A stretch of 64,000 nucleotides of DNA from an uncultured Gemmatimonadales bacterium. Its GTDB lineage: Bacteria > Gemmatimonadota > Gemmatimonadetes > Longimicrobiales > Longimicrobiaceae. The stretch covers positions 160,001 through 224,000 of the forward strand of contig OY970303.1 of assembly GCA_963716255.1 (NCBI GenBank), given 5' to 3'. Shown here one piece after another: positions 1-64,000 of the stretch (the stretch's first letter is position 1; the number at the start of each line of letters is the position of its first letter). The translations under genes were made by a program, and so were the position numbers. The notes under the pieces are model-generated. The model was not told where the DNA came from. It searched no databases and worked only from the letters and a program-made list of their open reading frames with translations.

Positions 1-1164
1 CTGGGGCTGGGGAACGTGGAGGGCGACCCGGTGGAGGCCATGGAGGAGTTCCTGGACACCGAGGCGCGCGACGGCTTCACCGACCGCTACCTGGACGTGC
101 CGCTGGACCTTTCGGACGTGTTCTTCATCGCCACGGCCAACGACTTCTTCCGCATCCCGCGCGACCTGCGCGAGTACTTCATCGAGATCCGCATCGCCGG
201 CTACACGCCGGAGGACAAGGTGCAGATCGCCCGCAAGCGGCTCTTCCCGCGCATGGCGGAGGAGCACGGCTTCGCCGCGGACGAGGTCGCCATCCCGGAC
301 GAGGTGCTCCTCTTCCTCACCCGGGGCTACGCGCGCGACGCCGGGCTGGGGAACCTGCGCCGCTCGCTGGCCGCCATCTTCCGCTGGCTGGCGCGCGCCA
401 AGGCGGAGGGCGAGGGCGAGCAGTGGGAGGTGACGCGGGAGATGATCGAGGAGGTCCTGGGCTATCCGCGCTACACGGCCACGGCGGCGGAGAGCGCGCC
501 GGAGGTGGGGGTGGTGACGGGGCTGGCGTGGACGGCCTCGGGCGGGGAATTGATGTTCATCGAGGCGCTGAAGATGCCCGGGACGGGCCGCCTGATCATC
601 ACCGGGCTGCTGGGCGACGTGATGCGCGAGTCGGTGAACGCGGCGTACTCGTACGTCCGCTCCCGCGCGCAGGCCCTGGGGATCGCCACCAGCGCCTTCA
701 ACGACAACGACATCCACGTCCACTTCCCCCTGGGCGCGACGCCCAAGGACGGTCCCTCCGCGGGCGTGGCGGTGACGCTGGCGATCGCCTCGTCGCTTTC
801 CGACCGGGCGGTGACGCACGACATCGCCATGACGGGCGAGGTGACGCTGCGCGGCAAGGTCCTGGAGATCGGCGGGGTCAAGGAAAAGACGCTGGCGGCG
901 TACCGCGCCGGGCTGCGCCAGGTGGTCCTCCCCACCGGCAACCGCCGCGACCTCCGCGACGTGCCGGAGGACGTCAAGGAAGGGATGACCTTCCACTTCG
1001 TGGACCGCATGGACGAGGTGTTCGACCTGTGCCTGCTGGAAAAGGAGGCGCGCGGGGGGCGGCGGCGGGGCGGGATGGGCCGCGGCGGCGTGGGGCCGCA
1101 GGCCACCGCGGACGGGGAGCCGGAGGGCGCGGGCGCGGAGGAGATGGCGGCGGACGGGGACTGA
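1..1164 (+). CDS. lon: Lon protease (S16), 5'-partial: end of AAA+ module and protease domain
   Basis: DRYLDVPLDLSDVFFIATAN, GLAWTASGG, catalytic PKDGPSAG and GGVKEK motifs; frame open from base 1. Confidence 0.9.
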   Translation: MGLGNVEGDPVEAMEEFLDTEARDGFTDRYLDVPLDLSDVFFIATANDFFRIPRDLREYFIEIRIAGYTPEDKVQIARKRLFPRMAEEHGFAADEVAIPDEVLLFLTRGYARDAGLGNLRRSLAAIFRWLARAKAEGEGEQWEVTREMIEEVLGYPRYTATAAESAPEVGVVTGLAWTASGGELMFIEALKMPGTGRLIITGLLGDVMRESVNAAYSYVRSRAQALGIATSAFNDNDIHVHFPLGATPKDGPSAGVAVTLAIASSLSDRAVTHDIAMTGEVTLRGKVLEIGGVKEKTLAAYRAGLRQVVLPTGNRRDLRDVPEDVKEGMTFHFVDRMDEVFDLCLLEKEARGGRRRGGMGRGGVGPQATADGEPEGAGAEEMAADGD

Positions 1165-1182
1165 AATTGCTGGATGATCGAC

Positions 1183-1216
1183 AGCGGGGGCGGCCGGTGA
1201 TCCGGCCGCCCCCGCT
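1183..1216. terminator. Hairpin between convergent genes (likely bidirectional terminator)
   Basis: Perfect 15-bp stem AGCGGGGGCGGCCGG-TGAT-CCGGCCGCCCCCGCT. Confidence 0.7.
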
Positions 1217-1239
1217 TCGTTCGTCGCCGCGAGGCGGGA

Positions 1240-2424
1240 TCAGTGGCTGTTCAGGAATGCGATGGGATCGTGGTACCTCGCCGTGACGTAGCTCTGCGAC
1301 TGCCCGCAGGGGAACGCGTTGGCGGCCATGCTCACCTTGCGGATCTCGAAGTGAAGGTGAGCGTCGAGGCTGCCATCGCCCTTGCCCACCGTCCCGATCT
1401 GCTGCCGGCGGGCTACGTTCGAGCCCGTCCCTACAAGCCGGGTGTCGAGGTGGCCATACTGCGACCAGACCTTGCTCCCGTCCGGCAGCGTGTGCTCCAG
1501 CAGGATGACGTTGCCCCAGGTTCCTCCGTACGTCCCCGATGCGACGACCACCCCGTCCGCCGTCGCGTATACGGGCTGCCCGCGGTCCTGATCACTCGAC
1601 GTCCCGTCCTTGTTCATGTCCACTGCCGGGTGGTACACCAGACCGCAGGTCCCACCGTAATTGTACGGTTGCAGCCACCAGAGCCCGTTCCGGTTGTTGA
1701 GCCAGCCGGCCCCGTCCGCCGCACCGACCGGGTAGTCGAACGCCGCGGTGGACCCGCAGGACGTGGTGGCCGCCTGGAGCGTGGCCTGCGGAAGGTAGGA
1801 GGTGAACTCCGCGTCGGTGACGCTCACCACCTCGGCCGACGACCGGCAGTGCGACGTCAGCACGGCCTCGCTGGAAATCCCGAGCGCTCCGCCGTGGTAG
1901 GTGACCCACCGGACTTCCGGGCCGGTCCCCCGGATCAGCGTCCCCGCCTTGCGGAGCCGGAACGCGCGCGCCGCCGGTCCGTCCGGGAGCGACTTCAGCA
2001 CGGCGTCGGGGACGGTCACCAGCCGGCCCCAGTTCTGGTCCCCGAACAGCGCCTCGTAGGTCGAAGGGTCCGGGATCCCGGACCGGACGCATCCCACCAC
2101 GATGTAGGACGTGGGATCCGCGGAATTGTCGGACTTGAGGGGGGCGTCGCCCCTCAGCCAGGCGTTCGCGTTGACCGACGGGAGGACCCGGCGCTCCCCG
2201 GCCGGCAGCGATGCGACCTGGCGCACGACGCTGCGGCGGGACCCGGTGCATGCGTCGAGGGTGGCCTGGTCCGGGTACTCGTACAGCCGGCCGCCGTAGA
2301 CGAGGAACACGGCGGGCTGGCCCTGGACCTGGATGTGCTCTCCGTCGGCCTGGGCCGCAGCCGCTCCCGACGCGGCGCAGACCGCGGTCAGAACGCCCAG
2401 CAGAGTAGATGAGATCCTTCTCAT
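1240..2424 (-). CDS. Secreted M23 metallopeptidase with N-terminal ~200-aa three-repeat domain
   Basis: Signal peptide; C-terminal YHPAVD (HxxxD) and AHLHFEI (HxH), G-x-PVYATADGVV; RBS AGGAAGG. Confidence 0.88.
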   Translation of the reverse strand: MRRISSTLLGVLTAVCAASGAAAAQADGEHIQVQGQPAVFLVYGGRLYEYPDQATLDACTGSRRSVVRQVASLPAGERRVLPSVNANAWLRGDAPLKSDNSADPTSYIVVGCVRSGIPDPSTYEALFGDQNWGRLVTVPDAVLKSLPDGPAARAFRLRKAGTLIRGTGPEVRWVTYHGGALGISSEAVLTSHCRSSAEVVSVTDAEFTSYLPQATLQAATTSCGSTAAFDYPVGAADGAGWLNNRNGLWWLQPYNYGGTCGLVYHPAVDMNKDGTSSDQDRGQPVYATADGVVVASGTYGGTWGNVILLEHTLPDGSKVWSQYGHLDTRLVGTGSNVARRQQIGTVGKGDGSLDAHLHFEIRKVSMAANAFPCGQSQSYVTARYHDPIAFLNSH

Positions 2425-2605
2425 GACTTCCTTCCTGGTTGAATGCCGTTGAAGCGGGGTTCGACTCCCGACAAGCCGCTCTCCCGGGGGATGCCTCCTG
2501 GTTCTGGAACCGGAGGCCGGCCGATCCGGGCCTGATTCTCATCCTGTCATGGGTTCCTCCCGTGGCGATGGTGCGCAGGGCACCGGTTTGCGTGCCGACG
2601 GGAGA

Positions 2606-2670
2606 AGCATAATTTTTGACTCGCACGGATCTCGCACACATTCCGCACTTCGCTCGCACCTTCACCGCAC
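2606..2670 (-). promoter_or_regulatory. SARP-type operator/promoter for the M23 gene: five heptamers at 11-bp period plus -10 TATGCT
   Basis: Plus-strand heptamers CTCGCAC 2620, CTCGCAC 2631, TCCGCAC 2642, CTCGCAC 2653, ACCGCAC 2664; minus-strand TATGCT at 2611-2606, 8 nt after the last heptamer. Confidence 0.75.
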
Positions 2671-2700
2671 CCCATAAAGCCCCCGGGTTTTCACGCGCCG

Positions 2701-4362
2701 ATGGCCCGCCCGACGCCCGCTCCACGGCTCTTTCTGCGAACTCTAGGCGCACCTGCGCTCCTCGCCGATGCCTCCGAGTCCACGCTGCGGCGCAAGGATC
2801 TCGCACTCCTCGTCTACCTGCGCGTCGAGTCCGCGAGCCCGCACTCCCGCAGCACCCTCGCGTCACTGCTGTGGGCGGAGAACACCGAGCGCGAGGCCAG
2901 GCACTCACTTTCGCAGACGCTGGGGCGGCTGCGGGGAATCGTGGGGAACGACGCTTTCGCGACGTCGCGGGAGCTCGTCGGCTGGGCGGGCAGGCTGTCG
3001 TGCGACGCGGTACGCCTGGAGGAGATCGCGGGGAGCGAGTCCGTGGGCGACGAGATGCTCCGCCTTTACGGGGGCGACTTCATGGCGGGGTTCAGCCCCG
3101 GGACCGGTGGGGGCGACTTCGAGCGGTGGCTGGAGCAGCGCAGGACGGGATGCCGGGACGTGGCCGTACGGCTGCTCGAGCGCTGCGGCGAGGAAGCCGA
3201 GGAGAAGGAGGAGTGGGACGCCGCCCTGCGGCTGGGTGGGCGGCTGGTGGAGATCGACCCGTTCCGGGAGTCGGGGCACCGGCGCATCATGCGCGCCCTG
3301 CACCGAACCGGCGAGCGGGCGCGCGCGCTTCTACACCTGGAGGCGTACGAGAAGCTGCTGGCGGACGAGATCGGGCTGCACCCTCATGGGGACACGCAGC
3401 GGCTCGCACAGGAGATCCGCGAGTCGGCCGCCGCGGACGATCCCGCCCGGGAGCCGCCCTCCAGGAACCTCCCGGTCCCGCCGCTCCTCCCCGAGCCCAC
3501 GCCGCCCGCGCCGCCATCCGCGCCCGACCCGCCGGCCTCGCGTCCGGAGCGATCTCCGCCCGTGATCCCCCTCTCCGAGCCGCCGTCGCTTCCTGCCGAC
3601 GCTCCGGAGTCCGCCCGGCCACACCCACGCCGCCGCCGAGCGCCCACTGTCCTGCTGGGAGCGGCCGCGATCGCCGGGCTGATCGCGCTGGCCTGGTGGC
3701 GCAATTCGGGAACACCGGACGACGGCTTCGAGCTCCCGGCGGTGTTGCCGGAGCCGCACAACGGCGAGAGCATCCGGCCACGAGGGGAGGACAGGACGTT
3801 CCTGGTCTTCGGCCGCACGCTCTACGAGTACCCGGACCGGCCGACCCGGGAGGCGTGCACGGGCTCCGGTCCGGGCGTGGTGCGGGACGTCGACGGAGTC
3901 CCGGGGTGGCCCCACGCACGCCTTCCCTCCATCAGGGAGTATCCGTGGCTCAGCGGACGCGTGCCCCTGGTCTCCGACAACCGGGCGGACATCACCGCGC
4001 ACGTGCTCGTGGGGTGCGTACTCGCGGCGATCCCCAGCCGTGAGGTGTTCACCCGGATCTTCGGAGACGCGGGATGGGAGCGGATGGAGATGGTCTCCGA
4101 CTCGGTGCTGAGGTCCCTCCCCAGGATGACGGTGCTGGCGGCGTATCCCCGTCGCCCCGCGGGGACCCTCATCCGCGGCAGCGGGGGCAAGCTGAAGTGG
4201 GTCGTCTTCTACGAGGGCGCGCTGAGCGTGAGCGGCCCGCGGGTGCTCGAGTCCCACTGCCGGTCGGCGGCCCAGGCGATCCGCGTATCGGACGCGGAGT
4301 TCAGCGCGTACCGGGTCCAGGCGCCGCTGCACCGGGCCGCGTCCGCCTGTGCCCCACGCTGA
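2701..4362 (+). CDS. Transmembrane SARP/AfsR-family activator: wHTH + BTAD + Pro-rich linker + TM + extracytoplasmic domain paralogous to the M23 N-terminus
   Basis: LRTLG...LALLVYL...SRSTLASLLW...ARHSLSQTLGRLR (wHTH); LYGGDFMAG...FERWLE...DPFRESGHRRIMRAL (BTAD); RRRR-TVLLGAAAIAGLIALAWW TM. Confidence 0.88.
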   Translation: MARPTPAPRLFLRTLGAPALLADASESTLRRKDLALLVYLRVESASPHSRSTLASLLWAENTEREARHSLSQTLGRLRGIVGNDAFATSRELVGWAGRLSCDAVRLEEIAGSESVGDEMLRLYGGDFMAGFSPGTGGGDFERWLEQRRTGCRDVAVRLLERCGEEAEEKEEWDAALRLGGRLVEIDPFRESGHRRIMRALHRTGERARALLHLEAYEKLLADEIGLHPHGDTQRLAQEIRESAAADDPAREPPSRNLPVPPLLPEPTPPAPPSAPDPPASRPERSPPVIPLSEPPSLPADAPESARPHPRRRRAPTVLLGAAAIAGLIALAWWRNSGTPDDGFELPAVLPEPHNGESIRPRGEDRTFLVFGRTLYEYPDRPTREACTGSGPGVVRDVDGVPGWPHARLPSIREYPWLSGRVPLVSDNRADITAHVLVGCVLAAIPSREVFTRIFGDAGWERMEMVSDSVLRSLPRMTVLAAYPRRPAGTLIRGSGGKLKWVVFYEGALSVSGPRVLESHCRSAAQAIRVSDAEFSAYRVQAPLHRAASACAPR

Positions 4363-4463
4363 GCAGGGCGGTGCAAGCGGAGCACGCCGGGCGAACCGGT
4401 TCCCCGGGGCGGGGTACGGGAGGCGGAGATTCTCCTCGCCCGCGCCCATTTGGGCGGCACGGC

Positions 4464-4491
4464 TTGACTTGCGGCCGGGGTCGTTTAGTTT
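4464..4491 (+). promoter_or_regulatory. Sigma70-like promoter of rpsU
   Basis: TTGACT-16 nt-TAGTTT. Confidence 0.55.
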
Positions 4492-4578
4492 TAAGGGCTG
4501 GAGATTTCCGCACGCGCTCGCCGCGGAGGACCTGTACGCGAACGGCAGGTCTCCTCTTTTATTTACTCTACGAAAGGG

Positions 4579-4797
4579 ATGGACGTGGTCGAGATTCAGC
4601 TCGCCGAGACCGATCGCCTTGACTGGGCGCTCAAGCAGTTCCGCCGCCGGATGATCCGCTCGGGCCTCTTCAAGGACATGCGCCGCAAGCGCTTCTACGA
4701 GAAGCCGAGCGAGGCCCGCAAGGCCAAGGAAAAGGCCGCCGAGCGCCGCCGCCACAAGGACCGGAAGCGCGCCGCGCGCCGCTACGACATCGGTTGA
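4579..4797 (+). CDS. rpsU: 30S ribosomal protein S21 (start may be GTG 4585)
   Basis: ALKQFRR...RRKRFYEKPSEARK signature. Confidence 0.93.
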   Translation: MDVVEIQLAETDRLDWALKQFRRRMIRSGLFKDMRRKRFYEKPSEARKAKEKAAERRRHKDRKRAARRYDIG

Positions 4798-4883
4798 GGC
4801 AAGCCGCGGAAACGAAGAGGCCCGGGCCAATGGCTCGGGCCGTTTCGTGCTGCAGGGCTGAACGGTTTTGTAAATGCGGGTTC

Positions 4884-5011
4884 GGGCGTGCCCCCGGCTG
4901 GCGCCGGGGTCGAGCTTCGGCTCCGTAGGGCTGCAAACAACGCAGCCCAACGGAGTCGAGCCCCCGCAGACTGCGCGGGGTCTCGCCCCTTCGGGCCGAA
5001 ATCCCTCACGC
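4884..5011 (+). repeat. Family A structured intergenic element (candidate ncRNA/REP), copy 1
   Basis: GGGCGTGCCCCCGG...AAACAAC...AATCCCTCACGC; one of 10 copies. Confidence 0.9.
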
Positions 5012-5030
5012 GAGGCCGCCTCCCTCCTGC

Positions 5031-5264
5031 CTACTCCCCGTCCTCCGCGCCCTCCTCCACCTCCCCCGCCCCGCCGGCGTCCCCGCGGTCCGCGAGCCGC
5101 AGCGCCAGCCCCGCCACCAGCACGGCCACCGCCACCAGCACCGCCCAGTCCCGGCCCGTCAGCACGCCCCCGACGAAGAAGCCCGCGCCCAGGAAGAACG
5201 CCGCCATCTTGGCGTACAGGAAGCGGTCCGGGCCGGAGCGCCGGCGGCGGGAGGCGCCCAGCAC
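5031..5264 (-). CDS. Small membrane protein (2 TM)
   Basis: Two hydrophobic stretches; GTG abuts the stop of the upstream hydratase. Confidence 0.6.
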   Translation of the reverse strand: MLGASRRRRSGPDRFLYAKMAAFFLGAGFFVGGVLTGRDWAVLVAVAVLVAGLALRLADRGDAGGAGEVEEGAEDGE

Positions 5265-6038
5265 CTAGCGCGCTCCTTCCAGGAAGCGGCGCACGCCCGC
5301 CTGCATGTCGTCGGTCATGCGCGCGAGCACGTTGAGGTCGGCGCCGGCGCGGACGGCGGCCTCAAAGCCCATGGCGTCCGAGTGGTACAGGAGCCGCTTG
5401 GTGAGCTGCACCGCGGAGGGGCTGCGCTCCGCCAGCTCGGCCAGCAGGGCGTCGGCCTCGGCGGCGAAGGCGTCGTCCGCGACCACGCGGTTGACCAGCC
5501 CGATCCGCTCCGCCTCCGCCGCGGCGATGGGCTGGGCGCGCACGAGGAGATCGAAGGCGCGCTTCTCGGACACGTTGCGGCGCAGGATGGCCATCACCAT
5601 CGCCGGCACGAAGCCGATGCGCACCTCCGGGTAGCCGAACTGCGCGCCCTCGGCCGCGAGCACCAGGTCGCAGGCGGTCGCCAGGCCGCACCCGCCGGCC
5701 AGCGCGCGCCCGCGCACCAGCGCCACCACGGGCTTGCGCATGCGCCGCGGCAGGAGGAACAGCTCCGCCAGCCCCTCCACGTCGTCCAGGTTCTCCATCA
5801 CCCCGCCCTCGGCGATGGTGCGGAGCGCGGAAAGGTCCGCGCCGGAGCAGAAGTCCCTGCCCGCCCCTTCCACCGCCACCACCCGCACCTCGGGGTCGTC
5901 GTCCGCCGCGCGCAGCTCCGCCTTGAGCGCGGCGATCAGCGCGGCGTCCAGCGCGTTGCGCTTGTCCGGCCGGTTCAGCGTGAGCCGCGCGACGCCGCCC
6001 TCGCGCCGGACGAGAAGGACCTCCCCCCCGGCCGTCAC
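5265..6038 (-). CDS. Enoyl-CoA hydratase/isomerase (methylglutaconyl-CoA hydratase-like)
   Basis: LTLNRPDKRNAL, FCSGADL, ALAGGCGL, FGYPEVRIG; GTG overlaps upstream TGA. Confidence 0.88.
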   Translation of the reverse strand: MTAGGEVLLVRREGGVARLTLNRPDKRNALDAALIAALKAELRAADDDPEVRVVAVEGAGRDFCSGADLSALRTIAEGGVMENLDDVEGLAELFLLPRRMRKPVVALVRGRALAGGCGLATACDLVLAAEGAQFGYPEVRIGFVPAMVMAILRRNVSEKRAFDLLVRAQPIAAAEAERIGLVNRVVADDAFAAEADALLAELAERSPSAVQLTKRLLYHSDAMGFEAAVRAGADLNVLARMTDDMQAGVRRFLEGAR

Positions 6039-6397
6039 GCCACCGCCCCGGCCTCGCGGAGCGCCCGCTCCGCCAGCTCGTCCGGCACCTCCACCTCCAT
6101 GCGCAGGATGGCGGTGGAAAGCACCTTTCCCTGCGCGTCGGTCTTCAGCGACACGGTGCCGCCGCCGCCCAGCGCGTTGTGAAGGAGGAAGTTGAGCGCC
6201 TCCAGGTTGGGCAGCTCGAAGCGCTCCACGTCGCCGTGGACGATCCCCGCGAAGTGCTGCTTGACCCGCTCGGTGGTCAGCTGCTCCACCAGCACCGGGT
6301 AGTACTCCGGCCGCAGGGCGATCACCCCCACGTTGGCAGTGTCGCCCTTGTCTCCGGAGCGCGCGTGCGCGAGGTGCAGCAGAAGGACTCGTGCCAT
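6035..6397 (-). CDS. AtuA-like (acyclic terpene utilisation) small ferredoxin-fold protein
   Basis: HARSGDKGDTANVGV and LGGGGTVSLKTDAQGK. Confidence 0.8.
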   Translation of the reverse strand: MARVLLLHLAHARSGDKGDTANVGVIALRPEYYPVLVEQLTTERVKQHFAGIVHGDVERFELPNLEALNFLLHNALGGGGTVSLKTDAQGKVLSTAILRMEVEVPDELAERALREAGAVA

Positions 6398-6409
6398 GAA
6401 AGACCTGGA

Positions 6410-6460
6410 GGGAACAGGGAACAGGGTTTATCGGTTCACGCGAAGCGTGAAGCGCCACAG
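6410..6460. repeat. Family D: short (GGGAACA)n tract plus CGGTTCACGCGAAGCGTGAAGCGCCACAG hairpin
   Basis: Same composite recurs at 25481-25590. Confidence 0.7.
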
Positions 6461-6498
6461 GAAACAGCCTGCCACGACGGTGCGTTCCGGCGGGCTCC

Positions 6499-6660
6499 GT
6501 GTTCAGGGTCGGCCGGGGAAGGCTCCTCCGCCGGTGCGACACCCGAAGGGACTCGCAGAGCACTCGCCCACCGCCCGAGCAAGGGCAGGATCACGCTGGC
6601 TTCGAACAAACGCACCCCCCGCGGACCCTCCCCCGACCTCCCGGCGCAGTTCCCAGAACG
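6499..6660. repeat. Family C ~160-nt structured repeat, copy 1
   Basis: Near-identical to 44990-45153. Confidence 0.85.
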
Positions 6661-6689
6661 GAAACGGCCACGGCCGTGTCGTCGCTGTT

Positions 6690-6735
6690 CTCCCCCTCTC
6701 CCGCTTGCGGGGGAGGGGGCCGGGGGGAGGGGGCC
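6690..6735. repeat. Family B REP-like palindrome CCCTCTCCCGCTTGCGGGGGAGGGG
   Basis: Identical 46-nt copy at 25793-25838. Confidence 0.85.
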
Positions 6736-6739
6736 TCCC

Positions 6740-6867
6740 GCGTGAGGGATTCCGGCCCGAAGGGGCGAGACCCCGCGCAGTTTGCGGGGGCTCGACTCCG
6801 TTGGGCTGCGTTGTTTGCAGCCCTACGGAGCCGAAGCCCGACCCCGGCGCCAGCCGGGGGCACGCCC
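6740..6867 (-). repeat. Family A element, copy 2
   Basis: Reverse complement of the consensus, just downstream of guaB. Confidence 0.9.
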
Positions 6868-6900
6868 GAACCCGCAGTTAATAAGCCGTTCAAGAAGCCG

Positions 6901-8527
<1,627 letters not shown>

Positions 8528-8555
8528 CGCCGCGCCCCCGCCGCCCTCCCGCCTC

Positions 8556-9083
8556 CTATCCGCGCTGCCCCAGCAGGCTGCGGATCCCCGCCGGGAGGAA
8601 GGAGCCGGCGCGGTCCAGCGCCGCCAGCGCGGCCTCCAGGCTTTCCGGGTCGCCGTCCCAGTGGTCCAGCAGGACGTCGATGCCGGCGTTGTTGAGCAGC
8701 CGGTCCAGCGCCAGCGCGATCAGGTACACGTCGTCCACCTGCCCGATGACCGGGAGGTCCGGGAGCAGGTCCACCGGCAAGATCATGTAGCCCAGCGCGG
8801 CCAGGACGATGGCCTTGTCCAGCCGGGACACCCGCGGGTCCACGGCGAGCCTCCCCAGCAGCTTGGCGAAGCTGGGCAGGTCGCGCAGCACCTGCCGCAG
8901 GGTGTCGCCGCGGCCGCCTCCGCCGCCGCTGCTCCCCGCCTCGCGGTCCCGGCGGAAGCGGCGCAGCCGCGGGGCCGGCACGGGCGGGGTCTCCTCCTGC
9001 TCCTGCGGCTCGTCGCCGTCCTCGTCGTCATCGTCGTCGAGGTCGAAGCGGGAGCGGGGGACGTCGTCTCTGTACCTGGCCAT
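8556..9083 (-). CDS. YkvA/DUF1232-family membrane protein
   Basis: DPRV...ALGYMILPVDLLPDLPVIGQVDD. Confidence 0.85.
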   Translation of the reverse strand: MARYRDDVPRSRFDLDDDDDEDGDEPQEQEETPPVPAPRLRRFRRDREAGSSGGGGGRGDTLRQVLRDLPSFAKLLGRLAVDPRVSRLDKAIVLAALGYMILPVDLLPDLPVIGQVDDVYLIALALDRLLNNAGIDVLLDHWDGDPESLEAALAALDRAGSFLPAGIRSLLGQRG

Positions 9084-9089
9084 GAACCG

Positions 9090-9521
9090 TCAGGGGTTGC
9101 GGGGATCCGGCGCGGCCCCGCCCTCGGCGGGGCGGGGTCCGGAGGTGTCGCGGGGGAGGGCGGGCCGGCTCCCCGCCGGGTCCGCGCCCGTGCTGCCGGG
9201 CGCGGCCGGGGCGGCGACGCTCTTCACCCCTTCCTCCACCTCGCGCATCAGCGAGCGTCCCGCCTCCGCCAGCCCGGAGAAGACCCGGTCCGCGGTCCCC
9301 ACGGCGCCCAGGGTGCCGCGGATGGTGCGGATGGTCAGCCCCTGCCCGCGCATCTTGTCCTCCAGCAGCTCGCCGAACTTCTGCAGCGAGGAGGGGGACC
9401 GCGCGGTCTCGCGGGCGTACTTGGAGGCGAGGAACTCCACGTAGTCGAGCGCGTGGTACAGCTGCTCCTCGGGAAGCGCCTCGATGTGGCGCATGAGGCG
9501 TTGGCGGAGCACGTCGTGCAT
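9090..9521 (-). CDS. Hypothetical protein (DUF2281-like N-terminus)
   Basis: IEALPEEQLYHALDYVEFLASKY; RBS GGAGGA. Confidence 0.7.
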   Translation of the reverse strand: MHDVLRQRLMRHIEALPEEQLYHALDYVEFLASKYARETARSPSSLQKFGELLEDKMRGQGLTIRTIRGTLGAVGTADRVFSGLAEAGRSLMREVEEGVKSVAAPAAPGSTGADPAGSRPALPRDTSGPRPAEGGAAPDPRNP

Positions 9522-9782
9522 CGGTGTATCCTCCGTGAAGCGGGACCCGGGACGCGCAGAAACCATGCCGGGCACGGGCGCGCGGGTCCCCGGTGCAATC
9601 TGGACGCCGGGGGCGCCCCCCGCAACGTGCGGGCGCGGCGCACCCCCTGGTACGCGCGCCGGCGCCGCGTTGTTTCCCGGGCGGCCGGCGCATCCGCTCC
9701 GCGATTGACGCCGCCGTGCCGCGGGGCCAAGTTTCCCCCCTGGAGAGCGGTTCCGACGTCCACCCCGGTCCGGACTACGCAC

Positions 9783-10607
9783 GTGCCCTACCTTCCCCTT
9801 CGCCCCCTGGAGCCCGCGGCCGGGTCCGTGGAGCTGTACGACGCCTGGCTCGAGGAGCTGGGCGAAGCGCTGGAGCGCGGCGACGACCGGTGGGAGCTGT
9901 GCCGGCGCACGCTCACGGAGATCTTTCACCCACACCTCGTGGGCGCCGACCCGGCGAGCCTCCCCGTGGGCGCGCGCGCGGCGCTGGCGCAGATGGACGC
10001 GCGAAACGTCACGCTGGAGCCCGAATACTACGCCGAGTGCGACGACGCGCTCTTCCAGCCGCGCAAGCCGCTGATCTGGATGTGGCAGATGTTCGACCGC
10101 TCCCCGCTGGGCGGCAACGTCCACCTGGGGGTGCGCTTCCGCCGCCTGCTCGCGCCGCACATCTTCCGGCGGGTGGGGCGCAACTTCAAGGCCTTCCACT
10201 TCGTGGAGTTCTCCTTCGGGTACAACCTGGAGGTGGGCGACGACGTGGTGGTGCACCGCAACGTGCTGCTGGACGACCGCGGCGGGATCGTGCTGGGCGA
10301 CCGCGTGTCCATCTCGGACTACGCCAACATCTACTCGCACACGCACGACATCGTGGACCAGGCCAACGTGACCAACGCCGTCACCACCATCGGTGAGGGG
10401 GTGCGGATCACCTACCACGCCACGGTGCTGGCGGGGACCACGGTGGGGGAGAACGGGATGGTGGGGGCCATGGCGCTGGCGACCAAGGACGTGCGCCCCT
10501 ACCACGTCAACGTGGGCATCCCCGCCAAGTCGGTGCGGGTCAAGCCGAACGCGCCCCCCGAGGCGTACAAGACCACCCTCTGCGGCCCCGGCGCGGGAGA
10601 GGGGTGA
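9783..10607 (+). CDS. Hexapeptide-repeat (left-handed beta-helix) acyltransferase
   Basis: LEVGDDVVV, IVLGDRVSI, TIGEGVRI, VGENGMVGA, GIPAK. Confidence 0.85.
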   Translation: MPYLPLRPLEPAAGSVELYDAWLEELGEALERGDDRWELCRRTLTEIFHPHLVGADPASLPVGARAALAQMDARNVTLEPEYYAECDDALFQPRKPLIWMWQMFDRSPLGGNVHLGVRFRRLLAPHIFRRVGRNFKAFHFVEFSFGYNLEVGDDVVVHRNVLLDDRGGIVLGDRVSISDYANIYSHTHDIVDQANVTNAVTTIGEGVRITYHATVLAGTTVGENGMVGAMALATKDVRPYHVNVGIPAKSVRVKPNAPPEAYKTTLCGPGAGEG

Positions 10608-10609
10608 CG

Positions 10610-10647
10610 GCGGGGCCCGCGCGTGCGCGGGCCCCGCTCTTCTTTTT
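10610..10647 (+). terminator. Rho-independent terminator
   Basis: GCGGGGCCCGCGC/GCGCGGGCCCCGC stem followed by TCTTCTTTTT. Confidence 0.75.
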
Positions 10648-10679
10648 CACGGCAACGAGCTAACTGAAGGGATAGAAAG

Positions 10680-11846
10680 ATGGAGACCAGCGTGCTCGCC
10701 GGCGTCCCCGTGGAGGTGACCGACCCCGTCAACTCCCGGATCCTGGAGGTGTCCGAGGACCGGGTCCAGGGCTTCGTCGCGGAGCCCTTCGCGGAGATCG
10801 CCCGCCTGTCCGGCGTGGAGCTCGCCACGGTGCTGGAGCGGATCCGCGCCATGCTCGCCGCGGGGACCATCCGCCGCGTCCGCCAGACGCTGCTCGCCAC
10901 CAACCTGGCGCCCGGCGCGCTGGTGGCGTGGCAGGTGCCGCAGGAGCGGCTGGACGACGCCTTCACCTACATGTTCCGCGAGGACCCCTTCTCCGGGCAC
11001 GTGGTGATCCGCTCCACCGACGCGGAGACGCGCGGCAGCAAGTACCGCCTGTGGACCACCGTCAAGGTGCCGCAGGGCTTCTCGCTGGCGCGGCACTGCG
11101 AGGTGCTCGGGGCCAGGGTGGGGGCGGAATCGTTCAAGCTGCTCCCGGCGAAGGCGCTCTTCACGCTGGGCGTGGGGCACGTGCGCCGCCGCGGCATGGA
11201 GCCGGGGAGCCGCACCGACGCCCCCGGCGACGTGGTGGACACGCGCATCGTGGAGCTGGACGACCTCGAGTGGCAGGTGCTGGTGCCGCTGAAGCGCGAG
11301 TTCCGGGTGGAGGAGATCCACGAGAACCCCTGGGCGGCGCGGGCGGCGGAGGCCGGCGTGCCGCTGGACGAGTTCCTGCGCGTGGCGCGCTCCCTGAACG
11401 AGCGCGGCGTCATCGGCCGCTTCTCCACCTTCCTGGAGCACGTGAAGCCCTCCGCCACCGGGCACCGGGTGACGCGCTACAACGCGCTCTTCCACTGGCG
11501 CGTGCCGGCCGGGCGCGAGATGGAGGCGGGGATGGAGGTGGCGCGGCACCACGTGATGACGCACGCCTACTGGCGCGAGGGCGGGCCGGAGTTCGCCGGG
11601 GTCAACATCATGGGCGTGGCGCACGGCACCGAGAAGGAGATGGTGCTCGCCCACAAGGAGGCCATCGACCGGCACCTGGAAGAGGCGGGGATCCCGGTGG
11701 ACTACACCAACGTCTTCTGGGGCGGGCGCAGCGAGATCAAGCCGTCCGAGATCGCGCCCTCCGAATACCTGAAGTGGTGTGAGCGGGTGGAGGTGGACCC
11801 GGAGTCCATGCGGGTGCGTGCCGACGAGACGATCGCGAGTGCGTGA
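10680..11846 (+). CDS. Tandem Lrp/AsnC-like protein resembling fused siroheme decarboxylase (AhbA/B, NirDL-type)
   Basis: Two HTH+AsnC halves (PFAEIA...G-x-IRR; PWAARA...GVIGRF) with SGHVVIR and THAYWR motifs. Confidence 0.7.
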   Translation: METSVLAGVPVEVTDPVNSRILEVSEDRVQGFVAEPFAEIARLSGVELATVLERIRAMLAAGTIRRVRQTLLATNLAPGALVAWQVPQERLDDAFTYMFREDPFSGHVVIRSTDAETRGSKYRLWTTVKVPQGFSLARHCEVLGARVGAESFKLLPAKALFTLGVGHVRRRGMEPGSRTDAPGDVVDTRIVELDDLEWQVLVPLKREFRVEEIHENPWAARAAEAGVPLDEFLRVARSLNERGVIGRFSTFLEHVKPSATGHRVTRYNALFHWRVPAGREMEAGMEVARHHVMTHAYWREGGPEFAGVNIMGVAHGTEKEMVLAHKEAIDRHLEEAGIPVDYTNVFWGGRSEIKPSEIAPSEYLKWCERVEVDPESMRVRADETIASA

Positions 11847-11863
11847 ATTTTGACTGCGGGGCT

Positions 11864-11992
11864 GGGCGTGCCCCCGGCTGGCGCCGGGGTCGGGCTTCGG
11901 CTCCGTAACGCACGAAACAACCGTGCGTAACGGAGTCGAGCCCCGGCAAACTGCCGCCGGGTCTCGCCCCTTCGGGCCGTAATCCCTCACGC
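11864..11992 (+). repeat. Family A element, copy 3
   Basis: Consensus match 17 nt after the stop codon. Confidence 0.9.
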
Positions 11993-12107
11993 TGGGCTCG
12001 CGCTGACGTCCTCGGGGTCCCCGCCGTCGTATCTACGCCGCCTCCGGCGGCTTGCCGCGCCGGGCCTCGGGGTCCGGAGCTTCCCACACCCCTGCCTTCC
12101 CGCCGCC

Positions 12108-12860
12108 ATGCGCCGTGCTGCTCTCTCCCTGGTCCTGCTGCTGGGGTGCGCCGCCTGCGCTCCGGCTGCCGTCGCCCCCTCCGCGGCGCTGGACGCGCCG
12201 GAGCGCGTACTGGCGCGCGCCATCGAGCAGGCGGGGGGCGCGGCGGCGCTGGAGCGCGCCACCGCGCTGCTCTGGGAGGGCGACGCCACGGTGCACGCGG
12301 GCGGGCGCACGGTATCCATCACCGGGCGGTGGGCCGTACAGCCGCCCGACACCGCGGTGGTCTCCACCTGGGAGGCGAGCCGCGGGCCGGAAGCGGTGCG
12401 GCACCTGGTGGTAGCGCAGCCGCGCGGGTGGACGGTCCGGGGAAGCGCGTTCACGCCCATGCCCGCCCCCCTGCTCGCCAGCGAGCGCGAGGAATTCTAC
12501 CTGTACTCGGTGATGCGCCTGGTCCCGCTGCGCGATCCGGGTGTCACGCTCACCGCGGTCCCCGCCGACTCGCTGGGGCAGCGGGGGATCCGCGCGAGCC
12601 GCGCCGGACGGCCGGACGCCGAGCTGTTCGTGGACGGCGCCGGCCGGCTGGCGCACGTACGGATGGTGCTCCCCGACGGGGAAGCCGGCGCGCCCGTGCG
12701 GCAGGACGTGTGGCTGGAAGGCAGCATCGAGGCGGAGGGCGTGCGCTGGCCCCGCAGCATCCGCATCACGCAGGACGGCGCGCCCTTCTTCGACCTTGCG
12801 CTGCGCTCCCTGCGCGTGCAGCGGACCGTGAGCGACCCGCTGCTCGCCGGGCCGCGCTGA
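12108..12860 (+). CDS. Hypothetical lipoprotein
   Basis: Hydrophobic signal peptide with lipobox-like Cys; AI-x-x-AGG-x-x-AL N-terminal pattern. Confidence 0.7.
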   Translation: MRRAALSLVLLLGCAACAPAAVAPSAALDAPERVLARAIEQAGGAAALERATALLWEGDATVHAGGRTVSITGRWAVQPPDTAVVSTWEASRGPEAVRHLVVAQPRGWTVRGSAFTPMPAPLLASEREEFYLYSVMRLVPLRDPGVTLTAVPADSLGQRGIRASRAGRPDAELFVDGAGRLAHVRMVLPDGEAGAPVRQDVWLEGSIEAEGVRWPRSIRITQDGAPFFDLALRSLRVQRTVSDPLLAGPR

Positions 12861-12931
12861 CCGGACGCCGGGAAAGCGACCTGCGGACGCAAAGCGGGGC
12901 GGCACCCTCACCGGGCGCCGCCCCTTTCGTT

Positions 12932-13330
12932 CTACGTCCCCGGCCCGCTCCGCTCCCCCACCCCGGGCGGCCACCGGCCGGACGGGATGCGGCGCTCCGG
13001 CATCAGCCGGCTCGCGAGCAGCGGGCCGGCCACGTACGTCCAGCACGGCACGCCCTCCACGTCGACCTCCACCCGCTCGAACAGTCCCTCCGCCACGCCC
13101 TCGTACTCGTCCAGCCGGGTGAGCGCGTCCGCCGGGCAGCGCCACACCTCCCCTTCCACGGGCCCGCGGCCGTCCAGCACGAGCGCCGGGTAGCGGCCCA
13201 GGTCGTACAGCGTCCCCGCGACCGTGCCCGGGCCCACCCGCCGGCCATCGCGCAGCAGCCCCGCCGCGCCTCCGCCGCTGCGCAGCGTACCGTAGACGAA
13301 CAGGCGGACCGCGGGCGGGTCGCCCGTCAT
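12932..13330 (-). CDS. Gamma-glutamylcyclotransferase (AIG2-like)
   Basis: LFVYGTLR, YPALV, VEGEV, LDEYEG. Confidence 0.88.
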   Translation of the reverse strand: MTGDPPAVRLFVYGTLRSGGGAAGLLRDGRRVGPGTVAGTLYDLGRYPALVLDGRGPVEGEVWRCPADALTRLDEYEGVAEGLFERVEVDVEGVPCWTYVAGPLLASRLMPERRIPSGRWPPGVGERSGPGT

Positions 13331-13382
13331 CGCCGTGGTCCGTCCGCGACCGTGAGCGGTCGCCCTTCCGGGACCGGGCGCC

Positions 13383-15044
13383 TCAGCGGGAAGCCGGCCG
13401 GCGGAACTCGGCATCGGGGTTCCACGCCGGCAGCGTCGCCGCGTTCGCCAGCCACGTCCCGAAGTCCAGCACGATCTCGGAGAGCTGCACCGCGCCGGAC
13501 AGGTCCCAGTCGGGCCGGTACTCGTCGCCGGGCTGGTGGTAGCGGCGCGTGGTGTACTCCTCCTGCTGCTGCGCCCCCCACCCCGCCGGCCTCCCCACGA
13601 AGTCGTTTCCCGCCCCGATGGACACGGCCGGGATCCCCGCCTTGGCGAAGGAGAAATGGTCGGAGCGGTAGAAGCCGCCGCGCTCCGGGTGCTCGTCCGG
13701 CGAGATCTTCATCCCCGCGGAGCGGATGCGCGCGGCGAGCATGGGCCCCAGGGTGCTCTTGACGTCGCCCAGCACGCGCAGGTCGCTGGAGCGCCCGTTG
13801 AGGTTGCCGCCGTCCACGTTGAGGTTGGCGACGATGCTCGCGACGGGCACCGTGGGGTGCTGCGCGAAGAACTCGGAGCCCAGCAGCCCGGACTCCTCGG
13901 CGGTGACGAAGACGAACAGCTGGGAGCGCCTGGGCTTCTGCGGCGCGGCGGCGGCGACCCGCGCGACGGCCAGCATGTCGGCCACGCCGGAGGCGTTGTC
14001 CAGCGCGCCGTTGTAGATGGAGTCGCCGTTCGCCGCCGGGCCAATGCCCAGGTGGTCCCAGTGCGCGCTGAGGGCCACGTACTCGTCGCGGAGCCGCGGG
14101 TCGCTCCCGCGCACCACGCCCACCACGTTCTCGGACTTGAGGTTCTGCACGGCGCTGCGGAAGCCCACGTCCAGCGTGATGCCGGTGGGCACCGGGCGGA
14201 AGTCGCGCGAGGCGGCGCGCCTCACCAGGTCGTCCAGGCTCAGCCCCGCCTGGCCGAGGAGACCCTTCGCCGCGGTGTCGGTGATCCAGCCGCGGAACTG
14301 GAGCGGCGCGGGGAGCCCGGCGGCGCGCGGCACCATGCGCTGCTCCTTGGCCCACGAGCCCACCACCGTGGGCCAGCCGTAGCCGGCCTGCTCGGTGGTG
14401 TGGACGATGAGCATGCCGGCGGCGCCGCGGCGCTCGGCCTCCTCGAACTTGTAGGTCCAGCGGCCGTAGTAGGTCATCGCCCGGCCGCCGAACAGGTTGG
14501 GCTCGCCCGCGGGGGCGGGCGGGTCGTTGACCAGCACCATCAGGATCTTGCCCCTGAGGTCCACGCCCTTGAAGTCGTCCCAGCGAAACTCGGGGGCGGC
14601 GGCGCCGTAGCCCACGAACACCACCTCGGCGTTTGCCGCGGCGGCCGGCGATGCGGAGCCGGCCCACATCACCACGTCGTCCGGGTAGCGGAGCGCGCCG
14701 CTCGCCTTTCCGCCGGCGCTCACGCGGATGGTGGACGGGTCGGCGCCCACCACGTCGATGGGCACCTCCTGGAAGTAGCTGCCGCTCACGCCGGGCTCCA
14801 CGCCGGACGCGCGCAGCTGCGTGGCGATGTACTCCGCGGCGAGGCGGCCGCCGCGGGTGGCGGGGGCGCGGCCCTCCAGCAGGTCGGAGGAGAGGAAGCG
14901 GATGTGCGCGTCGATCTCCAGCGGCGTGATGCCGGTGCTGCTCGCGGCGGACGAGGCGGCGGCGCGCGGCGTGGCCTGCTGCGCGGCGAGCGGAGCCGCG
15001 CACAGCGCGAGGAGCCCGACGGAGCGGACGAGTGCTTGCTTCAT
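13383..15044 (-). CDS. Secreted M28 peptidase with PA domain
   Basis: Signal peptide; SAHWDHLG, NGALDNASG, TAEESGLLGS, RSDHFSF, YHQPGD. Confidence 0.92.
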   Translation of the reverse strand: MKQALVRSVGLLALCAAPLAAQQATPRAAASSAASSTGITPLEIDAHIRFLSSDLLEGRAPATRGGRLAAEYIATQLRASGVEPGVSGSYFQEVPIDVVGADPSTIRVSAGGKASGALRYPDDVVMWAGSASPAAAANAEVVFVGYGAAAPEFRWDDFKGVDLRGKILMVLVNDPPAPAGEPNLFGGRAMTYYGRWTYKFEEAERRGAAGMLIVHTTEQAGYGWPTVVGSWAKEQRMVPRAAGLPAPLQFRGWITDTAAKGLLGQAGLSLDDLVRRAASRDFRPVPTGITLDVGFRSAVQNLKSENVVGVVRGSDPRLRDEYVALSAHWDHLGIGPAANGDSIYNGALDNASGVADMLAVARVAAAAPQKPRRSQLFVFVTAEESGLLGSEFFAQHPTVPVASIVANLNVDGGNLNGRSSDLRVLGDVKSTLGPMLAARIRSAGMKISPDEHPERGGFYRSDHFSFAKAGIPAVSIGAGNDFVGRPAGWGAQQQEEYTTRRYHQPGDEYRPDWDLSGAVQLSEIVLDFGTWLANAATLPAWNPDAEFRRPASR

Positions 15045-15121
15045 GGCGTGGGTGTTCCGGCGTGGTGGGTGGGAACGAATGAGGAGCAAGCTAGGCTGCG
15101 GAAGCGCGCCGCGGAAGCACT

Positions 15122-16243
15122 CTATCTTTTCCACGAGAAGCGCGGCCGCACCCCCCACACCGCCATCGCCGTGAGGTACACCGGCTGGAGCACGAACCAG
15201 AACGGCAGGTACCGCAGCAGCTCCTTCCGCCCGAACCGCCGGCACGCGTGCCCATACAGCAGCACGTCCACCCCCAGCTTCCCCGCCACGGCAGCAGCCC
15301 ACGTCCCCGCCGTCATCCACCCCGCCGCCACCCACAGCAGCCCCAGCGGCAGGTGCAGGTTCGCGTTCAGCGACGCCGCCCCGTACAGCAGCACCCGCCA
15401 GTCCTGCCGGAACGAGCGCATCCCGCTGGACGCCCACCGCGCCCGCTGGTTGCGGAACGCCCGCAGCGTCGGCTCCGGAAAGGTGCTCGCCCGCGCCGCC
15501 GGATCGTCCGCGTAGGCGATGCGCCCCGCGGCAGGCGCGGCGCGCACCAGCTGGAGCATCAGCATGTTGTCGCCGGCGGGGAGGCGCAGCCCCGGCCCGT
15601 AGCCGCCCACCCGCTCGAACGCCTCGCGCCGGTACGCCAGGTTGTGCCCGGTCGCGCCCAGCGGAAAGCCCAGGTTCGCGCTCCCCGCCATGGCCGTGAC
15701 CAGCGTCAGGAACTCGAACGCCTGCACCCGCTCGAAGAGCGTGCTGTCCGGCCCCGCGTGCAGCTCCGAGTAGCCCAGCACCATCGCCACGTCCGGCGCG
15801 AAGGCCCGCGCCATCCCCTCCACCCAGGCGGGGCCCACCCGGCAGTCCGCGTCCGTGAGCAGCACCAGCTCGCCGCGGCCCGCCTCCACCCCCCGCTGGA
15901 GCGCCAGCTTCTTGGGCGCCACGCCGGGCGGGACGCGCTCCTGCCGCACCAGCCGGAAGCGCCCGGGGTGCGCCGCCGCCGCGTCCCGCACCAGCGCCAC
16001 CGTGCCGTCCGTCGAGCGGTCGTCCACCACCACCACCTCGAAGCTCCGGTACGTCTGCGCGGCCAGGTCGCCGAGGAGGCCGGGGAGGCGCGCCTCCTCG
16101 TTGCGCGCCGCCACCACCACCGTGACGAACGGATCGTGCGCAGGCGCGGCCCCGCGCCGGCCGCGCAGTGCCCAGGCGAAGGCGAGCGCGACCCCCGCGT
16201 ACACGGCCAGGTTGGCCCAGGTGAAGACGAGCAGCGAGAGCAA
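15122..16243 (-). CDS. GT2 family glycosyltransferase (start uncertain, TTG 16243)
   Basis: VVVAARNEE, VVDDRSTD, TDAD, NQRARW; terminal TM helices. Confidence 0.85.
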   Translation of the reverse strand: MLSLLVFTWANLAVYAGVALAFAWALRGRRGAAPAHDPFVTVVVAARNEEARLPGLLGDLAAQTYRSFEVVVVDDRSTDGTVALVRDAAAAHPGRFRLVRQERVPPGVAPKKLALQRGVEAGRGELVLLTDADCRVGPAWVEGMARAFAPDVAMVLGYSELHAGPDSTLFERVQAFEFLTLVTAMAGSANLGFPLGATGHNLAYRREAFERVGGYGPGLRLPAGDNMLMLQLVRAAPAAGRIAYADDPAARASTFPEPTLRAFRNQRARWASSGMRSFRQDWRVLLYGAASLNANLHLPLGLLWVAAGWMTAGTWAAAVAGKLGVDVLLYGHACRRFGRKELLRYLPFWFVLQPVYLTAMAVWGVRPRFSWKR

Positions 16244-16541
16244 GCGGAGCGCGGTGCGGGTGCGGCGTTCCGGCCGGAGAGGGCGCCTCCGGACGGCGGT
16301 CCGGTGGCGCCGGAAATGCAGCGCCGGAACTGACGTTCCGGGGCGTTGCGAGTCCCGTGCCCGCGGGGTGCACGAAATGGACGGAGGGCCGTGACATCTC
16401 CCCGGTGTGGTGCTACCTTTGCAGCGCACGCAAGGGCGCCTTGTCGCCGCCCCCCGGCAGCGGGGAACCGACACCGAAGCGCCACCCTCCCCCAGCGGGG
16501 ACATGGGCGACCCAACCCGAACGGACGAGCGGACGAACCAC

Positions 16542-17900
16542 ATGGCCGTCACCGAATATTTGAAGACCCATCGCGAGCGACACCTCGCCGAGCTCTTCGA
16601 CTGGCTTCGCATTCCGAGCATCAGCGCGAAGTCCGAGCACCGCGACGACACCCGGCGCGCCGCCGAGTGGCTGGTGGAGCGCATGCTGGAGGCCGGGCTG
16701 CAGACCGCCGAGGCGATCCCCACCGCGGGGCACCCCATCGTGATCGGCGAGTGGCGCGGCGCCCCCGAGGGCGCGCCCACGCTGCTGGTGTACGGCCACT
16801 ACGACGTGCAGCCCCCCGAGCCGCTGGACGAGTGGCTTTCCCCGCCCTTCCAGCCGGAGCTGCGCGACGGCAGGATCTTCGCGCGCGGGTCGGTGGACGA
16901 CAAGGGGCAGGTGTACCTTCACCTCAAGGCGGTGGAGGCCCACATCGCCACCAACGGCTCGCTCCCCGTGAACCTGGTGTTCGTGGTGGAGGGCGAGGAG
17001 GAAGTGGGCTCCCCCAACCTGGAGCTGTTCCTGGTGGAGAACCGCGAGCGCCTGCGCTGCGACTCGGTGATGATCTCCGACACCACCATGTTCGCCGAAG
17101 GGCTCCCCTCGGTGACGGTGGGGCTGCGCGGGCTGGCGTACATGGAGATCCACGTGCAGGGCCCCGCCACCGACCTGCACTCCGGCTCGTACGGCGGCGC
17201 GGTGGTGAACCCCGCCAACGCGCTGGCCAGGATCGTCGCGCGGCTGCACGACGAGCAGGGGCGCGTCACCGTGCCCGGCTTCTACGACGACGTGCGCGAC
17301 CTGGGCGAGGAGGAGCGCGCCGCCGGCCGGCAGCTCCCCTTCGACGAGGAGGAGCTCCGCGTCGAGGTGGGAGCCCCCGCGCTGGGCGGCGAGGCGGGGT
17401 GGACCGCGCTGGAGCGCAAGAGCGCCCGCCCCACCTGCGACGTCAACGGCCTCCTGTCCGGCTACACGGGCGAGGGAGCGAAGACGGTGCTCCCGGCGCG
17501 CGCCATGGCCAAGGTGTCCATGCGGCTGGTGCCCGACCAGGACTTCCACGACATCGAGGAGAAGTTCTCGCGCTACGTCAAGGAGATCGCCCCGCCGGGG
17601 GTGACGGTGAAGGTGGAGGCGCTGCACGGCGGAATGCCGTGGCGCGCCGATCCCAAGGAGCCCATCTTCCAGTCGGCCGCGCGCGCCCTCGAGCGCGCCT
17701 TCGGCCGGGCCCCCGTGTTCTCGCGCGAGGGCGGCTCCATCCCCATCGTGCAGGCCTTCCAGCAGACCTTCGGTGCGCCGGTCGTCCTCCTCGGCTTCGG
17801 GCTGCCGGGGGAGAACGCCCACGCCCCCAACGAGTGGATGTCCGAGGACAACTTCTACCGCGGTGCCGAAGCCATCGCGATCCTCTACGATGAGCTATAA
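16542..17900 (+). CDS. M20 dipeptidase
   Basis: YGHYDVQP, RGSVDDKG, EGEEEVGS, DLHSG, NAHAPNE. Confidence 0.92.
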   Translation: MAVTEYLKTHRERHLAELFDWLRIPSISAKSEHRDDTRRAAEWLVERMLEAGLQTAEAIPTAGHPIVIGEWRGAPEGAPTLLVYGHYDVQPPEPLDEWLSPPFQPELRDGRIFARGSVDDKGQVYLHLKAVEAHIATNGSLPVNLVFVVEGEEEVGSPNLELFLVENRERLRCDSVMISDTTMFAEGLPSVTVGLRGLAYMEIHVQGPATDLHSGSYGGAVVNPANALARIVARLHDEQGRVTVPGFYDDVRDLGEEERAAGRQLPFDEEELRVEVGAPALGGEAGWTALERKSARPTCDVNGLLSGYTGEGAKTVLPARAMAKVSMRLVPDQDFHDIEEKFSRYVKEIAPPGVTVKVEALHGGMPWRADPKEPIFQSAARALERAFGRAPVFSREGGSIPIVQAFQQTFGAPVVLLGFGLPGENAHAPNEWMSEDNFYRGAEAIAILYDEL

Positions 17901-19542
17901 CGAGCACGCCGTCCGCGAGCGCCCGGCACCCTACGTGGGCTCCCCCGAGCAGGAGGCGCGGACGTTCGTCGAGGAGCACACCGCCGTGCTCGCCCCGCTC
18001 CTGCGCGAGTCGCACGTGGCCTCTTGGAACGCGGCGGTGGGCGAGGGCGACGATTCCGAGGAGCGCTCCGCGCGCGCCCGGGCCGCCGTCAAGCACCTGT
18101 ACTCGGACCCGGAGCGGGCGGCGCTGGTGCGCGAATGGCTTGCCTCCGGCGCCGTCCGCGACCCGCTGCTGCGCCGCCAGCTGGTGCTGCTGGACCTGGA
18201 GTACACCGGGAGCCAGCTCCCCGAGGAGACCATCGAGGACCTGGTTCGCCGCAGCGCCTCGCTGGAGCAGACCTTCTACACCTTCCGCGCCTCGCTGGAC
18301 GGGGAGCGCGTGACCAACAACGTGCTGCTGGACGTGCTGCGCGACGAGCGCGACTCCGCCCGGCGGCGCGAGGCGTGGGAGGCAAGCAAGCAGGTGGGGC
18401 GCGAGGTGGCCGAGCCGCTGTGCGAGCTGGTCCGCCGCCGCAACGACGCCGCCCGCTCGCTGGGGTTCGACAACTACTACGTGATGGAGCTGGAGCTGCA
18501 GGAGCTGGACGAGGAGCGCCTCTTCCGCATCCTGGAGGACCTGCGCGAGGAGAGCGACCCCGCCTTCCGCCGGCTCCGCGACGAGATGGACGCTTCCCTC
18601 GCGGAGCGCTACGGCGTCGCGCCGGAGGAGCTGCGCCCCTGGCACTGGGGCGACTTCTTCGGGCAGGAGGTGCCTTCCGTCTCCACGGTGGACCTGGACG
18701 ACATGTTCGGCGGCGTGGACCTGGAGAAGACCGCGGCGGAGTTCTTCCACGGCATCGGCCTGCCGGTGGAGGACGTGCTGCAGCGCAGCGACCTGTACGA
18801 GCGGGAGGGCAAGGACCAGCACGCCTTCTGCATCGACGTGGACCGCGAGGGCGACGTGCGGACGCTGTGCAACCTGCGCCCCAACGAGAAATGGGCGTCC
18901 ACGCTCCTCCACGAGCTGGGGCACGCGGCGTACGACAAGTTTATCCCCCGCACCCTTCCCTTCCTGCTGCGCACCCCCGCCCACACGCTCTCCACCGAGT
19001 CCATCGCCATGTACATGGGGCGGCTCACGCGCAAGCCGGAGTGGCTGCGCGAGGTGGTGGGGGCGGAGCTGGGCGAGGGCGGCGCGGCGGAGATCCGGCG
19101 GCAGCTGCGCGCTGCGATGCTGGTGTCGGCGCGCTGGATCCTGGTGATGGTGCACTTCGAGCGCGAGCTGTACCGCGACCCGGACCGCGCCGACCTGAAC
19201 ACGCTCTGGTGGGACCTGGTGGAGCGGATCCAGTTCATCCGCCGCCCGGAGGGGCGCGACGAGCCGGACTGGGCGGCGAAGATCCACTTCTCCACCGCGC
19301 CGGTCTACTACCACAACTACCTGCTGGGCGAGCTGATGGCGTCGCAGCTCACCGCGTTCCTGGCGCGCGAGGTGCTGCATGGGCGCCGCGGGAGCATCCG
19401 CGGGGTGGAGGCGGTGGGCCGCTTCCTGCGCGAGCGGATCTTCGCTCCGGGGGCGTCGCTGGACTGGAACGAGCTCCTGGTGCAGGCCACCGGCGAGGGG
19501 CTGAACCCGCACTACTTCGTGGAGGAGTTCGTGTCGGCGTAG
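17890..19542 (+). CDS. M2/M3-type zinc oligopeptidase (peptidyl-dipeptidase-like)
   Basis: HELGH, LRPWHW, PVYYHNY; overlaps M20 stop. Confidence 0.88.
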   Translation: MSYNEHAVRERPAPYVGSPEQEARTFVEEHTAVLAPLLRESHVASWNAAVGEGDDSEERSARARAAVKHLYSDPERAALVREWLASGAVRDPLLRRQLVLLDLEYTGSQLPEETIEDLVRRSASLEQTFYTFRASLDGERVTNNVLLDVLRDERDSARRREAWEASKQVGREVAEPLCELVRRRNDAARSLGFDNYYVMELELQELDEERLFRILEDLREESDPAFRRLRDEMDASLAERYGVAPEELRPWHWGDFFGQEVPSVSTVDLDDMFGGVDLEKTAAEFFHGIGLPVEDVLQRSDLYEREGKDQHAFCIDVDREGDVRTLCNLRPNEKWASTLLHELGHAAYDKFIPRTLPFLLRTPAHTLSTESIAMYMGRLTRKPEWLREVVGAELGEGGAAEIRRQLRAAMLVSARWILVMVHFERELYRDPDRADLNTLWWDLVERIQFIRRPEGRDEPDWAAKIHFSTAPVYYHNYLLGELMASQLTAFLAREVLHGRRGSIRGVEAVGRFLRERIFAPGASLDWNELLVQATGEGLNPHYFVEEFVSA

Positions 19543-19559
19543 CCGGGTACGGCCGGTTC

Positions 19560-19689
19560 GGGCGTGCCCCCGGCTGGCGCCGGGGTCGGGCTTCGGCTCC
19601 GTAACGCACGAAACAACCGTGCGTAACGGAGTCGAGCCCCGACGATACTGCTGTCGGGTCTCGCCCCTTCGGGCCGAAATCCCTCACGC
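19560..19689 (+). repeat. Family A element, copy 4
   Basis: Consensus match 17 nt after the stop codon. Confidence 0.9.
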
Positions 19690-20025
19690 AGCTGCGTGAC
19701 AGAGCCGCCGGGGGCGGCTCGCTGCGCTGCAGCACATCGCCGCCTGCCGGGCAGCCCCGGCATGCGGACGCCTCGCCCGCGTTCCGTCTCCGTAATCCGC
19801 TCGCGCGCAACCGCTTCGGCAGGCCCTGTCTGGTTTCGCGCTCCGGGCGCTGAATCCTGCTCACCGGTCGCGCCGTAGTGGCCCCACCGGACGCACGGAG
19901 CGGTGTATCGCCCGCCGCGCGCCGGTACGCCCCGCACGGGGCTCCTCCCATTCGAGCTACCATCAGAACGGCTGCCGGCAGCAGGTGAAGGCCGCGGCTC
20001 GCCACTTCGACCCGAAGGTCACACG

Positions 20026-22500
20026 ATGAAGCGCATCCTCGTCGCCATGCTGGCGCTCTCCCTGGTGGGGAGCGCCGCGTCCATGCAGGCGCAGACGCCC
20101 GGGCCGGGCGCGCCCGGCGCCCGCCCACCCACGCCCGCCGCCGGGGAGATCCGCGGCACCGTCGTGGACGCCGAGAGCAGCACCCCCGTCGCCGCAGCCT
20201 CGGTGGAGGTGCGCAGCGCGGCCGACTCGTCGCTGGTCACCGGGGCCGTGGCCCGCCCGGACGGCTCCTTCCGGGTGGAGGGGCTGCGCCCGGGGCGCTA
20301 CTTCCTGCGGGTGAGCGCCATCGGCTACACGCCGCTGAGGACGGCGGGGCTCGCGATCGACCCGGCCGCCCCCCGCGCGAGCGCGGGCAGCATCCGCCTG
20401 GCCCGCAGCGCCGTTGCGCTGGAGGGGCTGGTGGTGACCGGGGAGCGCAGCTCGGTCGCGATCGCGCCGGACCGCAACACCTACCGCGCGAGGGACGTGG
20501 CGCCCGCAGGCGGGACCGCCTCCGACGTGCTCCAGGCGGTGCCCTCGGTGGAGGTGGACGGCGACGGCAAGGTGAGCCTTCGCGGCAACGAGAACGTGGC
20601 CGTGCAGATCAACGGGCGCCCGGCCCCCCTCGGGGGCTCGCAGCTCGCCGCCTACCTCAAGCAGCTCCCCGCCGGCATGCTGGACCGCGTGGAGGTGGTG
20701 CCCAACCCGTCGGCCAAGTACGACCCGGAGGGAATGGCGGGGATCATCAACATCGTCCTGAAGCAGAACGTGGACCTGGGCATGAGCGGCGGCCTGCTCC
20801 TGGGCGCGGCCACGGCGGACCGCTACACCGTCTCCGGCAACCTGGGCTACCAGGCCGGGCCGCTCACCGCCTTCCTGACCTACGGCTTCAACTCGGACCA
20901 GCGGGAGTTCCAGGGCGTCAATGACCGGGAGCGCCTGGGCGCGGGCCGCTCGCCGCTCTCCTTCACGGAGCAGGACATCGCGGGCGACAACGGAAACGCC
21001 GGCCACAACCTGACCACCAGCGTGGACTACCGCCTGGGCGAGCGCGACGTGCTCTCCTCGTCGCTCCTCCTCAACCTGCGCGGCGCCACCGACGCCTCCA
21101 CCAGCGAATACAGCGAGTGGAACGCCACGCGCGCCCTGCTGTCGCAGTACGACCGGATCCGCGACTCGGAGACGGACGGCACCATGGTGGACTACACGCT
21201 GGCCTTCAAGCGCACGATGGAGCCGCAGCGCCACGAGCTCGCCACGGAGGTGCGCCTGAACCGCGCCCGGGACGAGGACCGCACGGAGCTGTGGCGGAAC
21301 CCGCTGGACGCCTCCGGCCCGCTGGAGGCGCAGACGGACGCGCTGGACGCCCTCACCTACCAGCTCACGGCCCAGGCCGACTACACGCGCGCCTTCGGGG
21401 AGCGGAGCAAGCTGGAGACGGGATACAAGGGGACGGCGCGGTGGCTGGACCGCGACTTCCGCGTCCTCACGGACTCGCTGGGAACGGGCGCCTGGACGGC
21501 GAGCACCCTGAGCAACGACCTGGAGTTCGACGAGAAGGTGAACGCGGTGTACGGGGTGCTGAGCCACGGGGTGGGCAAGGTGGAGATGCAGGCGGGTCTG
21601 CGGGCGGAGCGCGCCAGCCGCGACTTCTCGCTGTCCGGCGGGGCGAGCTACCCGCACAGCTACACCAGCTTCTTCCCCAGCGCGCTGGCGGCGTACAACC
21701 TGGACGACGCCACGCAGGTGAAGCTCAGCTACTCGCGCCGCATCCGCAGGCCGGGGACGCAGGAGCTGAACCCCTTCCCGGTGTTCATGGACGTGCAGAA
21801 CGTGTTCCTGGGCAACCCCGGGTTGAACCCGGAGTACACGGACGCGGTGGAGCTTGGCTTCCAGCGCTCGGGGCGGCTGGGCTCGGTGCAGGTGTCGCCC
21901 TTCTACCGCCGCACCACGGACGTCATCCGCATCATCGTAAACACGGCGGACTCGGTGGCCGGGCGCGAGGTGACGTCGGTGAGCTTCAAGAACCTGGACA
22001 CGGGGAGCTCCTGGGGCTCGGACGTGAACGGCTCGCTGCGGCTGGGCAAGGCGTTCAGCGGCCTGGCGGGGTTCAACGTGTTCAAGATGGTGACCGAGGG
22101 CACCAGCGGCGTGGCCAGCCTGTCGTCGGACGCGGTCACCTGGTCGGCGCGGGTCAACGGCACCTACAACCTGTCGCCGCGCACTTCGTTCCAGGGGTCG
22201 TACTTCTACCGCGCGCCAATGAACATCGAGGGGGGCCGCTTTGCCAGCTCGTCCATGGCCAACGTCTCCGTCCGGCAGAAGCTGATGGGCGAGAAGGCGA
22301 GCGTCAGCCTGCGCGTGTCGGACCCGTTCGATACCAACCGCTTCCGCGTGGAGGCCGGGAACGACCAGATCTTCCAGCTCACGGAGCGCCGGTTCAACTC
22401 GCGGGCGGTGCACCTCACCTTCCAGTACAACTTCGGGCAGGCACCCAAGATCAGGCAGCGGCCGCAGGAGCAACCGGCGACGCCGGGGTTCCCGGGGTAG
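20026..22500 (+). CDS. TonB-dependent outer-membrane receptor
   Basis: Signal peptide, CarboxypepD-like domain, plug (NPSAKYDPEGMAGIINIVLK), GNPGLNPE, C-terminal YNFG. Confidence 0.9.
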   Translation: MKRILVAMLALSLVGSAASMQAQTPGPGAPGARPPTPAAGEIRGTVVDAESSTPVAAASVEVRSAADSSLVTGAVARPDGSFRVEGLRPGRYFLRVSAIGYTPLRTAGLAIDPAAPRASAGSIRLARSAVALEGLVVTGERSSVAIAPDRNTYRARDVAPAGGTASDVLQAVPSVEVDGDGKVSLRGNENVAVQINGRPAPLGGSQLAAYLKQLPAGMLDRVEVVPNPSAKYDPEGMAGIINIVLKQNVDLGMSGGLLLGAATADRYTVSGNLGYQAGPLTAFLTYGFNSDQREFQGVNDRERLGAGRSPLSFTEQDIAGDNGNAGHNLTTSVDYRLGERDVLSSSLLLNLRGATDASTSEYSEWNATRALLSQYDRIRDSETDGTMVDYTLAFKRTMEPQRHELATEVRLNRARDEDRTELWRNPLDASGPLEAQTDALDALTYQLTAQADYTRAFGERSKLETGYKGTARWLDRDFRVLTDSLGTGAWTASTLSNDLEFDEKVNAVYGVLSHGVGKVEMQAGLRAERASRDFSLSGGASYPHSYTSFFPSALAAYNLDDATQVKLSYSRRIRRPGTQELNPFPVFMDVQNVFLGNPGLNPEYTDAVELGFQRSGRLGSVQVSPFYRRTTDVIRIIVNTADSVAGREVTSVSFKNLDTGSSWGSDVNGSLRLGKAFSGLAGFNVFKMVTEGTSGVASLSSDAVTWSARVNGTYNLSPRTSFQGSYFYRAPMNIEGGRFASSSMANVSVRQKLMGEKASVSLRVSDPFDTNRFRVEAGNDQIFQLTERRFNSRAVHLTFQYNFGQAPKIRQRPQEQPATPGFPG

Positions 22501-22530
22501 GCGGCGCGGCGGCACCGGCGTAGACGAAGC

Positions 22531-22558
22531 GAGGGGCTCCCGGATCCGGGAGCCCCTC
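22531..22558. terminator. Hairpin between convergent genes
   Basis: GAGGGGCTCCCGG/CCGGGAGCCCCTC. Confidence 0.65.
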
Positions 22559-22579
22559 TGCATTAATTGAAGAGGCAAA

Positions 22580-24511
22580 TCAATTATCTAAGGGGCTCCC
22601 ATCTTCAGGGATTTTAGCAAGCCAGCCCCGGACCTGCTCTGCGTTTTCGGTAGCCCCTTCGCGCTCGAGTAGCTTGATTGCTCTCTCCAGAACGTTTCGG
22701 GCGCCCACCTGATCACCCTGTGCGCTGAGAACCCTACCCAGATTACCATACGCCTTCGCCGCTTCCCTCACCCGGCCAAGGCGCCAATTGAGCTGAACCG
22801 ATTTCCGGTGCATCTGCTCTGCACCGTCTAAATCACCGCGCTTCAAGAGTAGAAGACCAAAATTGCGATAGGCATCTGGATTACCGTTCTGAAGGCCGAG
22901 GTGCTCGTTGATCTCCAGTGATTTCCGGTGCATCTGTTCCGCACCGTCAAAATCCCCGCGTGCGTCGAGCACTATCCCAAGATTACCGTAAGCAATTGAC
23001 ATTCCCTCCAGGCCGCCCAGACGTTCATTGATCTCCAAGGACCTACAATACATTTGCTCAGCTGCATCCAGATCCCCGCGAGCGTATAGCACGTTCCCGA
23101 GGCTACCAAAAGTACCTGCCATCCCCTCCTGATCCCCAAGGCGTTCGTTAATCTCCATCGATTTGCGGTGCATTTGCTCTGCCAGGTCTAGGTCTCCTCG
23201 CGAGAGGAGCACAATTCCTAGGTTATCGTAAGCACGCGCTACCCCCTCCATCCAGCCGACGCGTTCATGGAACTCTAGTGCTTTGCGTTGCATCTGCTCC
23301 GCTACCTCCAGATCCCCTCGCGAGAAGAGCACATTCCCTAGATTACCGTAATCGTTCGCCAGCCCGTCAAGGCGGTTTAGGCGCTCATTTATTTCGGTGG
23401 CCTTTCGGTATATCTGCTCCGCCGCGCCCAAATCCCCTCGTATGAAGGCAATGTTACCGAGGTTGGTGTATGCATTCGCCATTCCCGCGACCTCACCTAA
23501 GCGCTCGTTGATCTCCAGGGCGGTACGATACAACTGCTCGGCTGCATCCAGTTCCCCTCGGATTTGGAAAACGTTGCCAAGAGCCATGTTACCCTTCGCC
23601 TGGATGGCTTTTTCGCCCCTCTCCTCCGACAGTTCAATCGCACGGCGGTACAGTTCGGTGGCTTGTGCCAGGCGCCCGTCGCGCTTCAGGAAGAGTCCAT
23701 ATGAGATCAGAACGTCGGGGCCGGCACCACGGACTACGGCTCGCGCAAACAAAGCCTCCGCATCAGTGCGCTTTCCGTTTTCAGCGAGTTGGAGGGCATC
23801 GGCTACAAGATCAGCGTCCGCAATCCTCGGCACCGGCGCCGCAACCTCCCGCGCGCGATCAGTTGCGGAACCAATCTCGGTTGACGGAGTGATTGCGACT
23901 GGCGCTCGGTATGGCTGCTGCCCCTTTTCGTGTACACGCAACCATCTAGCAAGATGCCGCGTCACCTGATCCTCGAACGAACGGAGTTCGTCGAAGTTCT
24001 GGTAAAGATGTTGCTTCGATCCCTCAAGGCTCTTCTTGAATGTCAGCACACCTTGTAGCTGTGGCCCAGGATCACTGAGCTTGTCTGTGGTCACAGCCTT
24101 AAAAAATACAACGATCTGCTGCATTGGCAGATCGGGATCGCGCAGACAATCGAGAGCGAGGTGAAACTCTTCCTCGACACCTGAACTGAAGTGCCCTTCA
24201 GTGTCGGTTGAGCTTCCCCATCGGTCCCACAGCACCAGAACAAAGAAATCACATTCACGGAGTTCCTCGTTGATGAGGTACTGAGGCCGGCCCACCCCTC
24301 CAAGCGTCTCTTCCCATCCGACCGCGTGAAAAATGACGCCGCGGGCGATGGCATCCATCTCGTTGTAACGGCGGAGGGTCTCCCGGAAGGCGTCGCGCTC
24401 CTCATCCAGCCCACCGGGAGAAGCGATGAAGACACGGTAGGCTTTCAGATCAATGGGCAAGGAACACCGGATCCAAGTGAAAGGGAGCGTGCCACGCCGG
24501 CCTTCAGCCAC
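22580..24511 (-). CDS. DUF4062/TIR-like N-terminal domain plus 40-aa TPR array (start may be TTG 24460)
   Basis: VFIASPGGLDEER...GWEE...PQYLIN...CDFFVLVLWDRWGS...EEEF; repeats AY-x-NLG-x-V-x-x-x-RGDLD-x-AEQM-x-RKSLEINERL; visibly lower GC. Confidence 0.82.
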   Translation of the reverse strand: MAEGRRGTLPFTWIRCSLPIDLKAYRVFIASPGGLDEERDAFRETLRRYNEMDAIARGVIFHAVGWEETLGGVGRPQYLINEELRECDFFVLVLWDRWGSSTDTEGHFSSGVEEEFHLALDCLRDPDLPMQQIVVFFKAVTTDKLSDPGPQLQGVLTFKKSLEGSKQHLYQNFDELRSFEDQVTRHLARWLRVHEKGQQPYRAPVAITPSTEIGSATDRAREVAAPVPRIADADLVADALQLAENGKRTDAEALFARAVVRGAGPDVLISYGLFLKRDGRLAQATELYRRAIELSEERGEKAIQAKGNMALGNVFQIRGELDAAEQLYRTALEINERLGEVAGMANAYTNLGNIAFIRGDLGAAEQIYRKATEINERLNRLDGLANDYGNLGNVLFSRGDLEVAEQMQRKALEFHERVGWMEGVARAYDNLGIVLLSRGDLDLAEQMHRKSMEINERLGDQEGMAGTFGSLGNVLYARGDLDAAEQMYCRSLEINERLGGLEGMSIAYGNLGIVLDARGDFDGAEQMHRKSLEINEHLGLQNGNPDAYRNFGLLLLKRGDLDGAEQMHRKSVQLNWRLGRVREAAKAYGNLGRVLSAQGDQVGARNVLERAIKLLEREGATENAEQVRGWLAKIPEDGSPLDN

Positions 24512-24549
24512 ACCACGTGAGGCTCGTCACAGCCGGACCAGATTCGTAC

Positions 24550-25470
24550 CTAGCGAACTTCCCCCCGCCCCAGCGCCATCCCCAGCCGCACCGGAATCTC
24601 CGGGCGCACCCCGGGCTCCAGCGCCACCCGCCCCGCCTCGAACAGCAGCACCACCGTGGACCCCAGGTGGAAGGTCATGATCTCGTCGCCCTGGCGGACG
24701 CGCACCGGCGGATCGTACCGCCGGGTCTCGCCCTCCGAGACGCCGCGGCGGTTGGTGACCCACGCGCTCCTCCCCGGCGGCGCGTTCCACGCCGGGTCGA
24801 ACGCGGCGGAGATGCGCCCCACGTTGTACGCGCCCACCGCGACCACGGCCACCCGCCCCAGCGGCCCGTCCAGGTAGCACACCAGCCGCTCGTTGCGCGC
24901 AAACAGCTCCGGCAGGTGCGCCACCGCCGGCGCGTTCACCGGCAGCAGCGCCCCCGGGACGTGCCGCGCCAGCCCGATCCGCCCGTCGCACGGGGCGTGG
25001 ATGCGGTGGTAGTCGCGCGGGCTCAGGTAGAGGGTGGCGAACGCCCCGCCGTCGAAGCGCGCCCCCTCCGCCGCGTCGTCCAGCAGTTCCGCCACCGAGT
25101 ACCAGCGCCCCTTGGCCTGGATCGCCCGCCCCTCGCGCACCGTCCCCACCTGCCCCGTCGCGCCGTCCACCGGGGACGCGGCGACGCCCGGGTCGCGCGG
25201 CCACTCGCGCGCGCCTTCCCGGAGCCTGCGCGTGAAGAAGCGGTTCAGCGAGGCGTACTCCTCCAGCCCCAGCTCCGCCTCGGCCGGGTCCGCGCCCACG
25301 GCGCGCGCGAACGCCCCAAGCACAGGCCGCCGCAGCGGCCGCGGCAACGGCACGTCCGCCACCCGCCCGAAGACGCGGCTGAAGGCGCCCTGCGGAACGC
25401 GCTTCAGCACGGACAGCATGGCGCGGCTCCGCCAGGGCGGCGGCGTGGGGAAGTCTTCGTCTCGGTTCAT
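24550..25470 (-). CDS. psd: Phosphatidylserine decarboxylase proenzyme
   Basis: FFTRRL, SPVDG, YLSPRDYHRIH, NERLV, autocleavage LGST. Confidence 0.93.
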   Translation of the reverse strand: MNRDEDFPTPPPWRSRAMLSVLKRVPQGAFSRVFGRVADVPLPRPLRRPVLGAFARAVGADPAEAELGLEEYASLNRFFTRRLREGAREWPRDPGVAASPVDGATGQVGTVREGRAIQAKGRWYSVAELLDDAAEGARFDGGAFATLYLSPRDYHRIHAPCDGRIGLARHVPGALLPVNAPAVAHLPELFARNERLVCYLDGPLGRVAVVAVGAYNVGRISAAFDPAWNAPPGRSAWVTNRRGVSEGETRRYDPPVRVRQGDEIMTFHLGSTVVLLFEAGRVALEPGVRPEIPVRLGMALGRGEVR

Positions 25471-25480
25471 CCGGAACTGC

Positions 25481-25590
25481 CAGGGAACAGGGAACAGGGA
25501 ACAGGGAACAGGGAACAGGGAACAGGGAACAGGGAACAGGGAACAGGGAACAGGGTTCGTCCGGTTCACGCGAAGCGTGAAGCGCCACAG
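25481..25590. repeat. (CAGGGAA)10+CAGGG perfect heptamer tandem repeat plus family D hairpin
   Basis: 25481-25555 counted directly; followed by CGGTTCACGCGAAGCGTGAAGCGCCACAG. Confidence 0.92.
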
Positions 25591-25604
25591 CCGGCAACGG
25601 CGGT

Positions 25605-25659
25605 CCTCACCCGGCTCGCTTGAGGCTCGCCACCCTCTCCCAAATCCTGGGAGAGGGGG
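25605..25659. repeat. Family B' REP-like double hairpin
   Basis: CCTCACCCGGCTCGCTTGAGGCTCGCCACCCTCTCCCA..TGGGAGAGGG; also at 45162, 54314 and 62361. Confidence 0.85.
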
Positions 25660-25792
25660 CAACGGCGGTGCCATGCGCAGACGCCGAGCTGGCGCCCGCG
25701 GGCCCCCACCCGGCGGCCCGAGAGCCGCCACCCTCCCCCGTGCCGGGGGAGGGGAATCTCCATGCTTCGATTCCTACCTTCAACGTGTCGTG

Positions 25793-25838
25793 CTCCCCCT
25801 CTCCCGCTTGCGGGGGAGGGGGCCGGGGGGAGGGGGCC
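25793..25838. repeat. Family B REP-like palindrome
   Basis: Identical to 6690-6735. Confidence 0.85.
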
Positions 25839-25862
25839 CTCGCGGACGCCAGCGCGGCGCCT

Positions 25863-25992
25863 GCGTGAGGGATTTCGGCCCGAAGGGGCGAGACCCCACG
25901 GCAGTATCGTGGGGGCTCGACTCCGTTGAGCAGCGTTGTTTGCTGCTCTACGGAGCCGAAGCCCGACCCCGGCGCCAGCCGGGGGCACGCCC
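25863..25992 (-). repeat. Family A element, copy 5
   Basis: Reverse complement of the consensus, between divergent genes. Confidence 0.9.
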
Positions 25993-26141
25993 GAACCTTT
26001 CGTAAGACGTCGCCGTTTCTCCATGCGCCCCGCGATGTGTTACATTCGCCGCTGCACGAACCGCCGGGCGCGCCGCTTGCACGCCCGCCCCGGCATCGCC
26101 GAACCGTGGAACGCACACCCGAGACCGGCTGGCACCGACAC

Positions 26142-27443
26142 GTGACCCGTTCATCCATACCGTCCATCCGCATCCCCTTCCGCCAGCACATGCTGGCCAA
26201 CGGCATGCGCGTCGTCGCCCACGAGGACCGCGGCGCCCCCATCGTCGCCGTGCACCTCATGTACCACGCCGGCTCGCGGCACGAGGTGCCCGGGCGCACG
26301 GGGCTGGCGCACCTGCTGGAGCACCTCATGTTCGAGGGCTCCCAGAACGCGCCCAAGGGCGCCTTCGACGACCTGCTGGAGCGCGCCGGCGGCACCAACA
26401 ACGGCTCCACCTGGCTGGACCGCACCGAGTACCACGAGGTGGTCCCCTCGCACGCCGTGGAGCTGGCGCTCTGGCTGGAGCGCGACCGCATGGCGCACTT
26501 CCTCCCGGTCCTCGGCGAGGAGATGCTGGAGCTGCAGCGCGGCGTGGTCATCAACGAGCGCAAGCAGCACTACGAGAACCGCCCCTACGGGCTGGCCGAC
26601 GAGCGGCTGGGGCAGCTCCTCTTCCCGGGCGAGCACCCCTACGGGTGGCCCACCATCGGGTACATTCCCGACCTGGAGGCCATCACCCTGGACGACGCGC
26701 GCACATTCTACGGGACGTACTACACCCCCAGCAACTCGGTGCTGGTGTTCGCGGGCGACGTGGCGGCGGACGACGCCTTCGAGCTGGCGGAGCGCTACTA
26801 CGGCGACCTCCCCGCCGGCCCCGCTCTCCCGGAGCTCGCCGCCGTGCCCGCCCCCGCCGCGGGGCACCGCCGCGAGACGCTGCCGGACCGGGTGACCTTT
26901 CCGCGCGTGTACCGCGCCTGGGACGTTCCCGCCTACGGCTCGCCGGACTGGGTCGCGCTGGACGTGCTGGCGTACCTGCTGGCCGACGGGGACAGCTCGC
27001 GCATGCAGCGGGCGCTGGTGCGCGACGGGCGAATCGCGCAGGAGACGGACACGTACCTGTATCCCACCGAGCTGCGCGGGGTGTTCGGGGCGGTGGCGAC
27101 CTCGCGCACCGGCGTGGCGCCGGAGGCGCTGGAGGAGGCCATCCACCGGACGGTCGCGGAGGTGGCGGCCGGCGCGGCCACGGAGGCGGAGGTGACGGCC
27201 GCGCTGCGCCGCGTGCGGCGCGACCAGGTGGCCGAGCTGGCGACGGCGGAGGGGCGCGCCGAGGCGCTGGCCTACGCGGCCACCACGCTGGGCGGGCCGG
27301 AGCGGCTGGACGAGCTGATGGATGCGTACGCCCGCGTCACCCCGGAGGACGTGGCCCGGGTGGCGGGCGAGCACCTGCGCGCCGACACGGGCGCCACCGT
27401 CGTCGTGGTTCCCTCCGGCGAGGAGGCCCGCGATGCAGCGTGA
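26142..27443 (+). CDS. M16 peptidase, catalytic subunit (start GTG 26142 or ATG 26190)
   Basis: LANG, GLAHLLEHLMF (HxxEH), YYTPSN. Confidence 0.9.
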   Translation: MTRSSIPSIRIPFRQHMLANGMRVVAHEDRGAPIVAVHLMYHAGSRHEVPGRTGLAHLLEHLMFEGSQNAPKGAFDDLLERAGGTNNGSTWLDRTEYHEVVPSHAVELALWLERDRMAHFLPVLGEEMLELQRGVVINERKQHYENRPYGLADERLGQLLFPGEHPYGWPTIGYIPDLEAITLDDARTFYGTYYTPSNSVLVFAGDVAADDAFELAERYYGDLPAGPALPELAAVPAPAAGHRRETLPDRVTFPRVYRAWDVPAYGSPDWVALDVLAYLLADGDSSRMQRALVRDGRIAQETDTYLYPTELRGVFGAVATSRTGVAPEALEEAIHRTVAEVAAGAATEAEVTAALRRVRRDQVAELATAEGRAEALAYAATTLGGPERLDELMDAYARVTPEDVARVAGEHLRADTGATVVVVPSGEEARDAA

Positions 27444-28761
27444 CGCCGGCCTCCCCCGGGTGATGGAGGCGCCCGTGCTGGGCGCCCCCCCGGTCCCCAC
27501 CGTCCCGCGCCCCGAGCGCTGGACGCTCGACAACGGGCTGCGGGTGGTGGCGGTGCCCCGCGCCGGGATCCCGCAGGTGGCGCTGCGGCTGGTGGTCCCC
27601 GCCGGCTCCGCGGGGGACCCGCGCGAGTACCCGGGCACCGCGTCGCTGGTGGCGGCGCTCCTCACGGAGGGGACCACGTCGCTGGACGCCGACGCGCTCA
27701 ACGAGCGCATCGACGCGCTGGGGGCCTCGGTGAGCGCGCACGCCGGGCACGACTACGCCGAGGTCGAGGTGACGCTGCTGGGGGGAACGCTGGACGAGGG
27801 GCTCCCGCTCCTCGCCGAGCTGGCGACCCGCCCGGCCTTCCCGGAGGACGAGACGGAGCGCGTCCGCGAGGAGGCGCTGGACGCCCTCGCCTCGCGCGGC
27901 GACGAGCCGGCCAACGTGGCCGACGACCGGGCGCTGCTGGAGGTGTTCGGGCCGGAGCACCCGTACGGGCGCCCGTCCTTCGGGACCGAGGCGGGGGTCG
28001 CGGCGGTGCCGCGCGAGGCGCTGGCCGCCTTCCACGCGGATCGCTACCGCCCGCGCGGGTCGTACCTGGTGGCCGCGGGCGACTTCGACCTGGCCGAGCT
28101 GCGCGCGGCGCTGGAGCGCGCCTTCGGCGCCTGGACGGGGGAGGCCGCGCCGGTGGCTTATCCGCCGGCGCCGGAGCGCCCGGCGCGAGCGGGGGAGCGG
28201 GTGGCGCTCCCCTGGGAGGACTCGGCGCAGGGGGAGATCCGCATCGGGGGGGTGGGGCTGGTGCGCGGCGCCCCGGACTGGGTCGCCGCGTCGGTGGCCA
28301 ACTACGTCCTGGGGGGGAGCACCATCCTGGGGCGGCTGGGCGCCAACCTGCGCGAGGAGAAGGGGTGGACGTACGGCGTGCGCTCCGCCTTCTCGGCGGG
28401 GGTGGTGCCGGGCGGGTGGTCGGCGGAAACGGCGGTGGGGGCGGAGGTCACCGAGGACGCCGTGCGGGAGATGCTGGCGGAGATGCGCCGCATGGCCGCC
28501 GAGCCGATCCCGGAGGAGGAGCTGCGCAGGGCGAAGGACGCGCTGATCCTGTCGCTCCCCCGCGCCTTCGAGACCCCGTCGCGTGTGGCCAGCCGCTTTT
28601 CCACGCTGGAGGCGTACGGGCTGCCGGCGGACTACTGGGACCGCTTCCCGGAGCGGGTGGAGGCGGTCACCGCGGAGGAGGTGCTGCGGGTGTCGCGGGA
28701 GCACTTCGACCCAGCGCGCCTGGTGACGGTCACCGTGGGCGGCGGCGGGGCCGCGGAGTAG
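27433..28761 (+). CDS. M16 peptidase, non-catalytic partner subunit
   Basis: LDNGLRV, no HxxEH, LREEKGWTYG (R/Y pair); RBS AGGAGG. Confidence 0.9.
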   Translation: MQRDAGLPRVMEAPVLGAPPVPTVPRPERWTLDNGLRVVAVPRAGIPQVALRLVVPAGSAGDPREYPGTASLVAALLTEGTTSLDADALNERIDALGASVSAHAGHDYAEVEVTLLGGTLDEGLPLLAELATRPAFPEDETERVREEALDALASRGDEPANVADDRALLEVFGPEHPYGRPSFGTEAGVAAVPREALAAFHADRYRPRGSYLVAAGDFDLAELRAALERAFGAWTGEAAPVAYPPAPERPARAGERVALPWEDSAQGEIRIGGVGLVRGAPDWVAASVANYVLGGSTILGRLGANLREEKGWTYGVRSAFSAGVVPGGWSAETAVGAEVTEDAVREMLAEMRRMAAEPIPEEELRRAKDALILSLPRAFETPSRVASRFSTLEAYGLPADYWDRFPERVEAVTAEEVLRVSREHFDPARLVTVTVGGGGAAE

Positions 28762-28843
28762 GATCCCGCAGAGCAGAGCGCCCCCGCCCCCGGGATGGTC
28801 CGGGGACGGGGGCGCCGCCGTCGGGGAGGCCCGACCCCGGAAG

Positions 28844-29146
28844 CTACGCTTCCTTGCCCCCCCGCCACGCCGCGTCGTCGTCCGCCTCGAAGGCGGCGTC
28901 CACCGTCTCGGGCGCGGGCGCGGGGTGCGCCCAGGGCGCCTGCCGCATGACGCCGTCCCAGCCGCACGACATGCACCAGCGCAGGTGCAGGAACCTGCCG
29001 AGCGGGCGGAGCAGGCGGTTGCGGATGGGGATGGTCTCCGACCCGCAGCGGGGGCAGTCGCGCCCCGGGGGGAGGAAGGCGACCAGGAGGGCGATCGGCG
29101 ACACGAGCATCGCGATCCAGAGGGCGACGATGAACATCCAGAACAT
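28844..29146 (-). CDS. Small membrane-anchored zinc-ribbon protein
   Basis: N-terminal TM, CPRCG...CMSCGW; RBS AAGGAGG. Confidence 0.7.
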   Translation of the reverse strand: MFWMFIVALWIAMLVSPIALLVAFLPPGRDCPRCGSETIPIRNRLLRPLGRFLHLRWCMSCGWDGVMRQAPWAHPAPAPETVDAAFEADDDAAWRGGKEA

Positions 29147-29436
29147 GGGGACCTCCTTGCGGCGGCGCGGCTTCGGCCTCCCGAGACCCTCTCGGGTGAA
29201 CGGCGTCCTGTGGTGAGGGATCGACGGTTCCCGGAACTGCCCCGCCCCTGCGTCGACGGGTCGTCCTGCACCGCGCTCGCCGGTTACGCCTTCCGTGCGG
29301 ATCGAGCAAGTTTCGCACCGGTTCTCGCCCTGCCGCGCGGGGGCCCGGAGGCCCGCGGACCGGCCGTCCCCGACCGTCGATTTTCCCCATGCCATGTCCG
29401 TGCCAGACAACCGCTTGAGCGCACACCCCTCCGGCC

Positions 29437-30420
29437 GTGCCCACGCTCGTCGTAGATCCCCGTAGCCCCGAGCCCGGGGCGATCCGCCGCGCCGCCGCCG
29501 TCCTGCTGCGGGGCGGCCTCGTCGCGTTCCCCACCGAGACCGTGTACGGGCTGGGGGCGAGCGCCCTGGACCCGGATGCCGTGGCGCGGATCTTCGCGGC
29601 CAAGGGGCGCCCCTCGTACAACCCGCTCATCGTGCACGTGGCGGACGCGGACGCGGCCCGCGCGCTCGCCGCGGAGTGGAGCGCCGCGGCGGAGCGCCTG
29701 GCGGAGCGCTTCTGGCCGGGACCGCTGACGCTGGTGGTCCCCCGCCGCGCGGAGGTGCCGGACGCGGTCACGGCGGGGCTCCCCGCCGTGGCGCTGCGCG
29801 TCCCCGCCCACCCGGTGGCGCACGCGCTGCTGCGCGAGGCCGGCATCCCCGTCGCCGCCCCCAGCGCCAACCGCTCCACCGAGGTGTCGCCCACCACCGC
29901 CGCGCACGTGGAGCGCAGCCTGGGCGGGCGCGTGGAGCTGATCCTGGACGGCGGCCCCACCCCGGTGGGGATCGAGTCCACCGTGGTCAGCCTCGCCGGC
30001 CGGCTTCCCACGCTGCTGCGCCCCGGGACCGTGTCCATCGAGGAATTGCGCGACGCGGTGGGCGAGGTGGTCCTCCCCACGGCAGGGCACGGGGGAGCGG
30101 CGGCGCGCCCGTCGCCGGGGATGCTGGACCGTCACTACGCCCCGCGGGCGGAGGTGCGGCTCTTCGACGCCGACGGCGCCGCGCTCCCGGGCGCGGTGGG
30201 CGGCCGGACGGCCGTGCTCCTGATCCGGGCCGGGGCGCACCCGCCGGGCGAGACCGTGCGCATGCCCGCCGACGCGCGGGAGTACGCGGCCCGGCTCTAC
30301 GCCACCCTGCACCGCCTGGACGACGAGGGGTTCGAGCGCATCCTCGTGGAGCTGCCCCCCGACACCCCGGAGTGGGCCGGCGTCCGCGACCGGCTGCGGC
30401 GCGCCGCGCACCCGGGGTAG
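29437..30420 (+). CDS. tsaC: L-threonylcarbamoyladenylate synthase (Sua5/TsaC2)
   Basis: VAFPTETVYGLG, KGRP-x-x-NPLIVH, APSAN, PGML-x-x-HYAP. Confidence 0.93.
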   Translation: MPTLVVDPRSPEPGAIRRAAAVLLRGGLVAFPTETVYGLGASALDPDAVARIFAAKGRPSYNPLIVHVADADAARALAAEWSAAAERLAERFWPGPLTLVVPRRAEVPDAVTAGLPAVALRVPAHPVAHALLREAGIPVAAPSANRSTEVSPTTAAHVERSLGGRVELILDGGPTPVGIESTVVSLAGRLPTLLRPGTVSIEELRDAVGEVVLPTAGHGGAAARPSPGMLDRHYAPRAEVRLFDADGAALPGAVGGRTAVLLIRAGAHPPGETVRMPADAREYAARLYATLHRLDDEGFERILVELPPDTPEWAGVRDRLRRAAHPG

Positions 30421-30654
30421 CCGCGCCGGAGGCCGTCCACGATTCAACGCGCGCGGCTTGACACCCGGCCCGCCGCGCCGTAGCTCTTTGTCCCTCGCCG
30501 GAACCATTCCGCTCCATCCCCGGATCGTGTCCTCGCCGTCCCCGTCGCCGGACACGCCGCGGCCGTACGCACCCCCATCCACCGCGCGGAGGCCACCCGA
30601 CCCGATTCCTCTGTAGGTCGCTGCACAGTCATTCCCCCCCACCCAGGAGGACGT

Positions 30655-33600
30655 GTGTCCTTGCGAAGGAACCTTGTCGGAACACTGAGCGCATTCGCGC
30701 TCCTCGCCGCCGCGGCGTCCCCGGCGCGCGCGCAGCAGGCGACGATCGCCGGGACCGTGACCGCGGAATCCACCGGACGGCCGGTCCCCGGCGTGCGCGT
30801 CGCCGCGGAGGGCTCCCGCGCCTCCGCCCAGACCGACAGCGCCGGCCGCTACACGCTCGCCGGGCTCTCGGGCGGCACCTACACGCTCGTCGCGCAGGCC
30901 GCCGGGTACGCCCCCGCGAGCCGCGGCGGCGTGCGCCTGGCCCCGGGCGGCTCGGCCACGGTGGACTTCCGGCTGCGCACGTCCGTGCTGGAGATCGAGG
31001 GGCTGGTGGTCACCGGCGTCACGGCGCCCACCGCGGGGACCAAGGTGCCCTTCGCGGTGGGCCGGGTGAGCGCCGCCAACCTGCCGGTTCCCACCACCGG
31101 CTCCGCGGCGACGGCGCTGCAGGGCAAGGTGTCCGGGGTGCAGGTGCTGCGCGGCAGCGGGCAGCCCGGCGGCGGCGAGGCGCGGGTGGTCCTGCGCAGC
31201 CCCACCAGCATCCGCAAGACGGTCGCCCCGCTGTACGTGGTGGATGGCGTGATCCTGGGCTCCAACCCCGCCGACATCGCCTCGCTGGACATCGAGAGCA
31301 TCGAGGTGGTCAAGGGAGCCGCCGCCGCATCGCTGTACGGCTCGCGCGCGGCGAACGGGGTGATCCAGATCCGCACCGCGCGCGGCAGCAACATCGAGAT
31401 GGGGAAGACGCGCATCACCGCCCGCACCGAGTTCGGGCAGAGCGAGATCGCGCGCATGATCCCGCTCAACCGGCACCACCACTACAACGTGGACCCGGTC
31501 ACGGGGCAGTACGTGGACGCCGCGGGCAGGGTGGTACCGCGCTCGCTGCGCTTCGCGCCCACGGTGGCCTTCGCGGACAAGGCGTTCCCGGACACGCTCC
31601 GCGACCCGGTGAACAGCTTCTTCCGCCCCGGCTCGCTGGTCAACAACACGGTGACGCTGGGGCAGAACACCGCCAGCACCAACTTCTTCTTGTCGTTCAA
31701 CTCCACCAACGAGACGGGCGTGCTCCGCGAGCACGACGGGTACGAGCGCTTCAGCGGCAAGCTCAACCTGGACCACCGGCTCCGCTCCGACCTGCAGCTG
31801 GGGGTGAGCGCGTACCACATGCGCTCCACGCGCGACGAGCTGACCGCGGGGACCTTCGAGGCGCTGGTGCAGATGTCCCCCGACGTGGACCTGCTGGCGC
31901 CCAACGCCAACGGGCAGCCGTACATCGTCCGGCCCGACCCGCTCACCACCCAGACCAACCCGCTGTACCTGAACCTCACCCGCGAGGAGGAGAACCGCCG
32001 CGCGCAGACCATGCTGGGCGGCGACCTGCGCTGGTCGCCGCTGGACTGGCTGTCGCTGGACGGCAACCTCAGCTACGACCGGCTGGAGGCGGACTACTCG
32101 TTCTACCTGCCGCTGGGGACGCTCACGGCCACCAGCGCTCCGTCCACCGGGTCGCTGACGCGCAGCCGCCCCATCAACGACGCCTTCAACGCCTCGGCGG
32201 GCGCGAGCCTGCAGCGGCAGTTCGGGAGCCTCACCACCCGGCTCACCGGCCGCGCCCTGGTGGAGCGCCAGACCTTCCGCGGCTTCTCCACCAGCACCAC
32301 CGGCCTGAAGCTGTTCGACGTGCCGCAGCTGCAGACCGGGAGCGCCCCCACCCCGCTCTCCAGCGACCAGGAGATCCGCTCCAACGGCTACTTCGTCACG
32401 CTGGGGACCGACTACGCGGGCCGCTACATCCTGGACGGGCTGGTACGGCGCGACGGCAGCTCGCTCTTCGGCGCCGAGGAGCGCTACAACACCTACTACC
32501 GCGTGAGCGGCGCCTACCGCATGGCCGAGGAGCCGTGGTGGCCGCTGGAGCAGGTGAACGAGTTCAAGCTGCGCTACTCGCGCGGCACCGCGGGGAACCG
32601 GCCCAGCTTCGGCGACAGGGACGCAATCCTTTCGCTGGGCGCGGACGGCGTGCTCAACAAGTCCACCCTGGGGAACCCGTTCCTCCGCCCGGAGCACTCC
32701 ACCGAGCAGGAGGCCGGGATCGACCTGGTGGCCTGGAACAACCTGTCGGTCCAGGTCACCTACGCCAGCAAGGTCTCCACCGACCAGCTGCACGCCATGC
32801 CCGTGGTGGCGGCGTACGGCTACCCCACCCAGTGGCGCAACGTGGGGACGCTGGAGGGGAGCACCCTGGAGGGGTCCGTCGAGGCGCAGATCATGGACCG
32901 CGCCAACTTCCGCTGGCGGGCCGGGCTGGTCGCCGACCGCTCGCGCTTCCGCATCACGGAGTGGAACGCGCCCTGTGTGCGGCTCGGCAACTCGTTCCTG
33001 TGCGAGGGCGAGCGCATGGGCTCCATCTACGGCATCAAGATCCTCAACCGCCACGGCGAGCTCCCGGCGCTGCACGCCAACTCGCACGGCGCGTTCGCCG
33101 TCAACGACGACGGCTGGCTGGTCCCGGTGGGCAACGGCGGGAGCCTGGCCGACGCGAAGTGGGGAACCACCGTGAGCATCGACGGCAGGAGCTACGCGTG
33201 GGGGATGCCGCTGGACCTGATGCGCGACGACGGCACCGCGTTCGGGGCCAAGCAGATCGGCGACGGCAACCCCGACTTCCACGTGGGCTTCACCAACACG
33301 CTGAGCTGGCGGGGGCTGACGCTGTACACGCTGCTGGACAGCGAGGGGGGGATGGACCTGTACAACGACACCCGCTCGGCCATGTACAACCCGGCGCTCG
33401 GCGTCCGCCACGGCGACGGCGACCAGAGCGGCAAGGCGCCGGAGGACAAGAAGCCGGTGTCGTACTACTCCACGCTGTACCACGGCTTCGCCACCACCAG
33501 CGCGTTCATCGAGGACGGCACGTACCTCAAGCTGCGCGAGGTGGCGCTGCGGTACGACGTGGGCGGGGCGGGATCGCGGGCGCTGCGCCACTTCGGGGTG

Positions 33601-33768
33601 CAGGGAGCCTCCCTGAGCCTGATCGGGCGCAACCTGCTGACCTGGACCCGCTACACCGGGTTCGACCCCGAGGTGGGCCAGCAGTACAACGGCGACTACA
33701 GCCGCATCGACACCTTCGGGTACCCGAACTACCGCACCTACACCGCGGCGATCGAGCTGCAGTTCTGA
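30655..33768 (+). CDS. SusC/RagA-type TonB-linked outer-membrane protein (pair 1)
   Basis: PLYVVDG, DIESIEVVKGAAAASLYGSRAANGVI, RRDGSSLFG, YLKLREV, YP-x-x-RT...F. Confidence 0.93.
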   Translation: MSLRRNLVGTLSAFALLAAAASPARAQQATIAGTVTAESTGRPVPGVRVAAEGSRASAQTDSAGRYTLAGLSGGTYTLVAQAAGYAPASRGGVRLAPGGSATVDFRLRTSVLEIEGLVVTGVTAPTAGTKVPFAVGRVSAANLPVPTTGSAATALQGKVSGVQVLRGSGQPGGGEARVVLRSPTSIRKTVAPLYVVDGVILGSNPADIASLDIESIEVVKGAAAASLYGSRAANGVIQIRTARGSNIEMGKTRITARTEFGQSEIARMIPLNRHHHYNVDPVTGQYVDAAGRVVPRSLRFAPTVAFADKAFPDTLRDPVNSFFRPGSLVNNTVTLGQNTASTNFFLSFNSTNETGVLREHDGYERFSGKLNLDHRLRSDLQLGVSAYHMRSTRDELTAGTFEALVQMSPDVDLLAPNANGQPYIVRPDPLTTQTNPLYLNLTREEENRRAQTMLGGDLRWSPLDWLSLDGNLSYDRLEADYSFYLPLGTLTATSAPSTGSLTRSRPINDAFNASAGASLQRQFGSLTTRLTGRALVERQTFRGFSTSTTGLKLFDVPQLQTGSAPTPLSSDQEIRSNGYFVTLGTDYAGRYILDGLVRRDGSSLFGAEERYNTYYRVSGAYRMAEEPWWPLEQVNEFKLRYSRGTAGNRPSFGDRDAILSLGADGVLNKSTLGNPFLRPEHSTEQEAGIDLVAWNNLSVQVTYASKVSTDQLHAMPVVAAYGYPTQWRNVGTLEGSTLEGSVEAQIMDRANFRWRAGLVADRSRFRITEWNAPCVRLGNSFLCEGERMGSIYGIKILNRHGELPALHANSHGAFAVNDDGWLVPVGNGGSLADAKWGTTVSIDGRSYAWGMPLDLMRDDGTAFGAKQIGDGNPDFHVGFTNTLSWRGLTLYTLLDSEGGMDLYNDTRSAMYNPALGVRHGDGDQSGKAPEDKKPVSYYSTLYHGFATTSAFIEDGTYLKLREVALRYDVGGAGSRALRHFGVQGASLSLIGRNLLTWTRYTGFDPEVGQQYNGDYSRIDTFGYPNYRTYTAAIELQF

Positions 33769-33788
33769 CCCCACGCCCTGGACACACG

Positions 33789-35393
33789 ATGCACATGAGA
33801 CGCATATCGCTCCTCTGCGCCGCGGGCGCGGTCCTGGCGGCCGCCGGCTGCCAGGACCTGGAGGTCACCAACCCCAACGACCCCGAGATCGGGACGGTCC
33901 TCGCCAACGGCGACGCCCTCCAGGCGTACCTCGCGGGCAACTTCCGCAACCTGTGGAGCACGCTCCAGGGGGTGAGGCCCGGCTTCCCCGCCACCACGGC
34001 GGCCGACCAGCTCTCGGGCGTCACCACCTCGTACGCCAACCCCGAGCTTTCCAACGAGCCGCGGGTGGAGCTCCCCAACAACAACAACGTCACCGTCACC
34101 CGCAACGTCCACCGGGAGATGTGGCTGGACCTGTACCGCACCATCTCCATCTCCAACGACGTGCTGCGGGCCATGGACGGCAACCCGCAGCTCCAGGTGG
34201 GCGTCGGCAACGCGGACGCGCCGCGGGCCCGGGCGTACGCCAAGTTCCTACAGGGCGTGGCGCACGGCTACGTGGCCATGTACTACGACCAGGGGTGGAT
34301 CATCGACGAGAAGGTGGCGCTCCCCGCCGACGTGTCGCAGTTCGGCACCGCGGTGCCGCTGCAGCCGCGCGAGGCGGTGCTGGCGGCCTCGGTGGCGCAG
34401 CTCAAGGAGGCCATCGCCCTGTCGCAGACCTCCTTCACCCTCCCCACCACGTGGGTCCCGGGGACCGCGATCAACAACGTGGAGCTGGCCCGGCTGGCCA
34501 ACACCTACATCGCGCGCTTCACCGTGTACGCCGCGCGCAGGCCCTCCGAGCGAAAGGCGACGCCGTGGGCGACGGTGCTCCAGCACCTGGACGCCGGGAT
34601 CGCCCCGGAGGCGGAGAGCAACGCCGTCCGCCACGACTTCGCCCCGGTAGCGGACCCCGCGGCCTCGTTCGCCAGCGCCTTCAAGCAGAACGCGCAGACC
34701 GAATCGCTGCTGCGCGCGGACTACAAGCTGATCGGCCCGGCGGACACCACCGGCGCCTACCAGGCCTGGATCGCCAAGACCCCGGCGACGCGCACGCCGT
34801 TCATCGTCTTCACCCCGGACAAGCGCATCGCCGCCCGGGACAGCACCAACGGCACCTACTTCTCCTTCCGGCGGGTGCAGTCGTTCGCGTCCACGCTGGG
34901 CACGTACCACCAGTCGTTCTACTTCCTGAACCGCTTCAACAACGCTTCGGGGAGCGCGCGCAGCTGGGAGACGGGCCCGCAGCCGGTGGTCACCCGCGCG
35001 GAGCTGGACCTGATCCGCGCCGAGGCGTACCTGAACACCGGCGACCCGGCCCGCGCCGCCGAGCTGATCAACCGCACCCGCGTGCGCAACGGCGGGCTCC
35101 CCCCGGTGACCGCGGCGGGGGTGCCCGCGGGGCGCGCGTGCGTCCCCAGGACCCAGCGGGGCGACTGCGGGTCGCTGTTCGACGCGCTGCGCTACGAGAA
35201 GCGCATGGAGACGGCGGGCGTGGAGGGGAGCACCGCGTACTGGGACGCGCGGGGCTGGGGGACGCTCCTGGTCGGCACGCCGGTGCACTTCCCGGTGCCC
35301 TGGCGCGAGCTGGAGCTGATCGGCGCCCCCCTCTACACCTTCGGCGGGGGCGGGCCGGGGAGCGTCACGGCCGCCGACACCATCCCGCAGTAG
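33789..35393 (+). CDS. SusD/RagB-like lipoprotein (pair 1)
   Basis: Lipobox AAGC-QDLEVTNPN; AE-x-DLIRAEA, LRYEKRME, HFPVP-x-x-EL; follows SusC. Confidence 0.85.
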   Translation: MHMRRISLLCAAGAVLAAAGCQDLEVTNPNDPEIGTVLANGDALQAYLAGNFRNLWSTLQGVRPGFPATTAADQLSGVTTSYANPELSNEPRVELPNNNNVTVTRNVHREMWLDLYRTISISNDVLRAMDGNPQLQVGVGNADAPRARAYAKFLQGVAHGYVAMYYDQGWIIDEKVALPADVSQFGTAVPLQPREAVLAASVAQLKEAIALSQTSFTLPTTWVPGTAINNVELARLANTYIARFTVYAARRPSERKATPWATVLQHLDAGIAPEAESNAVRHDFAPVADPAASFASAFKQNAQTESLLRADYKLIGPADTTGAYQAWIAKTPATRTPFIVFTPDKRIAARDSTNGTYFSFRRVQSFASTLGTYHQSFYFLNRFNNASGSARSWETGPQPVVTRAELDLIRAEAYLNTGDPARAAELINRTRVRNGGLPPVTAAGVPAGRACVPRTQRGDCGSLFDALRYEKRMETAGVEGSTAYWDARGWGTLLVGTPVHFPVPWRELELIGAPLYTFGGGGPGSVTAADTIPQ

Positions 35394-35412
35394 CCGGCCG
35401 GCCACAGCGCGG

Positions 35413-35454
35413 AAAAGGAACGGCCGCCTCCTCGCGGGGGCGGCCGTTCCTTTT
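35413..35454. terminator. Bidirectional terminator
   Basis: AAAAGGAACGGCCGCC...GGCGGCCGTTCCTTTT. Confidence 0.8.
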
Positions 35455-35469
35455 CGCTTCGCGGGTCGA

Positions 35470-36702
35470 CTAGCTGCCCCGCAGCCGTTTCTCCAGCCTG
35501 AACACCTGCACGTACTCCACACCCAGCTCGTCCTGCGCAACGCCGAGCACGTAGTCCTCCCCGATGTCCGTCGGGCCGAAGCGCGCCGGCATGGCGACCC
35601 CGCCGAGCATTCTCCCGCCCGGGTCGAACACAGTCCACGTCGCGGAACCCTCCATGGGCACGGCGAAGTCCCTCACCCAGAGGTTGCCGCCGCGGTCCGC
35701 GACCAGCGCCGAGTAGAACGGCAGCGTCGCGGGGCGCGGCATCGCCGTGTACACGGCTTCCATCCTCCCGCGCCACTCGCGGCCCATCCCCTCCAGGCTC
35801 GCCTCAACGGCGGCCGCGTAGTCCGCCGCCGTGGCGGGGCGTGGGTCCATTTCCCGGCGGACCCGCCGCTCCAGCCTGCCGTCGAGGGAGTAGACGCCCA
35901 GCTCGTAGGCGCGGTTGGAGCCGACGACCAGCCGCCCCCCTGCAAGGCCGCTCACGGCGTTCTTCCCGAGCAGCAGCGGGGCGGTCGTGAATCCCACCTT
36001 CCCAACGCCGCCCATCACGAACGATTCCCCGCCCGGCAGCACCGCCACCGTGTCGAGCAGGACCCCCGCAGCGGAGTAGCGCAGGTAGTCGATGGAATCC
36101 GCGCGGACGCCCCCGGCAATCTCACCGGGGCCGAACGAGTGCCCCACCGCCACGAGCATCGACCCGTCGGCCAGGCGGCCGAGGAGCTGCGGCGGTGGGA
36201 ACACCGCGTCCGGGAGGTCGAGGAGGCTCACGGATCGGGCGAAGGCGCCCTCCGGGGCGAAGACCGAGATGCGCCGCAGCGTCCAATCGAAAACCAGGAG
36301 CGAGTCGCCCGGCAGGAGCCGGAGCGAGGCCAGCTCCTCGAATTCCCCAGGACCCCCACCCTGTCGCCCGCTGGACCGGAGGAACCTGCCGGCGGCATCG
36401 TAGAAGCGGAGGGCGCGGAGCCCCGCGTCGGCCACGACGATTCCTCCATCGGAGCGGCGGACGGCGCCGATCACGAGTTCGAGCTGGTACTCCGGGGCCC
36501 CTTCCAGCTCCCCGATTCGGAGGACCGGCTCGGTGGAGAGGCGCCAGCCCTCCCCCTCGCGCCACGCGGGTGCCTCGCTCGTGACGACCCGCACCCCCGC
36601 GCTGTCACGCGCCTCCGCGGCCCCGGCGCTCCCACGCGTGTCCCCGCACGCGGCCAGGAGAAGCAGCAACGCCAGTGCGCCCGCGTTGGAGGTCTTGCTC
36701 AT
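35470..36702 (-). CDS. 6-bladed beta-propeller lipoprotein
   Basis: Lipobox LAAC; GRQGGGPGEF, D-x-x-GNLWV, WTVFDPGGRMLG, DELGVEYV. Confidence 0.8.
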   Translation of the reverse strand: MSKTSNAGALALLLLLAACGDTRGSAGAAEARDSAGVRVVTSEAPAWREGEGWRLSTEPVLRIGELEGAPEYQLELVIGAVRRSDGGIVVADAGLRALRFYDAAGRFLRSSGRQGGGPGEFEELASLRLLPGDSLLVFDWTLRRISVFAPEGAFARSVSLLDLPDAVFPPPQLLGRLADGSMLVAVGHSFGPGEIAGGVRADSIDYLRYSAAGVLLDTVAVLPGGESFVMGGVGKVGFTTAPLLLGKNAVSGLAGGRLVVGSNRAYELGVYSLDGRLERRVRREMDPRPATAADYAAAVEASLEGMGREWRGRMEAVYTAMPRPATLPFYSALVADRGGNLWVRDFAVPMEGSATWTVFDPGGRMLGGVAMPARFGPTDIGEDYVLGVAQDELGVEYVQVFRLEKRLRGS

Positions 36703-36812
36703 GGGTTCTCGGTTGAAGGTTCGAGCAACCCAATTCCACCGAAACAAAATCGCCTCATCGATTGCTGAGGTTGCAGGATGGTGCGGTGTTGGAAAGGACC
36801 CCAACAGAAGCG

Positions 36813-37334
36813 TCAGATCGGGCGTTCAGGAGTCGTGTCGCTGACAGAGGAGGTGCCAAGTTCCCTCAACAACCTTCGGGCATGCTCCGCAGATTGGATT
36901 TGGTTAAAGGGTGCAATGAACCGGACCCGGTCTGACGCATCGGATATCACGATGATGGGAGTGGTGGTATAGCCGAGAGTCCGAAGGGCCGCGGCTGCCC
37001 TCGGTGACGCCTGCGAGACGATGGGAAAGGCTGCATTCATTTTCCTGGAGACCGCAGTAGCGGCAACTGGCTCCCTCGACAGAACGACGCCGCGCACCGA
37101 CGCAAGCCCCTGCCTGGCAACCTCGTTCCAGATTCGCAGCCTCGTAATTTGGGCATCGCAGTCTTCGGGCTGCAGCAACAGAGTCACGAGCAGGCCAGGG
37201 GTCATGCCCCGGTCCAGTGAACCAGCATGAATTGTCGTCAGAACAGGGCGACTGTTTCCCCTTCTGGCATTCAGCGTCCAACCTGCGATGGCGGCCAGGA
37301 CGACGTAGCAGCTCCCGATGAGCACCGTCCTCAC
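36813..37334 (-). CDS. Membrane-anchored thioredoxin-fold protein with degenerate CxxC
   Basis: N-terminal TM; LLLQPEDCDAQ; LGYTTTPIIVISD (cis-Pro loop position). Confidence 0.6.
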   Translation of the reverse strand: MRTVLIGSCYVVLAAIAGWTLNARRGNSRPVLTTIHAGSLDRGMTPGLLVTLLLQPEDCDAQITRLRIWNEVARQGLASVRGVVLSREPVAATAVSRKMNAAFPIVSQASPRAAAALRTLGYTTTPIIVISDASDRVRFIAPFNQIQSAEHARRLLRELGTSSVSDTTPERPI

Positions 37335-37752
37335 CTTGGCGGCTTGGTCTTACGTCAATTTCGGCATGTGAATGGGATTTCCGCGCTCGGGTTGGAGCTC
37401 GAGTCTGAGCGGAGCCGACAGGCTGCTTGTCCATGATGGAAAACCCTTGCATGACCCTCTCATGGACGGGTGGGAACGTGGTCGTCCGTGCAATGGTGGG
37501 AGCACAGACCGTGTCGAAGTCCGGCGGGGCGCCCACCAACCGACCCTCCCGCAATTCATTTCCAGCGTGTTGTGATTCTCGTCAAGCAGATCGGCAGTGT
37601 GACGATGTTGGGTGTTGATCGGGGGCAGTGGCGTCCGCGTCCCGTGGTTCGACATCGCCTGGCTTGCGCAACAACCGACTTGACGTCAGCGCCTAGGCGC
37701 GACGTTCACCTCACGCACCTTGTTGCTTCACGACGAAGTATCCCCGGAGCCA

Positions 37753-37968
37753 TCACCCCGACTGCTCGCCTTCGACCCAATAGCCATAATTGCAGATGTA
37801 ATTCCCCAGGTCCATGTTCATATACGTCAGGGTGCACCTCGTATTCGTACAGAAGTCCGTTCTGCAGGATCCAGCCGCCAGAGCCGTGTTCGGTGTGGAT
37901 AGTTCGACCAAGCCGACCACGATCACCCCGGCAAGTAGAAATCTTAGATGATCTTTCCAGGAAAGCAT
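37753..37968 (-). CDS. Small secreted Cys-rich peptide (71 aa)
   Basis: RBS GAGGTGG before ATG 37968; signal peptide ending ALA-A; mature part ~40 aa with 4 Cys. Confidence 0.6.
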   Translation of the reverse strand: MLSWKDHLRFLLAGVIVVGLVELSTPNTALAAGSCRTDFCTNTRCTLTYMNMDLGNYICNYGYWVEGEQSG

Positions 37969-38450
37969 CACACCACCTCGCTTATGGAGGATGATAGGGG
38001 TCGACTGAGCACTGCCAAGGTATACGGACACCACGCCGTCGTATCCCCGTGCTATTTACGCGGCTAATCAATTTGCATTGTCACCGCCAACCTCCTTGCC
38101 TGCACATCAAACCCAAAGTCGGGGCTCCGATCAGATCGTCACCGCCACGAAGTGAGACTAGCAGAGGCGCCGCGTCACGCGCCAAGGCTCAGGACGCGAC
38201 TGACCACGATAGCGCGGGCACGGCAGGGCGGTAAGCAATCGCTCGAACTATAATAATGTCTGTTCATCAAAGCCGTGCACCAGGGGCGCACCGGGCAGCG
38301 TAGTGACCCGCCGGCACTTTCAACAAGATTGCGGCAATCCCCTGCGTCCCCTGTTCCAGCACCCTGATCATCCCATGTCGGGCCGGGTGTTCCCAACCGC
38401 CCCAAGATTCGGTAAGTTTCGGGCTCACATCACCCTCTGCCGCCTGAAGC

Positions 38451-39794
38451 ATGCAGACACGTACCGAGCTGATCGAGGGGCTGCTCGCGCGGTTCCCGCA
38501 CATCCCCCGCGAGGCGGTCTTCAAGGAAGACCTGCTGCGCACCGGGATCGCCTTCGACGACTCCGCCCTCACGGACAACCTGGAGGGCGAGGTCAAGCCG
38601 AAGTCCTACTTCATCTTCAGCTTCGACCAGAAGCCGCTGCGCGAGCTGGGGCAGGCCCGGCTGCGCCGCCCGCCCGAGGAGGTCGCGCTCACCGGCGGGC
38701 CGCACGCGCTGCGCCGCACCATCGTTTCCGTGCGCACCAACCCCGATTCGCCGTACCGGGTGTCGCGCGGCGAGGACGGGGGGCTCACGCTGTCGCTGGA
38801 CGGGAGCCTGCTCGCGGACGTGGGGCTGCCTCCCATGCCGGAGTACTACCGGCACGCGCTCGCCAACGGAAAGACGGTGATGGAAACGGCGCCCACCATC
38901 CAGTGGGGCTACCTGATCTACCTCACCGTGCTCCGGCTCTGCCAGTACTTCGGCGCCAAGGAGGAGTGCCAGTACTGCGACATCAACCACAACTGGCGCC
39001 AGCACAAGCAGGAGGGCCGCCCCTACACCGGGGTCAAGCCGGTGGAGGACGTGCTGGAGGCGCTGGCGATCATCGACCGCTACGACACCGGGCGCACCTC
39101 GCACGCCTACACCCTCACCGGCGGGAGCGTGACCTCGCGGGTGGACGGGCTGGAGGAGGCCGACTTCTACGGGCGCTACGCCCAGGCCATCGAGGAGCGC
39201 TTCCCGGGGCGCTGGATCGGCAAGGTGGTGGCGCAGGCGCTCCCCAAAGCCGACGTGCAGCGCTTCAAGGACTACGGCATCAAGATCTACCACCCCAACT
39301 ACGAGGTGTGGGACAAGCGCCTGTTCGAGCTCACCTGCCCGGGCAAGGAGCGCTACGTGGGGCGCGAGGAGTGGCACCGCCGCATCCTGGACGCCGCCGA
39401 GATCTTCGGGCCCCGCTACGTGATCCCCAACTTCGTGGCCGGCGTGGAGATGGCGCGGCCGTACGGCTTCGCCACCGTGGACGAGGCCATCGCCTCCACC
39501 ACCGAGGGGCTGGAATACTTCATGTCGCGCGGGGTGACGCCGCGCTTCACCACCTGGTGCCCGGAGCCGGCCACCCCGCTGGGCCGCGACAACCCGCAGG
39601 GGGCGCCGCTGGAGTACCACATCCGCCTGCTGGAGGCGTACCGCGAGACGCTGGACAAGCACGGCCTGCAGCCGCCGCCGGGGTACGGGCCCCCGGGCCC
39701 CGGCAACGCCGTGTTCTCCGTGAGCTCGTTCATGGACACGATGGCGCCCGTCCCGGAGAACGCGGACGAGCTGATGGCGGTGGGGGCGGACTGA
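38451..39794 (+). CDS. Radical SAM protein of unknown function (CX8CX2C)
   Basis: CQYFGAKEECQYC, LTGG, NYEVWD...CPGK. Confidence 0.87.
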   Translation: MQTRTELIEGLLARFPHIPREAVFKEDLLRTGIAFDDSALTDNLEGEVKPKSYFIFSFDQKPLRELGQARLRRPPEEVALTGGPHALRRTIVSVRTNPDSPYRVSRGEDGGLTLSLDGSLLADVGLPPMPEYYRHALANGKTVMETAPTIQWGYLIYLTVLRLCQYFGAKEECQYCDINHNWRQHKQEGRPYTGVKPVEDVLEALAIIDRYDTGRTSHAYTLTGGSVTSRVDGLEEADFYGRYAQAIEERFPGRWIGKVVAQALPKADVQRFKDYGIKIYHPNYEVWDKRLFELTCPGKERYVGREEWHRRILDAAEIFGPRYVIPNFVAGVEMARPYGFATVDEAIASTTEGLEYFMSRGVTPRFTTWCPEPATPLGRDNPQGAPLEYHIRLLEAYRETLDKHGLQPPPGYGPPGPGNAVFSVSSFMDTMAPVPENADELMAVGAD

Positions 39795-40087
39795 CCGCGC
39801 GAGGGGGCCGGCGCCGACAGGCACCGGCCCCTTGGTTGCGGCCCTTGACAGCACTGACGCAGTCGCCTATCACTATACGCACCTTAAACCTGCGACAGTA
39901 ACCCGTAGCACCGCCGGGCCGGTCCCGGCGAATCCCCAAGTCTCTGCCGGCGAACTCCGCGCCGGGCTTCACGATCCGGGAATTCCAATGTGCCGGCCGC
40001 GCACCCCTGCGGCCGCGTCGTTGTTTTCCATCCGTTCCACCCGCGGAGCGCCGCTCCGCATTCCCCCCCCCTCGCACGGAGGAACCC

Positions 40088-43000
40088 GTGAGACTTCGAA
40101 CGTCGTTGAAGGGAGCGCTGCTGGCATCGCTGCTGGCACTCGCTCCGGCCTGGGCCGACCCCCTGCTCGCGCAGGACGCGTCGGTCAGCGGCCAGGTCAC
40201 GGACCAGAACACAGGCCGGCCCCTGGCCGGCGCGCAGGTGACCCTCGGCGGGTCCTCGCTCCGCGCCGTGACGGGCGCCGACGGCCGGTACGGGATCGCC
40301 AACGTCCCCGCCGGGAGCTACAACCTGACCGCCTCGCTCATCGGCTACGGCGAGGTGCGGCGCGACGGCATCCGCGTCGCCGCCGGCACGCCGTCCGTGG
40401 TCAACTTCCAGATGACCTCGCAGGCGCTTACGCTGGACGAGCTGGTGGTCACGGGCGTGACCGACCCCACCTCGCTCACGCGGGTCCCGTTCACCGTCGG
40501 CAAGATCAACGAGGACAAGCTGGTCGTCCCCGCCGCCGGCTCGCCCATCGCGTCGCTGCAGGGCAAGATGGCGGGCGTGCAGGTGGTGCGCGGCAGCGGC
40601 CAGCCCGGCTCCGACGTCGCCGTGCAGCTCCGCAGCCCCACCAGCATCCAGCGCTCCACCGCGCCGCTCCTGGTGGTGGACGGGGTGATCCTCGGCTCCA
40701 GCTCGGTCGACATCGAGTCGCTGGACGTGGAAAGCATCGAGGTGCTCAAGGGCGCCGCCGCCGCCGGCCTGTACGGCTCGCGCGCCGGCTCGGGCGTGAT
40801 CCAGATCCGCACCCGCCGCGGGCGCAGCCTGCAGGACGGGACGCTGCGCCTCAACGCGCGCCAGGAGTTCGGCGTCAACTCGCTGATGCGCGACGTGCCG
40901 CTCTCCGGCAGCCACGAGTTCAACATCAACGGCGCCGGCCAGTACCTGACCTCCACGGGCGCGATCGCCACCACCCGCGCGCAGCGCACCGCCACCGAGG
41001 CGCGCTTCCAGGACCAGGCCTTCCCGGGGACCATCTACAACCCCATCAAGCAGTTCTTCGACCCGGGCAACTTCTCCAACACCTCGGTGTCGCTGTCGCA
41101 GAACCTCACCAACACGAACTACTACGTGTCGGCGATCGCGGCCCGCGAGGCCGGCGTCCTGCTCGAGAACGAGGGGCTGCGCCGCTACGACTTCCGCATC
41201 AACCTGGACCAGCGGGCTTCCGACAAGCTCAACTTCCAGGTGTCGGCGTACCACATGCGGTCGCACCGCGACGACCTGTCCGGGTCTCCGTTCCAGGACC
41301 TGCTGCTGATGCCGCGCGACGTGGACCTGCTGTCCAAGAACGAGAACGGCGAGTACCTGTACCAGCCGGATCCCACCGCGCCGCTGGAGAACCCCATCTG
41401 GCGCCAGACCAGCCGGGACAACAACTCCAAGCGCGAGCGGACCACCGCCTCGGTCGCGGGCCGCTACCAGCCGCTCGGCTGGCTCTCCTTCGAGGGCGAC
41501 TTCGCGTACGACCGGTCCAACCGCTTCTCGGACCAGTACGTCCCCAAGGGCACGCCCTTCCTCAGCGGGACCGACCCGCAGGGAACGCTGCAGAACGACC
41601 AGACGTCGGCGGACGCGATCAACGCCTCCTTCGGCGCCACCCTGCGCGGCGACATCGGCGCGCTGAGCACGCGCACTGTGCTCCGCACGCAGGCGGAGAA
41701 GGAGGACGAGTACTTCTTCCGCGCCTACGGCGAGGGTTTCGTCACGCGCGGCGTGCCGGACCTGGACCAGGCCCGCACCCGGACGGTGAGCTCGGCGTCC
41801 GAGGACATCCGCTCCAACGCGTACCTGCTCAACACCAACTTCGACTACGCGGGCCGCTACATCCTCGACCTGGCCGGGCGCCGCGAGGGCAGCTCGCTCT
41901 TCGGGCCCGACGAGCGCTGGCAGAACTACTACCGCGCGAGCGCCGCCTGGCGCATGGCGGAGGAGTCGTGGTGGCCGGTCTCCTGGATCCAGGAGTTCAA
42001 GCCGCGCTACTCCGTGGGCACCGCCGGCGGCCGCCCCAACTACGCGGACCAGTACGAGACCTACGCGGTCACCAGCAGCGGCGCCATCTCGCTGGGTGAC
42101 AAGGGCAACCGCGAGCTCCGCCCGGAGCACGCCCGCGAGCAGGAAGTCGGCGTCGACATGATCGGCTTCAACGGCCGCGTGTCGCTGCAGCTGTCCTACG
42201 CCAACGTGGTCACCACCGACCAGATCATCCAGCTCCCGCCCAAGGGCGCCACCGGGTTCTTCTCCCAGTGGGCCAACGGCGGCACCATGACGGGCAACAC
42301 CCTGGAGGCCACCCTGGAGGCGCAGCTCGTCCAGCGCGGCGACATGAGCTGGAGCGTAGGACTCATCGCCGACCGCTCCCGCCACAAGATCACGGAGTGG
42401 GACCGCAGCTGCTTCGTATCGGGCGTGACCTACCGCTGCCTCAACGAGACGCTCGGCATCTACTACGGCCGCCGCTTCCTCTCCGGGATGGACCAGCTGC
42501 CGGCGAACCTGCAGCCGTTCGCCGACCAGTTCACCGTGAACGACGACGGCTACGTGGTGTGGGTCGGCCAGGGGAACAGCGCCGCGGACGGCACCAAGCG
42601 CAACACCGCCGGCCAGCTCCTGTGGAACACCTCCGGCACGGTCGCCGGGCGCGCGGTCCGCTGGGGCCACCCGCTGGTGCAGCTCGACTCGCTGGGCGCG
42701 CCGGCGCTGGTCCGCATCGGCGACGGGCTTCCCCGGTTCCACTGGGGCCTGACCAACTCGTTCCGCCTGGGCGGGCTGTCGGTGTTCGGCGTGCTGGACT
42801 CGCAGGTGGGCGCCGAGGTGTACAACAGCACCAAGCAGCGCATGTACCAGTACTTCCGCCACGCGGACGTGGACCAGGCCGGCAAGGCCGAGGAAGACAA
42901 GAAGCCGATCGACTACTACTTCACGGTCTACAACGGCAACAACCCCACGGAAAGCTTCGTGGAGGACGCCTCGTACGTGAAGCTGCGCGAGCTCTCGGTG

Positions 43001-43216
43001 CAGTACCAGATCTCGCCGCGCCGCTTCCGCCTGCTCCGCGGCGTGGGTGCGGAAACCGCGACGATCGGGCTGGTGGGCCGGAACCTGTTCACGTGGACCA
43101 ACTTCACCGGGTACGACCCCGAGGTTTCCGCGGGCAGCGACACGCAGCTGCTCGAGGACAACTTCGTGTACCCGAACTACCGGACCGTGACCGCCCTGAT
43201 CGAGTTCAGCTTCTAG
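40088..43216 (+). CDS. SusC/RagA-type TonB-linked outer-membrane protein (pair 2)
   Basis: PLLVVDG, SIEVLKGAAAAGLYGSRA, YVKLREL, C-terminal F. Confidence 0.93.
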   Translation: MRLRTSLKGALLASLLALAPAWADPLLAQDASVSGQVTDQNTGRPLAGAQVTLGGSSLRAVTGADGRYGIANVPAGSYNLTASLIGYGEVRRDGIRVAAGTPSVVNFQMTSQALTLDELVVTGVTDPTSLTRVPFTVGKINEDKLVVPAAGSPIASLQGKMAGVQVVRGSGQPGSDVAVQLRSPTSIQRSTAPLLVVDGVILGSSSVDIESLDVESIEVLKGAAAAGLYGSRAGSGVIQIRTRRGRSLQDGTLRLNARQEFGVNSLMRDVPLSGSHEFNINGAGQYLTSTGAIATTRAQRTATEARFQDQAFPGTIYNPIKQFFDPGNFSNTSVSLSQNLTNTNYYVSAIAAREAGVLLENEGLRRYDFRINLDQRASDKLNFQVSAYHMRSHRDDLSGSPFQDLLLMPRDVDLLSKNENGEYLYQPDPTAPLENPIWRQTSRDNNSKRERTTASVAGRYQPLGWLSFEGDFAYDRSNRFSDQYVPKGTPFLSGTDPQGTLQNDQTSADAINASFGATLRGDIGALSTRTVLRTQAEKEDEYFFRAYGEGFVTRGVPDLDQARTRTVSSASEDIRSNAYLLNTNFDYAGRYILDLAGRREGSSLFGPDERWQNYYRASAAWRMAEESWWPVSWIQEFKPRYSVGTAGGRPNYADQYETYAVTSSGAISLGDKGNRELRPEHAREQEVGVDMIGFNGRVSLQLSYANVVTTDQIIQLPPKGATGFFSQWANGGTMTGNTLEATLEAQLVQRGDMSWSVGLIADRSRHKITEWDRSCFVSGVTYRCLNETLGIYYGRRFLSGMDQLPANLQPFADQFTVNDDGYVVWVGQGNSAADGTKRNTAGQLLWNTSGTVAGRAVRWGHPLVQLDSLGAPALVRIGDGLPRFHWGLTNSFRLGGLSVFGVLDSQVGAEVYNSTKQRMYQYFRHADVDQAGKAEEDKKPIDYYFTVYNGNNPTESFVEDASYVKLRELSVQYQISPRRFRLLRGVGAETATIGLVGRNLFTWTNFTGYDPEVSAGSDTQLLEDNFVYPNYRTVTALIEFSF

Positions 43217-43241
43217 CCTTCACTCAACGAGACCAGAGCCG

Positions 43242-44849
43242 ATGAGAAATAAATTGAAGAAGGGGCTGGCCGCCGCGGGTGCGGCGCTGCTCCTCGCCGG
43301 GTGCCAGGACCTCACGGTCCCCAACCCGAACGCTCCGGACATCGACCGGATCTACCAGGACCCGGTCGACGTGGAGGCGCTGGTGGCGAGCGCGTGGCGC
43401 CCCTACTGGAACTACACGCAGGGGATGATCGACGCGAGCCTGGGCGTGGCGGCCATGGGCGACGAGATGACCGCCACCTTCACCAACGTGGGGGTGCTGG
43501 ACCTGAACACCGAGCCGCGCGCAACGTTCAACAACGACCCGGCGTACGCGAACCGCTTCGTCAACCAGGGCCCGTGGTACGCCTGGTACGGCGCGATCAA
43601 CAACGCCAACAACGGGCTGCGCTACGTCAACGGCATCGGCGGCCCGGCGCAGAAGCTGATGATCGAAGGGGTGGACCGTTCGGCGCGGGGACGTGCCTTC
43701 GCCAAGTTCACCCAGGGGCTGCTGCACGGCTACTACGCCATGTACTACGACAAGTCGTACGTGGTGTCCGAGGACCGTGACATGCAGGACCCGGAGGTGC
43801 TGCGCCAGCTCCAGCTCAAGCCGTACGCGGAGGTCCGCGACTCGGCGGTGGCCATGCTCGCCGAGGCGGCGCGCCTGGCGGCGGCGGACACCTTCACGCT
43901 GCCGATCACCTGGATCAACGGGCTCACGCTCCGCAACACGGACCTGGTCCGGCTGGCCAACAGCTACGCGGCGCGCACCCTGGCGTACTCCGCCCGCACC
44001 CCCACGGAGCGCGCGGCGGTGAACTGGGCCGAGGTGATCCGCCTGGTGGACGCGGGGATCACGGCGGACCACGCGCCCGTGGGCGACGTGAACCTGCTGT
44101 CCAGCCTGTACAAGGCCTACACCCAGTGGTCGGTGAACACCGCCGCCGGGATCCGCGCCTGCGACGGCGGCACCACCATCTCCATGCGGATCGACACCAA
44201 GATCATCGGGCCGGCGGACACCACCGGGCAGTACCAGGCGTGGCTCGCCAAGCCCGTGGCGCAGCGGACCAAGATCACGATCCGCACCCCGGACCGCCGC
44301 GTGGAGGGGGCGGCCGCCCCGGTGGCCGGCGTGCCGGCCAACGGGAGCTACTTCCGCTACTGCACCAGCGACGGGCAGTTCAACACCGGGCGCGGACTCT
44401 ACAACTTCTCCAACTACCAGTGGTTCCGCCTGGGCGGCAACTACCGGGCGGGCGCGCTTCCCATCGTGACCCGGGCGGAGATGGATCTGCTCAAGGCCGA
44501 GGGGCTCCTGCGCAGGGGTGACGCGGCCGGCGCCGCGGTGGCCATCAACCGGAGCCGGGTGACCAACGGCCAGCTCCCGCCGGTGACCGCCGCCGGGGTT
44601 CCGGTGAGCAGCGGCTGCGCTCCGCGCAACGCCGCGGGCGCCTGCGGCAGCCTGATGGACGCGATCATGTACGAGAAGGGGATCGAGGGGGCCGGCGTCG
44701 ATCCGTTCGTGCGCTGGTTCGACAACCGCGGGTGGGGGCAGCTTCCCAAGGGGACGCCCCTGCACTTCCCCGTCCCGGGCCGCGAGCTGGCCGCCATCCA
44801 GATTCCGTTCTACACCACGGGCGGCAGCAACCCCGGCAGCGCCGAGTAA
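43242..44849 (+). CDS. SusD/RagB-like lipoprotein (pair 2)
   Basis: Lipobox LAGC-QDLTVPNPN; clear paralogue of 33789-35393. Confidence 0.85.
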   Translation: MRNKLKKGLAAAGAALLLAGCQDLTVPNPNAPDIDRIYQDPVDVEALVASAWRPYWNYTQGMIDASLGVAAMGDEMTATFTNVGVLDLNTEPRATFNNDPAYANRFVNQGPWYAWYGAINNANNGLRYVNGIGGPAQKLMIEGVDRSARGRAFAKFTQGLLHGYYAMYYDKSYVVSEDRDMQDPEVLRQLQLKPYAEVRDSAVAMLAEAARLAAADTFTLPITWINGLTLRNTDLVRLANSYAARTLAYSARTPTERAAVNWAEVIRLVDAGITADHAPVGDVNLLSSLYKAYTQWSVNTAAGIRACDGGTTISMRIDTKIIGPADTTGQYQAWLAKPVAQRTKITIRTPDRRVEGAAAPVAGVPANGSYFRYCTSDGQFNTGRGLYNFSNYQWFRLGGNYRAGALPIVTRAEMDLLKAEGLLRRGDAAGAAVAINRSRVTNGQLPPVTAAGVPVSSGCAPRNAAGACGSLMDAIMYEKGIEGAGVDPFVRWFDNRGWGQLPKGTPLHFPVPGRELAAIQIPFYTTGGSNPGSAE

Positions 44850-44904
44850 GGCGTGAAGCCGGTCCGGGCCCCGGCCCGGACCGGCCGACCGGGCAGGCAG
44901 CAAG

Positions 44905-44944
44905 AAAGAGGGGGCTCCCGCGATCCGCGGGAGCCCCCTCTTTT
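44905..44944. terminator. Rho-independent terminator
   Basis: AAAGAGGGGGCTCCCGCG/CGCGGGAGCCCCCTCTTTT. Confidence 0.8.
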
Positions 44945-44989
44945 CGCCTCCGGACAAGGGGATGGACGGCCGGCGCTTCGAATGGTGCG

Positions 44990-45153
44990 GTGTTCGGGGT
45001 CGGCCGGGCGAGGCTCCTCCGGCGGTGCGACACCCGAAGGGACTCGCAGAGCACTCGCCCACTGGTGGAGCAGGTCCGCAGGATCACGCTGGCTTCGAAC
45101 AAACGCACCGCCTGCGGACCCTCCCCCGACCTCCCGGCGCAGATCCCAGTACG
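44990..45153. repeat. Family C structured repeat, copy 2
   Basis: Near-identical to 6499-6660. Confidence 0.85.
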
Positions 45154-45161
45154 ACAGGAAA

Positions 45162-45213
45162 CCCTCCCCCAGAATTGGGGGAGGGTGGCGAGCCTAAGCG
45201 AGCCGGGTGGGGG
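45162..45213. repeat. Family B' REP-like element
   Basis: CCCTCCCCCAGAATTGGGGGAGGGTGGCGAGCCTAAGCGAGCCGGGTG. Confidence 0.8.
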
Positions 45214-45240
45214 CCTCCCGCGGACGCCAGCACGATGCCC

Positions 45241-45369
45241 GCGTGAGGGATTTCGGCCCGAAGGGGCGAGACCCGCGGGCAGTTTCGCGGGGCTCGACTC
45301 CGTTACGCACGGTTGTTTCGTGCGTTACGGAGCCGAAGCCCGACCCCGGCGCCAGCCGGGGGCACGCCC
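45241..45369 (-). repeat. Family A element, copy 6
   Basis: Reverse complement of the consensus. Confidence 0.9.
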
Positions 45370-45415
45370 GAACCCCGCCCTTTAAAAACCCGTCGTTCCA
45401 ACCGGAGTTCCGGAA

Positions 45416-45874
45416 TCACGCCCCCTCGCGCGAGGTGGAGACCATGATCGCCCCCTCCACGCGAAAGGATGCAAGACCCGGGAGCGACTTGGCCGCCGCG
45501 GCGTCCATGTAGCGTATGGAGGTGATGGGGATCACTTCCAGGCGCCGCAGCATGTCGATGCTGCCCAGCCGGCTTCCGTTGAGGTACACGAGGATGGAGG
45601 GCGGGACCCCGCGGCTGGAGGTGGCGTTGCGGCTGCGCAGCCAGAACGGGCGCAGGCGCTCCACCGCCTCGTAGGCGTTCATGGCGCCGGAGCGCTGGAT
45701 CTCCTCCACCGTGATCACCGTCATGTCGCGCCGCGTCCCCGACGTCCGGACCACCGTCCCCGAATCCGCCGCGATGCCGGCGGATGCCGCGCCCGGCGCG
45801 CTCCCGCCCGACGCGCACCCCGCCGCGGCGGCAACGAGCGCCAGCGACAGGGTCCCCGTTCGCACTCGGCTCAT
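45416..45874 (-). CDS. Small lipoprotein with stand-alone TonB-receptor plug-like domain
   Basis: Lipobox AAGC; VITVEEI...NAYEAVERLRP-x-WL, VYLNG, ITSIRYM...GAIMVST; ATGA coupling. Confidence 0.72.
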   Translation of the reverse strand: MSRVRTGTLSLALVAAAAGCASGGSAPGAASAGIAADSGTVVRTSGTRRDMTVITVEEIQRSGAMNAYEAVERLRPFWLRSRNATSSRGVPPSILVYLNGSRLGSIDMLRRLEVIPITSIRYMDAAAAKSLPGLASFRVEGAIMVSTSREGA

Positions 45875-48800
45875 CTGCGCTCCTCCTGTTGCTGGGTTTC
45901 CGCGCGGCCGGAGTCCGGGTCCGTCCCGGCTCTCTCCACCCGCACCGTCCTGCGCATCCGCTCCCCGCCCGCCTCGATGGTCACCAGGTACTCGCCCGGG
46001 CGCACGATCGCTCCCTGCCGCCCGAAGCCGCCGCCTCCCCCCTGCCCTCCCCCGCCGCCCTCCTGCTCCGCCGCGAAGGGCACCTCCGCCGGGCGCAGGT
46101 TGGGCTCGTCGGCGCGCCGGCGACCCGCCGCCGGGCGGGCCTGCGTGGTGTCCGCCCGCGGGGCGCGCGTGGTGTCGGCGCCGGCCGCCGGGGCGCGCGC
46201 GGTGTCCGGGCGCTGCGCCCTGCGGCGTGCCGCGAGGGCGCTGTCGCGCGCGGCGGCGGGGCCCAGCGGCCGCGGCCCGGCGCGCAGGTCCCAGAACACG
46301 CGGTGCGTGCCGGCGCTCCCCGGCGCGCGGAAGACGCGCACCGTGTCGCCGCGCACGTCGGTGACGACGACGCGGGCGCTGTCGCGCTGCCCGCCGCGAG
46401 CGAGGCGGTACGCCAGCGACGCCCCGAAGGGCGGGTTCTCGCCCGTGAACAGCTTGTTGCCCGTGTTCCCGCCCTGGAAGGTGGGGGCGTACAGGTACGC
46501 CGGAGGGATTGAAAAGAAGAACGCGGGCCGGGCCGCCACGCTGTCGGCCATCTCCTGGAGCGGGGCCACGTCCACCACCCACACCGAGCGGCCGTGCGTG
46601 CCGGCGATCAGCTCGCGGTCGCGCGGGTGCACCCGCAGGTCGTGCACGGGGACGGTGGGGAGCCCGTTCATGAAGCGCTGCCACGTGCGCCCGCGGTCGG
46701 TGGACACGTACGCCGCCACGTCGGTGCCCACGTACAGCAGGTCCCGGTTGCGCGGGTCCTCGCGCACCACGTGCACGAACGCCGGGCCCTCGCCGGGGAG
46801 CCCGCCGGCGATGGAGCGGAAGCTGCGCCCGCCGTCGCCGGAAGCGTACAGGTACGGGGTGAAGTCGTTGGTGCGGTGCCCGTCGAAGGCCACGTACACG
46901 GTCGCCGAGTCGAAGCGCGACGGCTCGATCCGGCTCACGTACGTTCCCTCGGGGAGCCCCGGGAAGCGCCCGGTGAGCTCGGTCCAGGCGCCGCCGTCGT
47001 CGCGCGTCGTCCACACCCTGCCGTCGTCCGTGCCCGCCCACAGCACGCCGGGCCGCAGCGGCGACTCGGCGAGCGCCACCACGGTGCCGTACGTCTCCGC
47101 TCCGGTGGCGTCGCGGGTGATCCCGCCGGTGGTCTCGGTGCTGACGCGGATCCTGTCCATGTCCTGCCGGGACAGGTCCGGAGAGATGGGGACGAACACG
47201 TCGCCACGGTTCACCGACCGGAGCACGCGGTTCCCGCCCGCGTACACCACCGAAGGCGAGTGCGCCGACAGGAAGAAGGGGGTGTTCCAGTTGAAGCGCA
47301 TGGACCCCGCGGAATCGGCCCGTGCGCGCTCGCGCAGGGCGGCCAGGCGCCGGCTCACCTCGGGGGTGGCGGGCAAGGCCGTGTCGCCGCGGGCGACCAC
47401 CAGCGAGTCCTCGAACATCTGCCGCCGGCCGCGCCAGTTGCCGCTGCGGATCGCGGTGCGCTCCCCGGTGCGCAGGTCCAGCCGCGAGATGTTTCCGCCC
47501 TGCGACTCGCTGTAGACGATGTCCGGGTCGACCGGGTCGTTGGCCGTGTAGAAGCCGTCGCCGCCGCCCACGTTGAACCAGTCGGCGTTGGTGATGCGGT
47601 CGCGCGTGCGGCTGGGCCCGCACCAGGAGCCGTTGTCCTGCAGGCCGCCGCATACGCGGTAGGGCTTCTGCATGTCGTGGCTGACGGCGTAGAACTGCCC
47701 CAGCGGCAGGGTGTTGACGAAGTCGAAGGTCCCGCCGCGGTCCCAGGTGACCCCCACGCCGCCGTCGCTCCCCAGGATGAAGTGCTCGGGGTCGGACGGG
47801 TCGATCCACATGGCATGGTAGTCCACGTGCAGCCCGCGCCCGCCGGTGCGAACCGTCCTTCCCCCGTCGTCCGAGAAGCTGAACTGCGTGGCCAGCCAGT
47901 AGACGCGGTCGGGGTTCCGGGGGTCCACCCGCACCTGCGAGTAGTAGAACGGCCGGTTGTTGCGGTCGTTCATCCGCCGCCACGTGCTCCCCCCGTCGTC
48001 CGAGCGGTACAGCCCGCTGGGCGACCGCTGCCTCACCGTATCGCCCCGTGCGCGGCGGAATTCGGCGCGCGGCAGGGTGTCCGCCTCCACCATGGCGTAC
48101 ACCACGTCCGGGTTGCTGGGCGCGATTGCGATGCCGATGCGCCCCTTGGTCGTGGCGGGAAAGCCGCCTCCCCGCACCTCGGTCCAGCTGCGCCCCGCGT
48201 CCGTGCTCTTCCACAGCCCGCTCCCCGGCCCGCCGCTGCGCAGGAAGTACGGCCCCCGCACCCGCTCCCAGCTCGCCGCGAACAGCGTGCTGGGGTCGCG
48301 CGGGCTCATGGCCACGTCCACGAACCCGGCCCGGTCGCTCACGAACTTGACCCGCTGCCAGGTGGCGCCCCCGTCCGTGGTCTTGTACAGCCCGCGCTCC
48401 GGGTTTGCGTCCCAGATGTGCCCCAGCGCCGCCACGTACGCGGTGTTTGGGTCGGTGGGGTGCACCACGATCCGGCCGATCGCCTCCGTCCGCTCCAGCC
48501 CCACGCGCGTCCAGCTGCGCCCGCCGTCCCCGGACCGGTACACGCCGCCCCCCGGCGAGATGGAGTTGCGCGAGTCCTCCTCGCCGGTGCCCGCGTACAG
48601 CACCTCCGGGTCGGAGGGGGCGATGGCCAGGTCGCCCATGGAGATCACCGCCTCGCGGTCGAAGACGGGCTGGAAGGTGGTGCCGCGGTTGGTCGTCTTC
48701 CAGATCCCGCCGGCCGCGGCCACCACGTAGAAGGTCTTGGGGTCGGAGGGGACGCCCTCGATGTCGGTGACGCGCCCGCTCATGTTGGCGGGGCCGATGG

Positions 48801-48912
48801 AGCGCCAGCGGAAGAGCGCCAGGGAAGCCGAGTCGAGCGGGGTGGTGAGCTGTGCGTGGAGCGGCGCGGCCGCGAGCAGGAGCGCCGCGGCCGCCAGCGG
48901 GGGAAATCGCAT
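45871..48912 (-). CDS. Secreted BNR/Asp-box (VPS10/sortilin-like) beta-propeller protein
   Basis: WRSIGPANMSGRV, repeated S/T-x-D-G-G-x-T/S-W boxes, GGLQDNGSW, GTHGRS. Confidence 0.88.
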   Translation of the reverse strand: MRFPPLAAAALLLAAAPLHAQLTTPLDSASLALFRWRSIGPANMSGRVTDIEGVPSDPKTFYVVAAAGGIWKTTNRGTTFQPVFDREAVISMGDLAIAPSDPEVLYAGTGEEDSRNSISPGGGVYRSGDGGRSWTRVGLERTEAIGRIVVHPTDPNTAYVAALGHIWDANPERGLYKTTDGGATWQRVKFVSDRAGFVDVAMSPRDPSTLFAASWERVRGPYFLRSGGPGSGLWKSTDAGRSWTEVRGGGFPATTKGRIGIAIAPSNPDVVYAMVEADTLPRAEFRRARGDTVRQRSPSGLYRSDDGGSTWRRMNDRNNRPFYYSQVRVDPRNPDRVYWLATQFSFSDDGGRTVRTGGRGLHVDYHAMWIDPSDPEHFILGSDGGVGVTWDRGGTFDFVNTLPLGQFYAVSHDMQKPYRVCGGLQDNGSWCGPSRTRDRITNADWFNVGGGDGFYTANDPVDPDIVYSESQGGNISRLDLRTGERTAIRSGNWRGRRQMFEDSLVVARGDTALPATPEVSRRLAALRERARADSAGSMRFNWNTPFFLSAHSPSVVYAGGNRVLRSVNRGDVFVPISPDLSRQDMDRIRVSTETTGGITRDATGAETYGTVVALAESPLRPGVLWAGTDDGRVWTTRDDGGAWTELTGRFPGLPEGTYVSRIEPSRFDSATVYVAFDGHRTNDFTPYLYASGDGGRSFRSIAGGLPGEGPAFVHVVREDPRNRDLLYVGTDVAAYVSTDRGRTWQRFMNGLPTVPVHDLRVHPRDRELIAGTHGRSVWVVDVAPLQEMADSVAARPAFFFSIPPAYLYAPTFQGGNTGNKLFTGENPPFGASLAYRLARGGQRDSARVVVTDVRGDTVRVFRAPGSAGTHRVFWDLRAGPRPLGPAAARDSALAARRRAQRPDTARAPAAGADTTRAPRADTTQARPAAGRRRADEPNLRPAEVPFAAEQEGGGGGQGGGGGFGRQGAIVRPGEYLVTIEAGGERMRRTVRVERAGTDPDSGRAETQQQEERR

Positions 48913-49053
48913 CGCTTTCCCTGACGTGCGGGTGGAATACGGAGCCATCGCCGCGCGGGGGGAACGTGCGCGCCGACGTACGGGGGATGCCAGGAACATC
49001 TTATGCGGCGCGCCGGCCCCGCGCCATGGTTCCGCGGGCGCCCGGGGCCCGGC

Positions 49054-49860
49054 CTATTTGCGCAGGTCGGCGGCGTAGGCGAGCACCTCCGGGTCCGCTT
49101 CGGGGATCTGCGGGTCCATGTGCTCCAGCGTGTCCGCCACGATCCCCGCCACCAGGTAGTCGCGGGTCGTCTTGTCGTCCGCCGGCACCACGTACCAGGG
49201 CGCGTGCTTCGTGCTGCAGCGGGCGAAGACGTCGCGGTACGCGTCCGTGTACTCGTCCCAGAGCATCCGGTCCTGGAGGTCGGTGGGATCGAACTTCCAG
49301 CGCTTCTCCGGCTTGTCCAGCCGCTTGAGCAGGCGCTTGCGCTGCTCGCCGCGGGAGATGTGCAGGAACAGCTTGACCACGGTGATCCCGCTCTGGACCA
49401 GGATCTTCTCGAAGTCGTTGATCTGCTCGAAGCGCGCCCGCCACACCTCCTCCGGCACCAGGCGCCGGACGCGGGCCGCGAGCACGTCCTCGTAGTGGGA
49501 GCGGTTGAACACCCCCACCTGCCCGAACTCCGGGACCGCGCGGTGCACGCGCCACAGGAAGTCGTGCTTCCGCTCCTCGCCCGCCGGGGCCGCGAAGGAG
49601 GTGAGCGCCATGCTCTGCGGGTTCACCGCCCCGAAGACGCGGCGGATGGTGCCGTCCTTGCCGCCGGTGTCGCGGGCCTGGAGGACGAAGAGCGCCGCCC
49701 GCTTCCCCTCGGCGTACAACGCCGCCGCCGCCTCGTCGATGCGCTCCAGCCGCGCGGCGAGCTCCTCCTTGAGCTTCGATCCGTCGGGAACGCCGTCGGG
49801 CGGGGCGGCGTCGTTGCCGGACAGGGGGGGGACGGCATCGGGGTCGACGGGGCGCAGCAT
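49054..49860 (-). CDS. ppk2: Polyphosphate kinase 2 (class III-like)
   Basis: LQARDTGGKDG, HDFLWR, FNRSHYEDVL, APWYVVPAD. Confidence 0.92.
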   Translation of the reverse strand: MLRPVDPDAVPPLSGNDAAPPDGVPDGSKLKEELAARLERIDEAAAALYAEGKRAALFVLQARDTGGKDGTIRRVFGAVNPQSMALTSFAAPAGEERKHDFLWRVHRAVPEFGQVGVFNRSHYEDVLAARVRRLVPEEVWRARFEQINDFEKILVQSGITVVKLFLHISRGEQRKRLLKRLDKPEKRWKFDPTDLQDRMLWDEYTDAYRDVFARCSTKHAPWYVVPADDKTTRDYLVAGIVADTLEHMDPQIPEADPEVLAYAADLRK

Positions 49861-50073
49861 GGGCTCGTGGGGGTCGGGGTGAACGGGGGCGCGAGCGGGA
49901 CGCCGGCCGTGTCCGCAGCATGCGCGCCAGCGCGGGCGGCGGGGCGGATTCCGGGGGGCGTGTCCGGTTCCGTCCGGGTTCCGCGCATGACGGTGTGGAC
50001 GGGACGCGCTCCCGCCCGGCGCGGGACCTCGCCCGCGCCGACCCCATCTTCCCGGACCGGAGGGATTCGCACC

Positions 50074-51075
50074 ATGATCCAGGGCACCGCACTCCTGCGT
50101 GGCGCGCTGCTGGCCGCGATGCTGTCGTCTGCCGCCTGCGCCGACGCCGTCACCGACGCCCCCGCCCCGGCCGCGCCCCGCGCCGACCTCACCGTCTCGG
50201 CGCTCGCGTCGGTCAACATCCGCAGCCTGATCGACACCGTCACCAACACCATCATCGCCGATTCCACGAACCAGTACGACGTGCCGACGGCGACCCACAC
50301 CCTGCACTTCCGCACGGCGGTGGACCGCGTGCTGGCCGGCCGCGTCGCCGGCGCGGACTCCCTGCTGGACGCGTACGCCTACGACGTGTACTCCATCCGC
50401 GACGCCACGAGCGGCGACTCCATGGTGGTCTTCCGCGAGCGCAAGGCCTCCGGCAGCACCAAGGTGGCGCGCGGCTGGGGGACGTACATCTTCAACCCGG
50501 CCCCGGCGCGGCGGGTGGACGTGCACGTCAACCACCCCATCGACGACCAGCACACCGAGGACATCGGCTCCGAGCTGTTCCGCGACGTCAACGGCCGGTG
50601 GTTCATGATGGCGGGGGCGCGGCGCCTGGCCAACTTCAACGGCGACGCGGACGTGGCGCACCAGGCCGGGAGCGTGTTCAACCAGATGCACACCCGCGTA
50701 GCCGCGGCCAACGTGCGCACCGTCTCCATCCACGGCTTCCGCGAGAGCAACAACACCAGCCTGCCGGACGACGTGGACCAGGTGCTCAGCAACGGCGCCT
50801 CCGCCACCAGCGCCACGCCGGTGTACACCGCGGCCGAGACGACGCTGCGCACGCGGCTGGTGAACGGCGGCTTCGTGGCGGGGCTGTTCAACGTCACGCC
50901 CAGCTACAACGTGCTGGGGGCCACCACCAACGTGCAGGGGCTGCACTCCAACAACGGCTTCGGCTTCGGGCGGTGGATCCACGTGGAGACCGAGAAGAAC
51001 GTGCGCGACGACACCACCGCGTGGAGGTCCATGAACACGATCCTGCGGCAGTGGATCATCGACTTCCCCACCTGA
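50074..51075 (+). CDS. Lipoprotein, putative zinc amidohydrolase/carboxypeptidase-like fold
   Basis: Lipobox AAC; GWGTY, NHP-x-x-D-x-x-TE, DVAH, SIHGF, IHVE. Confidence 0.65.
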   Translation: MIQGTALLRGALLAAMLSSAACADAVTDAPAPAAPRADLTVSALASVNIRSLIDTVTNTIIADSTNQYDVPTATHTLHFRTAVDRVLAGRVAGADSLLDAYAYDVYSIRDATSGDSMVVFRERKASGSTKVARGWGTYIFNPAPARRVDVHVNHPIDDQHTEDIGSELFRDVNGRWFMMAGARRLANFNGDADVAHQAGSVFNQMHTRVAAANVRTVSIHGFRESNNTSLPDDVDQVLSNGASATSATPVYTAAETTLRTRLVNGGFVAGLFNVTPSYNVLGATTNVQGLHSNNGFGFGRWIHVETEKNVRDDTTAWRSMNTILRQWIIDFPT

Positions 51076-51106
51076 CGGAACGGCTGTACGGATTACGGCT
51101 GGGTCC

Positions 51107-51239
51107 GGGCGTGACCCCCGCTGGCGCGGGGGTCGGGCTTCGGCTCCGTAGGGCTGCAAACAACGCAGCCCAACGGAGTCGAGACCCGGCGGAAACTGCC
51201 CCGCCGGGTCTCGCCCCTTCGGGCCGTAATCCCTCACGC
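51107..51239 (+). repeat. Family A element, copy 7 (most diverged)
   Basis: Compensatory change in the first hairpin. Confidence 0.9.
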
Positions 51240-51414
51240 AACGGCTCACGACAACCCCAACGACGCGGCCCCGGGCGAGATCTCGTCCGGGGCCGCTTGC
51301 CGTTTCCCCGCGCCCGGGCTTGTCAGGCGCCGCGGCGGCGCGTACGCTTCCGCGATCGCCTGCCCTTTCCGGCTTCTCTTCCCCGCCCGCCCGACTGCCT
51401 CCGGAGACGCTGCC

Positions 51415-52731
51415 ATGCGCGACCTTCGTGTGCCCGTCCGCCCGTTCGCCGTCACCTTCCTGCTGACCGCGCTCCTCGCCGGGTGCACGACCGCGGCGAA
51501 GCGCTACGAGCAGGGAGTGGAGCTGGAGCAGCGGGGCCGCCCGGTGGACGCCGCGCTCCGCTACGTGGAGGCCCTCCGCAAGGAGCCGGGGCTGGCCGAG
51601 GCGCGCGCGCGCCTCGCCGAGACCGGCGCGCGCGCCGTGGACGGGCTGCTGGGCGAATCCGCCGCGCTGGACGCGAGCGGGCGTCCGGCCCAGGCCGCGG
51701 AAACGCTGCTGCGGCTGGACGCGCTGCGCCGCGACGCGGCGGGGGTGGGGGTGCCGCTCGGCGCGCCGGACGACTACGCCGGGCGCCGCCGCGCCATCTT
51801 CGACCGCGCCATCGACGCCGCGGTCGCCGGAGCTCCCGGCGCCGGCGGCTGGGACGACGCGCTGCGGCGCCTGGAGCGGGCGGGCGCCGCCTTCGGGCCG
51901 TCCGCCGACCAGCGCGAGCGGCTGGCGCAGGCGCGCTCCGGCGTGTACCTGGCCTGGGGCGAGTCCGAAGCCTCGCGCGGGCGCTACCGCGAAGCGTATG
52001 GTGTGGCCGAGCGGGCGCTCCGCGCGCTGGGGAGCGGCGGCCCCGGCGCCGCCCGCCTGGCCGAGTTCCAGGCGGACGTGCTGCGCCGCGGCACCGTGGT
52101 CGTCGCCGTCCTCCCCATCACCGCCGACGACGACCTCCTCCGCCGCCTGGACGAGAAGCTGGTCCGCGAGGTCGAGGACGTTCTGGCGGAGCGTCACTGG
52201 GGGGGCGCGCCGGCCTTCGTGGAGGTCGCGGACCCGCAGCGCGTGGGCCGCGACGCGCGGCGCGAGGGGTATGGCCGCCGCGCGGCCACCCCCCGGGAGG
52301 CGGCGCGGCTGGCGCGCGAGGCGGGCGCGGACTTCGCCGTGATCGCCGAGCTGGACAGCGTCCGCGTGGAGGAGCGCGACGTGCGCGAGTCGCGGCGGCA
52401 CGTCCGCACCGGCGAGGGCGCCGACACGGCGTACACGCTGCGGGAGGGGCGCGTCCAGGGCTGGGCGCGGGTGTCGCTCACCCTGGTGGACGCCCGCGAC
52501 GCCGGGGTTCTGGACCGCGCCACGGCGACCGCCGACCGCTCCGGCTCCTTCCGCCGCGGCATCTTCGCCGGCGACTGGCGCACCCTCGCCCTCCCCCGGG
52601 CCGACCGCGAGCTGTTCGCGCTCCCGGGCGAGACGCGCGACCGCCGCGAGCTCACGCTGGACCTGGCCGGTGACCTCGCGGAGCGGGTCGCGCGGGAGGT
52701 GTTCGACGCCGTGCTGCGCCAGGTGCCGTAG
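51415..52731 (+). CDS. Hypothetical lipoprotein with TPR-like N-terminus
   Basis: Lipobox LAGC; helical repeats. Confidence 0.72.
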   Translation: MRDLRVPVRPFAVTFLLTALLAGCTTAAKRYEQGVELEQRGRPVDAALRYVEALRKEPGLAEARARLAETGARAVDGLLGESAALDASGRPAQAAETLLRLDALRRDAAGVGVPLGAPDDYAGRRRAIFDRAIDAAVAGAPGAGGWDDALRRLERAGAAFGPSADQRERLAQARSGVYLAWGESEASRGRYREAYGVAERALRALGSGGPGAARLAEFQADVLRRGTVVVAVLPITADDDLLRRLDEKLVREVEDVLAERHWGGAPAFVEVADPQRVGRDARREGYGRRAATPREAARLAREAGADFAVIAELDSVRVEERDVRESRRHVRTGEGADTAYTLREGRVQGWARVSLTLVDARDAGVLDRATATADRSGSFRRGIFAGDWRTLALPRADRELFALPGETRDRRELTLDLAGDLAERVAREVFDAVLRQVP

Positions 52732-52780
52732 GCCGATCCAACCCCCGTCGAACCGCTCCCGCAAGGATCCCAACAGATCC

Positions 52781-52809
52781 TTTACAGGAGGAACGAGGCT
52801 TGATACGGT
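52781..52809 (+). promoter_or_regulatory. Sigma70-like promoter of the RHH gene
   Basis: TTTACA-17 nt-TACGGT with extended TG. Confidence 0.45.
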
Positions 52810-52843
52810 TGAGCGACGGGAACAGCCCCACGGGAGAGCTTCG

Positions 52844-53104
52844 ATGACGACCCTGCAGCTCCAGCTGAGCGACGAGATGGCGCGGGCGATCGACCGCCTG
52901 GCCGGCGAGGCGGGGCAGGACCGCGAGGAGTTCATCGCCGACGCGCTCCGCCGCCGGATCGAGGACGCCGGGGGAGTCTATCGGGCCCGCATGAGCACCC
53001 GGTCTTTCGAGATGGTGAGGGACCAGCTCCGGCCGTACGCGGAGGAAGCTGGGTTCACGATGGAAGAAGACATCCTGGACGACCTCCGGACAGCAGCGCC
53101 CTGA
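52844..53104 (+). CDS. CopG/ribbon-helix-helix protein, antitoxin-like
   Basis: TLQLQLSDEM...IDRLA...REEFIADALRR; PYAEEAGFTMEEDIL tail. Confidence 0.7.
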   Translation: MTTLQLQLSDEMARAIDRLAGEAGQDREEFIADALRRRIEDAGGVYRARMSTRSFEMVRDQLRPYAEEAGFTMEEDILDDLRTAAP

Positions 53105-53167
53105 AAAGCGCCGGTACCGAGCGACTGCGGGCCCACACCGGGCATGCTCGAAGTTCGGATTAAGGAT

Positions 53168-53203
53168 GAGGGGCACCGGCGCGCTGCCGGTGCCCCTCGT
53201 TTT
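53168..53203. terminator. Terminator between convergent genes
   Basis: GAGGGGCACCGGC/GCCGGTGCCCCTC-GTTTT. Confidence 0.75.
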
Positions 53204-53221
53204 CTCGACCTACCCGCCAGC

Positions 53222-54103
53222 TCACACCAGCTTCATCGCCGCCGGCTTCTCGCCCGAGTAGTCGTAGAAGCCCTTCCCCGTCTTCCGCCCGAAGTACCCC
53301 AGCGAGATCATCCGCTTGAGCAGCGGCGGCGACGCGTAGCGCTTCTCCTTGTACTCCTTGAACATGATGTCGCCGATCTTGTCCAGCGTGTCCAGCCCCA
53401 CGAAGTCGCTGAGCACGAACGGCCCCATGGGGTAGCCCGTCCCCAGCTGCATCCCCTTGTCGATGTCCTCGATGGTGGCGACGCCCTGCTCCAGCGCGCG
53501 GATCGCGTCCATCATGTAGGGCACCAGCAGCAGGTTCACCACGAAGCCCGAGTTGTCCTTGCAGACGATGGGCTCCTTGCCCAGCGACTTCGCGAAGGCG
53601 AAGGCCGTGTCGAACACCGCCGCGTCCGTGGCGATGGTCTTCACCACCTCCACCAGCTTCATCACCGGCACCGGGTTGAAGAAGTGCAGCCCCACCATCC
53701 GCTCCGGCCGCTTCGTGGCCGCCGCCATGTCCGCGATGGTGAGCGACGACGTGTTGCTGGCGAAGATGGTGTCCGGCCCGCACACCCCGTCCAGCGTCCG
53801 CCACATCTCGTTCTTGAGGTCCAGGTTCTCCACCACGGCCTCGATGATGATGTCGCAGTCCTTCAGGTCCTCCAGGCGGGAGGTCCCGCGCAGACGTCCC
53901 AGGGTCGCGTCGCGGTCCTCCGCGGCCATCTTGCCCTTCTCCACCGCCTTGCCCAGCTGCTTGCCGATGCCGCCGATGCCGCGCTCGCACAGCTCGTCCG
54001 AGACCTCGCGGACGAGGGTGTCGTAGCCCGCCGCCGCGCACACCTGCGCGATCCCGCTCCCCATGAGCCCGCACCCGAGCACGCCTACCCGCTTGATCTC
54101 CAT
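53222..54103 (-). CDS. hbd: 3-hydroxybutyryl-CoA dehydrogenase
   Basis: GCGLMGSGIAQ, ASNTSS, GLHFFNP, PMGP, G-x-KTGKGFY. Confidence 0.92.
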   Translation of the reverse strand: MEIKRVGVLGCGLMGSGIAQVCAAAGYDTLVREVSDELCERGIGGIGKQLGKAVEKGKMAAEDRDATLGRLRGTSRLEDLKDCDIIIEAVVENLDLKNEMWRTLDGVCGPDTIFASNTSSLTIADMAAATKRPERMVGLHFFNPVPVMKLVEVVKTIATDAAVFDTAFAFAKSLGKEPIVCKDNSGFVVNLLLVPYMMDAIRALEQGVATIEDIDKGMQLGTGYPMGPFVLSDFVGLDTLDKIGDIMFKEYKEKRYASPPLLKRMISLGYFGRKTGKGFYDYSGEKPAAMKLV

Positions 54104-54150
54104 CGAGCTTTTCCTCCGCCGTGGTTTGAAAAGATTGAACTACCGGGTTC

Positions 54151-54279
54151 GGGCGTGCCCCCGGCTGACGCCGGGGTCGGGCTTCGGCTCCGTAAGCCCG
54201 CAAACAACGCGGGCTAACGGAGTCGAGCCCCGGCAAACCGCCGCCGGGTCTCGCCCCTCCGGGCCGAAATCCCTCACGC
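54151..54279 (+). repeat. Family A element, copy 8
   Basis: Consensus match; antisense to flanking genes. Confidence 0.9.
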
Positions 54280-54313
54280 AGCTTCATACGTGGCTGCAAA
54301 AACCAGCAGTCGT

Positions 54314-54367
54314 CCCCTCTCCCAGAATTGGGAGAGGGTGGCGAGCCTAAAGCGAGCCGGGTGAGGG
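54314..54367. repeat. Family B' REP-like element
   Basis: CCCCTCTCCCAGAATTGGGAGAGGGTGGCGAGCCTAAAGCGAGCCGGGTGAGGG. Confidence 0.8.
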
Positions 54368-54401
54368 CCGCCGTTGAAGGCTGTTCCCTGTTCCCTGCCG
54401 T

Positions 54402-55217
54402 TCAGATCCCCAGCCGCTTCCGCCAGTCCGGCGCGCGCTGCGGGAGCCGCAGCTCGCCGTGCTCCAGGCGGTCCAGGAACGCCTCCAGCTTCTCCTGCGT
54501 GGAGCGGGAGACCGCGCCGAAGATCCCCCGCATCCCCAGGTACACCCCGCCGAGCACCGGCAGCGCGACGAGCGCCAGCGGGTCCACGATGGGCGTGGCC
54601 AGCACGGCCGTCACGATCGCCGCCGCGCCCCCGCCGCCGCCCAGCGCCGCGCCCGCCGCCAGGCCGCCGCGCACGTTCCCCAGGTCCGTGGACACCTCCA
54701 CGAAGCAGGTGTCCGCGTCGATCACAGACACCGCCACGTCCAGCGGCGTCACGTCCAGGAACGCCTGCCGCTCCTGCACCTTCCGGTAGGCGCGGCCCAT
54801 CACCGCGCCCATCCCCGTCCCCGCCACGTAGCGCGTGCGGTCCGGGAACCGGCGCTGCACCACCATGTACTCCACCGTCGTCAGGTACTGCTCCACCAGC
54901 AGCCCCACCGCGGCCGCCGGGCGGCGCACCGTGCGCGCCGCGAGCACCGTGCGCGGGCCCATCGTCCGGGCGAGCACGCCGCGCTCCGCGGGGGCGCGGC
55001 CGCGCACGTCGGCGATGGCGCGGCGCACCGTCGCCGGCTCCAGCCCCAGCTCCTTGCCGATGCGCAGCACCTCCGCCTCGGGGATCCCCTCCGGCTCGTC
55101 CGCCTCGCCGGCCGCCGTCTGCAGCTCCACGGCGCGGCGGATGATGGCCTCCAGCTCCTGGCTGGAGACCCGCCGCACCGGGAGGTTGCCGCCGGGGGGA
55201 GGAGTGCCTTCGCTCAT
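54402..55217 (-). CDS. Hypothetical membrane protein
   Basis: IIRRAVELQ...EVLRIGKELGL N-terminus; two C-terminal TM segments; ATGA overlap. Confidence 0.72.
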   Translation of the reverse strand: MSEGTPPPGGNLPVRRVSSQELEAIIRRAVELQTAAGEADEPEGIPEAEVLRIGKELGLEPATVRRAIADVRGRAPAERGVLARTMGPRTVLAARTVRRPAAAVGLLVEQYLTTVEYMVVQRRFPDRTRYVAGTGMGAVMGRAYRKVQERQAFLDVTPLDVAVSVIDADTCFVEVSTDLGNVRGGLAAGAALGGGGGAAAIVTAVLATPIVDPLALVALPVLGGVYLGMRGIFGAVSRSTQEKLEAFLDRLEHGELRLPQRAPDWRKRLGI

Positions 55218-55281
55218 CGCGTCTTCAGGAACGGAACGAGGAGGGCCGCCGCGCCCGGAACCCGCGCGGCGGCCCGCCCAC

Positions 55282-56493
55282 CTACGCCGGGAACGCCTCC
55301 ACCACCACCGCGATCCCCTGCCCCCCGCCGATGCAGGCCGTCCCCAGCCCGAAGCGCTTGCCCTGGCGCCGCAGCTCGTGCAGGAGGTGCACGGTGATGC
55401 GCGCCCCCGAGGCGCCCAGCGGGTGCGACACCGCGATGGCGCCGCCGGACACGTTGGTGCGCTCGCGGTCCAGACCCAGCTCCTTCTCCACCGCGCAGTA
55501 CTGCGAGCCGAAGGCCTCGTTGACCTCCACCAGGTCCATCTGGCCCACGTCCATCCCCGCCTTCTGGAGGGCCACGCGCGACGCCGGCACCGGGCCGATC
55601 CCCATGTGCTTGGGCTCCACCCCCGCGATCCCCCAGCTCACCAGCCGGCCCAGCGGCTTCACGCCGTTGCGGTCCGCCCAGGCGCCGCTGGCGATCACCA
55701 CCGCCGCCGCCCCGTCGCCGATCCCCGAGGCGTTGCCGGCCGTCACCGTGCCGCCCTCCTTGAAGTACGGCTTCAGCCTGCCCAGGCTTTCCAGCGTCGT
55801 GTCCGGGCGAATGTGCTCGTCCGCCGCGAACTGCGTCTCGCCCTTGCGGCTCCTGAGGGCGATGGGGACGATCTCCTTCTCGAAGCGCCCCTCCTGCCAC
55901 GCCTGGTGCGCGCGCTGCTGCGAGCCGTGCGCGAACTGGTCCACCGCCTCGCGGGTGATCCCGTAGTGGTCCGCCAGGTTCTCCGCGGTCACCGCCATGG
56001 AGCACCCCGCGAAGGTGTCCGTGAGCGCCTCCCACAGCGAGTCCTCGTAGAACTTGCCGGCCGGCCCCAGGCGCTGGTCGCCCCAGCGGGCGCCGCGGAC
56101 CACGTGCGGGGCCTGGCTCATGGACTCGGTGCCGCCGCACAGGGCGACCTCCGCCTCGCCCAGCATGATCTCCATGGCGCCGCTCACGATGGCCTGGAAG
56201 CCCGAGCCGCACAGCCGGTTGAGGGTCAGCGCCGGGACGTCGATGGCGAGCCCCGAGCGCAGCCCCACGTGCCGCGCCAGGTAGATGGCGTCGGCGGAGG
56301 TCTGCAGCGCGTTGCCGAAGACGACGTGGTTCACCTCCCCGGCGGGGACGCCGGAGCGCTCCAGCGCGCCCTTGGCGGCGAACACGCCCAGGTCGGTGGC
56401 GCTGAAGTCCTTGAGGGCGCCCCCGAAGGTGCCCATGCCGGTGCGCGCGGCGGAAAGGAAGACGACGTCGATGTCCTTGCCCTGGGTGCCCAT
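55282..56493 (-). CDS. Acetyl-CoA C-acyltransferase (thiolase)
   Basis: NRLCGSG, NEAF, SHPLGASG, CIGGGQG. Confidence 0.93.
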   Translation of the reverse strand: MGTQGKDIDVVFLSAARTGMGTFGGALKDFSATDLGVFAAKGALERSGVPAGEVNHVVFGNALQTSADAIYLARHVGLRSGLAIDVPALTLNRLCGSGFQAIVSGAMEIMLGEAEVALCGGTESMSQAPHVVRGARWGDQRLGPAGKFYEDSLWEALTDTFAGCSMAVTAENLADHYGITREAVDQFAHGSQQRAHQAWQEGRFEKEIVPIALRSRKGETQFAADEHIRPDTTLESLGRLKPYFKEGGTVTAGNASGIGDGAAAVVIASGAWADRNGVKPLGRLVSWGIAGVEPKHMGIGPVPASRVALQKAGMDVGQMDLVEVNEAFGSQYCAVEKELGLDRERTNVSGGAIAVSHPLGASGARITVHLLHELRRQGKRFGLGTACIGGGQGIAVVVEAFPA

Positions 56494-56801
56494 GCGGGAT
56501 CTTCTCCCTTGAGTGCGAGTACAAGTGAAAGGTTTCACAATATGACCGGCGCGGGGGCGGCTCGCAAGCCGCGGCCGGGTGGCGGAGGCGCACGGGAGGC
56601 GGGGGGTGGAACGATCCGCCCGACGCCCTTATCTTTCGACACCGCCGCATCATCCGGCGTGGCACCGGCCCATGGGGAGGCCGGTGTTTTTTGATTCCGC
56701 CTCCCCGCGTTTCACCGGCCGGCCGCCCCGGCCGATCCTTGATGAATGGCAGTCGCCCGCACCCGCGGCCTGCCTCCGCAAATCTGCATCGCAGTGCCCC
56801 C

Positions 56802-58751
<1,950 letters not shown>

Positions 58752-58955
58752 AACCCGAGCGGACGGCGGGCACGACACGGAGGCCCCGGGCGCCCTGCGT
58801 CCGGGGCTTCCGCGCGTCCGGCACCCCGGTGCTTGTGCCCGGCGCCCCTCCGGGATTACCGTTGATGCTCGGGGCGGCCCTCGCGGCGCGCCCCGCCCCC
58901 GCCCCGGCCGGACCCCGGCCCCGCCATCGATCCTCCCCCCAGAGGAGCTGGAACC

Positions 58956-59768
58956 ATGAGAGCCAGCAGCATCCCCGCGTACGAGGCCGGATTCAGCACC
59001 ACCCCCAGGGACTCGGACGGCAAGGCGTTCACGCTGAGCCCCTTCCAGGTCCAGGTCCCCGGCACCTCCGAGTCGTTCCAGGCGGTGTCGTGCCGGCCGG
59101 CCAGCGGCGACGAGAGCTACTTCTACAAGGAAGTCTTCCCCAAGAAGCGCATCGTCGTCCACTACACCGCCGGCTACCTCAAGGGCGACATCGCCGCCCT
59201 GACGAAAAAGGACAACCACGTTTCCGTGCCCTTCGTGGTGGCGCGCGACGGCACCGTGTACAACCTGTGGTCGTCGCGGTACTGGTCGTACCACCTGGGC
59301 AAGGGCGCCCAGGGCGGCAACCCCGAGATGAGCCGCAGCAGCATCGCCATCGAGCTGTCCAACCTGGGCTACCTGTGCCCCAAGGGCGACACCCTGGCCA
59401 CCTGCTCCGGCGACCCGTACTGCACGCTGGACGAGACCGACGCGTACCGCAAGCTGGACAAGCCCTTCCGGAGCTACAGCCACTACGCCACCTTCACCGA
59501 CGCGCAGTACCGCAGCCTGGGGAGCCTGCTGCGCTACCTCACGCGCACCTTCGACATCCCCGCCGAGTTCCTGCCGGAGCCGCAGCGCTACGACGTGTAC
59601 CCGGGGGTGGACAAGTTCCGGGGGATCACCACCCACGTGAACTACCAGCCCGAATCGTACGGCAAGTGGGACATCGGCCCGGCGTTCGACTGGGCGCGGG
59701 TGATCGCCTCGCTCACCACGGTGCCGCTGGCCGGCGTGGAGATTCCCGGGGGCGCGCCGGCGGTCTGA
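58956..59768 (+). CDS. N-acetylmuramoyl-L-alanine amidase (Amidase_2), no signal peptide
   Basis: IVVHYTAG, SYHLG, SIAIE, TDAQY, ITTH...KWDIG. Confidence 0.82.
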   Translation: MRASSIPAYEAGFSTTPRDSDGKAFTLSPFQVQVPGTSESFQAVSCRPASGDESYFYKEVFPKKRIVVHYTAGYLKGDIAALTKKDNHVSVPFVVARDGTVYNLWSSRYWSYHLGKGAQGGNPEMSRSSIAIELSNLGYLCPKGDTLATCSGDPYCTLDETDAYRKLDKPFRSYSHYATFTDAQYRSLGSLLRYLTRTFDIPAEFLPEPQRYDVYPGVDKFRGITTHVNYQPESYGKWDIGPAFDWARVIASLTTVPLAGVEIPGGAPAV

Positions 59769-59825
59769 GGCGAGGGTGTGCTTGCCGGGCGGGCCACGGC
59801 GTTCTAGCTTGCGGCGCGTGACAGG

Positions 59826-59857
59826 CCCGGACTCTGGAATCCAGGGTCCGGGTTTTT
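59826..59857 (+). terminator. Rho-independent terminator
   Basis: CCCGGACTCTGG/CCAGGGTCCGGG-TTTTT. Confidence 0.7.
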
Positions 59858-59885
59858 CGTTCGAACGGCATTTAACTGCGGAGTT

Positions 59886-60014
59886 GGGCGTGCCCCCGGC
59901 TGGCGCCGGGGTCGGGCTTCGGCTCCGTAGGGCTGCAAACAACGCAGCCCAACGGAGTCGAGCCCCGGCAAACGGCCGCCGGGTCTCGCCCCTTCGGGCC
60001 GAAATCCCTCACGC
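59886..60014 (+). repeat. Family A element, copy 9
   Basis: Consensus match, upstream of pyrD. Confidence 0.9.
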
Positions 60015-60061
60015 GGGTTTCCGTCTGCGTCCTCCAACGTCAACGGCTCGGTCGCACCGGC

Positions 60062-61162
<1,101 letters not shown>

Positions 61163-61175
61163 GCGGGAGGACCGC

Positions 61176-62264
61176 GTGATCCGCGCGGCCCGGTTCCTGG
61201 GCGGGTACCTGCGGCAGGAGCGGGTGCGCGTGCGCGAGGAGGAGGTCATCATCCCCATGCCGGACGGCGGCGAGGTGGAGGGCACCTTCTACCTCCCGCG
61301 CGGCGCGCGGCGGGCGCCCGGCTGGGTGGTGCTGCACGGGGTGAGCGTTCCCGGGCGCCGGCACGAGTCGCTGCTGCGCTTCTCGCGCGCCATGGCGGCC
61401 TCGGGCGCGGCGGTGCTGGTGCCGGACGTGCCCGCCTGGCGCGCGCTCCGGGTGCGCTCGGAAACGGCGCGCGCGGCGCTGATCCCGGCGACGGCGTACC
61501 TGCGCGGGCGGCCCGAGGTGCTCCCGGGCGGCGTGGGCGTGGTGGGCTTCTCGTTCGGCGCGACGCACGCGCTGATCGCCTCCACCGATCCCGGGCTGCG
61601 CGACGTGGTGCGCACGGTGGTGGGGTTCGGCGGCTACTGCGACCTGCGCCGGGCGATCGGCTGCATGTTCACGGGCGAGCACGAGTGGGACGGCCGCCGG
61701 TACGCGCTGGACCCGGACCCCTACGGCCGCTGGATCCTGGCGGCCAACTACCTCGCGGCGGTGCCGGGGATGGAGGGGATGGGCCGCGTCGCCCACGAGG
61801 CGCACGAGCTGGCGGCGGAGGCGGGGCGGCGCCGCACCTTCGCGGGCGAGGCGGACTACGACCCGCTCAAGGCCGCGGCGCGCGAGCGCCTTGGGGCGGA
61901 GGAGCGGGAGGTGTGGGACCTGCTGGCCCCGCCCTTCGGCGCGCCGGTGGGCGACCCGGACCGGGCGCGCGCCCTCGCGGACGCCCTGTCCGACGCGGTG
62001 CTGGCCGCCGACCCGGACCTGGACCCGCGCCGCGCCATGCCGGAGCTGCGCGCCCGGGTCGTCCTGGCCCACGGCGAGGCGGACCGGCTGATCCCCTTCA
62101 CCGAGTCGCTGCGCACGTACGCGGCGCTCCCGGAGCGGCTGGACCGCTCGGTCACCATCACGCGCCTGTTCGCGCACTCCACCGGCAGCTCCGCGGTGCG
62201 CGCAGTGGAGTACGGGGTGGAGGGGCTGCGCTTCTTCCAGCTGCTGCGGCGCGCGTTGCGGTAG
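61176..62264 (+). CDS. Alpha/beta hydrolase
   Basis: VLHG, GFSFG nucleophile elbow, HGEADRLIP, FAH; RBS GGAGG. Confidence 0.8.
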   Translation: MIRAARFLGGYLRQERVRVREEEVIIPMPDGGEVEGTFYLPRGARRAPGWVVLHGVSVPGRRHESLLRFSRAMAASGAAVLVPDVPAWRALRVRSETARAALIPATAYLRGRPEVLPGGVGVVGFSFGATHALIASTDPGLRDVVRTVVGFGGYCDLRRAIGCMFTGEHEWDGRRYALDPDPYGRWILAANYLAAVPGMEGMGRVAHEAHELAAEAGRRRTFAGEADYDPLKAAARERLGAEEREVWDLLAPPFGAPVGDPDRARALADALSDAVLAADPDLDPRRAMPELRARVVLAHGEADRLIPFTESLRTYAALPERLDRSVTITRLFAHSTGSSAVRAVEYGVEGLRFFQLLRRALR

Positions 62265-62360
62265 GGGGAACGGCAGTGCGGGCGTGCGGGAGTGAACGGC
62301 AGTACGAAGTACGCAGTACGTGAAAGCGCCCCGGCCGGGATCTCCCGGCGGGGGCGTCGG

Positions 62361-62415
62361 CCCTCACCCGGCTCGCTTGAGGCTCGCCACCCTCTCCCAA
62401 TTCTGGGAGAGGGGG
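62361..62415. repeat. Family B' REP-like element
   Basis: Near-identical to 25605-25659. Confidence 0.8.
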
Positions 62416-62479
62416 TCAACAGCGTGTGCTTCGACAGGCGCCCGGAGTTGGGGGTCGGCCGGGGGAGGGGCCTGCCGTC

Positions 62480-62608
62480 GCGTGAGGGATTTCGGCCCGA
62501 AGGGGCGAGACCCGGCGGCAGTTTGCCGGGGCTCGACTCCGTTGCAGACGGTTGTTTCGTCTGCTACGGAGCCGCAGCCCGACCCCGGCGCCAGCCGGGG
62601 GCACGCCC
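62480..62608 (-). repeat. Family A element, copy 10
   Basis: Reverse complement of the consensus. Confidence 0.9.
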
Positions 62609-62636
62609 GAACCCGCAGTTCAGGCAGTCGCAGTCG

Positions 62637-62873
62637 TCAAGACCCGCCCTTGCCGAACATCCCGCCCAGCCCGCCCGCGATGTCCCCGAGGTCGGGCATC
62701 CCGCCGCCCCCTGCCCCGCCCCCCTCCACCAGCCGCTTCAGGTTCCCGCCGACGGGCGGGGGGAGCCGGCCGTCCAGAAAGCTCACCGCGGCGAGCGCGG
62801 CCGCGCGGGCCTTGTCCTCCGGGATCCCGGCCCGATCGGAGATCTGCTGCACCAGCTCGTCGATCATCGCCAT
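62637..62873 (-). CDS. Small hypothetical protein (DUF2267-like)
   Basis: ELVQQISDRAGIPEDKA...FLDGRLP, Gly-rich tail; RBS GGAGG. Confidence 0.65.
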   Translation of the reverse strand: MAMIDELVQQISDRAGIPEDKARAAALAAVSFLDGRLPPPVGGNLKRLVEGGGAGGGGMPDLGDIAGGLGGMFGKGGS

Positions 62874-62961
62874 CTCGTCCTCCGCTGCCCGTCGTGGAAA
62901 GGAGCCCTTCCTCGGCGCGGAGTCGCGGCAAGGAGCGGTCCACGGCGGCGCGGGCGCGTCC

Positions 62962-63291
62962 TCAGTGCCCCGCGGGGCCGGCGCTCAGCCGCAGCCCCAC
63001 GATGCCGGCGATCACCAGGGCGATGCTCGCCAGGCGCAGCGTGCTCGCGGGCTCGCGGAAGAGCACGATGCCGAGCGCCGCCGCGCCCACCGCCCCGATC
63101 CCGGTCCACACCGCGTAGCCGGTGCCGATGGGGATGGTGCGCAGCGCCTGAGAGAGCAGCGCGAAGCTGGCGACCATCGCCGCCGCCGTGCCCACGCTTG
63201 GCCAGGGGCGCGTGAAGCCCTCAGTGTACTTGAGCCCGATGGCCCACGCCACCTCCAGCAGCCCGGCGAGAAAAAGGTAGGTCCACGCCAT
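62962..63291 (-). CDS. sugE: SMR efflux transporter SugE/Gdx
   Basis: MAW...[31 protein letters not shown]. Confidence 0.9.
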
Positions 63292-63360
63292 CGGTACGAC
63301 CCTGGTCTGGTGACTGGCCGGCCCTTGGCGGCCGGGGCCGGAGCGGGTCCCCGCGCCCGT

Positions 63361-63948
63361 CTACCCGGAGTGCTCCGCGAGGTAGCGCGCGAGCGCCGCG
63401 GCCTCGTCGCGCAGCGGATCGGGCGCAGCGGCGGGCGCTGGCGCGAGCGCGGCCTTCATCGCCGCGACCACGGCGGCGAGCAGGAGCAGCGAGCCCGCGA
63501 ACCGGATTCCCTGCGCGATCGCCTGGTCGCTTTCCAGCAGCCCGAGCGTGCCCAGAAGGTACGCCCAGTCGTGCTGCGTGCCGTCGCCGCCGACCAGCGG
63601 GAGCTCGCGCGCCCGCGCGTCGGCCAGGTAGCGCGCGACGTTGAACAGGCTCTCCCCCAGCCACGCCAGCGACACCGCCGCGGCGAACGGCTGCCGCGCG
63701 CGGCCGAAGTGGACCGCGAAGGCGAGCGGGAAGAGCAGCTGCATCAGCGTGCCGCCCAGCGCGGTCACGAACTCGCCGCCGAAGATGCCGAAGACGGGGT
63801 GCCCGGCCTCGTGCAGCAGCAGGTTGACCCCGTCGACGAAGCGCCATGCGTCGGGATCGCGGACGACGGACACGGCCCACACGCCGAGCAGGACGACGCC
63901 GGCCCAGCGGAGCGGCCGCGAAGCGGCGAGCGAGAGCGGAAGATTCAA
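63361..63948 (-). CDS. Membrane protein with HExxH (M50B-like)
   Basis: LLHEAGH, GGTLMQL, HDWAYLL; several TM segments. Confidence 0.7.
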   Translation of the reverse strand: MNLPLSLAASRPLRWAGVVLLGVWAVSVVRDPDAWRFVDGVNLLLHEAGHPVFGIFGGEFVTALGGTLMQLLFPLAFAVHFGRARQPFAAAVSLAWLGESLFNVARYLADARARELPLVGGDGTQHDWAYLLGTLGLLESDQAIAQGIRFAGSLLLLAAVVAAMKAALAPAPAAAPDPLRDEAAALARYLAEHSG

Positions 63949-64000
63949 CGGAGTGGCCGAAGCGGAAGGATGCCGAGGACGTAAAAGGGGTTTGTTCCCA

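Follow-up and report, generated by a model that had tools for sequence, protein, structure and literature searches.

ToxR and CadC combine a cytoplasmic wHTH, one transmembrane (TM) helix and an outer sensor domain. This architecture is predicted, with a putative wHTH, for a regulator encoded in the window, the 64,000-nucleotide stretch of DNA from an uncultured Gemmatimonadales bacterium that we analysed. To our knowledge, ToxR and CadC have no BTAD and do not share their sensor with the product of a target gene. Conversely, the window's regulator has a BTAD, and its outer domain, here called X, recurs on a secreted M23 protein encoded by the divergent gene.

SARP activators, including AfsR, ActII-ORF4, DnrI and EmbR, resemble the regulator in having a BTAD and a wHTH, the latter being putative in the regulator. 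Like the putative operator of the M23 gene, their promoters carry direct repeats that recur every 11 bp and stop 8 bp before the −10 element (PMC10936776; PMC10972967). Unlike these activators, the window's regulator is membrane-anchored and has an outer domain. Furthermore, the likely target here is a secreted hydrolase or peptide rather than an antibiotic cluster, and there are five repeats instead of two or three. Neither PMC10936776 nor PMC10972967 speaks of a membrane-spanning SARP; the word 'transmembrane' occurs 0 times.

In the clostridial SigI/RsgI systems, the outer carbohydrate-binding module of a membrane protein reports a polymer and induces the enzymes that degrade it (PMC6852018). 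However, those systems are sigma/anti-sigma pairs with a dispersed regulon. Here, there is one chain with one adjacent target, and the sensor and enzyme modules are 47% identical. Neither Pfam nor NCBIfam models identified a sigma factor or anti-sigma domain in the regulator. BlaR1/BlaI-blaZ is also a divergon, and its β-lactamase-related membrane sensor induces β-lactamase (PMC9834060). The BlaR1 sensor is a homologue with a catalytic fold, which is acylated by the drug and acts by cleaving a repressor. Conversely, the part shared here is a non-catalytic, predicted binding module on a direct activator. The two-gene cassette has no domains of a BlaR1/MecR1 metalloprotease sensor or of a repressor gene.

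In our analysis, the regulator is a real transmembrane one-component system of the SARP type, and one that apparently has no previous description. It would work like RsgI or BlaR1 and belongs to neither group. The main texts of the open-access literature searched do not describe a transmembrane SARP that shares a domain with its target. The earlier note on this DNA had likewise known of no described system with such a mirrored layout. That stands for the SARP architecture, which appears new. The principle, a sensor whose module is of the kind found on the enzyme it induces, has precedents in RsgI and BlaR1.

Two divergent genes and their genomic site

The gene for the secreted X-M23 endopeptidase (394 amino acids) occupies positions 1240 to 2424 of the minus strand. 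The signal peptide (residues ~1–24) was read from the sequence only. It is followed by X (residues 27–223; positions 1756 to 2346, minus strand) and by a Peptidase_M23 domain (residues 273–367; positions 1324 to 1608, minus strand; Pfam, E 9e-21). HxxxD and HxH are the zinc motifs of M23 enzymes (PMC9662197) and both are intact (H265 and H356). By its domain and motifs, the protein is predicted to be an M23 peptidoglycan hydrolase that would cleave cross-links.

The regulator gene (553 amino acids) lies at positions 2701 to 4362 of the plus strand. The product consists of a wHTH, a BTAD, a Pro-rich linker, one TM segment and X. The BTAD (PF03704, residues 117–240) scored above the Pfam cut-off (E 9e-20). 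The wHTH (Trans_reg_C, PF00486, residues 27–86) had an E of 0.013 and 16 bits, below the cut-off of 26.2, which is passed by the homologue P0030. These were the only domains matched in Pfam and NCBIfam. Of the architecture described before, the BTAD was recovered, one TM segment is predicted and the wHTH is a sub-threshold match. There is one hydrophobic segment (residues ~314–332; positions 3640 to 3696, plus strand; Kyte-Doolittle mean 1.95), preceded by RRRR and predicted to be a single TM helix. The hydropathy peak was present in all 8 regulators scored. X follows at positions 3760 to 4350 of the plus strand and is predicted, from the positive-inside rule and hydropathy, to be extracytoplasmic. 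With this predicted topology, one chain holds a DNA-binding domain, a single TM helix and an outer domain.

BLASTP aligned residues 27–223 of the M23 protein with residues 354–550 of the regulator at 92/197 identities (47%), with 0 gaps and an E of 7e-57; this is exactly the count given previously. These are the only two copies of X in the window's genome. Contigs of a related strain (run X2) bridge the lon-M23, M23-intergenic-regulator and regulator-rpsU junctions. Hence, the gene arrangement is not an assembly artefact.

The two genes form a cassette (positions 1163 to 4404) between lon and an rpsU-like gene, delimited by blastn against G197, G158 and G200 and by gene lists. A perfect 15-bp hairpin between the convergent lon and M23 genes (positions 1183 to 1216) is a likely terminator. 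The cassette is absent from the sister genome G197 and from all 6 same-genus genomes, of 8, in which the site is visible. In G197, lon is 96.6% identical and is joined directly to the rpsU promoter. Thus, the segment from ~1163 to 4404 is an insertion, or was deleted in the others. The GC3 values of the cassette genes are 0.90 and 0.89, compared to 0.97–0.98 for the flanking genes, and fall in the 6th–7th percentile of 491 sampled genes. Such low GC3 would fit acquisition. At this site, the cassette is also present in the related strain of run X2. P0003 (a regulator, X 89% identical) and P0004 (an X-M23 protein, X 71% identical) are each encoded on 2 contigs, the longest of 8,206 bases, and are probably a further regulator/X-M23 pair. 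A search of genome contigs with P0004 returned M23-domain matches only.

A putative SARP operator upstream of the M23 gene

At SARP promoters, repeats are 11 or 22 bp apart, with 8 bp between the last one and the −10 element, and SARP domains bind the repeats side by side (PMC10936776). As a sequence pattern, 11-bp direct repeats 8 bp from a −10 element are found upstream of the M23 gene. The putative operator (positions 2620 to 2670, minus strand) has five GTGCG(A/G) direct repeats, with GTGCG starting at 2670, 2659, 2648, 2637 and 2626. The putative −10 hexamer, TATGCT (positions 2606 to 2611, minus strand), is 8 nt beyond the last heptamer and points at the M23 gene. A scan for the sigma-70 consensus found no promoter, as expected where an operator replaces the −35 element. 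No other array of at least three repeats occurs in the 8.4-Mb genome, where 0.11 triples are expected per strand.

Arrays of at least three repeats were present at 25 of the 26 lon-site regulator loci examined. Since these 25 loci are kin, the following counts show conservation and are not independent trials: a hexamer with A2 and T6 was found at a spacer of 8 in 21/25 loci, and each of the other spacers between 0 and 20 had it in 3 loci or fewer. At L094, one of the misses, the array had been picked outside the intergenic region. Taken together, the match of five repeats to the published SARP promoter geometry, their uniqueness in the genome and their conservation in relatives make it very likely that the regulator activates the divergent M23 gene. 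The induction of the M23 gene proposed by the earlier note is thereby supported, as far as operator geometry can tell. The specific step, in which the regulator, like AfsR, would bind the repeats and bring RNA polymerase to the promoter of the M23 gene, we consider highly probable.

No wider regulon stood out in the window's genome. There were 7 pattern matches: 2 at the M23 operator, 3 inside genes and 2 at intergenic two-repeat sites. Control in trans was considered for the X-enzymes of relatives and rejected; arrays were upstream of 0/8 unpaired X-enzyme genes, that is, those with no adjacent SARP.

The reading that we favour, tentatively and at slightly less than even confidence for the chain as a whole, runs from wall polymer through X and SARP clustering to M23 transcription. 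The outer X of the regulator would bind a wall polymer, the same one that X of the enzyme would target. Binding would cluster the membrane-tethered SARP domains, which could then load side by side on the five repeats; for this clustering step the chances seem about equal either way. RNA polymerase would then be recruited to the M23 promoter by the SARP, in the manner of AfsR. If the host is diderm, as a resemblance to Gemmatimonadota may suggest, X would lie in the periplasm. Foreign wall polymer may then not arrive, and the cell's own wall may be what is read. The locus would be a compact case of a SARP activator turned transmembrane receptor, with its operator, its promoter and its target, along with a candidate class of ligand, readable from the DNA. 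It shows a sensor built from the predicted targeting module of an enzyme.

Repeats, fold and carriers of domain X

Three repeats of ~60 residues make up X, for which Pfam has no dedicated model. A profile comparison paired repeats 1 and 2 (probability 90%); repeat 3 on its own did not score against either. The whole of X matched a widespread family of plain repeats (99.2% profile match). Its four Cys, already remarked on as shared by the pair, are columns kept nearly throughout: regulator copies retain them in 34/34, 34/34, 34/34 and 32/34 cases, and copies on enzymes in 27/27, 27/27, 24/27 and 24/27. A total of 27 positions are conserved in regulators and enzymes alike. The 34 intact regulator copies are 42–57% identical to X of the window's regulator, the closest being 89%.

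A structure model of X, made from 26 sequences, had a pLDDT of 96 and a pTM of 0.91. The model shows all three repeats packed compactly within a single chain. Ranks 1–11 of a Foldseek search were all EccB chains (best E 2.6e-4). In a wide fold search EccB1 was again best (Z 6.2, rmsd 1.8, 57 residues aligned). Further top matches were the CBD of LysIME-EF1 (Z 4.7), PlyCB (4.2), 3l9a (4.1) and the Lys170 CBD (3.3), and 3 of the top six were endolysin wall-binding domains. The small repeat, of four strands and two helices, superposes on EccB1 and PlyCB. Because all Z-scores are below 8, support for the fold resemblance is moderate. A shared fold by itself shows no function. EccB repeats have been compared with PlyCB before, and that comparison showed no ligand for them (PMC4769845). 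Searches of PDB sequences with X or its repeat profiles gave nothing significant, and the ESM Atlas gave no usable match.

The predicted fold of each X repeat is common to PlyCB, to the wall-binding domains of LysIME-EF1 and Lys170, and to the EccB repeats. Like X, the PlyCB, LysIME-EF1 and Lys170 domains are coupled to CHAP or other lytic domains. Unlike all of these, X has its three repeats in one chain, keeps four conserved Cys and occurs on secreted cellular proteins. A profile search with X found 192 proteins, and 148 of the 150 listed were scanned for domains. A wall hydrolase domain was present in 30 of the 148 and a BTAD in 16. Among the first 81 matches, 19 had M23, CHAP, Amidase_6 or Amidase_2 domains, 16 had a BTAD and 6 scored on the EccB model. 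The next 67 included 11 with wall hydrolase domains and none with a BTAD at an E of 1e-7. On proteins other than regulators, the usual fusion partner of X is a wall hydrolase. Its remote sequence relatives match PF05108. Viral contigs and phage records contained no match that would indicate a phage origin. In a phylum-wide sample, with 7 candidates scored per genome, X was seen only in the window's genome (1/401).

From its fold and fusions, X looks like a module for cell-wall targeting or binding, in line with the targeting role that had been suggested for it. The same evidence makes binding to wall glycan or peptidoglycan somewhat more probable than not. For the widespread repeat, which lacks a Pfam model and is related to EccB repeats, a role in wall binding is likely.

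The structural relatives also bear on a different reading. LysIME-EF1 has a tetrameric CBD (PMC7098653) and PlyCB has eight copies (PMC4769845). Regulator X could, similarly, bind the X carried by a hydrolase, its own, as feedback, or that of a competitor, so that the cell senses wall-attacking enzymes and not wall material. We consider this distinctly unlikely. Regulator copies of X are more basic than enzyme copies (median charge +4 compared to 0; +6 compared to −1 in the window's pair), as might suit such binding. However, the repeats already fold as one compact chain, and the surfaces used by oligomers are perhaps occupied within it.

The regulator and domain X in related genomes

X occurs in 20/71 genomes of the family. 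It is carried by a regulator in 16, two of which are cut by contig ends, and by a CHAP or M23 enzyme in 8. Regulator and enzyme both have X in 4 genomes. They are adjacent only in the window's genome, that is, in 1/16 family genomes with the regulator, plus the close strain of run X2. In the three relatives they are at separate loci, which binding between regulator X and hydrolase X could accommodate. Conversely, X-enzymes were not found in 12/15 relatives with the regulator, many of these genomes being incomplete, and this counts against that reading.

The usual neighbour of the regulator is lon, with an enoyl-CoA hydratase gene often on the other side. The upstream gene was visible in 11 of the 15 relatives (in G116 via two contigs, and in G044 cut short). 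All 11 encode a lipobox peptide of 57–75 amino acids with a GGxxGSG-type motif, 4 of them truncated; none (0/11) is an X-enzyme. The earlier note had expected regulators to be generally linked to X-bearing genes and had named missing linkage as grounds for abandoning its idea. Missing linkage is largely what we found. Metagenomes gave 13 loci: 4 with X-CHAP and no SARP on the contig, and 9 regulators. Of those regulators, all four whose upstream DNA can be seen have the peptide; some of these loci duplicate family genomes. Thus, the mirrored pair is rare among related bacteria, most of which pair the same activator with a small peptide gene. The pair is less general than first supposed and better anchored, via operator and fold. 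We propose that the regulator acts as an input module that can be reused, with a hydrolase as output in the lineage of the window and, for most relatives, a small lipopeptide.

Another possibility is that X senses the GGxxGSG lipopeptide in the style of a pheromone loop, the M23 gene having been recruited later to a peptide-controlled promoter. The peptide gene is divergent from the regulator in 11/11 visible cases, and at least 12 such peptides are encoded elsewhere in the window's genome. Nevertheless, regulators that lost X still have the peptide beside them, the TPR proteins beside such peptides elsewhere are more plausible partners, and hydrolases are the main carriers of X. We regard lipopeptide sensing as very unlikely.

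In 7 genomes, a lon-site regulator with the peptide gene has no X, and in 2 more X is frameshifted or internally deleted. In a quick tree, the X-less regulators were scattered among X-bearing ones, implying repeated loss of X. Hence, the SARP-operator module can do without X, which is lost or broken in the peptide-paired regulators of 9 genomes. Related SARPs also carry other, unrelated outer domains. These observations would suit a regulator that activates the M23 gene and in which X is a wall anchor or inherited passenger. Membrane release or another input would then set activity, and the match to the enzyme would be a historical leftover. However, X and its cysteines are intact in the 34 diverged regulator copies, implying selection, and the positions conserved in both regulators and enzymes also speak against a passenger. 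On balance, an anchor or passenger is rather unlikely.

Co-variation of X within pairs, as predicted earlier, was not seen. By identity, the partner enzyme ranks 9th of 77 for regulator X, and other regulators are closer. The lack of co-variation is compatible with an anchor or passenger, and it argues against partner-specific binding between X domains, which should leave such a signal. A tree was built from 42 copies of X, leaving out 36/78 rows (long branches, near-duplicates and fragments). A clade (100/98) unites 18 regulator copies, and the window's regulator is among its early branches. The sister group is the window's enzyme with P0004, weakly (86/83), and CHAP as sister was not rejected (p-AU 0.42). 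Recent local duplication or gene conversion of the two copies was rejected, as a clade uniting P0003/P0004 and the pair in the window had a p-AU of 0.00016. The tree suggested that regulators may have captured X several times independently; a single regulator-X clade was not rejected (p-AU 0.097).

A quick tree, which drew long-branch warnings, puts the SARP domain of the window outside the clade of peptide-paired regulators. Together with the early-branching X, this fits an old pairing. Long ago, a SARP may have taken X over from a hydrolase, with the window keeping the old pairing or having re-formed it. A broader version, in which we have little confidence, sees in the window's locus the ancestral state of a family of receptors, undescribed so far, in which a membrane-tethered SARP has adopted as sensor the domain that targets a lytic exoenzyme to the wall. 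Such receptors would detect the walls of prey or competitors, or attacking X-hydrolases by X-X assembly. They would answer with a matching lysin in this genome, or, in most relatives, with a GGxxGSG lipopeptide alarm into a large network of TPR proteins.

The relatives reveal an abundant lipopeptide-TPR system; GGxxGSG peptides elsewhere adjoin TPR proteins, and no NCBIfam model matched the system. A second mirrored pair, with domain Y of related regulators, was considered and dropped. Apart from one match (L226), the carriers of Y were regulator-type proteins or fragments, with no secreted carrier identified. At the lon site of G182, a SARP with two N_BRCA1_IG domains faces a lipoprotein-like gene and a gene for an Ig/fn3/CARDB-M23 protein of ~1,100 amino acids. 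The N_BRCA1_IG sensor is not common to the neighbour and there is no three-repeat array at this locus. The operon facing the SARP ends in a secreted M23 protein.

Variable cargo at the lon site

In this family the site just past the 3' end of lon (position 1164 in the window, and loci L111, L112, L113, L109 and L086) is a hot spot for variable cargo. Besides the regulator cassette, one kind of cargo, read from sequence, is a PadR-like gene with a permease-like gene. Other kinds are a small Cys-rich ORF and a tandem pair of SARPs accompanied by two peptides. The related genome G182 encodes, at this lon site too, a SARP with two N_BRCA1_IG outer domains (with its facing genes, L101:6503-8293 and L114:358-4205). 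The genes facing it are lipoprotein-like and an Ig/fn3/CARDB-M23 gene of ~1,100 aa. N_BRCA1_IG also occurs together with glucosaminidase, in protein P0150.

Other outer domains, and fusions of domain X

Transmembrane SARP-like regulators with a different outer domain (~150 aa, Cys-containing and unannotated) were found at L097, L098, L100, L103, L224, L225 and L228. They face either a large gene that reads from its sequence as sensor-kinase-like or a B-lectin-like gene. The 11-bp array, the putative SARP operator, was absent from the first group of these regulators. Protein P0027 carries an X domain close to the window's type behind a very divergent SARP-like N-terminus, which had no Pfam match. 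X also occurs in tandem X-X-M23 proteins and X-NAGPA-like fusions (P0012-P0015, P0162, L048; P0040, P0045). The tandem proteins have RCC1, Ig or cohesin tails; the NAGPA-like domains are weak Pfam matches.

Lipobox peptides and an intergenic repeat

Small lipobox peptides with a C-terminal GGxxGSG(T/N) number at least 12 in the window's own genome (L210-L219; for example at C1:4497022, 7722187, 3618664, 4443680 and 5657533), some repeating the GGxxGSG motif up to five times. Each of the 10 fetched peptide loci also encodes a protein from one family of ~400 aa. This family has 35 matches in the genome, and Pfam detected TPR in one of two members scanned. Together, the peptides and the family resemble an as yet uncharacterised system for peptide-receptor signalling or for modification. 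Two of the peptide loci, when checked, had an AraC-type gene.

An intergenic repeat of ~140 bp (window 4858-5016, 6591-6750 and 10647-10720) occurs many times both in this genome and in its sister genomes; its contig depth was very high in sequencing runs X1 and X2.

Follow-up and report, generated by a model that had tools for sequence, protein, structure and literature searches.

Ten copies of an intergenic element of about 130 nt lie in the window analysed here (the whole stretch of 64,000 nt), and their stems change in step, raising the question of whether the repeat is a structured non-coding RNA or a mobile hairpin element, the two possibilities offered by an earlier note on this DNA. 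Our analysis supports the second and does not favour the first, which stands as a rival to a DNA reading. We consider it probable that the element is a high-copy repeat of the Flavo-1 type that likely acts as folded single-stranded DNA, behaves as a non-autonomous unit similar to REP and BIME sequences, and is likely overwritten time after time by short-patch gene conversion, whole arms being exchanged between copies.

Fold of the repeat and its likeness to Flavo-1

All ten copies were recovered at the starts and on the strands first reported, each 128-133 nt long (Table 1). Strands refer to the reading that begins with GGGCGTG; the likely folded strand is its complement.

Table 1. Copies of the repeat in the window, with tails, palindromes and neighbours.
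Feature	Positions	Strand	Remarks
Core copy 1	4884..5011	+	3' of ORF 4579-4797 (which we take from its translation to be rpsU-like) and of that ORF's hairpin
Core copy 2	6740..6867	-	IMPDH stop 33 nt before; long tail of shared modules
Palindrome, copy 2 tail	6694..6731	not assigned	BoxC/triplex-motif-like
Core copy 3	11864..11992	+	Stop codon 17 nt before
Core copy 4	19560..19689	+	Stop codon 17 nt before; orthologous site in G008 without a copy
Core copy 5	25863..25992	-	
Copy 5 tail	25633..25853	-	GCTGGCGTCC linker and three BoxC-like palindromes
Palindromes, copy 5 tail	25797-25834, 25731-25753, 25633-25657		BoxC-like
Core copy 6	45241..45369	-	
Copy 6 tail	45162..45231	-	Linker and palindrome module resembling the one left of the DUF559 gene (G000:C1:125.2k)
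Core copy 7	51107..51239	+	First-arm G-C to C-G swap; second arm longer
Core copy 8	54151..54279	+	Opposite-strand start codon 47 nt from GGGCGTG end
Palindrome, copy 8 tail	54315..54338	not assigned	BoxC-like
Core copy 9	59886..60014	+	
Leader before copy 9 (example)	59864..59885	+	Fuzzy, ~22 nt; AACGGC/AACTGC-type hexamers, then GGGTTC
Core copy 10	62480..62608	-	
Palindrome, copy 10 tail	62390..62413	not assigned	BoxC-like

The central stem occurs in the five alleles and the numbers originally described (GGGCTGC four times, ACGCACG three times, and GAGCAGC, AGCCCGC and GCAGACG), the base-pair swap of copy 7 is present, and the strong covariation is borne out: in the ten-copy alignment, 99.1% of 450 cells are paired and 11 of 45 pairs show changes in both partners, a level reached by 0 of 500 shuffles, while slid registers pair only 32-50%. 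Columns 34/121 of the alignment fail to pair in three of the ten copies. Two claims hold in part. The AAACAAC loop is invariant inside the window but not genome-wide, where AAACGAC, AAACTAC, ATACTAC and ATAAAAC occur, and the central stem, said to be always perfectly paired, is perfect Watson-Crick in most but not all parsed genome copies (642/710). Covariation extends to long-range helices, with the closing helix reading GCGAA/TTCGC in five divergent copies of the source genome, four of which also turn GGGCT/ATCCC into GCGCT/ATCGC. Across lineages the closing helix begins with GCGTT (108), GCGTG (68), GCGTC (14) or other variants, each matched by its complement, and the mismatch-plus-GA motif is conserved across phyla.

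Fold z-scores run from -3.9 to -5.5 on both strands. In the consensus fold the strand opposite to the GGGCGTG-first one is more stable under RNA and DNA parameters alike (RNA fold energy -73.3 kcal/mol for the favoured, GCGTGAGGGAT-first strand against -68.6 kcal/mol). Since the strand preferred here also folds better as RNA, energy alone cannot separate DNA from RNA. The earlier note had preferred the GGGCGUG-first strand as RNA, citing a cUUCGg loop and G-U pairs. That choice finds no support: the hairpin folds as GCCC-CUUC-GGGC with no UUCG tetraloop, wobble pairs are balanced between the strands (24 vs 27), and Rfam writes Flavo-1 on the other strand, where the fold is the more stable.

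The resemblance to Flavo-1 suggested in the same note was sound as to the ends, which match seed rows, and the extra arms, but it falls on the opposite strand. The Flavo-1 RNA motif (Rfam RF01705, classed as 'Gene; sRNA') was described by Weinberg et al. (2010; PMC2864571) and, like the repeat, has no assigned function; the passages on the motif that were consulted in the literature contain no mechanism, and an earlier description may exist in supplements. Terminal boxes of the form GCGTKAGGGAT...AGCCCGACC appear as in the seed rows found in the consulted part of the Weinberg supplement, and the window copies carry the GGGAT ... AGCCCGACC boxes and the NN-GAT/AGC-NN helix followed by GA, as Flavo-1 does. 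Both are intergenic and occur in both orientations. Flavo-1, however, is a 76-position model rather than a unit of about 130 nt, forms a rod with purine-rich internal loops where the repeat has a four-way junction, and lacks the closing helix and the short arm, whereas the repeat has a Gemmatimonadota host, 815 copies and evidence pointing to DNA.

A scan of the window against Rfam, the check proposed originally, returned no match at gathering level (42 bits for RF01705); at E<=10, RF01705 had no match over 4800-12100 and none in the genome among the 150 of 200 candidates scored. Of 11 tested loci with short members recovered through the shared ends, 10 reach 27.5-36.9 bits on RF01705. When short Flavo-1-like members were used to build a model, four window copies came out at the top of its ranking, on the GCGTGAGGGAT strand, but with E-values of 0.2-0.4. 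Among the papers listed for the repeat's terminal 11-mers, the titles were unrelated. Judged by sequence, the repeat is an enlarged relative of the Flavo-1 motif with no Rfam match of its own.

Copy number, arm exchange and turnover

The source genome (G000), from a soil bacterium that is probably a member of the Longimicrobiaceae, carries 815 full and 44 partial copies. All eight same-genus genomes contain the repeat, with 5-580 pattern matches each, and a looser pattern found 0-14 matches in each of 300 other genomes of the phylum against 836 in G000; the expansion is limited to one genus among those sampled. Copies are over-represented in gaps between convergent genes (284) and under-represented in divergent gaps (48; p=9e-46), and in tandem gaps 255 lie in sense and 228 in antisense, an unbiased orientation (p=0.24). 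In 539 of the 815 copies the GGGCGTG end points towards the stop of a co-oriented gene, at a median of 26 nt, and a fuzzy leader consensus of about 22 nt precedes copies in both gene contexts. Leading and lagging strands hold 385 and 430 copies with no clear bias, which counts against a lagging-strand ssDNA mechanism, since such a mechanism might leave a strand bias. Close inverted doublets number 26.

Within a stem, the identity of one side predicts the other (MI 3.09 vs 0.21 shuffled), while adjacent arms scarcely exceed shuffled values (0.17 vs 0.15; 0.24 vs 0.21). Hundreds of copies draw on a shuffled set of about 19 paired arm alleles, with 638 distinct arm combinations among 710 copies, so the covariation does not represent independent change in each copy. 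Arms at the same site differ between close relatives: in G001, where flanking genes are about 94% identical, none of 32 parsed orthologous copies is identical to its G000 counterpart and nine have the central stem allele in common. Comparison with G008 gave 13 G000-only, 3 G008-only and 18 shared sites. Discordant sites between relatives are mostly replacements rather than clean insertions; one clean empty site (G000:C1:1964285) shows no target duplication. Orientation is kept at every shared site (43/43 in G001, 18/18 in G008), so positions appear fairly stable. From the allele patterns alone, arm exchange is best read as probable gene conversion.

Two IS families target the repeat exclusively: an IS481-like element at one bond in 8 of 8 cases and an IS4-like element inside the AAAC loop in 4 of 4. 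Specific IS targets are also a feature of REP/BIME/REPIN sequences (PMC8266576; IS targeting, PMC1525189), which the repeat further resembles in having hundreds of copies outside genes and in either orientation, in being enriched downstream of stops and in convergent gaps, and in its conserved stem mismatches, inverted doublets, and mosaic arrays or clusters. Unlike these sequences, it has no GTAG-type-tagged 20-50-nt palindrome (sequence and flank logos), forms a multi-junction 130-nt unit with exchangeable arms, and resides in a genome without RAYT. MITEs and other non-autonomous IS derivatives are likewise short, high-copy, intergenic and present or absent between relatives, but the repeat lacks terminal inverted repeats beyond its 5-bp closing helix, target duplications and a cognate transposase, and its ends are fuzzy (flank logos, empty sites). 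Integron attC sites follow the consensus RYYYAAC ... GTTRRRY with an invariant AAC/GTT triplet; they were rejected as a match because the order is reversed in the repeat and its triplet varies (GCGTG, GCGTT, GCGTC, GCGAA).

Loop registers and the choice between DNA and RNA

Loop sequences offer a test that energies do not. First-arm TNC loops occur in 65 distinct members among 198 examined; pairing is perfect in the triloop register in 44, in the cUNCGg register in none, and in neither in 21. The triloop register produces cGNAg DNA mini-hairpins on the opposite strand. Read on that strand, the 710 parsed copies of G000 carry cGCCAg (463), cGCAg (86), cGTCAg (23) and cGACAg (18), and also cGAAGg (546) and cGGAGg (79). 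Among four-base loops (n=162), the GGGCGUG-first strand shows one cUNCGg and two GNRA and the other strand five GNRA. The consulted part of PMC3201870 names d(GNA), d(cGNNAg) and d(cGNABg) as stable DNA loop motifs, and the predicted loops of the repeat fit these.

Triloop registers, unbiased orientation, free arm reassortment, IS targeting and the one-sided tails described below together favour DNA over RNA. We hold it unlikely, then, that the repeat is a structured ncRNA or UTR element, as Rfam files Flavo-1, amplified in this genus, even though the strong fold and covariation, the closing helix covarying across lineages, the Rfam entry itself and the many copies facing a co-oriented stop, which would be read through, all speak for it. 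Against an RNA stand the balance of sense and antisense copies, loop registers of the DNA type, the rarity of cUNCGg and GNRA loops, and the presence of both orientations in microviruses with a single-strand gene layout. Five soil metatranscriptomes (unstranded contigs) contained 5-8% of the repeat's words, with depth peaks over copies, as multi-copy collapse would give.

Tails, candidate mobilisers and short relatives

Searches for a mobilising protein of the repeat found none. RAYT, suggested as a check by the earlier note, is absent from G000 (PF01797, 0 matches) and present in one of eight same-genus genomes; none of 26 Y1 loci from relatives has a core repeat, and the relatives' RAYT genes carry other repeats. 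Reverse transcriptase does not track the repeat (PF00078 in 3/8 same-genus genomes), and the single one of G000 lies in an unrelated low-GC island. A retro-element origin (group II intron derivative, retron or SINE-like) was rejected because reverse transcriptase does not accompany the repeat. GIY-YIG matches number one or two per genome in the genus, in long frames and none stand-alone, and 100 single genes between two copies look like ordinary or IS genes, judged by N-terminal sequence alone. Motif regexes for HUH, RT and Y2 proteins found nothing, a result of no weight since the same regexes missed existing RT and DUF559 genes.

One side of the repeat is nevertheless distinctive. Of 815 copies, 353 have BoxC-like palindromes next to the CACGC end and none has them at the opposite end, compared with 27 of 1166 control gaps without the repeat, and 469 of 554 such palindromes fall within 450 nt of a copy on its CACGC side. 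The likeness to the BoxC/PIT/intrastrand triplex motif (PMC4666352) concerns the tail only, in the pattern CCCTCNCCC...GGGNGAGGG...GGG(N)GAGGG and the variable intergenic sites; G000 has 4 strict and 168 relaxed matches to the TMECO consensus. No mobility genes are reported beside the E. coli motifs (PMC4666352), and the tail studied here differs in being tied one-sidedly to a Flavo-1-type head and in bracketing a DUF559 gene. This stand-alone gene (G000:C1:125.2-125.6k) is flanked by inverted copies of tail-type palindromes.

The association suggests that a DUF559 (Vsr-like) nuclease cassette could be the lineage's mobiliser, with the core travelling with, or serving as a landing pad for, the palindromes. 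G000 has strong DUF559 matches, as do 7 of 8 same-genus genomes, and six same-genus proteins at or near the orthologous site are 54-60% identical to that of G000, which suggests cassette turnover. Moreover, mismatches are conserved in the core, and Vsr-type enzymes read features of this sort. We doubt this account all the same: no core copy borders the gene, 462 of 815 copies lack a palindrome within 250 nt, one clean gain of the repeat is tailless, and eight same-family genomes with strong DUF559 matches have only 0-2 core copies. Outside Longimicrobiaceae, no member among 189 has such a tail, and DUF559 lies nearby at 1 of 282 loci.

Short relatives of the repeat occur in Bacteroidota, plasmids, microviruses, inoviruses and tailed phages, with no neighbour gene in common at the bacterial loci; all 20 viral loci tested were missed at the Rfam gathering level. 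Occurrence in phages is patchy and in both orientations (22/28, 12/51 and 7/80 loci in three clades). Clade-A microvirus matches L516, L534 and L544 may be due to chance. In several phage groups the element lies upstream of the small terminase, but a packaging role was rejected because only 7 of 80 tailed-phage relatives have it. A domesticated DNA signal, either an ssDNA priming (primosome-type) or a protein-binding site kept for host or phage benefit, would suit the microvirus clade in which 22 of 28 genomes retain the element just upstream of Rep with compensatory changes. The element is also found in inoviruses and in the conjugative plasmid p5482, which like the microviruses are replicons with an ssDNA phase, and microvirus second-strand priming needs a hairpin, according to the consulted part of PMC9865509. 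Yet two microvirus clades carry the element on opposite strands, and it has been deleted from close relatives (L500, L501, L507, L557, L568), is scarce among related tailed-phage loci, and has expanded in one genus among those sampled, making such a role rather improbable. It is least probable of all that selection does not act on a higher-order fold and that perfect pairing is a mutational by-product of ordinary recombination and of quasi-palindrome template switching, which perfects hairpins without selection: almost all changes are indeed full Watson-Crick swaps inside local hairpins, but long-range helices covary and the mismatch-plus-GA motif is kept across phyla.

For the preferred reading, a folded and non-autonomous DNA repeat, we propose that the GCGTGAGGGAT-first strand, once replication or transcription has opened the duplex, would fold into a three-way junction of GCGTG/CACGC, GGGAT/AGCCC with an A.G mismatch followed by GA, and the short arm, and that this would carry a four-way junction repeating the same GAY/RGC-plus-GA motif. 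A putative structure-reading nuclease or repair factor acting in trans would nick at or near the folded junctions, and the invariant boxes would allow a folded donor strand to anneal, with the result that arms move as units. Rarer events, priming at short homologies (often stop codons), may create new sites or draw in flanking palindromes.

More tentatively, Flavo-1 might be no RNA at all and might instead be what has come to light of a class of minimal mobile ssDNA elements that has gone unrecognised. Its members would be spread over Bacteroidota, Fibrobacterota, Gemmatimonadota, plasmids, and ssDNA and dsDNA phages; they would need neither RAYT nor reverse transcriptase to spread, would exchange folded arms in a combinatorial way and, in this genus, would seed one-sided arrays on which a DUF559 nuclease acts. 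Flavo-1 has stood as an orphan 'sRNA' since 2010, and the present repeat family supplies sequence-level tests that point to DNA, with 815 copies in one closed contig making arm exchange measurable. The one-sided link of the repeat to BoxC-like palindromes and a DUF559 gene offers a concrete candidate enzyme and substrate. For covariation-based RNA discovery there is a caution, since a few alleles shuffled among DNA repeats can mimic perfect compensation. If the DNA reading is true, an Rfam family would be misfiled, and a widespread repeat would spread and recombine without a known REP transposase.

Fold, copy number and anatomy of the repeat

The repeat is a genuine, enlarged and highly amplified Flavo-1-type element. 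All ten window copies described in the earlier note were found at its positions (length 128-133 nt), with the five central-stem alleles in the numbers it gave. Its claim of covariation is borne out as well: under a six-helix structure, 99.1% of 450 cells of the ten-copy alignment are paired and 11 of 45 alignment pairs are changed on both sides, a level of pairing and two-sided change reached by 0/500 shuffles; slid registers are 32-50% paired. On both strands the copies fold far more stably than shuffled sequences.

A profile built from these ten copies and run over the 8.42-Mb single-contig source genome (G000) gave 859 matches, of which 815 are nearly complete (413 plus-strand, 402 minus-strand), a result that settles the genome-wide count left to be made by the earlier note. 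The repeat is matched in 8/8 same-genus genomes (5-580 pattern matches each versus 752 in G000) and 0-2 times each in 16 other genomes of the family, and a looser pattern gave 0-14 matches, near control, in each of 300 other genomes of the phylum versus 836 in G000; two unpublished genomes (G010 and G186) were counted in tallies only. Among the matches listed, the long form appears in named records from Longimicrobiaceae and from other Gemmatimonadota, which makes a Longimicrobiaceae host probable.

The anatomy is given on the strand opposite to that of the earlier note. A closing helix GCGTG/CACGC is followed by A, a helix GGGAT/AGCCC containing an A.G mismatch, GA and a short arm; the second helix opens into a four-way junction bearing three arms, and the helix motif recurs in one of them (GAGAC/GGCTC, then GA). 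The GGGCGTG side has a fuzzy leader of ~22 nt, its consensus equal in both gene contexts, and no repeated 16-mers past 40 nt, and the CACGC-side tail is variable: repeated 16-mers take up roughly 50% of its first 60 nt and <5% by 340 nt. A second repeat family of G000 (182 heads, none in the window) consists of three tandem GAG(A/C)C-stem-AAAC-stem-G(G/T)CTC arms, an arm module common to the Flavo-1-type element.

Kinship with Flavo-1 and phage hosts

The earlier note took the GGGCGUG-first strand as the RNA, a choice that comparison with Flavo-1 (Rfam RF01705) does not support: the seed rows seen in the supplement of Weinberg et al. (2010) read GCGUGA GGGAUA ... AUAGCCCGACC, the complement of that strand, and the consensus fold (125 parsed copies among 200 sampled) favours the other, GCGTGAGGGAT strand both as RNA (-73.3 vs -68.6) and as DNA (-42.1 vs -35.9). 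On RF01705, whose cut-off is 42 bits, 10/11 short members picked by hand reach 27.5-36.9 bits, and a model from 15 short members places window copies in its top four ranks, but at E 0.2-0.4. The element thus has the core motif of Flavo-1 in common, yet without formal membership. The likeness noted earlier holds for this core; an Rfam search returned no match for the repeat copies.

The shared ends occur at 80 viral and at least 125 genome loci, those among the matches listed being Bacteroidota for the most part, with Fibrobacter and a few Proteobacteria. By analysis-specific gene calls, 284 copies in G000 lie between convergent genes and 48 between divergent ones; tandem gaps contain 255 sense and 228 antisense copies, an even split (p=0.24). 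Flavo-1 of F. psychrophilum is likewise reported to be indifferent to the orientation of transcription (PMC9723704). Three Flavobacterium species (L097, L122, L149) have the element at one common site. We take this site to be the trp gene cluster, named from translations; the interiors are unlike between two trp-site copies seen as sequence.

Short forms are also found on plasmid p5482 (2 copies; 84 plasmid records matched in all) and in inoviruses, Bacteroidota microviruses and tailed phages. Loci related through Rep or terminase carry the core in 22/28, 12/51 and 7/80 cases, and the two microvirus clades carry it on opposite strands, with deletions in close relatives. The core may be a priming signal, as its retention in one microvirus clade would allow (for priming, see the relevant part of PMC9865509); a dispensable mobile element fits better than a fixed origin, because retention is patchy, strands are opposite and close relatives have lost it. 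In one tailed-phage clade (L575-L654), the small terminase gene is preceded at ~400 nt by a hypervariable region with differing structured modules, one a Flavo-1-like unit.

Arm shuffling, probable conversion and probable folding as DNA

Parsing succeeded for 710/859 G000 matches, and the central stem is perfect in 642 of these (19 alleles), its sides being drawn from different common alleles in 13/710. The two sides of one stem vary together (MI 3.09), while linkage between adjacent arms is close to that of shuffles (26/300 and 16/300 shuffles equally high); 638 distinct arm combinations occur, and copies next to each other on the chromosome have alleles in common as often as expected at random. 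In the related genome G001, 43 orthologous sites have a single copy in each genome, with orientation equal at all. None of 32 parsed orthologous pairs is identical; the central stem is common to 9/32, the second arm to 8/32 and the first 12 tail bases to 2/32. Because this sharing, above random rates (0.11 and 0.07), is far below the expectation from 94% gene identity, we infer that the copies are probably converted time and again, each arm passing as one unit. Covariation extends to the long-range helices, both across lineages and in five divergent G000 copies; four of the five also have GCGCT/ATCGC, and the changes in the long-range helices are compensatory. This covariation argues for selection that would act on the whole fold.

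The cUUCGg-type RNA loop proposed earlier is contradicted by loop register. First-arm TNC loops occur in 65/198 distinct members; 44 are perfect as a triloop, 0 as cUNCGg and 21 as neither, and T-A-closed variants keep TNC and lose the G required by UNCG. On the opposite strand they are GNA triloops, which, like the selected loops d(cGNNAg) and d(cGNABg), are reported as unusually stable in DNA in parts of PMC3201870 and PMC13037366. Read on that strand, G000 loops include cGCCAg, cGCAg, cGTCAg and cGACAg, and also cGAAGg and cGGAGg. Central-stem wobbles are 24 vs 27 by strand.

Turnover, insertion targets and tails

Compared with G000, the related genome G008 has 18 common sites, 13 G000-only, 3 G008-only and 2 unequal, and G001 has 6 G000-only (two with truncated heads in G001), 3 G001-only and 2 unequal; the differences are replacements for the most part. 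One clean gain consists of leader, core and two bases directly after a stop codon, with no duplication. An IS481-like element, represented by 4 full copies and 4 short derivatives, is inserted at the same repeat bond in 8/8 cases, in one orientation with a 3-bp duplication, and nowhere else than in the repeat. An IS4-like element occupies the AAAC loop in 4/4 cases and no other place, and an IS5-like element lies inside the repeat in 1/1; these names follow from our interpretation of Pfam domains and element ends. REPs, too, are known to be targeted by IS elements (PMC1525189).

Features and their coordinates
Feature	Location	Loci or remark
DUF559 nuclease gene with inverted BoxC-like palindromes	G000:C1:125.2k-125.6k	L419; relatives L417-L432
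Divergent copies, closing helix GCGAA/TTCGC	G000:C1:619766, 620078, 6138822, 7798383, 7840340	
IS481-like element	G000:C1:3217669-3218995	L655; full form
IS481-like ~300-bp derivative	e.g. G000:C1:443471-443770	short form
IS4-like element	G000:C1:4228519-4230077	L656; in second-arm AAAC loop
Clean gain	G000:C1:1964285	
Second repeat family	e.g. G000:C1:83.8k, 124.1k, 230.6k	
Low-GC island	G000:C1:1015.3k-1017.7k	L374
Small ORF	window 4579-4797	

GC-rich palindromes occur within 250 nt of 353/815 copies on the CACGC side and of 0/815 on the other; 469/554 intergenic palindromes follow a copy. Palindrome modules are also enclosed by 26 close inverted doublets of copies. Gaps of at least 200 nt hold palindromes in 338/762 cases with a copy versus 27/1166 without either repeat family. 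The palindromes resemble BoxC/TMECO as outlined in PMC4666352 (excerpts), with 4 strict and 168 relaxed matches. They flank a stand-alone DUF559 gene, a homologue of PDB 3HRL, in G000 and relatives; since homologues from the genus, located at this site or close to it, share just 54-60% identity, turnover of the cassette is suggested. The tail/DUF559 link is local, because the tail is found in 0/189 members outside Longimicrobiaceae, DUF559 lies near the element at 1/282 loci, and in 8 genomes of the family DUF559 is present but the repeat is not expanded.

No mobiliser of the repeat was found among RAYT and reverse transcriptase genes of G000 and eight same-genus genomes, so the flanking gene of either kind raised in the earlier note did not emerge: PF01797 is missing from G000 and occurs in 1/8 same-genus genomes, RAYT loci of relatives carry other repeats instead, and reverse transcriptase occurs in 3/8. 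The only reverse transcriptase gene of G000, with an upstream small ORF, lies in a low-GC island and is presumably a defence-type RT. Similar sequences to a small window ORF, which we read as like ribosomal protein S21, match elsewhere in relatives. In other Longimicrobiaceae genera, RAYT-type genes are bordered by their own inverted REP-like repeats (L340, L343, L345, L346, L351-L353, L357, L358, L360), which are unrelated to the Flavo-1-type element. By the defining features in PMC8266576, the Flavo-1-type repeat resembles a REP/BIME in the way it works without being one.

The repeat reads best, with moderate confidence, as a non-autonomous folded-ssDNA element undergoing conversion. New here are the loop-register test, arm-level shuffling, exclusive IS targeting, the one-sided BoxC/DUF559 link and the phage survey.
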